A DNA stretch of 64,000 nt from assembly GCF_028641065.1 (NCBI RefSeq), contig NC_073387.1, forward strand, positions 22,692,001-22,756,000, written 5' to 3'. The position numbers and the translations under genes are program-made. Positions 1-64,000 of this stretch are shown here, one piece after another. Within the stretch, counting starts at the first letter, position 1, and every line of letters starts with the position of its first letter. The stretch comes from Leucoraja erinacea. Its lineage: Eukaryota. The notes under the pieces were generated by a model. That model searched no databases and was not told the origin of the DNA. It worked only from the letters and a program-made list of their open reading frames with translations.

Positions 1-1431
1 GTACGTTCTCCCTGTGACTGCGTGGGTTTTCTCCGGGGTGCTTTGGTTTCCTCCCCCATTCCAAAGACGTGCAGGTTTGTAGGTTAATTGGCTTCTGTAA
101 ATTGTCCCTAGTGTGTAGAATAGGACTAGTGTATGGTGGATGGTTGGTCGGCACGGATTCGGCAGGCCGAAGAGCCTGTTTCCATGCTGTATCTCTAAAA
201 CTAAACTAAGATAAAAAGGATATTGAAGTGGAGAGGACAAAGGCACAAACTTACAGAGGCAGAAGTGGAGCGGAGATAATCAGGGACACTCAGGAGATAG
301 GCAGCAAGAATCCTAGTGCAGGGGTGGGGCCATTAATTGCGGCCTTTTGAATGAATCCAAATTTTGTAGAACAAATCCTTTTACTTTTATTAATATGTTT
401 TTGTTCGTCTTTTATTATTTTAATATTAATCTTAAAATGAACGTATTTAAAACACCAAAGAGTAAAAGAAGATTGAACGAAATAATCCTCCCCGCACGAA
501 AAATGCTTTCTTGCTTTTCAACCACTTATTGATGCAAATCTACATTCTCCTACCTAACCCAAATCAAGACGCCCTTAAGGTCACAAATGACGGATCCCCA
601 TCTAGAAGATCAGCTGAAACTGCGTACCTCCATGTTGCAACCAAATATCCAAAGTCATTAAAATGTTAGTTAACTTTAGAGTGAACATTTCTTTTTCATT
701 TTCTTGAAGTTAGTACATAGTAGTTAGATTTTGACAAAATAATGTACATTTTGAAGTATATGTAATTGAAGTTTCTTGGATGCGGCCTTATTAGATTACA
801 GTCAACAATGCGGCATTCCAACATGAAAAGGTTCCCCACCCCTGTCCTAAAGGATAGTGGGTCAGGGAGAGAAATCAGAACCAATATGTAGAAACAAGGA
901 ACTGCAGGTGCTGGTTTACCAAGGAAAGATACAAAGTGCTGTAGTAACTCAGTGGGTCAGGCCGCATCGCTGGAGAACGTGGTTTAGTTTAGTTTATTGT
1001 CATGTGTACCGATGTACAGTGAAAAGTTTTTTGTTACCTACTAACCTGTCAGCTGAACTGTCCAGTGTTCAGATACAGGAAAAAGGGAATAACGTTTGCA
1101 ACATAAAGTCCAGTGAAGCCAGATTCAAGATAGTCCAGTAAAGACCGATTAAAAATAGTCCGAAGATCTTCGATGAGGTAGATAGTAGCTCAGGACCGCA
1201 CTATCGTTGTTGGTAAAGTGGCTCAGTTGGCTGATAAGTGACATTTAGGCTCGGTACAACTTAATCAGAGTCTGAAGAAGGGTCTCGACCCGAAATGTCA
1301 CCTATCCATGTTCTCCTGAAATGTTGCTTGGCCCACTGAGTTACTCCAGCACTTTGTGCTTTTCCCCTGACTGCCGATATTCACAACCGATATTCAAAGA
1401 GCGCAGATATCAAATCCAGAAGTAAACTCAC

Positions 1432-1526
1432 CAGCGTGTTAATGCCTCCACAAAAGGGGATAAGTTGGAGTAACACTGGCACCAGATTATACTTGAGGAA
1501 GGCAGAGCAGAATCGTTCTTCGCCAA
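1432..1526 (-). CDS. TMCO6: TMCO6 exon 10
   Basis: [31 protein letters not shown], ctgcag acceptor, GTGAGT donor. Confidence 0.87.
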
Positions 1527-4500
1527 CTGCAGGGAACAATGAAGAGTCGAGAGTTGCCATTCATCAGTCAGAGTGTTGAGTATAGAGTTTGGGAGGTCAT
1601 GTCGCAGCTGTATAACACGATGGAGACCCCACATTTATTGTGTACAGTTTTGGGCACCATGTTATAGGAAAGATGTTGTCAAGCTGGAAAGGGTGCAGAG
1701 AAGATTTACGAGGATGTTGCCGGGACTCAAGGGCCTGAGCTATAGGTAGAGGTTGAGCAGGCTATGACTTTATTCCAAGGAGCGCAGGAGAAGAGGGACG
1801 ATCCTATAGAGGTGTATAAGATCATGAGGGGAATAGGTACAGAATCTTTTACCCAGGGTAGGGGGAATCAATAATTAGAGGACATAGGTTTGAGGTGACA
1901 GTCAGAGACATACAGCATGGAAACAGGCCCTTCGGCCCAACTATGCCGATCTAGATACATTATCTAAGTGAGTCCCATTTGCCCATATTTGGTGCATATA
2001 CTTCTAAACTTTTCTTATCCATGTACCTGTCCAAATGTCTTTTAAAGGTGGTGGGGAAAGATTTAATAGAGGGGAATAGAGAGGGGGAATGCAAAGGGGA
2101 TTTTACTGGCAGCAGCAGGTGAATCAAGAACCAGAGGACAGAGGTTTGTGAGAGTGGAAAGATTTAATAGGAACCTGAAGAGCAACATTTTCCACAGAGA
2201 GGCTGGTGGGTGTCCGGGACGAGCTGCCAGAGGAGCTAGTTGCGGTAGGTACTGTAACATCATTTAAAAGTCATTTGGACGGGTACATGTATAGGATAGG
2301 TTGAGGGGATATGGGCCAAACGTGGGGAGGTGGGACTAGCTTAGAGGGGGCATGTTGGTTGGCATGGGCCAGGGGGGCTAAAGTGCCTGTTTCCCTGCTA
2401 TGTGACTCTATTGATTTTGTATTTCCATGTAATAAAATGGGTGCTGTCTGTGTGGCGTTTGCATGTTTTCTCTGTGACCGTGCGCGGGTTTCCTCCCACA
2501 TCCCAAAGGCGTGCGCGTCTGTAGTTTAGTTGTCCCCTCTGTAAATTGCCCCCTCCCCCCCAGAACGTAGTGTACATGGATAAGAAAGCATTGAAGGGAT
2601 ATGGGCCAAAAGCAGATAGGAATGTAGACGGGGCATGATAGTCGGCACAGGTGAGCGGGGCCGAAGGGCCTGTTTCCATGCTGTGAGACTCCATCTCAGA
2701 GCAGACTCACCGGTGAGGTTGTTGAGGAGCCAGAGGCATTCCCGAGAGACGGAGGGCTGCGTCGGCAGGAACTTGCTGATGATCGAGCTCAGCGCGGGCA
2801 GCAGTCCGCAGTCGACCAGTGGAGTTGCGTCGCGGCTTGCAGTCAGGTTCCCCAAACACCGGACCACCGGGTAAATCAGCTGAAACAGCCAGAACCACAC
2901 GCAGCAATGGTCAAGCAAGAGATCCAGCAAACAGTAGGCCCACCATGTCCACCAGCAATATTCCCGTAGCCTTGGTTCCTGAGCCTTTCCGGATCATCCG
3001 TTTTGCCCGACCAACAAAGGTCACGGCCTCCAGGAGGAGACCAATGGTACCGGAATGATCCACCTAGGCCGCCGGGGAGCCGACATATCGGCCCGCAAAT
3101 TCGGCCTCGGAAGTCGGCTATGGGAATGGATCTGCCGGCTCCGGCAGGGTCAGAGTGCCAGATATAAGCACTACATTTAAGAGGCATTTAGGCAATTTAG
3201 AGATCGGAGATAATGTGGAAACAAGCCCTTCGTCCCTTCTAGCCCTACCAGCGATCACCCCACACACTAGTTCTATCCTACACTCTAGGGACAATTTACA
3301 GATGGTAATTCACCTACAAACTTATGTATGTATCCTTGGAATGTGCCGCCCTTTATTAGGATAGTCCTAGGCAGGAGAATGGGGTTGAGAGGGAAAAATA
3401 GATCAGCCATGATTGAATGATTGGAAGAGTGGGCTGAAAGATGGCAGATGGGGTTTAATGCTGATAAGTGTGAGGTGCTACATCTTGGCAGGCCAAATCA
3501 AAATAGGACGTACATGGTAAATGGTAGCAAATTGAGGAATGCAGTTGAACATAGGGATCTAGGAATAACTGTGCATAGTTCCCTGAAGGTGGAATCTCAT
3601 GTAGATAGGGTGGTAAAGAAAGCTTTTGGTGTGCTGGCCTTTATAAATCAGAGCATTGAGTATAGAAGTTGGGATGTAATGTACAAGGCATTGGTGAGGC
3701 TAATTCTGGAGTATGGTGTACAATTTTGGTCACCAAATTATAGGAAAGATGTCAACAAAATAGAGAGAGTACAGAGGAGATTTACTAGAATATTGCCTGG
3801 GTTTCAGCACCTAAGTTACAGAGAAAGGTTGAACAAGATAGCTCTTTATTCTTTGGAGCGCAGGTTAAGGGGGGACTTGATAGAGGTCTTTAAAATTATG
3901 AAAGGGACAGACAGAGTTGACGTGGATAAGCTTTTTCCATTGAGAAGTAGGGAAGAGGACATGATTTGAGAATTAAGGGACAAAAGTTTAGGGGTAACAT
4001 GAGGGGGAACTTCTTTACTCAGAGAGTGGTAGCTATGTGGAATGAGCTTTCAGTGGAAGTGGTGCAGGCAGGTTCGATTTTATCATTTAAAAATAAATTG
4101 GATAGGTATATGGACGGGAAAGGAATGGATGGTTATGGTCTAAGTGCAGGTAGAAGGGACTAGTGGAGAGTAAGTGTTTGGCATGGACTTGAAGGGCCGA
4201 GATGGCCTGTTTCCGTGCTGTAATTGTTACATGGTTATATAAATGGCGGAGAAAACATGATGGGCCGAATGGCCTAATTCTGTTCCTATGTCTTGTGATC
4301 TTATGATCTATGATCTCGCACGAACCCTGAGCCACCGGTTACCCCTAAGTTGCATTATCTGGTCATTATCTTATCACTTATAACGTGGGGGTCAGGATTT
4401 TCGAAGGATCTGTAAAGTTTCCTACTTTCCAACAGTAGCCATGCTTCACAGAAACAAGCTGTAAAGTGCTGGAGGAAGTCCCAAAGCTGTAAAAGGCATT

Positions 4501-7500
4501 GCATAAATACTCATTTTACTTTCTATTATGCATCAGATGGATCCTCTCCCGCTCTGTAATGGCACCGGCAATGGGCAAGTGGGGATAAATTAGAGAATCT
4601 CCCAGCTTCACTTACCAATTCCACACCATCTGTTGTAGCGCCGGAATCAATGGCTCGGCCCAAAGCTATCAGCAGCGTTACAGCTTGGTGCAGGATGCCC
4701 TGGGAGATCACACACTCACTGGCAACACCGCTGCAGGCAAAAAACACAGAGAAAGACAGAGAAATAAAGAGAGAGGGAGAGGGAGAGAGCGGGGGAGGGA
4801 GAAGGAGGGAGTGTGTGGAGGGGGAGGGGTGAACGGAGTAGAGGGAAAGGGTGTAGGGGGGAGGTAGTGGGTAGGAGAGGGAGGGAGATGGAGGTAAGGG
4901 GGTAGGGTAGGAGGGATTGATGGGGATGGTGGGGGGAGAGGGTGAGTGGTAGTGAGAGGTGGAGGTAGACAGGGAGATAGAGATAGAGAGAGAGGGGATA
5001 GGGAGGTAGAGAGATATAGAGAGAGGGGTAGAGAGAGAATGGGGGAGAGAAGGGAGGGGGGAGGGGGGGAAANNNNNNNNNNNNNNNNNNNNNNNNNNNN
5101 NNNNNNNNNNNNNNNNNNNNNNNNNNNNNNNNNNNNNNNNNNNNNNNNNNNNNNNNNNNNNNNNNNNNNNNNNNNNNNNNNNNNNNNNNNNNNNNNNNNN
5201 NNNNNNNNNNNNNNNNNNNNNNNNNNNNNNNNNNNNNNNNNNNNNNNTTTATAGGCAAGTGGAATTGACGCCAGCTCATGGGGCAGGGTGAAGGGGTGGG
5301 ACGGGGTTGGGGCAGCGGAACGGGGACGATGGGATGGTGGAAAGTTTAGGGGCAGCGTGTGCTTCAGGAAGCTACACTAACAGTGGCCTCTCATTCGATA
5401 TTCAGCTGGAATAGGGCTTCAAGAACTGGACACAACACTCCAAAATCCTACTACTCTGCATCATGATTTCCTTACACATATACTCAATGCCCCGACCAAT
5501 GAAGGCAAACATACCATCGATCTTCTTTACTACTCTGCCAGTCCTGCATCAATCTGCTACCGATGTACAAAACTGTCGTCTTAACTATAATGCTCCGGTT
5601 TCCTCCCACATCCCAAAGACGGCAGGTTTGAATGTTAATTGTCCTCTATATATTTGCCCCTCGTGTGTAGGGAGTGGATGAGACAATGGGATAACATCGA
5701 AATAGTATGAATGGACGATCGATGGTCGGCGTGGACTCGGTGGGCCAAAGGGCCTGCTTCAATGTTGCATCTATCATCAATCAATCTGCAACAACTAATT
5801 CTTGCCTCTTGAGTATCCCAAATTAAAAAACTATCAGCAAAGAAAGGGCCTGCCCCAAAAAGGAATTTAGTCTGAAGAAAGGTTCCAACCCGAAATGTCG
5901 CTTGTTCCTTTTCTCCAGGGATGCTGCCTGTCCTGCTGTGCTACACCAGCATTTTGTGTCTATCTTTGGTATAAACCATCATCTGCAGTTCATTTCATAG
6001 AAACATAGAAAATAGGTGCAGGAGGAGGCCATTCAGCCCTTCGAGCCTGCACCGCCATTCAATATGATCATGGCTGATCATCCAACTCAGTATCCAGTAC
6101 CTGCCTTCTCTCCATACCCCCTGATCCCTTTTGCCTCAAGGGTCACATCTAACTCACTCTTAAATATAGCCAATGAACTGTCCTCAACTACCTTCTGTGG
6201 CAGAGAATTTCAGAGATTCACCACTCTCTGTGTGAAAAATGTTTTTCTCATCTCGGTCCTAAAAGATTATCCTTGAACTGTGACACCTTGTTCTGGACTT
6301 CCCCAACATCGGGAACAATCTTCCTGCATCTAGCCTGTCGAACCCCTTAAGAATTTTGTACGTTTCTATAAGATCCCCCCTCAATCTTCTAAATTCTAGT
6401 GGGAATCTAGAAGATTGAGGGGGGGATCTTATAGAAACTTTATTCTATCTCTTATCTGACTGCACATAATCTGTATCCCTCCATTCCATGCATTAGTGTT
6501 CGGGTTAACCCACATCTCTCCATACCTTGCATATCCATGTGCCAACTAAAAGCCTCATAAACGCCACTATCGTTGCACTATAGTGTGTTCCAGGCCCCCA
6601 CTGCCCACTCTGTGTTAAAAAAAAAACTTGCACCGCACATCTCCTTTAAACTTTGTCCCTCTCACCATGAAGCTGTGTCCTTCAGTATTTAATTTTTTTC
6701 ATCCTGTGGAAAAAGGGTTCTGACTGTCGACCCACCCAAAGACAATAGACAATAGGTGCAGGAGTAGGCCATTCGGCCCTTCGAGTCAGCACCACCATTC
6801 AATGTGATCATGGCTGATCATCCCTAACCAGTACCCCGTTCCTGCCTTCTCCCCATATCCCCCGACTCTGCTATCTTTAAGAGCCCTATCTAGCTCTCTC
6901 TTGAAAGTATCCAGAGAATCGGCCTCCAACGTCCTCTGAGGCAGAGAATTCCACAGACTCACAACTCTCTGTGAGTAAATGTGTTTCCTCGTCTCCGTTC
7001 TAAATGGCTTACCCCTTACTCTTAAACAATGCCTCTCTTCAGAGCAATAAACAGCACTGCAGCCAGCTGAAGGGATGCGTTACCTACTCACGATGTAGTG
7101 CAGGCACCAGGCACACTCCACGGCCGTGGGCATCCCCAGTTCAGAATCCAGATCCAGCAATTCGATCAAACGTGGCGTCAGGCTCGCTTCCAGAACCGCA
7201 CTGCCAGTAATACAAAACCAGATGCAAGAGAAAGAAAGAATGTATTGCTAACAACAAGAGCAGAGGTTTTAAGCTGGAAAAAGTGCAGTGAAGATTTAAA
7301 GAGGCACGAGTGCTTTATTGGCACAAGCCCTGAAACCGAACAATGAAATTCTTACTAGAATCTGGGCATTACTGCTTTCAGCAGCCTCCGCTCCATGGGG
7401 AACCTCACCAACGTCTCTCAACCTGGACCTTCTCCCCGATGGCAGGAGTGAAATGAGAGCATGATCAGGGTGGTGTGGGTCTCTGATGATGCTGGCTGCC

Positions 7501-10500
7501 TTTTTGAGGCAGCAAGTCCTGTAGATCCCTTTGATGGAGGGGAGGTCAGTTCCCGTGATGATCCGGACAGTGTTCACCACGTTTTGCAATTTACGAGGTT
7601 GTTGCCAGGACTCATGGGCCTGAGCTGTAGGGAGTGGTTGGGCCGGCTAAGACTTTATTCCTGGGTGCGCAGGATACCGAGGGGTGATCTTGCCATGGTT
7701 TGTCCTTGCAGTCTTCCACAGGGTCAGGAACAGCTCTTGAACGATGCACAACACTAACCTCAACTATGAGAGTCTACCAATTTACTTTGGTTGCAAACAC
7801 GGGGGAGATTCGCTTTGCTTATTTCACCCCTCAGTGGTGATCAACGCCGATCAAACCGGCTCCTGGCCTTCTCCACTCCATGGGGAACCTCACCAAGTTC
7901 TCTCAATGCTGGGATCACTCTCATTACTCTCTTCTCTCCACTATCCGTCCTCCCCACCATCGAAGCGATCTACAGATCGAATGGCGGAGTAGGCTCGATG
8001 AGCTGAACGGCCTAAAAGACCCATATCACTTAAGCAACGCTCTCATTTCACTCCTGCCATCGGAGAGATGTTACAGGAGCCTGAGAACCTAAATCTCTGA
8101 GTTCAAGAACAGTTTCTTCCTAACAACAATCAGATTCTTGCACACTGCACAACACGAACAGCACAGCAGTAAAGTTGCCCACAGCACCAGAGACCCGGGT
8201 TCGATCCTGACCGCGGGTGCTGTCTGTACGGAGTTTGTACGCTTTCCCTGTGACCGCGTGGGTCTTCTCCGGGTGCCTCGGTTTCCTCCCACACTACAAA
8301 GACGTGCAGGTAGATTGATTCAATGTAGATTAAAAATGATTAAATTGTCCCTAATGTGCAGGATAGTGCTAGTGTACGGGGTGATTGCTGGCCGGCGCGG
8401 AGTCGGTGGGCCGAAGGGCCTGTTCCTGCGCTGCATCCTTAAAGTGTACATGGGTTGGTTGGCGGATGGGTGCACAAAGGCCACAGATGAAACGGAGACA
8501 AAAGGGTGTCAGATATTTCCAGAACATATGTTTAACTGCCAGTATCTGCAGTATTTTGATCTTACAGTGGACGAATCTAGTCGTGAAGAAAACATCCTAG
8601 TCTTTGGCAGAAGTGCAAAGCCTTCTCCCTGTCCAGCAATGATTGATTATTCCAGGGCTTGCTAGTAACTCACTTAGACGGAGCGCCATCACCCCCTGGT
8701 GGCAGCGCACAGTAATTCACAGTTGGAGGACATTCCAGAGACGTTTAGGTTTATTATTATTGTCGTGTGAAGTACTGCACCTCATCCACATGCACTGGGC
8801 ACAGGTGAGTCTGTCCTCAGCTTAGTTTAGTTTATTGCCACCTGTACTGAGGTACAGTGAAAAGCTTGTGTTGTTTGCTACCCTGTCACCGGGAAGACAA
8901 TCCATGATGGGGTCGCAGTTTAAGGATAAAGGGGAAATCTTTTAGGACTGAGATGAGAAAAACATTTTTTACACAGAGAGTGGTGAATCTCTGGAATTCT
9001 TTGCCACAGAATGTAGTCGAGGCCAGTTCATTGGCTATATTTAAGAGGGAGTTAGATGTGGCCCTTGTGGCTAAAGGGATCAGGGGGTATGGAGAGAAGG
9101 CAGGTACAGGATGCTGAGTTGGATGATCAGCCATGATCATATTGAATGGCGGTGCAGGCTCGAAGGGCCGAATGGCCTACTCCTGCACTTATTTTCTATG
9201 TTTCTATTACAATGGAGCTATTCACAGATACAGGATAAAGGGAATAACGTTTAGTGCAAGATAAATTTCAGTAAAGTCCAATCAAAGACAGTCCGAGGGT
9301 CTCCAATGAGGTAGAGAGTAGCTCAGGACTGCCATCTAGCTGTTGGTAGGATGGTTCAGTTGAGAAGAAACTATTCCTGAATCTGAAGGTGTGTGTTTTC
9401 ACATTTCTGTACCACTTGCCTGATGGGAGAGGGGAGAAGAGGGAGTAACCGGGGTGAGACTGGTCCTTGATTATGCTGGTGGCCTTGCTGGGGCAGCGTG
9501 AAGTGTAGATGGAATCAATGGAAGAGAGGTTGGTTTATATCGAACAAGGAACTACAGATGCAGAAATCTTGCAAAACACAAAGTGCTGGAGGAACTCAAC
9601 AGGTCAGGCAGCATCTGTGGAGGGAATGGACAGATGATGCTTCAGATAAAAGGACCTTTCTTCAGTTTGGGAGACACAAGGAATTTGCACTGGCTGCAAT
9701 CGTGAGCAAAAAGACAAAGTACTGGAGGAACTCAGTGATTCAGGCAGATTTTAGGCGAAAAATAATAGCTTTTTAATGTACCTCAGTACACTGGACAATA
9801 ATGTACTTCAACCTGAATGCATAGGTGTTGTTTTGGGTCGGGACCCTTCTTCAGACATTCTACAGAATGAGGAGGCAAGATGCTTCAAATTATCACAATA
9901 ATCCCACCCCTTTGACCGATGGACTGACAGATTTTCCAGACTATTGAAAGGCATTACTACTGCATTACTACTCAGCAATACTTTAAATTCATATTTTATA
10001 TTAGAATCAAAGAGCCATACTGCATGGCTTAATATACCAATGCCGACCAAGATGTCCCATCTACGATAGTCCCACCTGCCCGAGTTTGACCCATCTCTCT
10101 CTAAACCTTTCCTATCCAGTTACCTGTCTACATCTCTTTTAGATGCTTTTAGAGTACCTGCTTCAAAGTAAACTTTATTGTCAAGTTTACTTTGAAGCAG
10201 GTACTCTAAAAGCATCTAAAAGAGATGTAGACATCTTCAACTTCCTCCTCTGGCAGCTCGATCCATTAACCACCACCACGTGGCAAAAGTTGCCCCTCAG
10301 GTTCCTATTAAATCTTCTCTCTCTCACCTTAAACCTGCGTCCTCTGGTTCTTGATTCCCTTGCTCTGGGTAAATCTTCCAGTAAACACCATGAGTGTAAA
10401 GGAAAAGAGGAAAAAACAGCAAGCAGAGGGTTTAATGGGAGAGAGATATTTGATGTCACAAAATGTATTTTCTTAAAAATGAACATGTAGGAAGGGATAT

Positions 10501-13500
10501 GGGCCAAATCCTGGCAGATTGGACTACCATGGATGGGGAATCTTGATTGGCATGAATGAGTTGGGCCCAAGGGCTGTTTCCATGCTGTATGACTCCAAGA
10601 TTCAAGACTTCAAGAACCAGACGACACAGGTTCAAGGTATGGGGTGGGAGGAGGGGGTGGAAGGTTTAATCGGAACCCGAGTGGCAACTTTTTCTTTCAC
10701 ACAGAGGGTGGTGGGTGTGGGGTGGAACAAGCTGCCTGAGGAGGTTTGTTAAGGCAGGCACTATCACAACATTTCAAAAAGCAATTGGGCAGATACAGGG
10801 TGGAGGAAAGATCGAGTGGTCAAAAAAAAGGCTTTTGGCACATTGGCCTTCATCAGTCACAGCCTTGAGTGCAGAAGTTGGGAGGTCATGTTGCAGTTGT
10901 ATAAGACATTGGTGAGGCCGCATTTTGAGTATTCTGTTTCGATTTGGCCACCATGTTATAGGAAAGTTGTCAAGCTGGAAAGAGCGCAGAGAATATTTAC
11001 GAGGATGTTGCTGGGACACAAGGGCCTGAGCTTTAGGGAAGTTGAGCAGGCTAGAACTTTATTCCTTGGAGCACAAGAGGATAAGGGGTGATTTTACAGA
11101 GGTGTACAAAATCATGAGAGGAATAGATCAGGTAGATACATCGTCTTGCCTAGGGTAGGGGAATCAAGAACCAGAGGTCATATGTTTAAGGTGAGGCGGG
11201 GAAAGATTTAATAGGAAACTGAGAGGTAACTTTTTCACACAGAGGGTGATGGATGTTGGAACGAGCAACCACAGGAGGTAATTGAGGCAAGTACCATCAC
11301 AACGTTTAAGAAACATTAGGAAGTGTACATGGATAGGGCAGGCTTAGAGGGATAAAGGCCAAACATAGACAGGTGTGACTAGTGTGGTCACTGTGGGCAA
11401 TTTGGATCAAAGGGCCTATTTCCATGCTGGACCATCTATGACTCTAAGAGGAGAACTTACGGCACAATCTTCTCTCTCGCTTCCTTGGCCTGCAGCAATT
11501 GTGAAAGTGAATAAGCAGCCGCCTCCACCACAGCTCCATGAGGTGACTGAAAGAGACCAAAAAAAACCTCAGACACAGGCACATGGTGCTGGAGTAACTC
11601 AGCGGGACAGGCAGCATCTCTGGAGAACACCGAAAGTCACATTTCGGGTCGGGACCAAACACCATCTATCTTTGTTCTCCAGAGATGCTGCCAGACCCGC
11701 TGAGCTACTCCAGTGCTTTGTGTTTTTCGTAAACCTGCAACTGCAGTTCCTTGTTTCTCTACCACAGATACACGATCCGGTCTGCTCGCGCACCCCAGTA
11801 AAGCTACCAAGCAAATAGTGCACAGCTGGTAGAGCCGTTGCCGCATGGCGCCAGAGTCCGCGCTCAATCCTGACCTTGGGTGCTGTGGGTAAGAGAGCGA
11901 GTGAGCGAGGACTTTGCACGTTCTCCCTGTGACCGCATGGGTTTCCTCCAGGTACTCCAATTTCCTCCCACGTCCCAAAGGTTTGTAGGTTAATTCGCTT
12001 CTGCAAATTACACCCTGGTGTGCAGGGAGTGGATGAGAAAGTGGGATAACATAGGACTAGTGTGAACGGGTGATCGATGGTCGGTGTGGACTCAGTGGGC
12101 TGAAGGGCCTGATTCCATGCTGCATCTCTAAACTATCTCTCTGTGTTGGCACAGTGGCGTGGTGGTTGATTTGCTGCTTTACAGCGCCCGAGACCCAGGT
12201 TCGATCCTGACCTCAAGTGCTGTCTGCACATTCTCGCTGTAATCGCGTGGGTTTCCTCCGGGTGCCCCTTTTTCCTCTAACATTATGAAGACGTGTGGGT
12301 CTGTATGTTAATTGGCTTCTGTAAATTATCGCCAGTGTGTAGGATAATGCTAGTGTAAGGGTGATCGCTGGTTGGCGCGGATTCGATGGGCCGAAGGGCC
12401 AGTTTCCACACTGTATCTCTAAGTACTAAACTAAACAGTAACAACCCTGAATAGCAAACGTTAAGGGAACATCTCTCACCTGCAGGCAGCCGGCCAGTGC
12501 TTGGACCACACCTTGCAGCAGCAGCTGATTCCGAACAGCCTTATTCTCCGCTGCCAGATTGCCGAGGATATATAGACACTGCTCCTGAAAGCGTTTCCAA
12601 AAACGTTAAGAAATTAACATTAGAGCCTTCCAGCAGCAGTACACTTCATAGATGTAGCCCAGTCTATCACAAAGCCCAGTCTCCCCAACAATGACTCCAT
12701 CTACACCACACTGCCTCAGACAAGAACCAAAAACGTCAGAAGATAGATACGAAGTGCTGGAGTAACTCAGCGGGTCAGGCAGCATCTCTGGAGAACATGG
12801 ATAGGTGACATTTCAGGTCGGCTGCCTGCCTGACCCAGAGTTACTCTAGCATTTTGTGTCTATCTTTGGTATAAACCAGCAGCTGCATTTCCTTCCTACC
12901 CAGCTTAAAGTCCAGCACCTGCAATGTTGTAGTTTAGAAATTCAGGATTGCACCCTGTTCCCAGCAGTGCCCCGTTCATTCTTTCTTCTCCTCCAGCATA
13001 ATCAAAGACTTGTCCCTGTCCCACCCCGGTCATACCTTCTTTTTTATCCGCTCAAGTCTGGCAGACATTACAGAAGCTTGAAAAGCGCACCACCAGAATC
13101 AGGAACAGCTTCTTCCCCTCTGTTATCGGGCTGCTGAACGGTCCTTCCATAAGCTAGGGTACCGTCCAATCACCTCTACCCCATTGCGGACATTGGACTT
13201 TGTCTCTGGAACTGATGCGCTACAATGCCGGGAACTATATTCTGCACTCTGTATCTTCCCCTTTGCTCTACCTATTGTACTTGAGTTTGACGACTGAGTA
13301 TTTGTGTATAGTGTTATCTGATCTGTTTGGATAGCATGCAAAACAAAGCTTTTCACCATACCTCAGTACATTTGACAATAATAAACCTATACACAAGTTG
13401 AAGCTAAGAACATGGTAACCAGCATTCTGTGGAACTCTTCCCTACAATCCTTGCAGTCTTGTACTCTAAATACTCTTGCAGTGTAAACTTGTGCAATGTG

Positions 13501-16500
13501 AGCTCTTCTACTGCCACAAAATCTAGTAAACCCTCACAATGCGGAGACTGTCCCAGTAGTGGACCTCCCATCTGCCTTATTGGAGACCCTCACGCTATCC
13601 TTAATCAGACTTTACTGGACTTTATCTTGCGTTAAGCTTTATTCCCTTTATCCTGTATCTGTACACGGCTCGATTGTAATCACGCATAGACTTTCCACTC
13701 ATTAGGTAGCACGCAACAAAAAGCTTTTCCTCGGCACACCTGACAATAGTAAACTGAAATAAAATTCTTGTGGCGGGGTGAACTGTCAGGCACTTACTGT
13801 GAACTTAGCACTCTGTCCGGAGAGGTACGTCAGCAGATACGGTGTTGCCGGCAAACACACCAGCGAGACGTTGGGATCGTCGGCATGGGAGAGCCGGAGC
13901 AAACATTGTGCGGCTTTGAGTTGAACCGACGCGAGGTTGCTGGTGAAGAGTCCAATAAGGACATGGATACTGTTCTCCAACCTACACCGGGAGGAGAAAA
14001 ACACTCAGATTACACTCGCAGAACCTGGTGGTACTCGGTTCCCTGCTCTTCGACATTTAAACCCTGGGGGAAAAACGGTTCTGCCCGTCTATCCTATCTA
14101 AGACTCATAATTCTATACAATTCTATCAAGCCTTCTCTTGATTACCTGCTTGCTTCTGACACCAGGCCACATTTTAAGACCAGAGACCAGAAGTTTGGTT
14201 AAAGGAAAGGTGAGAGAAGCAGAAATGTTTTATGAAGCTCAAGCCTTGACTACTTAAGGCATGAAGCCTTGACTACTCTAATGATGAAGGTTCAGGAGTC
14301 GACACAGTGGAGCAATGGTAGAGTTGCTGCCTCACAGCGCCAGAGACCGAGGTTCGATCCTGACTATGTGTGCTGTCGGTACAGAGTTTGTATGTTCTCC
14401 CTGTGACCGTGTGGGTGCTCAGTTTCCTCAGAGTGCTCCAGTTTCCCCCCCGGGAACAATTTACAATTTTACCAAAGCCAATTAATCTACAAACCTGTGT
14501 GTCTTTGGAACATGGGGGGGGGGGGGGCCCATGTTCCAAAGACACACAGGTTTGTAGATTAATTGGCTTTGGTAAAATTGTAAATTGTCCCCGATGTGTG
14601 GGATAGTGCGAGTGGACGGGGTGATCGTTGGTCGGCGCGGACTCGATGGGCCAAAGGGCCTGTTTCCGCACTGTATCTCTAAAGTAGGCTAAAGTAGGAT
14701 AAATTAAAGTAATTAAAATTGGGCAAAAAATGCTGCAGTAACTCAGCGGGTCAGGTAGCATCTATGGTGAACATGGTTAGATGACGTTGCGGGTCAAGAC
14801 CCTTCTCCAGGTTGATTGTAAGTGGTGGGAGGAAGAAAGCTGGAATAGCAGTGGGGGCAGTGATAGGTGGATACAGGCGAGGGGTGGGTTCTGATCGATA
14901 GTAAAATTAATGATGTGCTCAAGGACAGAATTAGAATACAAAGATCTCAGAAGGCATTTGATTCAGCAACTAAGTTACAGAGAAAGTTTGAACAAGTTAG
15001 GGCTTTATTCTTTAAAGCGCAGAAGGTTAAGGGGGGACTTGATAGAGGTTTTTAAAATGATGAGAGGGATAGACAGAGTTGACGTGGAAAAGCTTTTCCC
15101 ACTGAGGGTAGGGAAGATTCAAACAAGGGGACATGACTTGAGAATTAAGGGACTGAAGTTTAGGGGTAACATGAGGGGGAACTTCTTTACTCAGAGAGTG
15201 GTGGCTGTGTGGAATGAGCTTCCAGTGAAGGTGGTGGAGGCAGGTTCGTTTTTATAATTTAAAAATAAATTGGATAGTTATATGGACGGGAAGGGAATGG
15301 AAGGTTATGGTTTGAGCGCAGGTGTATGGGACTAGGGGAGAATACGTGTTCGGCACGGACTAGAAGGGTCGAGATGGCCTGTTTCCGTGCTGTAATTGTT
15401 ATATTATATTATATTATTATATTCATAGGATGGGCCGAGTGCATGGATGCACCTAAAACAATAATAATATGAAACCTCTCTCCTTGGTACCTGACAAACA
15501 TCTTCTGTGCCTCTGCCAGGTGCAGTAATTGGCACAGGGATTGTAAGGCAGCAAGCCGATCTTCTGATCCATGCTGAATCCTCTGGTATAGTTGCGACAC
15601 CTTCAGGGACAGAAGGCATTTCTTTAAACTTTAATTGTCAAGTCAAGTCACTTGCAACTTACAAATACTTACTCACAAGGACCACATTCCTCCAACACAT
15701 GTGACCCCTTTCCTAAACTACCCCCATGCAAACCGTCATAGTAATGTACAAATGATAAGTACATGTGAATAAAACGACACAAAGAGTCATACAGCACGGA
15801 CACATCTACACTACTCACCTGCCTGCGTTTGTCAGATATCTCTCTAAACCTTTCCTATCCATGAACCTGTCCTAAATGCTGTTATACAGTGGCTTGCAAA
15901 AGTATTCATACCCCTTGAACTTTTCCACATTTTGTCACGTTACAACCACAAACGTAAATGTATTTTATTGGGATTTTATGTGATAGACCAACACAAAGTG
16001 GCGCATAATTGTGAAGTGGAAGGAAAATGATACATGGTTTTCAAATTTTTTTACAAATAAAAAACTGAAAAGTGTGGCGTGCAAAAGTATTCAGCCCCCT
16101 TTACTCTGATACCCCTAAATAAAATCCAGTGCAACCAATTGCCTTCAGAAGTCACCTAATTAGTAAATAGAGTCCACTTGTGTGTAATCTAATCTCAGTA
16201 TAAATACAGGTGTTCCTTGAAGGCCTCAGAGGTTTATTAGAGAACATTAGTGAACAAACAGCATCATGAAGCTCAAGGAACACACCAGACAGGTCAGGGA
16301 TAAAGTTGTGGAGAAGTTTAAAGCAGGGTTAGGTTATAAAAATATATCCCAAGCTTTGAACATCTCACGGAGCACTGTTCAATCCATCATCCGAAAATGG
16401 AAAGAGTATGGCACAACTGCAAACCTACCAAGACATGGCCGTCCACCTAAACTGACAGGCCGGGCAAGGAGAGCATTGATCAGAGAAGCAGCCAAGAGGC

Positions 16501-19500
16501 CCATGGTAACTCTGGAGGAGCTGCAGAGATCCACAGCTCAGGTGGGAGAATCTGTCCACAGGACAACTATTAGTCGTGCATGCCACAAATCGGGCCTTTA
16601 TGGAAGAGTGGCAAGAAGAAAGCCATTGGTGAAAAAAAGCCATAAGAAGTCCCGTTTGCAGTTTGCCACAAGCCATGTGGGGGACACAGCAAACATGTGG
16701 AGGAAGGTGCTCTGGTCAGATGAGACCAAAATTGAAGTTTTTGGCCTAAATGCAAAACGCTATGTGTGGCGGAAAACTAACACTGCACATCACCCTGAAC
16801 ACACCATCCCCACTGTGAAACATGGTGGTGGCAGCATCATGCTGTGGGGATGCTTTTCTTCAGCAGGGAGAGGGAAGCTGGTCAGAGTTGATGGGAAGAT
16901 GGATGGAGCCAAATACAGGACAATCTTGGAAGAAAACCTGCTAGAGTCTGCAAAAGACTTGAGACTGGTGCGGCGGAGGTTCACCTTCCAGCAGGACAAC
17001 GACCCTAAACATACAGCCAGAGCTACAATGGAATGGTTTAGATCAAAGCATATTCATGTGTTAGAATGGCCCAGTCAAAGTCCAGACCTAAATCCAATTG
17101 AGAATCTCTGGCAAGACTTGAAAATTGCTGTTCACAGACACTCTCCATCCAATCTGACTGAGCTTGAGCTATTTTGCAAAGAAGAATGGGCAAAGATTTC
17201 AGTCTCTAGATGTGCAAAGCTGGTAGAGACATACCCCAAAAGACTTGCAGCTGTAATTGCAGCGAAAGGTGGTTCTACAAAGTATTGACTCAGGGGGGCT
17301 GAATACTTTTGCACGCCACACTTTTCAGTTTTTTATTTGTAAAAAAATTTGAAAACCATGTATCATTTTCCTTCCACTTCACAATTATGCACCACTTTGT
17401 GTTGGTCCATCACATAAAATCCCAATAAAATACATTTACGTTTGTGGTTGTAACGTGACAAAATATGGAAAAGTTCAAGGGGTATGAATATTTTTGCAAG
17501 CCACTGTAGTACCTGCGACAACTACCTCCTCTAATCCATACCCTCACCACCCTGTTTGAAAAAGTTGTCCCTTCAGATTGTGATTAAGACTATCCCCTCT
17601 CACCTTAAACCCATGTTCTCTGGTTCGTTAATTTGCCCACTCTGGGTAAAAGACTACATTCACCCTATTCCCCTCATGATTTTATACACCTCTGAAAAAA
17701 CACTCCTCAGCCTCATGTGCTCCATATAGCCTGCCCAACCTCTCCCCGTAGCTCAGGCCCTCGAGTCCTGGAAACATCCTTGTAAATCTTCTCTGCATTT
17801 TTCCAGCTTCGCAACATCCTTCCTATACCAGGGTGACAGAAACCAAACACATTACGCCAAATGACTTGTACAACTGTAACATGACCTCCAAACTTCTAGT
17901 CGGAAGGAACTGCAGATGCTTGATTAAAACGAAGATAGACACAAAAAGTTGGAGTAACTTAGTGGGACAGACAGCATCTCTGGAGATAAGGAATAGTTGA
18001 CTCTTCTTCAGACTGAGAGTCAGGGGAAAGGGAAAACGAGTCCCCGGTCTCTTCCTGTTGGAGGCCGCTCCTCGTTGCGGCCTCAACGACAATGGAAACC
18101 GACGAGAAAAGGTCGGGTCTCCAGTGCAGGGAGCGAGAGATGGTGATGTGGCCGCGCCGCCTACCGGATATGATGTGGAGAGATAAAGAACAAATGAATG
18201 AAAGATGTGCAAAAAAGTAACGATGATAAAAGAAACATGCCATTGTTAGCTGTTTGTTAGGGGAGAACGAGTACAGACAATGAGACTCAAGATGAATTTG
18301 AAGCTGGTAATGACGGGTGGGGGAGGGATGGAGAGTGAGGGAATTGAAGTTAGAGAAATCAACATCATACCACAGGGTTATAAGCTGCCCAAGTGAAATA
18401 TGAGATGCTGTTCCTCCAATTTGTGTTTGGCCTCACTGACAATGGAGGAGGCCTAGGACAGAAAGGTCTGTGTGAGAATAGGAAGGGGAATTAAAGTGTT
18501 TGGCTACCGGTAGATCAGGTAGGTTCAGGTGGACTGAGCGAAGGTGTTCAGCAAAACAATCATCTAAGTCTCGGTTGGTCTCGCCGTTATACGAGTCCAC
18601 ACTTTGAACAACGGATACAGTAGATGAGGTTGGAGAAGGTGCAAGTGAACCCCTGCCTCGCCTGAAAGGACTGTTGGGGTCCCTGGACAGAGACAGGTGT
18701 TGCACCTCCTGCGGTTGCAGGGCAATGTACATGGGGAGGGGGTGGCTTAGGTGGGAAAGGAGGAGTTAACCAGGGAGTTCCGGAGGGAACAGTCTCTGCA
18801 GAAGGTGGTGGAGATGGGAATGGAGATGGTGGTGGAGATGTGCGCGGGGTCCCGTTGGAGGTGGCGGAAATGTCGGAGGATTATGTGTTGTATGCGATGG
18901 CTGATGGGGCGAAAGGTAAGGACTAAGGGGACTCTGTCTCTCTTGTGACTAGGGGAAGGGGGAGCAAGGGCGGAGCTGCCGGGTACCAAGGAGACACAAG
19001 TGAGGGCCTCATCTATGATGGGAGAGGGGAACCCCAGTTCCCTGAAGAATGAGGACATCTAGGATGTCATGGTATGGATCACCTCATCTTGGCCACAGAT
19101 GCGGCGTAGATGGAGGAATTAGTAGCAGGGGATAGAGTCTTTGCAGGAAGCAGGGTGGGAAGAACTGTAGTTGAGATAGTTGTGGGAGTCAGTGGGTTTG
19201 TAATAGACGTCAGTCGATTGTCTATCTCCTGTGATGGAGACTGTGAGATCAAGAAAGGGGAGGGAGGTGTCGGAGTCCAAGTGAATTTGAGTGCAGGATT
19301 GAAATTGGTGGTAAAGTTAATGAAGTTGATCCCGATCCTGAGTACAGGTGCTGTCTGTGCGGAGAGGGGAGTTTGTACGGTCTCTCTATGACCACGTGGT
19401 TTGGGGGAGGGGGAGCAATGGCGGAGCTGAGGGGCACAGAGAAGACACGAGTGAGGGTCTCATCCACGATGGAAGAGGCGAACCCCGATTCCCTAAAGAA

Positions 19501-22500
19501 TGAGGACATCTCAGATGTCCTGGTATGGAACACCTCATCTTGGGTGCAGATACGGCGTAGATGGAGGAATTGGGAATAAGGGATAGAGTCTTTGCTGGAA
19601 GCAGGGTTGAAAGAAGTGTTGTCTAGATAGTTGTGGCTTTCTGTGTCTATCCCCCAACTTGCATACTTTATACCGTGATTGATGAAGGCCAATGCAGCAA
19701 AAACCTTCTTTACCACCCTCTCTACTGTAATGCCACTTTCAGGGAAATGTGCACCTTTACTCCTAGATCCTTCTGCTCTGCAAAAATGTAAGCTTGTCAT
19801 GCATTAAAATAAATGCTATGACATTCCTTAGCATTATGTATGTGGGTTGCAGTGGTAAAGTTGCTGCCTCACACCGCCAGAGACTCGGGTTCGATCCTGA
19901 TTATGGGTGTTGTCTGTAAGGAATTTGTACATTCTCCCTGTGACTCCATGGGTTTTCTCCGACTGCTCCGGTTTCCAAAGATGTGCCGGTTTGAAAGTAA
20001 ATCAGCCACTGTAAATTGTCGCTGATGTGTAGGATAGAGCTAGTGTATGGGGTGATCACTGGTCAGCACGGACTCTGTGGGCCGAAGGTCCTGTTTCCAC
20101 GCTGTATCTCGAAACAAAGCAGTGCCTGGACTGACTGGGTCTCACCTCTTCCTGCGTCACCGAGGGCTCTCTTGTCTCCATCTCCTCTCCATCATCTTGA
20201 AGCTCCCTCAACAATCTCTTACTGACGAGTTGCGTCTCCCTCCTTGCTTTCCTCAGAGCTGAGAACAGAAAGAAAATGGAGCCGCTTTGAAACCATATTG
20301 TCCTGCAGTAACGTTCCACATCCTGAGGAAAGATGTGCTGGCGTATGATGAGAGTTTGACGACACTGGGCCTGTACTCACTGAAGTTTCGAAGGATGATT
20401 GAAACTTACAAGTGAAAGGCTTGAATAGAGTGGATGTGGAGAGGATGTTTCCACTAGTGGGAGAGTCTCGGACCAGAGGGCACAGAATCAACATAAAAGG
20501 AAGTACCTTTCGAAAGGAGATGCAAAATAATTTATTTAGTCAGAGGGTGGTAAATCTGTGGAATTCATTACCACAGACGGCTCTGGAGGCCAACTCAATG
20601 GATATTTTTAAGGCAGAGATTGACAGATTCTTGATTAGTACGGGTGTCAGGAGCTATGGGGCAAAGGCAGGAGAATGGGTTTAAGAGGGAAAGACAGATC
20701 AGCCATGATTGAATGTCAGAGTAGACTTGATGGGTCGAATGGCCTAATTCCTCTCCTAGAACTTATGAACGTCACCCAAAACGTTGCAGAAAAATTCAAA
20801 GTTGTCAGGAACCATGTGGATTTAAGCCAAGAATTATTGTGCTTAAATAAGAATTATTACAGCAAAACTGAAAATGACAGTAGCACGGACACACTACTGG
20901 AGATACACTGCAGTGTAGAAGCTCCACGCAAACGTCCCCATACTATTTATTTCACCTTAGCACAAAGCACAACCAAGAGAGTCAAGGGTTTATCATCGTA
21001 TGCACCAAAACAGAACAATGATATTCTTACTTGCAGCAGCCCAACAGGTTTGTAAACATAATACTCAATAGATAATATAATGAACAAAAATAGTTTAATA
21101 AATAAAAAACCCACACGGTGCAAAAAACATGGCCAAAGTCCCTCGTGCAACCCTGGCAGTTCGTAGTGTCCAACAGCCTGATAGTTGTAGGGAAGAAGCT
21201 GTTCCTGGATGTTAGTTTTCAGACATTTTAGACTTTAGAGAAACAGAGTGGAAACAGACCCTTCGGCCCACCGATTCCGTGGTGACCAGCCCGATCACCC
21301 TGTACACTTGCACTATCCTACAAACCAGGGACAATTTACAGAAGCCAATTAACCTACAAACCTGTACATCTTTGGAGTGTTGGGAGGATACCGGAGCACC
21401 TGGAGAAAACCTGTGACGTGGTCACGGGGAGAACGTACAGACAGCACCAGTAGTCAGGAACAAACCCGGGTCCCTGGCTCCATTTTACTACCATATTCCA
21501 AAGACATGGTTTGCAGCTTAATTAGCTTATGTAAATTGTCTCTCATGTGTAGGAAAGTGTTCATGGACGGGAATCGCTGGTTGGCATAGACACGGAGGGC
21601 CAAATAACCTGGTTCTATAACCATATAACAATTACAGCACGGAAACAGGCCATCACGGCCCTACAAGTCCATGCCGAACAAATTTTTTTTCCCCCTTAGC
21701 CCACCTGCCTGCACTCATACCATAACCCTCCATTCCCTTCTCATCCATATGCCTATCCAATTTATTTTTAAATGATACCAATGAACCTGCCTCCACCACT
21801 TCCACTGGAAGCTCATTCCACACCGCTACCACTCTCTGAGTAAAGAAGTTCCCCCTCATATTACCCCTAAACTTCTGTCCCTTAATTCTGAAGTCATGTC
21901 CTCTTGTTTGAATCTTCCCTATTCTCAAAGGGAAAAGCTTGTCCACATCAACTCTGTCTATCCCTCTCATTTTTTTAAAGACCTCTATCAAGTCCCCCCT
22001 TAACCTTCTGCACTCCAGAGAATAAAGACCTAACTTATTCAACCTATCTCTGTAACTTAGTTGTTGAAACCCAGGCAACATTCTAGTAAATCTCCTCTGT
22101 ACTCTCTCTATTTTGTTGACATCCTTCCTATAATTGGGCGACCAAAATTGTACACCATACTCCAGATTTGGTCTCACCAATGCCTTGTACAATTTTAACA
22201 TCACATCCCAGCTTCTATACTCAATGCTCTGATTTATAAAGGCTAGCATACCAAAAGCTTTCTTTACCACCCTATCTATATGAGATTCCACCTTCAAGGA
22301 ACTATGCACGGTTATACCCAGATCCCTCTGTTCAACTGTATTCTTCAATTCCCTACCATTTACCATGTACGTCCTATTTTGATTTGATTTGTCCTGCCAA
22401 GGTGTAGCACCTCACATTTATCAGCATTAAACTCCATCTGCGCTGTATCTGTAAAGGCTAAACTCTAAACCACTTTGTCTCTTTTTCCCTGCCCCGCAAC

Positions 22501-23548
22501 TGAAAACATCAACCCCACCTCTGCCTTATCAAATCCTTTCTGAAACTTGAAGCCGGTTCCTGACTCCTTGCCTGTTCCCAACCTGTTCCAACATCCAGCG
22601 TTTGATCAGAAGAATTTGCTTGAACCTATCATGTTTACTGTTCCCCAACAACTAACTACATCACTGCCCAACCAGATCCTTCGCTGTGGTGGACTATTTG
22701 ACACTGACAACACATTCGCAAGGGCGGCACAGAGTAGCGCAGCGCCAGAGACTCTGGTTCAATCCTGACCTCAGGCACAGCCTGTGGATTTGCATGTTGT
22801 CCCTGTGACCGCGTGGGTTGTTCCTCCCACACTCCGAAGACGTGCAGGTTTGGAGTCTGAAGAAGGGTTTCGGCCCGAAACGTCGCCTATTTCCTTGGCT
22901 CCATAGATGCTGCTGCACCCGCTGAGTTTCTCCAGCATTTTTGTGTACCTTCGATCTTCCAGCATCTGCAGTTCCTTCTTGAACAGGTTTGTAGGTTAAT
23001 TGGCAAATTCCACACACAAGCAGCACCTGAGAGCATGATTGTACCCGAGGCTCTGGCCGGGAGAGCCAGCAGCGCCACCATACATCGAGACACAAGGAAC
23101 GACAGATGCAGGTTCACATAAGTGCTGGAGTAACTCAGCAGGCCAGGCAGCATCTCTGGGAAACGTGGATATGTGATTTTAGGTCGGGGACCCCTCCATA
23201 TATCATTATTCATACTTTTGATGTTGTGAATCTGGTTTTTAATTAATGTGCCCCATGTGTTACAATGGGTCAATGTACATAACAGGGTGCTGAGGGGGAG
23301 AGCGGAGAAGGAGGGCGACTGTGGGACAGGGTGGGAGGGGGGAGATACGGCAGGCAGGCAGGTTGCGGGAATGGTGGAGAGGGGGGGACATGAGATGGGG
23401 ATATGAGAGTGGGGGGGGGAGATTGGGGGAGTTCCAGCTCACCGGGGCGCGACCCCCGCCGCTCACCCCATTCCTGCTGCCTCCTCCGGGCTCTAATCGC
23501 CTCCACGGCCCCGCAACCGCGGGACACGGCTCCTCCCGCCCGCAACAT
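1432..23548 (-). CDS. TMCO6: TMCO6 (ARM/importin-alpha-like repeat protein), coding exons 1-10; 3' exons lie left of the window
   Basis: Ten GT-AG exons with consistent phases: 23467-23548, 20146-20258, 15491-15600, 13798-13981, 12480-12584, 11461-11546, 7084-7200, 4616-4730, 2711-2879, 1432-1526. Peptides ([53 protein letters not shown]) match recalled TMCO6; SLC35A4 is a neighbour as in human 5q31. Confidence 0.93.
2711..2879 (-). CDS. TMCO6: TMCO6 exon 9
   Basis: [13 protein letters not shown]...[17 protein letters not shown] donor. Confidence 0.92.
3421..4250 (+). mobile_element. CR1-clade LINE 3' fragment
   Basis: [50 protein letters not shown]; boundaries approximate. Confidence 0.92.
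4616..4730 (-). CDS. TMCO6: TMCO6 exon 8
   Basis: [43 protein letters not shown] donor. Confidence 0.88.
4750..5072 (+). repeat. Polypurine (GA/G-rich) low-complexity tract
   Basis: Almost only G and A, adjoining the assembly gap. Confidence 0.9.
5073..5247. other. Assembly gap (175 N)
   Basis: Run of N. Confidence 1.
5995..6400 (-). mobile_element. CR1-clade LINE 3' end, second subfamily with a (TTTCTATG) tail
   Basis: Near-identical to 8905-9205 and 53420-53570 on the other strand. Confidence 0.85.
7084..7200 (-). CDS. TMCO6: TMCO6 exon 7
   Basis: [38 protein letters not shown], phase 2 to 2. Confidence 0.92.
8160..8445 (+). mobile_element. tRNA-derived V-SINE (HE1-like); representative of dozens of copies in the window
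   Basis: B-box GGTTCGATCC, conserved core GTACGTTCTCCCTGTGACC, CR1-like 3' end GGGCCGAAGGGCCTGTT; other copies e.g. 1-210, 11815-12435, 14305-14690, 40510-40800, 50455-50740. Confidence 0.85.
10815..11440 (+). mobile_element. CR1-clade LINE fragment
   Basis: [30 protein letters not shown]; degenerate. Confidence 0.85.
11461..11546 (-). CDS. TMCO6: TMCO6 exon 6
   Basis: [35 protein letters not shown] donor. Confidence 0.92.
12480..12584 (-). CDS. TMCO6: TMCO6 exon 5
   Basis: [35 protein letters not shown], tttcag acceptor, GTGAG donor. Confidence 0.92.
13798..13981 (-). CDS. TMCO6: TMCO6 exon 4
   Basis: [66 protein letters not shown] donor. Confidence 0.93.
14960..15405 (+). mobile_element. 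CR1-clade LINE 3' fragment
   Basis: [24 protein letters not shown]...FFTQRVV, 3' tail. Confidence 0.9.
15491..15600 (-). CDS. TMCO6: TMCO6 exon 3
   Basis: [41 protein letters not shown] boundaries, phase 0 to 2. Confidence 0.88.
15887..17506 (+). mobile_element. Full-length Tc1/mariner DNA transposon, Passport-like, IR/DR type
   Basis: ~210-bp terminal inverted repeats starting CAGTGGCTTGCAAAA, TA duplication (15885-15886, 17507-17508), internal direct repeat GCAAAAGTATTCA; interrupts a CR1 fragment. Confidence 0.97.
16266..17288 (+). CDS. Tc1 transposase, 340 aa, DD34E
   Basis: Open frame; paired-like HTH N-terminus, GRPPK, WSDETK / QQDNDPKH / SPDLNPIE with 34 residues between the second D and E. 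Confidence 0.96.
   Translation: MKLKEHTRQVRDKVVEKFKAGLGYKNISQALNISRSTVQSIIRKWKEYGTTANLPRHGRPPKLTGRARRALIREAAKRPMVTLEELQRSTAQVGESVHRTTISRACHKSGLYGRVARRKPLVKKSHKKSRLQFATSHVGDTANMWRKVLWSDETKIEVFGLNAKRYVWRKTNTAHHPEHTIPTVKHGGGSIMLWGCFSSAGRGKLVRVDGKMDGAKYRTILEENLLESAKDLRLVRRRFTFQQDNDPKHTARATMEWFRSKHIHVLEWPSQSPDLNPIENLWQDLKIAVHRHSPSNLTELELFCKEEWAKISVSRCAKLVETYPKRLAAVIAAKGGSTKY
17895..19640 (-). mobile_element. Penelope-like retroelement fragments, rearranged
   Basis: [41 protein letters not shown] peptides; boundaries approximate. Confidence 0.82.
20146..20258 (-). CDS. TMCO6: TMCO6 exon 2
   Basis: ttctcag acceptor, [21 protein letters not shown]...QEE, GTGAG donor. Confidence 0.92.
21618..22440 (-). 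mobile_element. CR1-clade LINE 3' fragment (young, 237-aa open frame)
   Basis: Same CR1 ORF2 C-terminal motifs, near-identical to the 3421 and 14960 copies. Confidence 0.93.
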
Positions 23549-23720
23549 GGCGCCGCCGCTCTCGCCGGCTTCCCGGCGCTCGCTGGTGACGTTGCTGGTG
23601 ACGCCCCTGGGCGCCTGGTGATGACGTTGTCCTGGCCTGGCGCCGCCGCCGCCGCCACAGCAGCGTCCCCCGCAGGCCAGGAGGACCTCAGCTCCCAAAC
23701 AATGAGGCTGACTGCTCATG
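23400..23720. promoter_or_regulatory. CpG island / TMCO6 promoter, possibly bidirectional with the kinesin-like gene
   Basis: GC- and CpG-rich unique sequence around the TMCO6 ATG; three TGACG (CRE half-site) motifs in 23586-23627. Confidence 0.65.
23467..23548 (-). CDS. TMCO6: TMCO6 exon 1 ([27 protein letters not shown])
   Basis: GGCGCC-ATG context in a CpG island, GTGAG donor, phase 1 joins exon 2. Confidence 0.85.
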
Positions 23721-26686
23721 TCCTCCCATGGCCACAGATACTTGTACCAAAGATCCTATAGCAAGGATCTTGCTGTAGGATCTTTGGCTTGTACCTCACC
23801 CCACATCCATTTTATCCAAGCCTTTCATTATTTGGGACGTTTCAAATAAATCCCTCCTCATCCCCCACCTCATTTGAGTCCACAATGACCAGCAATCACC
23901 CATACACTAGTTCAATCCTACACAATAGGGGCAATTTACAGAGGCCAATTAAACTAACTCACGCATCTTTGGGATTTGAGTGGAAACCAGAGCATCCGGA
24001 GAACACCCATGCTGTCTCAGGGTGAATGCAAGCTCCATACAGTCAGCACCCGAGGTCAGGATTGAACCTGGGTCTCTGGTGCTGTGAATCAGCAACTCTA
24101 GCATTGCGCCACTATGCCATGCTGCATGTACAGTCCATGCATAAGCTAAGGTATATCCCACCTCCACCCCATTGCGGGCATTGAACTTTGTCCATGGAAC
24201 TGCTATACATGACAATAATAAACTTAAACCAAAACCTAACGGTCTTCAAATTCTGTTCCGGAAAGAAAGATTTCTTGCGCACATTGGCGCCGAGAGAAAA
24301 ATCTCCAACCTTTGAGACAAAGCATCACCGAATTGATGAAACCATCCTTCGGGAGCGGAAAAACTGCAAATGGAAGGAAGCAAAGTCTGGGGACAAAAGG
24401 CAAGGAAGGATTGGGCAGTGAGAACAAGTGGATAAAAACAGATAAATTGAAACACTATTTATAATTTAACGCCATTTTCTTTCCATTGAATAACAATTCC
24501 CAGCTTGATAAAATATTCATTGTAAAGTTGCAGTAGCTGGATAGGCCAGGTTTTAATTATTAATTGGTTGGGTAAGGACTAAGTGGATTAAATGATACTT
24601 TGCAGAACAACAGTGCCACAAACCAGTGAACACAGGATTATTGAATATCGCTCGGGTTGTTTGCATCGAGGTTTTCAGTCCCAAATTGATGCAGAGTAAA
24701 GGTAAGAATCTTTTGGTCAAAGAGCTAAGTTTGCAAGAGGTAATTTGATTGAATTTAATTTAGTTTGAGTTTAGTTTTGAGTTTTTAGTTTTTGAGTTTG
24801 GTTTTAGTTTTTTGTGTTTAGTTTCAGTTTTGAGTTTGGTTTCGATTAACTTGGTTTAGTTTAGTTTAGAGATACAGCGCGGAAACAGGCCTTTTGGCCC
24901 ACCAAGTCCACGTCGTCCAGCGATCTCCATACACCAACACTATCCTACACACTAGGGACAATTTATCAAAGCCAATTAACCTACAAACCTGCAAGTCTTT
25001 GGAATGTGGAAGGAAATCGGAGCACTCGGTGTGTCCAAAACCGGTCACCTCAACAAGGAACTTTTATTGCATTTTAGTTTAGTTTATAGTTTGTCACATG
25101 TACCGAGTTACAGTGAAATGCTTTTTTGTTGCATGCTATCCAGTCAACGGAAAGATTATGCATGACTACAATCAAGTCGTTCTTAGTGTACAGCTGCAGG
25201 ATAAAAGGAATAATGTTTATTGCAATATATAGTCCAGTAAAGTCAGATTAAAGATAGTTGGAGGGGCTCCAATGATCGGAGTGAGACTAGTCCTTGATTA
25301 TGCTGGTGACCTTGCCGAGGCAGTGTGAAGTGTAGATGGAGTCAATGGAAGGACGTGATTTGTGTGATGGCCTGTGCTGCACCCACAACTCCCTGATGCC
25401 CCAGTGGTACACCGAGTCCATGCCGACCTGCAATCACCCCGTACACTAGTTCTATCCTACACACTGGGGACAATTTGCAGAGGCCAATTAATCTGAAAAC
25501 CTGAGATAGACACAAAATGTTGGAGTAACCAGCAGGTTATTGAGTTGAATTGAATTGAATTTATTTGTCACTCAAAAAAGAAGATTTGAACGAAATGTCG
25601 TTTCCATACGGTAATAAAAAATAAAAAACAAACAAACACACAATTGCATAAATTTAACATAAACATCCATCACAGTGACTTTCCGTCAGGCACCTCCTCA
25701 CTGTGATGGAAGGTAAAAAAAAGTATTTTTTCTTCCTTGCTTCTTCTCCCACGGTGAGGCAGTCAAACAGTCAAGGTGATCGAAGTTCCTGATATTGAAG
25801 CCCCCACCGGGCGATGGAAGATCCCGCAGCCGAGCCACGCCGTTGGATGAAAGGTCCTGCGAACGGGCGATTCGAGGCGGACGAAGCTGCTGTGGCTGGA
25901 GCTCCCGAAAATTCAGTTGCCAACCAGGGACCTGCGAGCTCCCAGATCACAGACCACAGGGCCCGTGGCCGAAGCCTCCGAAAGTCGAGTCACAGCCGCA
26001 ATCGCAGCGCCACCACAGCCTCTGAAAATCAGCCAGATCCCTGAGTCCACAGGCTCTGCGAACGGAACCCTCAAGGTCGATCCCAGCTGGAGGTTGCCCA
26101 GCCCCTCGATGTTAGGCCGCAGCGCGAACGGAGATATGACACGGGAGAAAAGTCACATCGCCGTTGAAGAAAGAGATTTTAAAAAAGTTCCCCCCACATA
26201 ATACACAACTAATAATAGACTATTACATACATCTAACATTAACGAAAAGACAAAGAAGGGAAAGAGACAGACAGACTGCAGGCGAGCTGCAGACGCAGCG
26301 CTGCCACAGTTAGGCAGCATCTCGGGAGAAGAAGAATAGGTGATGTTTTGGGTCGAAATCCTTCTTCAGAACCCTTCTCCAGAGATGCTGCCTGACCCAC
26401 TGAGTTACTCTCGCATTTTGTGTCTATCTTCAGTGTAAACCAGCATCTACAGTTCCTTCCCACACTTTTAACCGACAAACACGCACATCTTTGGAAAGTC
26501 TTGTTTTATTTCTAATTTATTTTTATTTATGTATCATTTTTTTATTTGTTTTATTTTGTTATCTATTGAGTACTGTGTATATAGATGTGTTGTGCAAGAA
26601 AGAATTTCATTGTTCTGTTTTGATTAAATGCTCTTGACTCCTGATTGTCAAATGGAATTTCCAGCTGCTTGTGCTTTTGGCTTTAG

Positions 26687-26738
26687 ATGACAGAAGAGGC
26701 TGCAGTGCGAGTAGCAGTGGGAATCAAGCAGACGCCAG
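26687..26738 (+). CDS. Kinesin-like gene exon 1 (MTEEAAVRVAVGIKQTP)
   Basis: ctttag acceptor directly before ATG (implies an upstream UTR exon); resembles kinesin beta-1 VRVAVRIRP; GTGAG donor. Confidence 0.75.
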
Positions 26739-29700
26739 GTGAGGACTATGAGATGGACCCTTCCCTTCTTACAAGCCAGCTCACACTGTGCCGTGTGTTT
26801 CGATGTTATCATATCTGTGTGTGTGTATCTGTGTTAGTGTATCTGTAAGTGTGTGTCTGTGTGTTTAGTTTGGCTATACTGTGTGGAAATAGGCCCTTCA
26901 GCCCACCGAGTCCATGCCGACCAGCGATCACCCCTCACACTAGCACTATCCTACAAGAGCGGAACTCGCTATCAAAACATGGAGGGGACGGGGGACACAA
27001 TTTTTTGGCGGCCACGCGCATGCACACACTCACACACACGCGAGGCTTCAGAGGCTCAATCCAGCGCTAAAAACTGAGATTTTAAAATCCGGATCACAAA
27101 AACTTGGGGGGGATGTCCCCCACCTCTCAAAACATGGGGGGGGCGTGTCCCCTCTGGCCCCCCCGGGTTTTCCGCCCCTGCTATCCTGCACACTGGGGAC
27201 AATTTACAGAAACCAATTAACCTATAAATCCACATGTCTTTGGAATGGGGGAGGACACAGGAGCACCCGGGGGAAAATCCCACACAGTCACAGGGAGAAC
27301 GTACAAAGTCCACACACACAGCACCCGTAGTCAGGATGACAGGATCGATCCCTGATCTCTGGCGCTGTGAGGCAACAAATATACCGCTGCGCCTATGTGT
27401 GTGCCTACACCTGCGTGTGTCTGTTTGTGTGGTTATGTCTGTGTCTGTGTGTGTCTGTATCCATGTGTGTAGAAATCTCTCTGTCTGTGTGTGTGTTTGT
27501 ATGTGTAGAGGCCTGTACACCTGTACGTCTTTGGGTTGTGGGAGGAAACCCACGCAGTACAAACCTCACACAGACAGCACCAGGATTGAGGATCAAGATC
27601 AACTTCATCAAGTTCACCACCAATTTCTATCCTGCACTCAAATTCACTTGGACTCCGACCCATCCCTCCCCTTTCTTGATCTCACAGTCTCCATCACAGA
27701 CAATCGACTGACATCTATTACAAACCCACTGACTCCCACAACTATCTCTACAACAGTTCTTCCCACCCTGTTTCCTGCAAAGACTCTATCCACTGCTACT
27801 AATTCCTCCATCTATGCCGCATCTGCGGCCAAGATGAGGTGTTCCATACCATATACATCCTAGGTGTCCTCATTCTTTAGGGAACGGCGTTCCCATCATA
27901 GATGAGACCCTCACTCGTGTCTCCTTGGTACCCGGCAGCTCCGCCCTTGCTCCCCCTCCCTCTAGTTGCAACAGAGACAGAGTTCCCCTAGTCCTTACCT
28001 TTCACCCCATCAGCCGTCGCATACAACCCATAATCCTCCGACATTTTTGCAACCTCCAACGGGATCCCACCTCTAGTCACATCTTCCCATTTCCACTGCA
28101 ATCCGCAGAGACCGTTCCCTCCGCAACTCCCTGGTTTCCCACCCAAACCACCCCCTCCCCAGGTACCATCCCATGCAACTGCAGAAGATGCAACACCTGT
28201 CCCAATACCTCCTCCCTCGGCTCTGTTCGAGGACCCCGACAGTTCTTTCAGGTTGGGCAGACATTCACTTGCACCTCCTCCAACCTCATCTACTGTATCT
28301 GTTGTTCAAGATGTGGACTCTTATACATCGGCGAGGCCAAATGTAGACTGAACTCCTTCGCTCAGCCTGCCCGAATCAACCTGATCTCCCGGTTGCTGAA
28401 CACTTTAATTCTCCTTCCCATTCTCACACTGACCTCTCTGTCCTGGGTCTCCTCCATTGTCAGAGTGAGGCTAAACGCAAATTAGAGGAACAGCATCTCA
28501 AATTTCACTTGGGCAGCTTGCAGCCCAGTGATATGAATATTGATTTCTCTAACTTCAAGTAACAAGATACAAGATACAATTTATTTGTCATTTTTTTATT
28601 TGTCATTTATTTGTCACAACCCAGCATTCCCTCTCTCTCCATCCCTCCCCCACCCAAGTTGCACCAGCTTCTTGGTTTCACTCAACAAACAGTTAACAAT
28701 GGCCTGTTACCCTTATCATCGTTACATTTTTCATTTATTGGTCAATATCCCACAACATCATTGTCTATATCTCTTGTTTCCCTTTCGCTGAGTCTGAAGA
28801 AGGGTCTCGACCCGAAACGTCACCCATTCCTTCACTCCAGAGATACTGCCTGTCACGCTGCACTACTGCTGCATTTTTTGTCTATCATCAGGATGGAACC
28901 CGGGTCTCTGGCGCTGTGAGGCAGCAACTCTACGTCCACGCCATCGTGCCGCTCGCTACGTTCACTGTGCGTTTGTACATGTGACAATAATGCGACCATG
29001 TGACCATTGACATAGGACCAGTGTAGATGGAGCATCTTGGTCAACGTGGACAAGTTGGGCCGAAGCTCGTGTTTCCATCCTCTATGACTCTATAACTAGC
29101 ACTGTAGTTGATTAGGTACAATCATTAACTAGGAGATTAGTTTAACTTGGCATCAGGTCCACCACAGGCATTGTGGGCTGAAGGGCCTGTTCCTCTACTG
29201 TACGGATCTATGTTCAAAATGATTGGAACACCACTTCCATTTGCCGCCAATGTTTTTTTCTGGATTTGCAGATGAGGAAGATGGAGGAATAACATCTGTG
29301 ACCGTCAAAGATTTACAAAGTTCAACTGTTTTGGAGCTGAATGCGGGAGGAAAGGTCAGTCAAAGAAAGTCCAGGAATGGACAAGATTTGTGTTTAAATC
29401 TTCGTGAAATGCTCAGTGTCCTTTGACTATTCCTAGATTGTCTTTCATTCATTTCATACGTTTAGTTTAGAGATAAAGCGTGGAAACAGGCGATGTGGTT
29501 TAGTTTGGTTTATTGTCACCTATATCGAGGTACAGTGAAAAGCTTTTTAATTGCGAGCTATGCAGCCAGCAACAAGATAATATATGATTATAATCAAGCT
29601 GTCCAAAGTGTACAGATACAGGACGATGGGAATAACGTTTAGTGAAAGATAAAGTCCAATTAAAGATAGGCCGAGGATCTCGAATGAGGTAGATGGGAGG

Positions 29701-32700
29701 TCATGACCACTCTCTCGTTGGTTCAGTTGTCAGTTGACAGCTGGAAGAAACCGTCCTTGAATCTGGAGGACGACAAAAATGATGGAGAAACGCAGCGGGT
29801 GTGGCAGCATCTATGGAGCGAAGGAATAGGTGACGTTTCGGGTCGAGACCCTTCCTCAGGCTGATGTGGGGGTGGGGGGACGGGAAGAAGCAAGGAAGAG
29901 GCGGAGAAAGCAAGGACTACCTGAACATTGACTTCCCCAATTTCAGGTAGTCCTTGCTTTCTCCCTCCTTCCCGTCACCTTCCCAGCTCTCCCACAGCCC
30001 ACTGTCTCCGCCTCTTCCTTTCTTCTTCCCTCCCCCCTCCCCCACCCCCACATCAGTCTGAAGAAGGGTCTCAACCTGAAACGTCACATATTCCTTTACT
30101 CCATAGATGCTGCCTCACCCGCTGAGTTTCTCCAGCATTTTTGTCTACATTCGATTTTTCCAGCATCTGCAGTTCTTTCTTAAACATTGAATCTGGAGTC
30201 GTCCGTTCTCACATTTCTGTACCTCTTGCCTGATGGGAGAGGGGAGAAGAGGGAGTGACAGGGGTGAGATTGGTCCTTGATAATGCTGGTGGCCTTGCTG
30301 AGGCAGGGTGATGTATAGATGGAGTCAATAGAAGGGAGGTTGGTTTGTGTGATGGTCTGGACTGCGTCCACAACTCTCTGCGATATATCGCAGTCTTGGA
30401 TGGAGCTGTTCCCAAACCATACTGTGTAGCATCCTGATAAAATGCTTCCTACCTGTAGAGGTTGGTGAGAGTTGGTGGGGACATGCCGAACGTCCAAAGC
30501 CTTCTAAGTAAATAGAGGCATTGTTGTGCTTTCTAGGCCTTGGACCCAGTCAGTAAATTCTGGGCTGTTGTCACCACGGCAGGAGTCTGGGGTATGTCTG
30601 CCCCACCAAACTTGCCAGTGAGTAGTGAAAGCATTGAGCTTGTTGGAATGCCCAAGTGTCCACACTCACCACCTCCCCTCTCCACAGGACTACACTTACA
30701 CGTATGATTGCGTCTTCAAGCAGGATGGGAACCAGGTGAGGATTGTGGGATCGCACATCCTACTGAGACCGAGTGTGGATGGGTGATCGATCAACATGGA
30801 TTCAGTTGGCCGACGGGCAGCACAGTGGTGCAGCTGATAGAGTTACTGCCCCATGGCACCAGACACCTGGGTTTGCTCCTGCTCTCGGGTGCTCTCTGTG
30901 TGCAGTTTGCACGTTCTCCCTATAACTGCATGTGCATGCGTGTGTGTCTGTGTATCCCGTATGTTGCAAACCATACTTGGCTAATAAAGTATGATTATGA
31001 TCTGCATGTGTATCTGTGTGTGTCTGTGTCTGCCTGTGTCCGTGTATGTGTGTATATATATATGTGCGTGTGAGTGCATTCAATTATATGTGTGAAAAAT
31101 ATAAAAGTACTCCAGCACATTGTGCCTCTCCTAGCTTTCTATCCTCCCCCCACCTCCCCCACCTCCCAACCATTAACAGTCTGAAGAAGGGGCCTAACCT
31201 GAAATGAAGCAGTGGGTGGAACTGTGGTGCAGCATTAGAGTTGCTGCCGTACAGTGCCAGAGACCCGAGTTTGATCCTGACTACTTGTTCTGTCTGTGCA
31301 CAATTTGTACGTTCTCCCTGTGACCAGATTAGTTTTCTCTGGGTGCTCTGCTTTCCTCCCACACTCTGAAGATGTACTGGTTTGTAAGTTAATTGGCTTC
31401 TGTAAATTGTCCCTAGTGTGTGTAGGATAGTGCTGGTGCTTGTGATTGCTGGTTGCTGTGGATTGGGTGGGCCAAAGGGCCTGTTTCTATGCCATATAGC
31501 TAAAGTCTAAAGTCGCCAATCCAAGTTTTCCAGCGATGCTGCCTGACCCACAAAGTTACTCCAGCACTGTGTCCTTTTATGTAAACCAGCATCTGCAGTT
31601 CCAGTTTCAACCTTTATATGCGTGCATGTGTCTGTATGTGCGCGCGTGCGTGCATGTGTCTATGTGTGCATGTGTCTGTGTACATGTGTGTGTGCATGCA
31701 TGTGTCTATGTGTGCGCGTGCGGGCGGGCATGTGTCTGTGTGGGTGCATGCACGTGTATGGGCACGTGTGCGCGTGCAGTGTGTGTGTGTGTGCCTGTGC
31801 TTACTCCACACGGCTGACAAGAGCACATGATGCTCTCATGATGCTTATTTTACTGGCATTAGGATGGAGTGTACACAGCGCTGGTGAAGCCTATGTTGTC
31901 CAGAGTGATGCGGGGGTTCAACGTGTCGCTGGTTGTGTCGGGTACACACGCATCTGGCAAGAGAATGCTGCTGGAGGGGGAGCGGAGAGAGGACGGCATT
32001 GTGTACAAGGTAAGGACCCCACATCTGGGGCACAGCATGGTAATGATGCCACCTGTAATGTGCCACCAAACCTGACCCCAAGCGCAGTGTTACACTGTCG
32101 GCGGTCCATGTTACATTTTGCCCAACTCGCTTTCTTTCCATGAGTGTTAAAGAACCAGTGAGACAGGAACGTAAAAGGAAAAAACCTTTTACTGTTTAAA
32201 ACCTAACACCCTAACCTGTGGTTATTAGTGATAATTCTAATTACAGTCTAGTTGGTGTAGGTTATTGTCATGTGTACCCAAGTACAGTGAAAAGCTTTTG
32301 TTGCATACCAACCAGTCAGTGGAAAGACTGTACATAATTGCAATCAAACCATGCACAGTGTACAGATACATGATAAAGGGAATGACATTTATTGCAAGGT
32401 AAAGTCCGATTAAAATAGTCTGAGGTAGATAGTAGCTCAGGACTGCTCTCTAATTGGTGATAGGATGGTTCAGTTGCCTGATAACTGGTGACAAAGGGAA
32501 AAACCTTACGATCAAAACTCTATCAACCTACGCTGTGGTTATGGGCCATAACTCCTATTACAGTTTATTTTAGAGATACAGTGTGGAAACAGGGCCTTTG
32601 GCCCATCAAGTCCGCACCGACTAGTGATCGCCCCGTATCCTACGCATTAGGGACAATTCTGCAATTTACAAAGCCAATTATCCTACATACCCGCACGTCT

Positions 32701-35700
32701 TTTGGAATGTGGGAAGAATCCGGAGCACCCGGAGGAAACCCACGCGGTTACTAGGAGATTGTACAAACCCTGTACACTCAGCATCTTTAGTCAGGAATGG
32801 CCCCGAGCGTCTGGTGCTGCAAGGTTGCAACTGTGCTGCTGTGCCACCCTGGTTCTAATTAAAGTATAGTTTAGTTTTGAAATACAGCATGGAAACAGGC
32901 CCTTCGGCCCACCCTGTCCACGCTGGCCAGCAATGACCTGTTCACACTAGTTCTATTTTATCCCACTTTCTCGTCCACTTTCTATCACTTGGGCCAATTT
33001 ACAGCGGAACAATGAACCTACAAACCCGCACGCCTTTGGGATGTGGGATGAAACCAGAGTACCAGGACTAAGCCAGAGCACGTGGTCACAGGGAGGACAT
33101 GCAAAACCACGCATGTAGCAACAGAGGTCAGGAACAAACCAGGGTCTCAGACACTGAACTGTCCTCTCACCTAGAGAGCGGTCCTGCCCTATCATCTACC
33201 CCATTGAAGACCCTTGGACTGTCTTTAATTGATCTTTACTGGACTTTATCTTGCACAATGTTTAAGAAAGAACTGCAATTGCTAGAAAAATCGAATGTAG
33301 ACCAAAAATGCTGGAGAAATACAGCGGGTGAGGCAGCATCTATGAAGAGAAGGAATAGGCGACATTTCGGGTCAAGACTCTTCTTCAGACTGATGTTGGG
33401 GTGGGGGGGCAGGAAAAAGAAAGGAAGAGGCGGAGACAGTAGGCTTTGTGGGACAGCTGGGAAGGAGAAACGTTATTCCTTTATCCTGTATCTGTACACT
33501 GGATTGTAATCCTGTACAGTCTTTTTGCTGACTGGTTAGTACGCAACAAAAAGCTTTTCACTTACCTCGGTGGACGTTACATTAAACTAAACTAAAACAT
33601 GAATAAACTCCTAATTTTTAATAAAAACCCCAATAACCCTTTATTCTCTGCAGATGTTGAAGGACTTGTTCACAGAGCTAAAATCGGAGAAAAATGGTCG
33701 TAAACAGCTCATCACACTCTCCGATATTCAGGTGAAGTGATTTGGATTTCAGTAAAATCCGACTAATTTATTCACTGGCAAAACACAATCCTAACCAATC
33801 CCCAAGAGTATGGTAGTATATTAGACTGTGAGCCACCGTGAAACGCTTTGTTTTGCATGCTATCCCAATACATCAGATAATACCACACATAAATACAATC
33901 AAGTCAAGCTCAAGTCTATAGGTAGAGCAAAGGGAAAGGTACAGAGTGCAGAATATAGTTCTCAGCATTGTTGAGAATATAATTCTCAGCATCAGTTCCA
34001 GAGACAAAGTCTAATGTCTGCAGCACGAGAGTCCCGGGGTTCGATCCTGACTATGGTTGCTGTCTGTATGGAATTTGTACGTTCTCCCTGTGACCACGTG
34101 GATTTTCCCTGAGTGCTCTGGTTTCTTCCCACACTCCTTGAACGTGCAGGTTTGTAGGTTAATTGGCTTCTGTAAATTGTCCCTAGTGTGTAGGATAGTG
34201 CTGGTGTGCGGGGAGATGGCTTTTTGGCGCTGACTTGGTGAGCGGAAGGGCCTGTTTCCGCGCTGTATCTCTAAACTAAACTAAAAAAAGTCAACCAAAA
34301 CTGCCTAAAATTGTAGAATTTGATGAAAATTAGTTGATTTTCAACAAGGCCACCAATTCACCAGTTTATGATTCTTCAGTTTCACCACGACGGTTCTACT
34401 GTGGATCTGCTGAACCCACATGGCAGGGAGATACAGTCCCTGCAACACTCGCTCCTGGGGCCGTAAGTGGGATCTCCCTGTGCATCAGACTGTTGTATGT
34501 GTGCTGGGTGACTTCCATTGGAGGTCTTGTTTGTGACTCTGTGTATGTCGGAGAGACATTGGCATGCCTTGTATGTCATGCATGTTACACTCTGCATGGC
34601 TGGAGAGTGCATCTGTGTTGTGTGTTTAAACGTCATCGTGAGTGTCTGGGATCTGGGTTCTGGCACCCACCCCTCTCTTTGTATAAAACTTGCCCTGTAC
34701 ATCTCCTTTAAGTCTCAAGATGATGCACAATAGAACATGTTAACTGTGAACATGGTGGGCCGAAGGGCCTATTTTCACACTATATCTCTAAAACTAAACT
34801 AAATCTAAACTTAGACTGAAGAAGTGTCCAGACCCAAAATGTCATCTATCCATGTTCTCCAGAGATACTGCTTGACCCTATGAGTTACTTCAGAATGTTG
34901 TGTCTATCGCTGGTATAAACCAGCATCTGCAGTTCATTTTTATTGCATCTCCTTTAAACTTCGCCCCACCCACCTTAAAGCTATGCCCTCATGTCTTTGA
35001 TATTTCCACCCATGGAAAAAGGTTCAGGCTGTCTCCCTTATCTATGCTTCTCATAATTTTATATACTTCTATCACCCTTCAATATCCTGAACTTTTTTCC
35101 TCATTATTATATTGATATTTATATTCATATAAATTGTATATATTTTATATTTATATTTTATATAAATATATATTTATACTATATTATGTTTACATTTATT
35201 ATATTAATAGATACATATATAAACATATGTACATGCATATATGCGCACATACATACAAATAGAAACAAACCTACAGTAATAGTGCAAAAAGACAAAACCA
35301 ATGTCCACAAGTCTATGTAGTTCAGAGCTTATTTGGAGGTTGTATTGTTTAATAGCCTGATGGCTGTAGAGAAGAATCTGCCCCTGAACCTGGACATTAC
35401 AGTTTTCAGGCTCATCTATCTTACAGGGTCATGACAGAGCTGAGTGAGATAGTTGTATCTGGTTTTGAAGATGCGTGGAACTTGTACCATGACGGGACAA
35501 AGGCCCAGAAGCTCGGAGGAACACCCCTGGACAGGTAAGAGCTTTGTCTCTGTTGCTACTTAAATTCAACTGAATCACAACTGCGCAATCTACAATCAGA
35601 TCATTTTGCCTCCGAGAATGAACGCACTGCATTGGTATAAGGGGTGGTCATTGATACCATCAAGCCAAACTTAAGTACAATATGTAGAGCAAGGGAAGAT

Positions 35701-38452
35701 ACAGAGTGCAGAATATAGTTCTCAGCATTGTAGCGCATCAGTTCCATAGACAAATTTCAATGTGCGCAATAGGGTAGATGTGAATTGGACAGTGTCTTAG
35801 CTTATAGATGGACCTTTCAGAAGCCTTATAACAGAGGGGATGAAGCTGTTCCTGAGTCTGGTGGAAGCTAACTTTGCAGTATGGGAAGAGACTGTGTCCT
35901 CTGTGGAGATAAAACTGTATGAAGTATGGGATTCACTTTGCATAGAGGCATGCAGGATGGAAACAGACCCTTTGGCCCAACTTGCCCATGCTGACCAAGA
36001 TGACCCATCTACTCTTGTCCCACCTGCCAGCGTTTGGCTCATATCCCCTCTAAGCATTTCCTATCCATGTACTTGTCCAAGTGACTTTTGTTATAGTACC
36101 TGCCTGGGCTGAGAGGGAAAGATAGAATGGCATGGTAGTTTTGATGGGCTGAATGGCCTAATTCTGCTGCAATGTCCTCTGACCTATTATGGTCATGCTG
36201 GTTTACCTTGGTACACATGACAATAATAAACTAAACTAAACAATCTAGAAGGCATGAGAATAGGATTGAGAGGGAAAGATAGATCAGCCGTGATTGAATG
36301 GTGGAAGGGACTCGATGAGCCGAATGGCCTAATTCTGCTTCTATGACTTAAGTAGGCTGCCAGGACTGAGCTGTAATAAATCTGGGGTACACAAAAATGC
36401 TGGAGAAACTCAGCGGGTGCAGCAGCATGTATGGAGCGAAGGAAATGGGTGACGTTTCGGGCCCAAACTCTTCTTCAGACTAATAAATATGGGGCAGGTT
36501 TCACTTGGATGGGCAAGTTGAGTTTCAGCTGAGGTGAAGTTGAAGTTTGTTTCTGATCCTTCGTGCATCAGGTGTAGCACAGTTATGCTGGAGTGGGAGG
36601 AGACCGCCTCCACCTGCGTTCGTTCTCTCCTTCGCATCTTCGCCCTCTCGTGCGGTCCACAGGGAGACGTGGAGAATGGGTAAGTCTGCAAACCATCTCG
36701 CTGACTGTCGCCCAAGCTTTGCCAACTTTCATATGTTTATGTGCAAGTCCTGAATGCTCACAACTCCGGTCATTCCTTTTTCTCCCATGCCCGTCCGACA
36801 GAAGGTACAGCAGCTTGAAAGCGTTCACCACCAGACTCGGGAACAACTTCTTCCACCTCTGTTATCAGGCTTCTCAACGGTCCTTCCATAAGCTTTTGTA
36901 CTGTGGATTCATCTCATTATATTTATTGTTTTGTTTAGTTTCATTTAGTTTGGTTTAGTTTACCCTGTGACCAAATGGGTTTCCTCCAAGCCGGGTGCTC
37001 CGGCTTTCTTGCATATCCCAAAGACGTGTGGGTTTTATAGGTTAAATTACCCTCTGTAGATATTGCCCCCTCGTGTGTACAGAGTGGCTGAGGAAGTGGG
37101 ATAACATAGCACAAGTGTGAGCGGGTGATCGATGTTCGGCATGGGTAATCGGTGGGGCCTGTTTCCATGCTGTATCTCTAAACTAAAAGTAAATGCTGAG
37201 AACTATATTCTGCACTCTGTATCTTCCCCATTTGCTCTAACTGTTGTACTTAAGTTTGACTTAATGGTATTTATGTATACTATTATCTGATTTGATTGGA
37301 AAGCATGCAAAACAAAGCTTTTCACTGTACCTCGATACACATGACCATAATAAACCTAAGCCTGCCCATAATTGGTTCTCAGTTGGATGTTTAGTTTGGG
37401 CTAGGTTTAAAGCATGAAAGATCATCATGGTTTTTGGGATGAAGCTATTCATTCTTGACTCTCGAGGCAGCTGGTAATGGAAGGTCCAGAATAGCTGGAA
37501 AACTGAAGTACCACTGCCTGATTTCCATCATCACCTCACAGTCTCTGGGTCACCTTTCCCCTCTCCACTTAAACCTATGCCTTCTGGTTTTTGATTCCTT
37601 ATAAGAGTCACAGAGTCATACAGAAACAGGCCCTTCAGCCCAAGTTGCCCATGCAGAACAAGATGCTCACCTTTGACCCATATCCCTCCAAACCTTTCCT
37701 ATCCATGTACGTCCAAATGTATTTTACATATCTGCCTCAAATACCTCCACTGGCAGCTCGTTCCATATTCCCACGACGCTCTGTGTGAAAAGGTTGCCCT
37801 TCAGATTTCTATTAAATCTTTCCCCTCTCTCCTTAAACCTATATCCTCTGGTTCTTGATTCCCCTATCCTGAATGAAGGTTTGTGCATTCACCGTACCTA
37901 TTCCCCTCATGATCTTCTACACCTCTATAAGATCACCTCTCATCAATTCTGCGTTCCAAGGAATAAAGTCCTCGCTTGCTCAACGTCTTCCTGTAGCTCA
38001 GACCTTTGAGTCCTGGCAACATCCTTGTAAATCTTCCCTGCATTCTTTCCAGCTTAATAACACGATCCACCATCAATTTTCCGGCCACTGCTGCTCCGGC
38101 ACTTCCATTAATCCGGACAAAATTACGAGAGCGCACCTGAATTCCCCCCGGAAGTCCCCCTGAAAATGCAGCACCTAGGCCTGGTGAGGCGACCGATATC
38201 GACCTCATCGGGACTTCTGCGGCCGATCGGCGGGTTGAATTTGTCCCCTGTGGCCGGGGCTCTGGAACTCCAGGATGGCTGGAGCCGGCGGATCCGTTCC
38301 CACAGCCGACTTCTTGGTCCGGCAAAGCCGATAATTTAGAAAGGCTCTGGAATGAAGGGTGCCGGAAAATTGGTGGTGGATGTGTTCTCCAAGTGTGGCC
38401 TTGCCAGCGTCTTGTACAGCTGTAGCATTAAAAATGTGAACACTGTGTGTGT

Positions 38453-38486
<34 letters not shown>

Positions 38487-41400
38487 AGAGTCACATCTCT
38501 GGTGGACTTGTTCAGTAAAGGACCGACACACAGACCCTTGGCGACCCTTCTGTGTCAGGCCCTCGAAGGAAACAGCTGTTCACTGTTGATCTGTTGTCTG
38601 ACACTTGCAGGTGAACTCATATGGGACTGGATGAGGCCATTCAACCCGTCACGTCGATCCCAGCCATCGAACGATTTAGACGACATGCGACACCGTGCTG
38701 CAGCTGGTAGAGCTGCTGCCTCAGCACCAGTTCAGTCCTGACCTCGGGTGCTGTCTGTGTGGAGTTTGCATGTTCTCCCTGTGACCGCGTGTTCCAGTTT
38801 CCTCCCACTTTCCAAAGACGTGCAGGTTTAATTGGCCTCGGTAAAATGTCCCCCAGTTTGTAGGGAGTGGATGAGAAAGTGGGATAGCAGAACTTTATTT
38901 TTTACGACACAGAACATAATGAATATATTCACTATAATGAATACTTTTGTAACTTTGCCAGCGCTCTATACGTGTGACTCTTTGCATACTTGTGTATTGT
39001 CTGCAAAACAAGGAATTTCACATGTGACAATAAGGTATCATCCATTCTAAGGGTTCAAAGGTTATTTTATTGGTCACATACACCATAGGTGTAGTGAAAT
39101 GCTTCTTGCCACTGCAGCACATAAACAAATAATACAGAAATAACAATAATAAAGAGATTTAAACATAAAAAACATCCCCCCACAATGGTTCCCATTATGA
39201 GGGAAGGCGCAGTGTCCAGCCCCCATCCCATGTCCACCCATTGTCGGGCCTATTCATAGAACAGTACAGCACAGGAACAGACCCTTCAGCCCACGATGTC
39301 CGTGTCAAACTCCTCTGCCTGCACGTGATCCATATCCATTCGTTCCTTGCATAGCCATGTGTTTGTGCCCGTGTGTTTGGCATTGATATTGTGGGCCAAA
39401 GGGCCTGCTCCTGTGCTGTACTGTTTCCATGTCATATCTTTAAGTATAGAAGTTGGGAGATCATGTTACAGATGTATAAGACGTCGGTGAGGCCACATTT
39501 AGAGCATTGTGTTCAGTTTTGGTCACCACCTAATAAGGAAGATGTAATCAAGCTGGAAAAGGTGCAGGGAAGATTCACGAGCATGTTGCCAGAACTCGAG
39601 GGCCTGAGCCATAGGGAAAGGTTGCCATAGGGCACAGGAGGAGCGATCTTATAGAGGAGTACAAGATCATGAGAGGAGATAGCGAATCTTTTACCCATAG
39701 TAGGGGAATCGTGTACAAGGATCATTTGAGAGGAAAAGATTTAATAGGGGGAGTGTCAATTTTACCCAGGGAGGTGGGTATGGGGAATCGTGAAGCAGGC
39801 ACAATCACAATGTTTAAGAGACATTTACCTGGATAGCACAGGTTTGGAGGGAGATGGGCCAAATGCAGGCAGGTGGGACTAGTGTAGCTGGGGCATGTGG
39901 TCAGTGTGGGTAGGTAGGGCCAAAGGGCCTGTTTCTATCCCAGTGGTCATACCCCCTCATTAGGTCTTTTCCCGTCTCACAGGTGACTGTGCTGTCCACT
40001 CTCCCCCCACCACGGCCACCCTAAAATCCTCTCTCTCTCTCTCTCCCGGACAGAGTCAAGGCCTGGAGAGACAGACTCCCCGCTGGCCCTGGCCCAGAGG
40101 GTGGTGGGACTGACCAACCGAGTCTCCCGTCTCAGCTGGGATCACCGGGAAACCGCACGGAATCTCCGCCGCAGCATCGGCGAGCTGCGGAAGACAGCGA
40201 GCCCGGCTGGTGAACTCAGCGGTCAGGATGCAGCAAAATTGGCGACTCTCGTGTGGGAATTACAGGCCAGTGCATGCAGCATGTGTGAATCCTTCCACTG
40301 GGAACTAACGTTCTTACACTAAACAATATTCCATTATCTGTATTCTTGCACTAAACATTATTCCCTTTATCCTGTATCTGTACACTGTGGATGACTTGAT
40401 TGGTGCTAATGTCGTCTTTCTACTGACTGGACAGCATGCAACAAACAAGCTTTTCACTGTATGTCGGTACACGTGACAATAATAAACAAAATTAAATGAA
40501 ACATTCCAGAGGGGTGCAGCAGGTGGAGCCGCTGCCTCACGGTGCTGGAGACCCTGGTTTGATCCTGACCTCGGGTGCTGTCTGTGTGTGGAGTTTGCAC
40601 GTTCTCCCTGTGGCCGAATGGGTTTCCTCCGGGTGCTCCGGTTTCTTCCCACATCAAAACGACGTGCAGGTTTATAGGTTAATTGGCCTAGGTAAATTGC
40701 CCCTAGTGTGTAGGGAGTGGATGTGAAATTGGGATAACATAGAACTATTGTGAACGGGTGATTGATAGTCGGCACGGACCCGGTGGGCTAAAGGACCTGC
40801 GTCCATTGGGTCTGGCAGCATCACTAGAGAACATGTATTGGTGACGTTTCGGGACTGAAGAAGGGTCCTGACCTGAAACTTTGCCGATCCATTTTCTCCA
40901 TGGATGCCGCCTGACCCGCTGAGTAACTCCAGCATTTTGTGCCTTTTTTTAAACCAAAAAACTTGGTGTCTTTTTCCTTGCGTCAACTACATTAAACAGA
41001 CCATGTTTGTTCAATAGATGGTGAAACAGCAACGGTGGGAGAAGAAGCTGGAGAGCTCCAATGCGATGCAGAGAGGAACGTAGGGAGTTCCTCAAGATGG
41101 TTGGTCCTTTTTCTCACTTGAGCGAGGGAGAGAGTTCAGTTCATTTATTTATTGTCATTCGATAAAAACATGCATCCACATGAATCATGAATGAAATTTG
41201 TACTCAGCAGTCCGAGCAGCGTACTAGTGTAGGCAGACAAAAAAGTCAAGACATCAATAAATTCTAAATGCTTCCACAAAAACCTTCATGAATAGTGAAA
41301 TAATTGTACTCAGCATGGTTCCGCAGCAGTCCATAGTACTAGTGTAGGCAGACATCCACTGAGGTAGTGAGTACAGTCAGGAGACATCAATAAATTCCTG

Positions 41401-44400
41401 ACCTGATTCTTTGCCTATATGGAAGAAAAACCAGCCTTCTCCCTGAGGGGATGGGGCAAAAAGTCAGTTGCCGGGTGGGTGGGGTCCACAATAGACTAAA
41501 TAATGAGTGAGCCTAATAATAAATAGTAAAAAGTAAAAAAGCAGCATGGTTAAAAGACAGCAGCATAATAATGTCCATAGCAGCAGCAGTAGCAGCAGAC
41601 AGTTCACTGAGGTAGTGAGGGGGTTCAGTCAGTGAGTGAGTGGGAGGTTTCCAAAAATAACAAGCTTTTATTACATATTCACATTTTCAAAGCACTGCAT
41701 TAATCAAAACTGCGGTTTGCAAACCTCAGAGACAGATGGCTGAAGAAGTAGGGTCCTGATGGTGTATACAAATTGGGAACCTGTCCATAGAATTTCTGCA
41801 GGAGTAGGATGCCGCTCAATATGATCATGGCTGATCATCCAACTCAGTATCCCGTAGAAGCCACTGGCTTTAACTGGCCTCAACTACCCCTTGTTGTCCT
41901 GGCCTTTATGCTGCGCAGCCTTCTCCCTAAGTCCGAATCTCACTGCCCTATGCGACCAACAGTCTGTAACGTTAACTCAGGATTCTTCAGGCCTGAGGGG
42001 GGGCAAAAAGTCCAGTTCACGGTGGGTGGGGTCCTTCATGATGTTTGAGGCTAACTGTTCTTGCACCTGCTGATGTAAATGTCCTGGACACAAGGAGGAA
42101 GGGAGGCAGCTTTTTAATGGGACTGACTCAGAGCATATGAAATGAGATTGAGGGAGCACTTTAAAAACTAGAGTGTTGAATGTTGAAATATGCAGTGTGT
42201 CTGTGAAATGCGTGTGCTGGTTGATTGTGAGAGATGCGTGGGGGGGGGGGGGGGGGGCAGAGAAAGTGCTTTGATTGAATTGAGAGATCCCAACATTGAG
42301 ATGAGCAGAGAGAGAACATAGAGACTGGGAGAGCGTCGAGCTGGTTCACACAAGAGGAAAAAGTGCTGAGAGTGGGTCAGTGTGACCCACTGAGGGACCA
42401 CTCCAGCATCTTTCTGTGGTACAACTTTCTGTGGGATTCTTGCTTGCTGCAGCTTAACAGGTCAGTAAACGCAAGAACACACGCATGGATAATACATTCC
42501 TTCTTCTGGCTTCCCGATTCCTATCTGTCCTTATCTCATACATTTTGTAGTCTCATCTCTGGACTTTGTCCAACCATCTGGCCATCAAACCCCCCCACAC
42601 CCCCCCCCCTCCCCCCCTACTCCCATCTGCATCCACCCATCACTGGCAAGGCTTTGTCCCACCCACTCCCAGCTTTCTCTCCCCCTCGCCCACCATGTCC
42701 CAACCCAAAACATCATCAATCCACATTCTCCAGAGATGCTGCCTGGCCCGCTGAGTTACTCCAGTACTTTGCGTCTTTTTCCCCCTGTAAAACAGCATCT
42801 GCAGTTCTTTGTGCCACTCTCGGTTTCCAATTGAGTTTGGTGTCTATGCTGCCGGCTACAGACAAAGCCACAGCCTGTCCCATTCCCAACAGGGTTTACT
42901 GGAGCAAGTCCAAGAACCGGAAGGTATCCCATCGGAAGTTGAGCATTGCTCCACACAGTCATTCCCAGCGCTCCTACAGGAATACAGTCGGAAAAAGGAC
43001 CAAATCAGGCGGATTGAGGACAAGCTGAAGGAACGCCTTTTGGAGTATCTGAAGGGTGAGGAAATGCTTCAAAAAGCGCAGGGACCTCATTGAAACTTTC
43101 CAAATAATGAAAGACCTGGATAGAGTGTATGTGGAGAGGATGTTTCCGCCAGTGGGAGAGTCTATGACCAGGGGGCACAGCCTCAGAATAAAAGGTTGTA
43201 CCTTTAAAAAGGTGGAGGGTGGCACAGCGGTAGAGTTGCTGCCTCACGGCGGCAGAAACCTGGGTTCCATCCTGACTACAGATGCTGTCTGTATGGAGTT
43301 TGTATGTTCTCTCTTGACCACATGGGTTTTCTCTGGGTGTTTCAGTTTTCTCCCACACTACAAAGATGCACAGGTTTATAGGTTTGGCTTTGGTAAAATT
43401 GGAATTGCCCCTAGTGTATAGGATAGTACGGGGGTGACCGATGGTCGGCTCGGACAGGGTGGGCTCCATAGCTGAGCCACGGTGCCACTCAAAGATTATC
43501 TATAATTGGAGAATTCAACGTTCATACCATTGCTGTCTTGCTGATTAAAGCACGGACTCACTTTCTCAGCGCGTCAAGCATCAGGCCCCGGTTCTAACAT
43601 AACGTGCCATCAAAATCTGTTTATGTTCTTCCTGTGGAAACAGCCGGCAGTGCGGAGGCGAAGGACGGGCCTTCTCAGCCACATCCAGGGGTTACGAAAG
43701 AGGCTGCGGGTGGAGATGGGCAGCCGAGAGAACATCAGGCAGCAGCTGCAGGCCTTGGAGACAGCAGCTGAACTCATCCAGGTATGTGCGACTCCCTGTC
43801 CCACCGTCTGTGGTCTTGGAATGACAAACATCATGTCCGGCACAGACATTGTGGGCCGAAGGGCCTGTCCTTGTGCTGCACTGTTCCATGCTCCAAGTGT
43901 AAGTTTAGTTTAAAGATGGAGCATGGAAACAGGTCCACTGAGTTCTCGCCGACCAGCGATCACCCTGTATATTAACACCATGCTATACACTGGGAACAAT
44001 TTACAAGTTTACTGAAACCAAATTAACCTAGAAACCTGTACATCTTTGGGATGTGGGAGGAAACCTGAGCATTCAGAGAAAACTTACACGGTCAAGGAGA
44101 GAACGTGCAAACTCCATACAGGCAGCACCTGAGGTCAGGATCGAACCCGGTCTCTGGCACTGTGAGGCAGCAACTCTACCGCTGCGCCACTGTATTAGTT
44201 TAGAGATACAGCATGGACACAGACCTTTCGACCCACGAGTCCACTCTGACCATCGATCACGGGTTCACACTAGTTCTGTGTTATCCCACTTTCCCATCCA
44301 CTCCCTGCACACTCGGGACAATTTACAGAAGCCAATTAACGTACAGACCCGTGCGTCATTGGAGTGTGGGAGGAACCGGATCAAAGGACAAAGGACATTT

Positions 44401-47400
44401 ATTGTCACATACACCAATTGGTGCAGTGAAATTTGAGTTACCATGCAGCTCACAAATAAGATGAACACAACACTATAGAATTTAACGTAAAACATCCCCC
44501 ACAGCAGAATCAACATTTCCCACTGTGAGGAAAGGCAATAAAGTTCAGTCATCTCCTCCTCATGTTCGCCTTAGATTTACAAGGATGTTGCCAGGACTAG
44601 AGGGTGTGAGCTATAGGGAGAGGTTGAGTAGGCTGGGTCTCTATTCCATGGAGCGAAGGAGGATGAGGGGAGATCTTGTAGATGTATTCAAAATCATGAG
44701 AGGAATAGAGCGGGTAGATGCACAGAGTCTTTTTGCCAGAGATGGGAAATCGAGGACCAGAAAACATAGGTTCAAGGTGAAGGGGAAAAGATTTAATAGG
44801 AATCCGAGGGGTAACTTTTTCACACAAAGGGTGGTAGGTATATGGAGCAAGCTGCCAGAGGAGGTAGTCGAGGCTGGGTCTATCCCATCATTTAAGAAAC
44901 AGTTGGACAGGTACATGGATAGGACAGGTTTGGAGGGTGAATGACCAAGTGCAGGCAAGTGGGACTACGGTAGCTGGGACATTGTTGGCCTGTGTGGGCG
45001 TGTTGAGCCGAAGGATCTGTTTCCACACACTATGACTCTACCTGGTCACAGGGAGAACGCACAAACTCCATACAGACAGCACCCGTAGTCAGGATTGAAC
45101 CCGGGTCTCTGGCATTGTAAGGCAGCAACTCTACTGCTGGACCAAACCTGCCCTAATTCTGCACTAATTTTGTTTCCATCACCCAGCAGAGCTGTGCCCC
45201 ATTACAATCAGACCTTGATGTAGTGTACACCACAGCAGTGGAGAAGAGGTCAAGAATGGCCAAAGGGAACGCTGCCCTGGTGCAGAGCGAACTTGAGAGG
45301 ATGGAGCAGGATCTGGAACTTCAACAAGTAGGAATTCCCTCAACTCTTCTATGTTTAGTTTAGTTCAGTTTACTGTCACGTGTACCGTGGTACAGGGAAA
45401 AGCTGTGCCCAATCCAGTCATCGGAAATACTATACATGATGGCAATCAAGCCGTCCACTTTGTACATACGCAGGATAAAGGGAATAATGTGTAGTGCAAG
45501 AAAAAGTCCGTTTAAAGATAATCCAAGGGTCTCCCATGAGGTAGATAGGAGGTGAGGTCCGCTCTCTAGTTGGTGAGAGGATGGCTTAGTTGTCTGATAA
45601 CAGCTGGGAAGAAACTGCTCCTGAATCTAGAGGTGTGCATTTTCACATTTCCGGCCGCAGCCTCGTGGATAAAGCCCGGGTCGGGCGAAGTGGCCGTTGG
45701 AGCTCGCGGCTGGGGCGCGTGCCGGCACCCACGGAGGCATGAAGTGGGGCGTCGACAGCGGTGGGGCCTCAGTGGCGGCAGCAGTGAAGCCTCGTGACGA
45801 TGGTGCCTCAGCGGTGGTGGGTCGACCCACGGTTGACCGTCTGTGAGAACGTGGAGGACCACCGTGACGGGGGGAGATGAAGAACAATGGAGGCCCGGCG
45901 TGGTGGGATCGCCGTGAAGGTGGAGGGGGGTTGAATAATGAACAGTGAGGGGTAAGGGTGGCAAAGGACAATGGAGACCTGGCGTGGGGGAATTGTTGGG
46001 GGTTGAGGCAAAAGGAGGAGCCGGTGTGTTGTAACTTTGTCAGCGCTGTAGGTGGCTGCTATTTGTTTACATTGTGTATGCAAGCTCACTGTGCCTAGTC
46101 ACATGTGACAATAAAGTATTCCTATTCCTACCTCTTTCCTGATGGGAGAGGTAAGATGAGGGAGTGTCCGGGGTGCGACTGGCCCTTGTTTATGCTGGCA
46201 GCATATTACGGATTGAATACAGGTGCAGTATATGTGGAGTTTGTATGTTCTTTCCGGTTTCCTCCCACACTTCAAAGACGTGTGGGCTTGTAGGTTAATT
46301 GGACAATTTGAGAACGTGCGAACTCCGTACAGACAGTACCCGTAGTCAGGATCGAACCCAGGTCTCTGGCTTTGTGAGGCAGCAACTCTACCGCTGTGCC
46401 GCCCGCCCTGTGGGGCACCTTGGTCAGCATGGGCAAATTGGGCCGAAGGAACTGTTTCTGTGCTGCTGCATGACTCTCTGAGGGGCAAGAGTATAATGTC
46501 TAAAGGCATGTGTGAACACTACAGCGTTTGACACTATTGAATGTGTAGGCACTAAGCTTGTGTGAAAAGCTTTTTGTAAATGTTTTTGTTTTAAATATAT
46601 TTATTAAATTCTGAACAAAGTTTATTCCTGGAAATTTTTTAAAAAAGCATGCAGGCCCTGTGTGGTCAGAGGAGGCTTCGAGGCTGAGGAGGGAGCGGGA
46701 TGTGATGGTTTTACAACTGGTGGCTCTGAGGAAGGAGAAGGAGGAGGCAGAGAGGGACCTGAAGGCAATGCATCGAAGCTACAAGGCTGAGTTGGCAGAT
46801 CAGAAACTCCAGGCTTTGCAGGTGAGTGTGGGGGAATGGTGGAGAGTTGTGGGTTGCGTGATCGGTTCAACTCCACAATCCAACAGTTCCCAAAGTATTC
46901 ACCCTACTGGGACAAGTTTAGTTCATAAGTCACAGGAGAAAATTTAGGCCATTCAGCCCATTCTGCTAATCAATCATGGCTGATCTATCTTTCCCTCTCA
47001 ACCCCATTCTCCTGCCTTCGCCCCATAACCACCGACACCCTTACTAATCAATGATCTGTCAATCTCCGCCTTAAAAATATCCAATGACATGGCCTCCACA
47101 GCCGTCTGTGGCAATGAATTCCACAGATTTACCACCTTCTGATTAAGAAAATTCCTCCTCATCTTTCTAAAGGTACATCCTCTTATTTTAAGGCCTCTGG
47201 TCCAGAACTCTCCCACTGGTGGAAGCATCCTCTCCATATCCATTCTAAATAGGCTTCACTATTCAGTGATGAAAGATACAGCATGGAAACAGGCCCTTTG
47301 GCTTACCGATCGTCCCGCATGCTAGCACTATCCGACACACTAGGAACAATTTACACAAGTCAATTAACCTACAAACCTGCATGTCTTTGGGATGTGGGAA

Positions 47401-48578
47401 GAAACTGAGGCACTTGGAGAAACCCCACGTGGTTACAGGGTAAACCCGAGTCTCTGGCGCTGCGTTAGGAACTCTACTGCTGCGCCACTGTGCAGCCTCG
47501 CAGAGGAAAAGTGCAAGGGCCGTAATGGGGTAGGTTGGAAGATCAGGACCACAGTCCAATTTATTGGAGGATCGTTCAGAAGCCTGATAACAGAGGGGAA
47601 GAAGTTGTTGCCCTCAGTTGGTCCATATCGATGAGTTGGGCTAAATCTAACTCGCAAGATATTTAGCAATTAGTATTTTGCAATGTTGGCAAGGAATCAT
47701 TCTTAACCCATCGCCTCAACAGATCCTCCGTGAGTTTGGGGAGGTGGCCAGGCAGCAGCAGAGCGCTCTGGAGGAGCGTTACCGTGGGCTTGTACGGGAG
47801 GCGGTCCAAGACACAGTGTACCTCGCAGATCAGAAGCAGCGACTGGAGCAGGGGAAGGAACGACTACAGGAGGGTAAAGTACTGGTGGAACTGAGGTCTG
47901 GAGTAAGGAGAGGTGGGGTCAGGTAAGGGTGACAGCTGGAGTGATGGATGGACTGATGTGTAGGAAGGAACTGCAGATGCTGGTTTACATCAAAGATGGA
48001 CACAAAATGTTGGAGTAACTCAGCGGATCAAGTTTGATAGAGAGCCTGATAAATTGATTGATGAATGCATGGATTGGTGGAAGGATACAGCATGGATACA
48101 GGCCCTTCGGCCCACCGTGTCCATGATGACCATTCATCCGATCACCAGGTCACACTAGTTTTAAGTTATCCCACTTTTGCATGCACTCCCTGCACACTAG
48201 GGGCAATTTACAGAGGGTCAATTAATCAGCACGGACACTAGGCTGAAGGGCCTGCTCCTGAGCTGCACTGTTTGCACTGAGAAGTACGGGTGTCAGGGGT
48301 TATGGGGAGAGTGGGGTTAAAAGGGATAGATCAGCCATGATTGAATGACGGAATAGACTTGATGGGCCGAATGGCCGAAATCTACTCCCATCACATGACC
48401 TTATGACTTTTCTATGTTCTACGTGCTGCTCGAACCTACAGCCACTTGTGTCTTTGCTTTCTTGACATCTGCAGTGGTTGCAAATCTACAAGAGCAGCTG
48501 ACTGCAACGAGACAGCAGGAGGAGATTCCTCGCCGGCAGCAAGAGATCGACAGGCCCACCTCCAGCAGCAGAGCTTGA
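26687..48578 (+). CDS. Divergent kinesin motor-like + coiled-coil protein, 17 coding exons, ~663 aa (two apparent 1-nt frameshifts)
   Basis: Exons 26687-26738, 29272-29354, 30688-30735, 31863-32009, 33654-33731, 34380-34462, 35427-35534, 36572-36679, 38489-38610, 40054-40265, 41018-41099, 42893-43055, 43644-43781, 45187-45327, 46648-46821, 47723-47873, 48475-48578. Kinesin landmarks occur in order (VRVAV, YTYDCVF, GFN...SGK, DLL, LATLLCQALEGNS, LALAQRV); phases agree except at exons 11 and 13. Confidence 0.82.
27590..28890 (+). mobile_element. Penelope-like retroelement, 3' fragment (RT end + GIY-YIG)
   Basis: LPFLDL, FTCTSSNLIYCICCSRCGLLYIGE motifs; frameshifted; boundaries approximate. Confidence 0.85.
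29272..29354 (+). CDS. Kinesin-like gene exon 2
   Basis: DEEDGGITSVTVKDLQSSTVLELNAGGK, ttgcag/GTCAGT, phase 1 to 0. Confidence 0.75.
30190..30540 (-). mobile_element. Rex1/Babar-like LINE 3' fragment
   Basis: [41 protein letters not shown]; related pieces near 7440-7590, 9300-9540, 51400-51650, 63020-63375. Confidence 0.7.
30688..30735 (+). CDS. Kinesin-like gene exon 3
   Basis: DYTYTYDCVFKQDGNQ (cf. FTFDxVF...Q), ccacag/GTGAG. Confidence 0.82.
31615..31800. repeat. Imperfect (TG/CG/CA)n alternating purine-pyrimidine tract
   Basis: Visible directly; similar tracts at 27390-27505 and 30925-31075. Confidence 0.85.
31863..32009 (+). CDS. Kinesin-like gene exon 4 (degenerate P-loop)
   Basis: DGVYTALVKPMLSRVMRGFNVSLVVSGTHASGKRMLLEGERREDGIVYK, GTAAG donor. 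Confidence 0.88.
33654..33731 (+). CDS. Kinesin-like gene exon 5
   Basis: MLKDLFTELKSEKNGRKQLITLSDIQ, ctgcag/GTGAAG. Confidence 0.82.
34380..34462 (+). CDS. Kinesin-like gene exon 6
   Basis: FHHDGSTVDLLNPHGREIQSLQHSLLGP, cttcag/GTAAGT. Confidence 0.82.
35427..35534 (+). CDS. Kinesin-like gene exon 7
   Basis: VMTELSEIVVSGFEDAWNLYHDGTKAQKLGGTPLDR, ttacag/GTAAG. Confidence 0.82.
36572..36679 (+). CDS. Kinesin-like gene exon 8 (switch I/II region, degenerate)
   Basis: CSTVMLEWEETASTCVRSLLRIFALSCGPQGDVENG, GTAAGT donor, phase 2 to 2. Confidence 0.72.
38066..38380. mobile_element. Same MITE family, opposite orientation, eroded ends
   Basis: TCCACCATCAATTTTCCGGC ... GCCGGAAAATTGGTGGTGGA; internal sequence is the reverse complement of 58650-58800. 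Confidence 0.72.
38489..38610 (+). CDS. Kinesin-like gene exon 9
   Basis: VTSLVDLFSKGPTHRPLATLLCQALEGNSCSLLICCLTLA (cf. [24 protein letters not shown]); (CT)n tract before the acceptor. Confidence 0.87.
40054..40265 (+). CDS. Kinesin-like gene exon 10 (helix 6, neck, start of coil; probable GC donor)
   Basis: ESRPGETDSPLALAQRVVGLTNRVSRLSWDHRETARNLRRSIGELRK...LVWELQ; donor CAG|GCCAGT. Confidence 0.75.
41018..41099 (+). CDS. Kinesin-like gene exon 11 (apparent frameshift)
   Basis: MVKQQRWEKKLESSNAMQ then EERREFLKM in a shifted frame; as assembled there is an in-frame TAG at 41081-41083. Confidence 0.65.
42893..43055 (+). CDS. Kinesin-like gene exon 12
   Basis: GLLEQVQEPEG...LLQEYSRKKDQIRRIEDKLKERLLEYLK, caacag/GTGAG. 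Confidence 0.8.
43644..43781 (+). CDS. Kinesin-like gene exon 13 (apparent extra base near 43667-43670)
   Basis: AGSAEAKDG then LLSHIQGLRKRLRVEMGSRENIRQQLQALETAAELIQ in the next frame; GTATG donor. Confidence 0.72.
44575..45040 (+). mobile_element. CR1-clade LINE 3' fragment
   Basis: [35 protein letters not shown]...FFTQRVV. Confidence 0.9.
45187..45327 (+). CDS. Kinesin-like gene exon 14
   Basis: QSCAPLQSDLDVVYTTAVEKRSRMAKGNAALVQSELERMEQDLELQQ; tandem CAGCAG acceptor. Confidence 0.78.
46648..46821 (+). CDS. Kinesin-like gene exon 15
   Basis: HAGPVWSEEASRLRRERDVMVLQLVALRKEKEEAERDLKAMHRSYKAELADQKLQALQ; GTGAGT donor; acceptor is weak (aaaaag) and chosen for phase. Confidence 0.78.
47723..47873 (+). 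CDS. Kinesin-like gene exon 16
   Basis: ILREFGEVARQQQSALEERYRGLVREAVQDTVYLADQKQRLEQGKERLQE, caacag/GTAAAG. Confidence 0.85.
48475..48578 (+). CDS. Kinesin-like gene exon 17 (terminal)
   Basis: VVANLQEQLTATRQQEEIPRRQQEIDRPTSSSRA-stop; AATAAA at 48711-48716. Confidence 0.72.
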
Positions 48579-51500
48579 TTAGCTATCCTACATCACGCCG
48601 ACTGATCGCCAAGTTTGGAAAGAAAGTCAAAGCATCGTCCAGATTCACTGAAGTGACAGCTTCTCCCTACTACAACACGATATTCTACACTCTGTATCTT
48701 CCCCATTGTAAATAAAAGACACAATGTGCTGGGGTAACTCAGCGGTTCAGGCAGCATCACTGGATAGGTGATGTCACCCATCCATGTTCTCCAGAGATGC
48801 TGCTTAACCTCCTGAGTTACTCCAGCACTTTATCTCTTTTTTTGTAAACAGCATCTGCAGTTCTGTGTGTCTATTGTATTTCAGTTTGACTTGATTGTAT
48901 ATTATCTGATTTATTTGATGGCCTGTGACAATAATAAACCTAAACCTAACATCCCTTACATTGTCCGTTTGAGACCACATTAAACAACTGCACGGAGCAG
49001 TAGTGGAGGACACCAGCAACATCACCTGGCCAGGCCGATCTGACCCAGCCACTGTGACCCAGTGCCACCACCAGGACAACGGGCCTTTTAAGTTGAGGCA
49101 CGAAGAAAGAAGAATCAAGGAACTGCAGATGCTGGTTTACAAGACACAAGGTGCGGGAGTAACTCAACAGGTCAGGCAGCATCTCTGGAGGACACGGATT
49201 GGTGACGGTTGGGACCCATCTTCAGACCGATTGTGGTGAGCGAATGTTTCAGGTCGGGGTCCGATATTTTTAAGAACTTGAAATTTGAAGGATACACAAA
49301 TGGAAACAAAGTGCTGGAGTAACTCAGTGGGTCAGGCAGCATCTCTGGAGAGCATGGATAGATGACGTTTCAGGTCGGGACCCAACTTGCGCCAGAAACG
49401 TGGCAACTCTAGCGTATTGGCAGTGTAATCTACTGTCTCACACTACAATCACGGCACTTTTGCACTTATGTATGATTGTACTTTAGAGTATAGAGTTATT
49501 TTACTGGGTTACAAAACAAAGAACTTCACTGCATCTAGGTACATGTGACAATAAAGTATCATCAAGGACCCCTCACACCCCAACCATGGACTGTTTGCCC
49601 TCCTCCCATCAGGGAGGCGGTACAGGAGCCTCAGGTCACGTACTAGTAGGATGAGGAAAAGCTTCTACAACAACACAATCACACTACTGAACTCGGAGTC
49701 CCGACGATAGATTTCTCTGGTCCCTCCGTCCCCTTTGTTTAATCATTCTGTATTTCCTGATTATTCTGTATCTTCCCTATTTCTATTTTTTTTGTTTTTT
49801 CTTTATGTACAACTACTACGGACTGACGCAAAACTGCATTTCGTTGTACTGATACTTGTATTTGTGCGATGACATTAAAGTTGAATTGAATTGAATTAAA
49901 CTATCATGATACTTACTAATCTAAAGAAATCTAAAGAAATACACTCAAACTCTGAAGAAGGGTTTCGGCCGAAACGTTGCCTATTTCCTTCGCTCCATAG
50001 ATGCTGCTGTACCCGCTGAGTTTCTCCAGCTTTTTTGTGTACACTCAAACTAGAGTCTGATGGCTGGAGGTCTGCAGCAGTCTGGGGCTTTCGTGGATCA
50101 GGCACTGCTCATAAGACCAAGAGCATGGACTGGACTTTGAGAATGGCACCAAAACTGGCCCCTCTCAGTGGACTATTTCTGTACTTTGCTGATCGAGGAT
50201 TGTGTTTAGATATGGCAATACTTTATTAAACTGTGTAAGAAAATAATTTCACTGTGCATCTGCACGTGACAATAAAAGCTCCATTGAATTGGGCCACCCT
50301 GTTAAAAATAAATTCCCATGTAATATATACGTTTTATCCAAAGATGGGAGGGTGATGGTGCGGGAGAGAGATAATGAAGCGATGCATTCACCCAACACAT
50401 AAATCTTCCATCACAATCCACATTCTAAACTTCACAACTGTCTTTACTTTAGAATTTAGAGTTACAGCACGGAAACTGGCCCTTCAGCCCCCTGAGCCCA
50501 CACTGACCAGCAATCACCCCATACACTAGTTCCATCCAATACACTAGGGATGATTTATAGAAGCCAATTAACCTACAAACCTGTACGTCTTTGGAATGCG
50601 GGAAGAAACCGGGATACCCGAAAAAACCCACGCGGTCACAGGGAGAACGTACAAACTCCGTAAAAACAGCACCCATGGTCTGGATCGAACCTGGATCTCC
50701 GGTGTTGAGAGGCAGCATCTCTACCACTGCAACTCCACCTTATGTCTTACAGGGGAGTGTGTCAGTTCATGAATCAGAAATTACACCGGACCAGCCTTTG
50801 GAAACCGATTCATAAAATATCTTTACTTCAGAACGTAAAGCATTATGTGTACATAGTGCTTGCAGCAGACTGCAGATCCAGAATGATACATCTCGAAGCA
50901 ATACATCCACTGTCTGATGCATTCCCTTTCAAGTACGTTTCCAAAGTTGTGGCCGACAGCCTTAAAGCAAACTCCAAATGCTGGGAAGCTCCCACCAACG
51001 GTGACAGCGACTAAAAAGGTAGAACCCCTTTCACTTGTCATGGAAATTACAAACTTAACATGTCCACTTGATACACTGCAGCTGAGACCAGAATTCAGAT
51101 TTATGGAGGGATATGGATCACTTGCAGGCATAAGAGATTGGTTTAATTTGGCATCATGTTCGGCAGAGATATTGAAGGCCGAAGGGCATGTTCCTGCACT
51201 GTCATGTTTTGTTCGAACCAGAGCTTGTTTTTAAACTTTAGTTTAGTTTATCACGTGTACGGAAGGACAGTGAAAAGCTTTTGTAGCGTGCTATCCAGTC
51301 AGCAGAAAAATTATACATGATTATAATCGAGCCAACCACATTGTAGATACAGGATAAAGGGAATGTTTAGTGCAAGATATCGTCCAGTAAAGTCCAATTA
51401 AAGATAGTCGGAGGGTCTCCAATGAGGTAGATGGGAGGTCAGGACCGCTCTCGAGTTGGTGATAGGATGGGTCAGTTGCCGAATAAAAGCTGGGAAGAAA

Positions 51501-54500
51501 CAGTCCTATATTCTGGAGGTGTGCGTTTTCACACTTCTGTACCTTTTCCCTGATAAGATGGCGTGACCGGGGAGAGAGAGATTGGTCCTTGACTGCCTTA
51601 CCGACAATGGAAGGGAGGTTGATTTGCGTGATGGTCTGGGACAAAAAGGTGTTGGTACACATATCGTCCTATAAGCTGCTCCCCAGCTGTCACCAGGCAA
51701 CTGAACTATCCTATGACCAATAAGGGAGCGGTCCCAGCGGATTTGTTCCTATAGCCGATTTCCGCGGACGTCTTTGGTGCTGCTATCTCAGGGACCCCCC
51801 CCCCAGGCCATGACCTCTGTTGGTCCCGCAAAGCATATAATACAGCAAGGCTCTGGAACCAAGATTGTCGGAAAATTGAATATGTGGACACTGCCCGACT
51901 TAACGCAATAGGCCATTTACATAAACAATTCTGTGCTGTCCCTAGTGCAACCAAGGCAGTTTGTAATCGCCACAACACTACGATCACAGGTTTAAATTGG
52001 AATCATGCTGGCAATGGCAGCGTGCTTACCCAGAAGGCTGCACATCGCAGAAAGTGCCCTGTAAGCAGCCAGATGCCGCCGAGACAGTTAATACTCAGTG
52101 AATTATTTCGGACGGGGTGGGACAGTGATTCCGACTTACGTAAAATCTGATTCATGTAAGGGTTCACGGAGCATTTAGTTTTGAGATAAAGTGGGAGATA
52201 GGGCATTCGGCCCATTGAGTTCGTGCCAACCAGCGATCACCCCATACACTAGCACTATCCTACACACTATCCTACTTACAATTTTACCAAATCCAAGTAA
52301 CCTACAAACGTGCACGTCTTTGGTGTGGAAGGAAACCTGAGGGTCCGGAAAAAAAACATGTTGTCACAGGGAGAACATACAAACGATGTACTGACAGCAC
52401 CCATAGTCAGGATCGAACCCAGGTCTCTGGCACTGTGAGGCAGCAACTCTACCACTAGTGCAATCCGTACACAAGTCGGGGAATGCCTGTATACAAAATG
52501 TACTCTCCATATTTAATGATTAATACAAGGCAACAGCGTTGGCATACATTTGAAAGATATTACATTACTGATGAAGATACATGATGGGATAAGGAATTTT
52601 AAGCAAGTTCATTCATAACAGTATGTAAACAGAGTTCCCTCCAGCCACACATTGACAGCAATGGTGGCGTGTGTCTAGGGTGTGGTCACTATAACTCAGC
52701 AAGAGCTAGGTTACACATCCACCCCAAACACAAATTACTGGAAGTGTACAACTTATTCAGCACCTTAAATAAAGCTTTGGTTTCTTGTCAGTTTTCCATA
52801 TACCGACAAGGTTTACAAATGAAGGCAGACCCGCAGAGAGATTGTGAGATAGATTGTCAGGGGTAATATCAGTGGGGAAGGCTCCCGAGAAACAGCGCGG
52901 AGTCGAGCGAAGAAAGACACAATGGGCTTCCCGCGGCCACGTAAGGCAGCGGGCCTAATGAGAATATCCTGGTTATGAAATAATTGAAGTGTAAAATATT
53001 TTATTCAGTAAAAGATTAGCTTGACCTTTTTGGGTTCTAAATAAACTGAAGTTTTATAATTCTGTAGTATACTAGAAAAGCTGTGGGAATCAAGAAGTTA
53101 GATGTCTGCCCTTCTGATAGTGCTACTTGTTATGCCCAAGCAAAAGACCATTAAGAATAGTGGGAGAGGATGTGTTTCCTGGGGACTTGGAAATTTCTGT
53201 AAACAGAAACTTCTGTGCGTAATCGATAAAGATCTTTACATTGTTTAAGAAGGTACTGCAGATGATAGACTAAGTTCCTGTTGTTTAGGGGTTTTTGAAC
53301 TAAAGTTTCTGATTGATATAACCATAGATCAAATATTGTGTCAGTGACAAGTACACGTTGAATGGGTACAGCCTGTGATTGATTTGTGTTAAACGACATT
53401 TCCAAAATGCTATAAAAGATGCTTGGCCCTTGTGGCTAAGGGGATCAGGGGGTATGGAGAGAAGGCAGGTACGGGATACTGAGTTGGATGATCAGCCATG
53501 ATCATATTGAATGGCGGTGCAGGCTCGAAGGGCCGAATGGCCTACTCCTGCACCTAATTTCTATGTTTCTATGCTGTATGTCTTTGTTCATTAGAGTGGT
53601 GGCTCAGGGAGAGTTAAGTGTCTGTTGCATACTTGGCTCTGTATCCCTGACACTCTCGCCGGCTGATGATCAATAAAGTTTGTGTTGGTTTACCTAACCT
53701 ATTGTGGGTTGGCTGTCTTTAAGAAATGAACCTTAACACTGGCTCTCCGCCGCGGAGGAGGACCTGGTGGGCCGCAGCCTCCGGGGGGGGGGTTTGGAAG
53801 CCGTCGAGCTCGGCCCTGAAGACTGGAGAGCCATGGTGGGACCGGCTGGTGACGACGGACGCGAGGAGTGGGCCGGTAGGAGAGGGACCGGGGTATTGCC
53901 TCAAGCGCCTGCAAGGTCAGCTGCAGGAAGCGCCCCGGGACACAAAGGTGATCGGGCGAGGAGAGCTTCATCAGTTTGCGGGCCTGGGGCTTATCTGAAT
54001 CAGGAGTCGCTCCAGTACATCGAGTGCGTGGACTGGACTGGACGTTTGAATTTTGTAAATGGCACCTAAATTATGGCTACTTGTGCATCTGTGAGCAATG
54101 TACAAAGAATTTCACTGTGCAGTGCACACTTGACAATTAAGCACCATTGAACCAAACCATTGTACCCAGCCTGAGAAAGGGATTGATCTTTATAGGCAGA
54201 CTTGATGGTCAACGGACTGATCGATGATAACTGGACACAGTGGTGCCAGTCTCTTTAAGCAAGTTCCTCTTGAGACCAACCCCATAGTTGGAAACTATGG
54301 ACTATCAGAACAGAAGTTAGAGTGTCAACATGTCATTTTTAGTCTTCGGAGAATAAGATAATTCTGTCCACCGAGTCCGCGCCGACCAGCGATCACCCCA
54401 CACACTAGCACTATCCTACAGACCAGGGACAATTTACAATTTTGTACAGAAACCAATTAGCCTACAAACCTGTGTAGGAGGAAACCCGAGCACCTGGAGA

Positions 54501-55565
54501 AAACCCACGCGGTCACAGGGAGAACGTACAAACTCCATACAGGCGGGCACCTGAGTTAAGGATTGAACCCGGGTCTCTGGCACTATGCCACCCCGAAAGC
54601 TAGACTCCATCTGGTGGAAGTTTAGAAAATCTAACACCAAAGAATTTTTTTAAAAAGCCACAAAATCTGGTAAAAGAATGAGTGGAATGTTTTCCATTGG
54701 TCACATACACTAACCACAAAGTTACAGCATGGATGTAGTACCTTGTACCCAAAGTTCAGCAGCACTAAATTCAGGAGAAGGATTTGTTAAAGATAGAACA
54801 AGGTGGTCTTGCTAATTTATCGGGTGTTTAGTGGGGCCAGATGAAAACAAACTCAAACCCATATATTCTTGGAAGTGAATATTTTTGAGGAAGTGAGGAA
54901 GTGAATATTTTTGATTGAAAGATACAACGTGGAAATAGGCCCTCCGGCCAACCAAGTCCACGCTGACCAGCAATCTCCCATACACTAATTCTATTTTACA
55001 CACTAGGGACAATTAACAGAAGCCAATTGACCTACAAACCTGCAGGCCTTTGGAATGTGGGAGATAACAGGAGCACCCAGAGAAAACCAACGCAATCACA
55101 GGGAGAACATGCAACATCCATGTATACAGGACCCGAGGTCGGCATCAGGATCAAACATGGGTCTCTGGTGATTGACCCATGTTCAATCCTGACTACGGGT
55201 GCTGTCTGTATGGATTTTGTACATTCTCCCTGCGACATCATGGGTTTTCTCTGGGTGCTCCGGTTTCCTCCCACAATGTGCGGGTATGTAGGTTAATCGG
55301 TTTTGGTACAATTGTAAATTGTCCCCAGGGTGTAGGATAATGCTAGTGTACAGATGATCGGTGGTCGGTGCGGACACGGTGGGCCGAAGGGCCTGTTTCC
55401 GTGACGTAGCTCTAAAGTATAAAGACCACGCACAGCACTCGAGGTCGGGATCTGGATCAAACCCGTGTCTCTGGCGCGGGAGCCACTGTGTTTCGGACGA
55501 AGAAAGAGTGTGTTCGATGTCGGGTCACGAGTGTTCGAGGTGGCGGTCCTGCCGCTCTCCCGGGG

Positions 55566-56534
55566 CTATCGAACGTGGTAGTAGAGGTGGATGGCGAAGC
55601 AGATGAGACAGGCGGCCAGGAAGAACAAGGGGGTGAGACGCAGGTGGAAGAGGAGGACGGAGAGGCCGGCGTTGACCAGCATGGAGCAGGAGATGATGAA
55701 GAGCCTAGTGATGCTGCTGTCGTGCTTCATGATGGCGGACATGAGCAGTCCGTTCAAGGCCTGGGAGGCGATGATCACACCGACCACAGGCGAGAAGCCC
55801 TGGAAGAAGCCGGCGGTGGGAGGGCCGGCCAGGTATGCCACTAAGTTGGCAATCGCCCCGAAGCTGTAGAGGAAGAGGTTCTGGAGGCTGAGGGGGAAAG
55901 GCTGGGACTTCAGAGCGTGTTCGGTGAGGGTGGCGGCGAGGCCGGAGACGGAACAGTACAGAGCGATGGCAGCCGTGCCCAGCGGCGTGATGAACAGCCT
56001 CACGGGCTCCTCGGGCCCGCCTCGTGCCTGGTTCACCGCGCCAACGTGGCAGGCCCCCGACACCACCAGCAGTGCCAGGGCAGCCCAGCGTCGGGCAGAC
56101 AGGGGCTGGCGGAGCAGCAGGCAGCGGGCGACGGCCGTGGCCATGATCTTCAGGTTGCCCAGCACCTGGAAGGTGACAGGATCCATCGAGCCCTGCATGT
56201 GAACCGCCAGGTTGTTGTTGAGGGCGTAGAGGGCGGCCGGGAGAGCAAAGGGGAGCACAGCGGAGAGCGGCGGGGCGGAGGGGGGCAGCGAGGTCCAGTC
56301 GCGCCCCAGCAGCAGCGCGGCAGACGCACCCAGTTTGGTCAGCTCGGTCGCCAGCACCACGGAGGAGGTGGCGAAGGGCAGCTCTCCATCCACACGGCAC
56401 AGCCCCAACAGCGGCGCGTGGGAGCCGTAGGCAAACACCGAGAGTAGCATTAGCAGCCCCCACCGCAGTCTCTCCCTCATCCGCACCCTCGCTGCCAAAA
56501 CACCAGGAGATCCTCCCTCTTCCTGCAACAACAT
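55566..56534 (-). CDS. SLC35A4: SLC35A4 probable nucleotide-sugar transporter, intronless ORF, 322 aa
   Basis: ATG at 56534; YGSHAPLLGLCRVDG, PFALPAALYALNNNL, MDPVTFQVLGNLKI, LQNLFLYSFG, ALNGLLMSAIMKH match SLC35A4; many hydrophobic segments. Confidence 0.96.
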   Translation of the reverse strand: MLLQEEGGSPGVLAARVRMRERLRWGLLMLLSVFAYGSHAPLLGLCRVDGELPFATSSVVLATELTKLGASAALLLGRDWTSLPPSAPPLSAVLPFALPAALYALNNNLAVHMQGSMDPVTFQVLGNLKIMATAVARCLLLRQPLSARRWAALALLVVSGACHVGAVNQARGGPEEPVRLFITPLGTAAIALYCSVSGLAATLTEHALKSQPFPLSLQNLFLYSFGAIANLVAYLAGPPTAGFFQGFSPVVGVIIASQALNGLLMSAIMKHDSSITRLFIISCSMLVNAGLSVLLFHLRLTPLFFLAACLICFAIHLYYHVR

Positions 56535-57511
56535 CCCCCCCGTCCGAAGATTCACTCAATCTCTCCCCTACCCCCCACCTGAAGATTCACTCAATCAATC
56601 TCTCTTTAGACGTTCGAGATACAGGCACTTCAGCACACATTGACCAGCGATCACCCCATACACTAGCACTATCCTACACACTAGGGACAATTTACAATTT
56701 TTAACTAGAGCTAATTAACCAACAAAGCTGTATGTCTTTTGTAGTATGGGAGGAAACCAGTGCACCCAGAATAAAACAAAGTTGTGACAGGAAGAACGTA
56801 CAAACTCTGTGTAGACAGCACCCGAGGTCAGGATTGAACCCAGGTTTCTGTCACTGTAAGTCAGCAAATCTACCTCTGCACCACCATACCTCCCATCTCC
56901 CCGATGACTCTTAATCAATCTCAACCCTCTCCCCCGAAGGTTAGCTAAATTAGCTCAAAGGCAACCAGTGATTCAGTGATTACAGTGCGGAAACAGGCCC
57001 TTCGGCCCGGCAACTGTCGATCCCCTGTTCACTCTAGTCGATCTTGTCTCACTTTCTCAAAGGGGGCAATTTACGGAGGGACAATTAACCTGCAAACCCG
57101 TACGGGCACGTTTTGTGATGCAGGAGGAAATCGGAGCACTGGAGGAAACCCACACGGTCACAGGGAGAACATGCAAACTCCCCACACAACGAGAGCACCC
57201 GACATTAGGATTGATCTCTGGTGTGTGTGAGGCAACAGCTCTACCTGCTGCACCACTGATATCCAAGCAGCTGAGGAGGCTATAAAAAACCAAGGAGCTT
57301 GAAGGCACCCCGCTGATCAGATTCAGCAGAAGACTCAAGTGCAATCCAGCCAAGCGTCAAGTCCCAAATTTTTCCCAGACTCTGTGTCGTTGCCTCTTCC
57401 TCTTCCCTGACGTATGTTGGGGTCCTGCGGGGTTAGAAGGGGTGGGGGGGGGGGGGGGGGGTTGTTAAAGCAGCAACCGGTTTCTGAGCTGTAGCGTGTG
57501 GCAGGCGATCC

Positions 57512-57709
57512 TTATTTGGGCCCTTTCTTCAGAGAGCTGAGATAGTCTTTGATGGTGTTTTCTACGTTGGGAACGTTGTAGTTCTGGGCGGCGTAGATGC
57601 CAGTGGCAGTGCCCACTAGCACGCCGAGCACGGCTGATGACCGCAGTTTGGCCACCACGTAGCCCGCGAGGAAGCCCTTCAGGAACGGCGAGGCCAGCAA
57701 GGAGCCACC
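57512..57709 (-). CDS. Microprotein exon 3 coding part
   Basis: ttgcag acceptor, 65 codons + TAA, glycine-rich hydrophobic segment. Confidence 0.95.
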   Translation of the reverse strand, partial: GGSLLASPFLKGFLAGYVVAKLRSSAVLGVLVGTATGIYAAQNYNVPNVENTIKDYLSSLKKGPK

Positions 57710-60023
57710 CTGCAACAGAAGAAGAAACTCAGTCAGGTCCCGTCTCAGTCAGGTCGAGCTACCGTCTCACAACATAGACCCAGGTTCAATCCTGACATAG
57801 GGAACTGTCATTGTGGAGTTTGTACGTTCACATAGTCATACAGTGTGGAAACAGGCCTTTCGGCCCAACTTGCCCATGCCGACCAACATGCACAATCTCT
57901 ACTAGTCCCACCTGCACACATTTGCCCCATATCCCTCTCAACCTACCCTATCCATGTAAATGTTTCTCCCTGTGACAGAGTGGATTCTCTCCGGATGCTC
58001 CAGTTTCCTTCCACACTCCATACACATGTGGGATTGTGGGTACATTGGCCCTCTGTAAATTATTCCTTGTGTGTAGGATTGTACTAGTGTACAGGTGATT
58101 GATAGTCGGCGTGGGATCAGTGGGCCGAAGGGGCCTGTTTCAACGCTGTATCTCCAAATTAAATTGAGAGATACATCATGGAAACAGGCCCTTTGGCCCA
58201 CTGAGTCCAAGCCAACCATCGATCACCCGTTCACAATAGTTCTATGTTATCCTACTTTCTCATCCACTCCCTACACACTAGGGACTATTTACAGAAGCCA
58301 ATTAACGTACAAACCTGCTTGTCTTTGGAATGTGGGAGAAAACCAGAGCACCTGGAGAAAACCCACGTGGTCACATGAATGTACAGACTCTGTACAGATA
58401 CACAGGATCAAACCCAGGTCTCGGGCACTGCAAGGCAGCAACAGCGCCATTGTGCCACCCCAAATCATCTAGTGATTGCCCCTCACCAGCCCCTCCAAGT
58501 GCCGATGAAATCAAGAGAGTATTTAATCGTCATATTTACAGGTCCACCACCGATTTTCAGGCACCCTTGGTTCCAGATCCTTTCTGGATTATCTGTTTTG
58601 ATGGACCAACAGAGGTCACGGCCTTCGGGGGGAACCAAGATCGGCCTTGGAAGTCAGTTAAGGGGACTGATCTGCCGGCTCCAGTTGGGCTGGAGTTCCA
58701 GAGCCTTGGCCACAGGGGGCAAATTCGATCCACCAATCGGTGCGCAAATCTCAATGAGGTTGGGATTGGCCGCCTTACCCAGCCAAGGCATCACATTTTC
58801 ACGGGGACCTCCAGGGGGGATTTCAAGAGTGTTCCCATAATTTTGCCGGGATTAAAGAAGGAGCTGGACCACCAGTTGCCGGGAAATCGGTGGTGGACCT
58901 GTACCCGCTGTGTCGTCCTCTAAACCGTGCTGTGATTCATTCGGTACTCACATTGGGCAATCCCATTTGCACTTCCTCCTCCACCTTCCTCTGGATGCTC
59001 TCTAGTTGCCCCTTCAGGTGTGCGAGGTCCTTCAGCTTACCGAGTGTGTCCTGGGGTAACAGCCAGCAAGACGAACTAAGAAATAAACTTACCACAGGAA
59101 AACAGCACATGCAGATCCATTGCACTTGGGCTACGATTGCACAAATATTTTGTTGGATTGTCAACACAATGGCCCAAATTTATGACCCAGAATAAGACAT
59201 TTTAGTTCAGTTTATTATTTCACATGTACCATGGTACAGTGAAAATAAGGTAGACACAAAATGCTGGAGTAACTCAGCAGGACAGGCAGCATCACTGAAA
59301 AGAACGGGTGACATTTCGTGTCGAGACCCTTCTTCAGACTGATGTCGGGGAGTGGGCTGGACAGAGGTAGAATGTAATCGGACACAATAAGACTGGTGGG
59401 GGGATTGGGAAGGGAGAGGGGATAGAGAGAGCAGGAAAGTAAGGGTTATTTGAAGTTAGAGAAGTCAATGTTCATACCACTGGGGTGTAAGCTACCCAAG
59501 AAACCCTTCTTCAGAAGTGAAATATGGTGATGTCCCGCCTACACCCTTGACATCGGTCTGAAGAAGTGTCTCGACCCGGAAACTTCATCCATTCCTTCTC
59601 TCCAGAGATGCTGCCTGTTCTGCTGAATTACTCCAGCATTTTGTGTCCACCTTCGATTTAAACCAGCATCTGCAGTTCTTTCCTACAGTGAAAATAATGT
59701 CGATGCGTGCTTTCCAGTCGGCGGAAAGACTATACATGATTTCAAGTGGGGCGTCCAGTGTACAGCTACAGTATTAAAGTGCAAGATAAAGTTCAGTAAA
59801 GTCCGATTAAAGATAGTCCGAGGATCTCCAATGAGGTAGATGGGAAGTCAGGACCACTCTGGGATTGTTCAGCTCCCTCTCTCATTCCCACCCATACCAC
59901 TCCCTCTCTCTATCCCCTCACTCTCTCTCCTTCCATTCCGTCTCTCTTTCCTTACTCTAGACCCTCTCTTTCTCTCCCCCTCCCTCACTCCTCTCCCCTG
60001 TCACCAACCTTGTCGTCCGCCAT
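57512..60023 (-). CDS. SLC35A4 upstream-ORF microprotein (SLC35A4-MP / AltSLC35A4), 103 aa, 3 exons
   Basis: Exons 60009-60023 (MADDK), 58952-59050 (DTLGKLKDLAHLKGQLESIQRKVEEEVQMGLPN), 57512-57709 (GGSLLASPFLKGFLAGYVVAKLRSSAVLG...KKGPK-stop); GT-AG, all phase 0; closely matches the recalled human uORF peptide. Confidence 0.95.
58539..58901. mobile_element. pogo/Tigger-like MITE
   Basis: TA|CAGGTCCACCACCGATT ... AATCGGTGGTGGACCTG|TA; related copies at ~38066-38380 and ~2947-3150. Confidence 0.8.
58952..59050 (-). CDS. Microprotein exon 2
   Basis: ccccag acceptor, GTGAGT donor, 33 codons. Confidence 0.94.
60009..60023 (-). CDS. Microprotein exon 1 (MADDK)
   Basis: AAG-ATG-GCG strong start context, GTTGGT donor. 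Confidence 0.9.
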
Positions 60024-60270
60024 CTTACCCGCGCCTGCGCGCTCGATCTCTCTGCCCCAAAGATCCTATCTAGCGGCGCATGCTCAGACTTCCCGTGGGC
60101 GCTGGAGGCCGCTGCGGGGAGACCTCCGGCCGCTAGAGGCCGCTGCGGGGAGACCTCCCAGCCGCTAGAGGCCGCTGCGGGGAGACCTCCCAGCCGCTAG
60201 AGGCCGCTGCGGGGAGACCTCCCGGCCGCTGCAGGGGAGACTTCCCGGCCGCTAGAGGCCGCTGCGGGGC
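60024..60270. promoter_or_regulatory. CpG-rich SLC35A4 promoter region
   Basis: CpG-dense sequence just upstream of the microprotein ATG, NRF1-like GCGCCTGCGC and GCGCATG motifs. Confidence 0.6.
60105..60270. repeat. ~32-bp GC-rich minisatellite, ~5 copies
   Basis: Unit GAGGCCGCTGCGGGGAGACCTCC(C)RGCCGCTA repeated in tandem. Confidence 0.9.
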
Positions 60271-60747
60271 AGTCAGATGTTGCAGGAAGGAACTGCAGAT
60301 GTTAGTTTAAAACTATAGATCATAGAGGAGATGCTCCTCTATAATCGTTGGTTTAAACCGAAGATACACACAAAAAGTTGGAGCAACTCAGCGGGAGAGG
60401 CAGCTTGTCTGGAGAGATGATATGGATGATGTTTCTGGTCACCCATTCCTTCTCTCTAGAGATGCTGCTTGTCCCGCTGAGTTACTCCAGCAATTCCTGC
60501 GGTTTGGATCGGGATCTGAAGCAAGCCAGGAAGTCGCAGAAGAACCCAGCAGGTCAGGCAGCATCTGTGGAAGGGAATGCAATGAACATGTGATGTTTCA
60601 GGCCAGGACCAAACTTCATATTGATGGAGAAGGTTGGAAATTTGGGCGGAGAAATTACAGATTTAAAAGAATCAAGAGTGTTTCATTGCCATATGTACCA
60701 AAACGGAACAATGAAATTCTTCGTATAGAAATGAAGAGGTGCAGATG

Positions 60748-62172
60748 TAGGCTGTGGGCCGAGGAGCTTTTTCGTTCAAGTTTGTGACCCAACTCACGGA
60801 ACTACCTGAATTTTTAACATATTGTGTAACATATTATATTATATAAATCATACCTGAAACTAGTCAAGGCCAAAATCTGCACATTTTTAAAAAATATGAG
60901 AAAAACTTCAAATTTTCCGAGTAGTAATTGCCCAATCAATGCATGTTTGAAATTGAGGTCGCTAGGCAGCGAAGACCCTGGGATCACGGCTGATCATGGC
61001 TGCCTCCTCATTACATCAAAACAATAGCAAGGTTTCTAAGGAATAAAGGTAATGCTCACGTTGATCATTTTGTTTTTCAATTGATTTATCTTTATAAAGT
61101 TATGATGTGAACTGTTAAATAAAAATGATAAACAACAAATGTAGAGCTAGGTACACAAAAAGGCTGGAGAAACTCAGTGGGTGCAGCAGCATCTATGGAG
61201 CGAAGGAAATAGGCAATGTTTTGGGCCGAAACCCTTCTTCAGACTAAGCTAGGGTTAGGATTAGGGTTAGGGTCAGTCAGTTGGTCGGTCGGTCAGTCAG
61301 TCAGTCGGCTATTCAGTCGGCCAGTCTGTCGGTCGGGCTTGTCGGTAGACCAATGGATGCTGTGGAGGATTGGTCGGGCTGTTGGGCTGTCGGGCTGCCG
61401 GTAGGCGGTGACAATTGGGCTGGGCCAGTTGGAGGTGAGAGTGGTCGGCCGGGCCGGCCCGCCGGTGGGTGGTGAGAGTGGTCGGTCCGCCGGTGGGTGC
61501 TGCAAGTGGTCGGACGGTCAGTGAGTGCTGCGAGTCCCAAAGCGGCTCCAGCTCCAGCCGTGGGCAGCTCTGGAAGGGGGGCGAGTTAGGGTTAGGGTTA
61601 GCATTTTCCTGTCAGTGGAAGATGCCTTACCCTTCCCCAGCCTGGCACTGCCCCAGTCCCACTGTGGCCGTGACCCCCACGCTGCAGACTGGCAGTCAGT
61701 GGGGATCAGTAAACGGGGGAAACCACAAAAACTGCCCTTACCCATTAATTAGGCTGGTTCAGGAGCTGGACCTCTGCGGCACTCATTCAAGAAACACACA
61801 ATTATATTCATTATATTATTTTTATATAATATAATTATTTATAATTATATATGATTGCAGTCATATTCACAAGTCATATATATATATATATATATATATA
61901 GAATAGAATAATACATAGTTAAACTAGACCGCAGCACGGAATTAGGCTCGCCATGGTGTAATATGGGCATTGGACACTAGATGGCGCTTACTTTTTCGAT
62001 CTCATTTTCTAATTACTTTAATTAATTAATGTGCGACTTCTGGCACTGACGAGTTGTGACTTCATTCTCAATTATATTTGATCTCAATCTGTGCAAAATT
62101 TCATGTCGTTCCGAGACATGGGTCACAAAAGTTAAATTCTAGACACATTTTTGATGCTCGGCCCACAGCCTA
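60748..62172. mobile_element. Non-autonomous DNA transposon, Academ-like
   Basis: TIRs TAGGCTGTGGGCC...GGCCCACAGCCTA plus subterminal inverted similarity; 3-bp duplication ATG that restores the host repeat GCAGATGCTGG; TAG...CTA termini. Confidence 0.75.
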
Positions 62173-64000
62173 ATGCTGGATTACACAAATGGACACAAAG
62201 TGCTGGAGTAAGTCAGCATCGGAGGCTGAGGGTACGTTGTCAGACATAACGGGCTGGAATTTCCGAAAGCCATCTTGGACCCTGAGGGACTTACTAAGAA
62301 GAGACTGTTGTCTGAGGTGCCATCTTTTTGATGGGAAAGTAGATGCAAAGGCACCTTTGAAAGTTTTTTGAAGAATTATTTTTAGTTTAGTTTAGTTTAT
62401 TATTGTCACATGTACAGTGACCCGTGGAAAGCTTTTTGTTGCCTGCTATCCAGTCAGTGGAAAGACTGTTCATGATTACAATCAAGCGTCCACAGTGTAC
62501 AGATACAGGATAATGGGAATAATGTTTAGTGCCAGAGAAAGTCCAGTAAAGTCCGATTCATTGGTTTTATTTGTCACATGTGCAACTCCACAGTGAAATT
62601 CTTTTTGCATATTTACACATGCAGGCGCCACTGTAATTTGGCGCCATTTCCAAAGTCCAGTCCACCAACGTGCTTGGTCTATTGGAGTTGGTCCCGATCC
62701 AGGTAAGCCCCAGGCTCTAGCGGGACCTCCCTCCATCACTTTCAACAGGATCGGCCCTCGAACCGACGTCCCTCTCCTCGCCCGGCCGCCTCTGTGTCCC
62801 CCGGATGCCTCCTGCAGCCCACCTTGAAGCTGCTGGAGGCATTACCCAAGTTCACCCTCCGACCAGCCCTTGCTCCTCGCGTCCAACGTTCCCAGCCGCT
62901 CCGTCCTCGTCGGTTCTCCGGTGGGCCGGGCAGCTTCCCTAAATGGGCCGTGATCTGCCGAGCCTTCGGGTCCTCCAGGCAGGTTCCCAGTGCCGAATCT
63001 GGGGCACCTCAGGAAGGCTTCCAATGAGGTAGATGGTAGGTCAGGACCACTCTCTAGTCGCTGATAGGATGGTTCAGTTGCCTGATAACAACTGGATAGA
63101 AACTGCCCCTGAATCTGGAGGTGTGCGTTTTCAAACTTCTGTATCTCTTGCCTGATGGGAGAGGGGAGAGGGCAGCGACTGGGATGAGACTGGTCCTTGA
63201 TTATACTGGTGGCCTTGCTGAGGCAGCGTGAAGTGTCGGCGAAGTAAATGAAAAGGAGGTTGGTTTGCGTGATGGTCTAGGTTCCGTCCACAACTCTGCA
63301 ATTTCTAGTGGTCTTGGAAGGAGCTGTTCACAAACCATGCTGTTGTGATGCATGCTGATGAAATGCTTTCTGTCAGTACAGGATTATAGTTGAATTGGCT
63401 TTGGTAAAATGATAAATTGTCCCTAGTGTGTCTGACAGTGCTAGTTTACGGGGCGATCGCTGGTCAGCGTGCTCGGTGGGCCAAATGGCCTGTTCCCCAA
63501 CTGTATCCTTAAAGTCTAAAGGCTAATCATGATATGAAACTTGTTCTCCGACATACCAGGGAGCTCTTAGCATCTTCCCTGCCTCCTCATTCTGCAATTT
63601 AAAGCTTTTGATCGGAGCTTAGAAGGAATTAATCCCTATTCCTCAAATTAATTCATCTGCTCTCTGAATTTTAAGTTAGATGCTGACCTTAATACAAATA
63701 TTAGTCATCATTGTTTATATTTTGCCTGAATTACAAGTAATTTTTTAAAATTAATTTGGATTGGGGCCTATAAATCTTTTCACTGTTAGAACATTGTCTC
63801 TAAAATAATAACTCACGTATATAAAGTCCTCGTTAATACAGTAAATGTCTCAAAATGCTTCAGGGAGCAATTGTCTAATGGAACACATGGCACAGATGAA
63901 ACATTTTTATCGATGAAAGAGGTAGAGCTGAAAATGCTGGACATTAACTCTTTCTAAGGTAGGATTTTCCCAATCTTTTGAACACTCCATTCTGTGGAGA

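Follow-up and report, generated by a model that had tools for sequence, protein, structure and literature searches.

What does a kinesin-like gene lacking the catalytic motifs of a motor encode, to which kinesins does it belong, and is the copy intact? These questions are raised by a locus on the plus strand of contig NC_073387.1 of Leucoraja erinacea, in the window analyzed here (a stretch of 64,000 nucleotides). The gene is best read as the skate representative of an ancient kinesin lineage that has no name and lies between kinesin-2 and kinesin-3.

The gene extends from an ATG at 26687 to a TGA at 48576–48578 and consists of 17 exons, the number claimed in the first-pass annotation and borne out by the splice sites and by tblastn of the Amblyraja radiata protein. 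All 16 introns end with an AG acceptor and 15 begin with GT, intron 10 having a GC donor. Exon 1 (26687–26738), the ATG of which lies directly 3′ of an AG acceptor, encodes β1 with GIKQ in place of RxRP, while exons 2 (29272–29354), 3 (30688–30735), and 5 (33654–33731) were placed by orthologue tblastn and splice sites. Helix 1, β3, the P-loop, and helix 2a are encoded by exon 4 (31863–32009); DLLNP and loop 8 (H..LG), within the best-conserved region of the motor, by exon 6 (34380–34462); helix 3 and the start of the switch I replacement by exon 7 (35427–35534); and the remainder of that replacement, β6, β7, and the switch II replacement by exon 8 (36572–36679). Exon 9 (38489–38610), in which LATLLCQALEGNS is located at 38538, contains a short helix 4 (model residues 238–246), loop 12 without PYR, helix 5, and β8. 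Exon 10 (40054–40265) carries helix 6, the neck linker, the neck coil, and CC1a, and the junction at its GC donor is the same in the A. radiata model. CC1b with W354 (41036–41038) lies in exon 11 (41018–41099), a linker and the first stalk helix in exon 12 (42893–43055), and further stalk helix in exons 13 (43644–43781) and 14 (45187–45327). The two halves of a family-specific tail coiled coil are found in exons 15 (46648–46821) and 16 (47723–47873), the latter with the pattern E.RYR.L...A..D...L. Exon 17 (48475–48578) includes the stop codon, its frame being backed by shark and ray proteins and by the sequence P0030.

Exon 10 alone retrieved an A. radiata RefSeq protein (99% identity, E = 6.6e-35), which tblastn placed in order across exons 1–16; exon 17 was covered by shark and ray proteins in the same type of search. 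Owing to these matches and to the Pfam Kinesin (PF00225) score of the A. radiata orthologue (82.6 bits, E = 3.4e-23, cut-off 29.3), the exon chain is not a product of chance. Among 15 exons searched singly against Pfam, a kinesin hint was obtained from exon 4 only (E = 7.4e-5, below the curated cut-off), and fold prediction of exon 10 by itself added nothing. A longer exon 10 with an acceptor at 39983 and an acceptor at 46655 for exon 15 were rejected because of stops. Upstream of the gene, a CpG-rich stretch (23440–23700, unstranded) contains the start of a TMCO6-like gene on the minus strand and is likely a shared head-to-head promoter region. Two X-box scans of the window yielded three sites against 5.7 expected and none against 6.5 expected, i.e., none above chance; tRNA and Rfam searches gave no match, and the interval between the kinesin gene and SLC35A4 contained no long ORF suited to be CD14.

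The kinesin fold was confirmed by Pfam, with matches in 31 of the 34 family sequences (rows) compared, and by Foldseek and structure comparison of the predicted model (pLDDT 81.2), which gave Z scores of 31–35 to kinesin motors. No named human KIF was matched among the solved structures, in agreement with the first-pass annotation. The model is helical from residue 307 onward, and its helix 4 comprises 9 residues only. The best fold match was autoinhibited KIF13B (6a20; Foldseek E = 2.7e-26, Z 35.0, rmsd 3.4), to residues 2–433 of which model residues 3–377 aligned across 362 residues, followed by full-length KLP-6 (7wrg; Z 33.8, rmsd 3.8, 360 aligned), whereas most other kinesins aligned over the motor only (∼285–320 residues). 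The top Z scores lie within 1 of each other (KIF15, 34.5), and the preference for KIF13B is one of aligned length. As in kinesin-3, the predicted motor is followed by a neck coil and then CC1, foldable onto the motor, although an FHA domain after CC1 was found in none of the 34 rows. W354 aligned with KIF13B W411 and is conserved in 90% or more of the 34 rows; a CC1b tryptophan of KLP-6 is described as a motor-latching contact in the accessible text of PMC9314371.

The three motif replacements reported by the first-pass annotation were recovered at their positions: the P-loop GTHASGKR (31941–31964), identical in A. radiata; the switch I replacement GTPLDRCS, divided between exon 7 (GTPLD, 35518–35534) and exon 8 (RCS); and the switch II replacement ALSCGP (36642–36659). 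The adenine-binding RxRP is lost too (GIKQ, 26720–26731), which had been overlooked. With motif definitions as in PMC5076506, aligned columns were counted in 13 vertebrate-type rows and 8 intact rows. Switch I NxxSSR was found in 0/13 vertebrate-type and 8/8 intact rows; among the vertebrate-type rows, switch II DxxGxE (0/13, the Glu absent in all), loop-12 PYR (0/13), and RxRP (0/10 rows covering the site) were likewise missing. In vertebrates, helix 5 has also lost its basic residues, where intact rows read SKLTR. One NxxSSR pattern match in P0022 and two DxxGxE matches fall outside the aligned columns. From switch II to helix 5, the window gene has 31 aa and the vertebrate-type rows 31–36 aa, compared with 53–56 aa in intact rows, so that the loop 11/helix 4 segment is indeed shortened, by ∼20–25 residues. 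Catalytic motif loss thus applies family-wide to switch I, the switch II Glu, and loops 11 and 12 but not to the P-loop, Gx4GK[ST] being intact in 4/13 vertebrate-type rows, including Heterodontus and Stegostoma. Sharks retain GTxxSGKS and DLxG and hence may still bind nucleotide. Parts of loop 8 (H..LG) and helix 6 (E, R) remain. Mean identity among vertebrates was lowest within the motor for the loop 11–loop 12 block (0.31) and highest for loop 8/helix 3 (0.45) and the tail helix (0.47). Judging from its motifs, the vertebrate protein very probably keeps the kinesin fold but is incapable of ATP cycling.

The integrity of the skate copy itself is a separate matter. At the splice sites of the orthologue, exons 11 (82 nt) and 13 (138 nt) each carry one surplus base (∼41060 and ∼43661), and the spliced frame ends at codon 369 (TAG, 41081–41083). 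The consistent splice phases and the intact product of ∼663 aa proposed earlier are therefore not encoded by the assembled sequence at orthologous sites; an open path of 663 aa requires donor 41079 and acceptors 42868 and 43651, by which the earlier length presumably arose. Alternative GT/GC–AG sites allowed 1386 open 17-exon paths, none of which retained both WEKK and EERREF, the conserved halves of exon 11. An AG at 43649–43650 would put exon 13 back in frame, and skipping of exon 11 together with acceptor 43651 gives an open frame of 634 aa; the shark-type P0010 lacks exactly this exon. The A. radiata protein, with an open model of 676 aa, is 97.9% identical to the window gene (615/628 aa).

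It is probable that the two frameshifts are assembly errors, as no nonsense codon is present, the splice sites are all intact, only 13 substitutions occur in 628 aa, and both lesions are a doubled A. The doubling of a single A is a common long-read error. A recent pseudogene or null allele of a real family, yielding a truncated product of 368 aa or none, is a less probable account that nevertheless has evidence beyond the two frameshifts and the early stop. Other coding stretches of the window carry no frameshift across 3243 nt, and by hand arithmetic, the chance of two random errors both landing in this gene is ∼0.15. Branch lengths of four shark-type rows are exceeded 2.5- to 6-fold by that of the skate, no motor is present in the Mobula model or in the skate-like P0030, and the P-loop Ser/Thr, kept in the two named sharks, is gone in the skate. 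The long branch, the motor-less ray models, and the clean 3243 nt make real decay in rays compatible with the data. Against it stand the open A. radiata model at such close identity, the absence of nonsense and splice-site lesions, the nature of the lesions, and the 634-aa frame with its parallel in P0010.

Conservation of the family well beyond the skate was evident from open-frame orthologues in three sharks (49–53% identity), the frog Hyla sarda (29%), and the seadragon Phyllopteryx (30–31%). The gene is not unannotated, since RefSeq predicts it under a misleading, automatic KIF4-like name. Atlas searches returned kinesin clusters only, the automatic cluster name again being KIF4; P0001 had as its first match a Chordata cluster of 51 members, perhaps the one to which P0001 itself belongs. 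A search of the literature found no description of this kinesin family. In the accessible part of PMC4300403, on the Nematostella apical organ, Kif9 and Kif16 are the only kinesins named. A “KIF4-like” hypoxia marker of salmon was set aside, as it tracks cell-division genes in the text seen of PMC7466982 and probably represents KIF4 proper.

Distant relatives are half-degenerate at one end (sea urchin, annelid, limpet, and anemone) and fully intact at the other (oomycete-like). Their taxa rest on by-eye matches to a published supplement and on tree position, because a tail-profile search of 7999 candidates for named distant members returned two proteins, both already in the set. The survey of Wickstead et al. 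(2010), in the portions available, lists Strpu_GLEAN3_11353, Capsp_221227, Lotgi_235687, and Nemve_167011, as well as Physo_158637, Physo_158263, and Auran_54329, as Kinesin-2 without subfamily (PMC2867816) and does not name or discuss them further. By eye, the sea urchin, Capitella, Lottia, and Nematostella rows of its supplement S9 bear the half-degenerate signature of P0032, with a changed switch I and a shorter loop 11, and Physo_158637 closely resembles P0073; the vertebrate members are far more degenerate than these unassigned rows. In trees of the 34 rows, computed without an outgroup (the full-length tree by quick search only), one branch split intact from degenerate groups (96 SH-aLRT; 77/86 without the motor). 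The animal group and a second degenerate group may share a single origin of activity loss. Against motor sequences, the vertebrate profile scored 107.5 bits with KIF1A, 106.3 with KIF13B, and 91.5 with KIF4; P0049 gave 349–385 with KIF1A, 348 with OSM-3, and 287 with KIF4; P0073 gave 273 with KIF4 against 348; and P0032 ranked KIF3B first (218) vs. KIF4 (188.5). For the vertebrate profile, P0049, and P0073, the top-ranked sequences were KIF1A/KIF13B. In the comparisons of P0049, P0032, and P0073, the OSM-3/KIF3B scores lie near those of kinesin-3.

The tail was evaluated with profiles built without the held-out group and then scored on that group. Vertebrate rows scored 54–75 bits (12/13), invertebrate-like rows 66–85 (5/5), and the second degenerate group 31–65 (8/8), with shuffled sequences at or below 9.4. 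Of the eight intact relatives, three scored strongly (50–65 bits), three weakly (13–24), and two, including P0073, the relative matched to the Phytophthora row, not at all, and the protist edge of the family is consequently soft. Against solved structures, the tail profile gave nothing below E 0.06. The coiled-coil tail of the first-pass annotation agrees with the structure model and with pairing prediction, in which the tail homodimer scored 0.46 (best of three controls, 0.00), runs sharing at least 52% of contacts with pLDDT of at least 64. The mark for homodimers was reached by 21/30 solved pairs and 0/23 single chains from microbes and by 17/29 and 0/30 from eukaryotes (animal pairs, 7/16; pairs without an older solved relative, 1/7). 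The tail is therefore predicted, with reasonable confidence, to homodimerize as a parallel coiled coil.

Overall, the explanation that fits best, held by a modest preference, is an ancient unnamed kinesin branch whose animal members became dimeric, non-motile scaffolds. The branch would combine a kinesin-3-type motor, a neck coil, and CC1 without FHA with ∼240 helical residues that end in the family-specific tail; some protist-type relatives appear to be active motors, and the chemistry would have been lost stepwise in animals. In the vertebrate protein, the fold very probably persists without an ATP cycle, and the neck coil and CC1 are predicted, with fair probability, to fold back against the head in the arrangement of autoinhibited KIF13B and KLP-6, giving a rigid head–neck unit. 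Two such chains would probably be joined by the tail. The dimer may then, with about even chances, bind microtubules weakly or not at all, since loop 11, helix 4, and loop 12 are eroded, and serve as a two-headed spacer or adaptor offering loop 8/helix 3 and the tail to partners. Its distribution tentatively points to cells with motile cilia or flagella as the most likely site of action. Of the earlier proposal of a dead motor acting as scaffold or microtubule tether, the scaffold is hence probable, while the tether is doubtful in vertebrates, where erosion is greatest in the main elements for microtubule binding.

Known systems resemble this layout in part. KIF13B, KLP-6, and KIF1A, the best sequence and fold matches, share the motor fold, the modeled folded-back neck coil with CC1a/CC1b, and the W-E-K motif of CC1b; unlike them, the skate family lacks FHA and cargo domains (0/34), its tail is all-helical, and its vertebrate members have lost the catalytic and microtubule motifs. 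Smy1 is a non-motile kinesin acting as scaffold or regulator, and the kinesin-11-type non-motile kinesins KIF26, VAB-8, and Smy1 differ from the skate family in length and tail. KIF26A/B, Cos2, and VAB-8 are described in the accessible sections of PMC10585591 and PMC2867816 as kinesin folds without ATP turnover that act as scaffolds or regulators. These and Smy1 have another ancestry and architecture, and KIF26A and Cos2 retain microtubule binding, whereas that surface is eroded in the vertebrate sequences of the skate family.

A non-catalytic subunit that forms a heterodimer with a working kinesin-2 or kinesin-3 in order to modulate or restrain that motor, comparable to Vik1/Cik1 with Kar3, is unlikely. 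Vik1 and Cik1 are of the C-terminal kinesin-14 type and obligate heterodimers. They too have a motor-shaped, non-catalytic head on a coiled coil, and Kar3 heterodimers use such heads as a foothold, according to the text available from PMC4338441. The neck coil and CC1 are retained, the relatives are filed under Kinesin-2, a family containing heterodimers, and the intact/degenerate split would fit an old pair of paralogues. However, the skate head is N-terminal, the tail passes as a predicted homodimer, a foothold requires the microtubule binding for which the elements are eroded in vertebrates, and the 34 rows include no intact member within the animal-type clade.

Equally improbable is a static microtubule binder or cross-linker resembling KIF26A, which binds microtubules without ATP hydrolysis in the part of PMC10585591 consulted. 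The remnants of loop 8 and helix 6, the PYR still present in the invertebrate-type P0032 and P0036, and the ability of a two-headed dimer to bridge filaments would suit such a role; the loss of PYR and of the helix 5 basic residues in vertebrates and the 9-residue helix 4 do not, and the folded-back NC-CC1a bundle of KLP-6 clashes with β-tubulin (PMC9314371, in the text available). As for KIF4, its resemblance ends at a kinesin head followed by coiled coil only, and KIF4 is about twice as long and has a C-terminal Cys-rich region that the skate family lacks. That the gene is a paralogue of this kinesin-4 chromokinesin is very improbable, the RefSeq and Atlas names all being automatic, KIF4 falling below kinesin-3/-2 in all four comparisons, and the neck matching kinesin-3 NC-CC1.

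Non-catalytic kinesins are already known, and the finding is not a new principle. As 166 of 1624 heads were dropped as low-scoring from one kinesin survey (PMC2867816, in the portions available), catalogues built on mammals and model organisms that drop such heads can leave a conserved vertebrate kinesin family unseen, and sequences labeled “KIF4-like” in data from fish, sharks, and frogs may denote another gene. One architecture in intact, half-degenerate, and dead versions offers tests of the roles of the motifs in hydrolysis, microtubule binding, and neck autoinhibition, and knockout would be feasible in zebrafish or Xenopus, provided that these animals prove to have orthologues. A bolder and rather speculative reading is of an overlooked eukaryote-wide family that passed from a motor of flagellated protists to a dimeric structural protein in animals, working in fishes and amphibians at motile cilia, flagella, or basal bodies, and that was lost on the lineage to mammals and hidden under the name KIF4. 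Switch I and loop 11 would have been lost first, then switch II and loop 12, and the P-loop last, with the kinesin-3 latch and the tail kept. If true, the family would provide living intermediates on the path from motor to pseudoenzyme and might be a kinesin that has given up microtubule contact.

The skate gene combines a kinesin fold with motif loss and conservation across species, and is a real, conserved, mis-named pseudo-kinesin of an unnamed branch. Exon 10 used as a query gave a single match among 342 candidates, the Amblyraja radiata 'chromosome-associated kinesin KIF4-like isoform X2' (P0001, 676 aa), with 99% identity across this exon. The A. radiata protein aligned in order to exons 1–16, showed 13 differences over 628 residues when compared with the window, and continued at its end into intron 16; exon 17 was covered by the Heterodontus, Stegostoma and Mobula proteins and by the skate-like relative P0030. 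The window would accordingly belong to a skate near A. radiata. Residues 629–676 of P0001 matched several repeat copies within the window and had a pLDDT < 50. This C-terminus is probably a model artefact, as the exon 16 donor is read through into intron and repeat sequence.

The search for named orthologues returned nine matches from 8000 candidates scored, with identities of 49–53% for Heterodontus, Scyliorhinus and Stegostoma, 57% for Mobula (a model without motor), 29% for Hyla and 30–31% for Phyllopteryx. A profile search listed 150 representatives. Alignment A2 comprised 34 near-full-length proteins having head plus neck or tail and A3 comprised 19 tail fragments, the remaining fragments and long canonical kinesins being left out. 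A2 included 13 vertebrate-type, five invertebrate-like, eight fully intact and eight other degenerate rows, the labels of 29 of the 34 being based on their motifs and their place in the tree. In the motor-free tree, built like all family trees without an outgroup, the vertebrate-type rows formed one side of a branch (support 100/100) and grouped together with the invertebrate-like rows (95/97). Seven other degenerate rows were placed together (100/100), and the intact rows lay unresolved between these groups. Held-out tail profiles scored well above shuffles in 12/13 vertebrate-type, 5/5 invertebrate-like and 8/8 other degenerate rows, and among the eight intact rows gave three strong matches, three weak and two none; this hold-out was only partly independent, as the profile columns came from one joint alignment.

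Judged against the canonical kinesin motifs (available part of PMC5076506), the aligned columns of the vertebrate-type rows retained switch I, the switch II Glu and PYR in 0/13, RxRP in none of the 10 rows covering that column, and an intact P-loop in 4/13. Between switch II and helix 5 these rows had 31–36 aa, vs 53–56 in intact rows. The relative P0032 was intermediate: it kept an intact P-loop along with DLAGSE and PYR, and had a changed switch I and a 43-aa segment. Compared by eye, supplement S9 of PMC2867816 showed a P0032-like halfway state for its sea urchin, Capitella, Lottia and Nematostella sequences, and Phytophthora sojae 158637 from the same paper closely matched the intact P0073. 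In the partly covered table S3, the four animal rows, Physo_158637, Physo_158263 and Auran_54329 are Kinesin-2 without subfamily; Monbr_17662, Naegr_31023, Physo_120327 and Batde_05477, given likewise, resembled ordinary kinesin-2. That survey removed 166 of 1624 heads as low-scoring (PMC2867816), a step that would hide vertebrate members, although its scoring scale differs from the Pfam score used here. The seven other degenerate rows placed together in A2 (P0077, P0078, P0082, P0086, P0087, P0100 and P0141) form a second, well-supported group with the same tail; it lost switch I and II, retained a VPF-like loop 12, and possibly represents a separate loss of activity.

The kinesin-like motifs quoted in the first-pass annotation were present on the plus strand, and its 17-exon layout was possible from the ATG at 26687 to the TGA at 48578, with every intron ending in AG, 15 starting with GT and one with GC. 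The junction of this GC-AG intron 10 (40266–40267) was identical in the A. radiata protein. The proposed 663-aa product was obtained from one open path, but this path needs three non-orthologous splice sites. With the splice sites of the orthologue, exons 11 and 13 each carried a single additional base, and a stop at codon 369 ended the spliced frame; none of 1386 open 17-exon paths via alternative sites retained both conserved halves of exon 11. The two frameshifts are probably assembly errors. Real decay, leaving the gene dead in this species, is rather unlikely, since both lesions are a doubled A, nonsense and splice lesions are absent, and the frame is open in the nearest relative. Decay would agree with the lack of frameshifts in 3243 nt of the window's other coding stretches (openness judged per frame without orthologues, one TMCO6 exon missing), with the long skate branch (0.59 vs 0.10–0.24 for shark-type rows in one tree of A2 rows; 0.54 vs 0.12–0.20 in the motor-free tree), and with the absence of the motor from the Mobula and P0030 models. 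Upstream, a candidate exon at 24689–24739 (+) has an open frame containing LLVKE, resembling the N-terminal ILVKE of a Scyliorhinus isoform, a GT donor directly 3′ and a phase matching exon 1.

The kinesin gene lies tail to tail with SLC35A4 and head to head with a minus-strand, TMCO6-like gene (1432–23549, start near 23549), a probable TMCO6 by synteny. Its exons were located at 20146–20258, 13798–13981, 12480–12584, 11461–11546, 7084–7200, 4616–4730, 2711–2879 (Arm repeat) and 1432–1526 (−); one exon between 13981 and 20146 was not found. Its introns contain an assembly gap (175 N, about 4895–5070) and a complete, young Tc1/mariner element (15885–17508, +). The terminal inverted repeats of this element, each 222 nt long, match each other at 97%, and its transposase frame (16272–17288; HTH and DDE domains) is open over 338 aa. 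A bicistronic SLC35A4 layout is known from human, and the human-type layout was found in the skate: two upstream-ORF microprotein exons (58952–59050 and 57530–57709, −; Pfam DUF4535, E 7e-11) precede the 320-aa SLC35A4 ORF at 55566–56528. No CD14-like ORF was detected at 48700–55500, between the kinesin gene and SLC35A4, the CD14 site in human and anole. The slot and orientation of the kinesin gene are those of CD14 in the human/anole gene table, the available part of which has no kinesin there (PMC2764143).

The structure predicted for P0001 (pLDDT 81.2, pTM 0.59) showed a complete kinesin core with a helix 4 of nine residues, three helices at 307–380 and long helices up to 639. The best fold match was autoinhibited KIF13B motor-NC-CC1, followed by KLP-6; their Z values were tied with those of plain motors, the preference coming from alignment length past the neck. 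Alignments far beyond the neck were given only by KIF13B, KLP-6 and a mouse central-apparatus entry, 9ijj (rmsd 28). In KLP-6, CC1a and CC1b fold back and fasten the neck to the motor, W421 being a tested CC1b contact (PMC9314371, in part). As a likeness to kinesin-3, skate W354, nearly invariant across A2, aligns with KIF13B W411; an FHA domain was absent from all 34 A2 rows. Residues 527–627 were predicted as a parallel homodimer (score 0.46 vs 0.00 for the best control). In calibration, the mark was reached by 21/30 solved pairs and 0/23 single chains from microbes, and by 17/29 pairs (animals 7/16; pairs lacking an older solved relative 1/7) and 0/30 single chains from eukaryotes. Among vertebrates, conservation peaked in loop 8/helix 3 and in the helix of the tail; within the motor it was lowest from loop 11 to loop 12.

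A Vik1-like partner subunit, based on the available part of PMC4338441, appears improbable, and a KIF26-like static microtubule binder, based on that of PMC10585591, has an equally slim chance. A KIF4 paralogue is disfavoured because in four comparisons KIF4 was outscored by kinesin-3 heads, and also by kinesin-2 heads wherever these were listed. No description of the gene or family was found in open-licence PubMed Central and bioRxiv full text; orthologues may appear under other identifiers in subscription papers, in bioRxiv supplements or in supplements such as ciliary proteomes and Foxj1 target lists. The only 'pseudoKinesin' met there is a fungal group (PMC5076506, in part).

A neck folded back on the head and a dimeric tail are predicted. 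The ATP cycle would be absent, and the microtubule grip may be weak or absent in vertebrate members. The named species with family members have flagellated or ciliated stages. Solely on this ground, and because Kinesin-2 is restricted to cilia-building organisms (PMC2867816, in part), a ciliary setting may be suggested, for which X-box scans gave no support. The protein could work as a two-headed spacer or adaptor.
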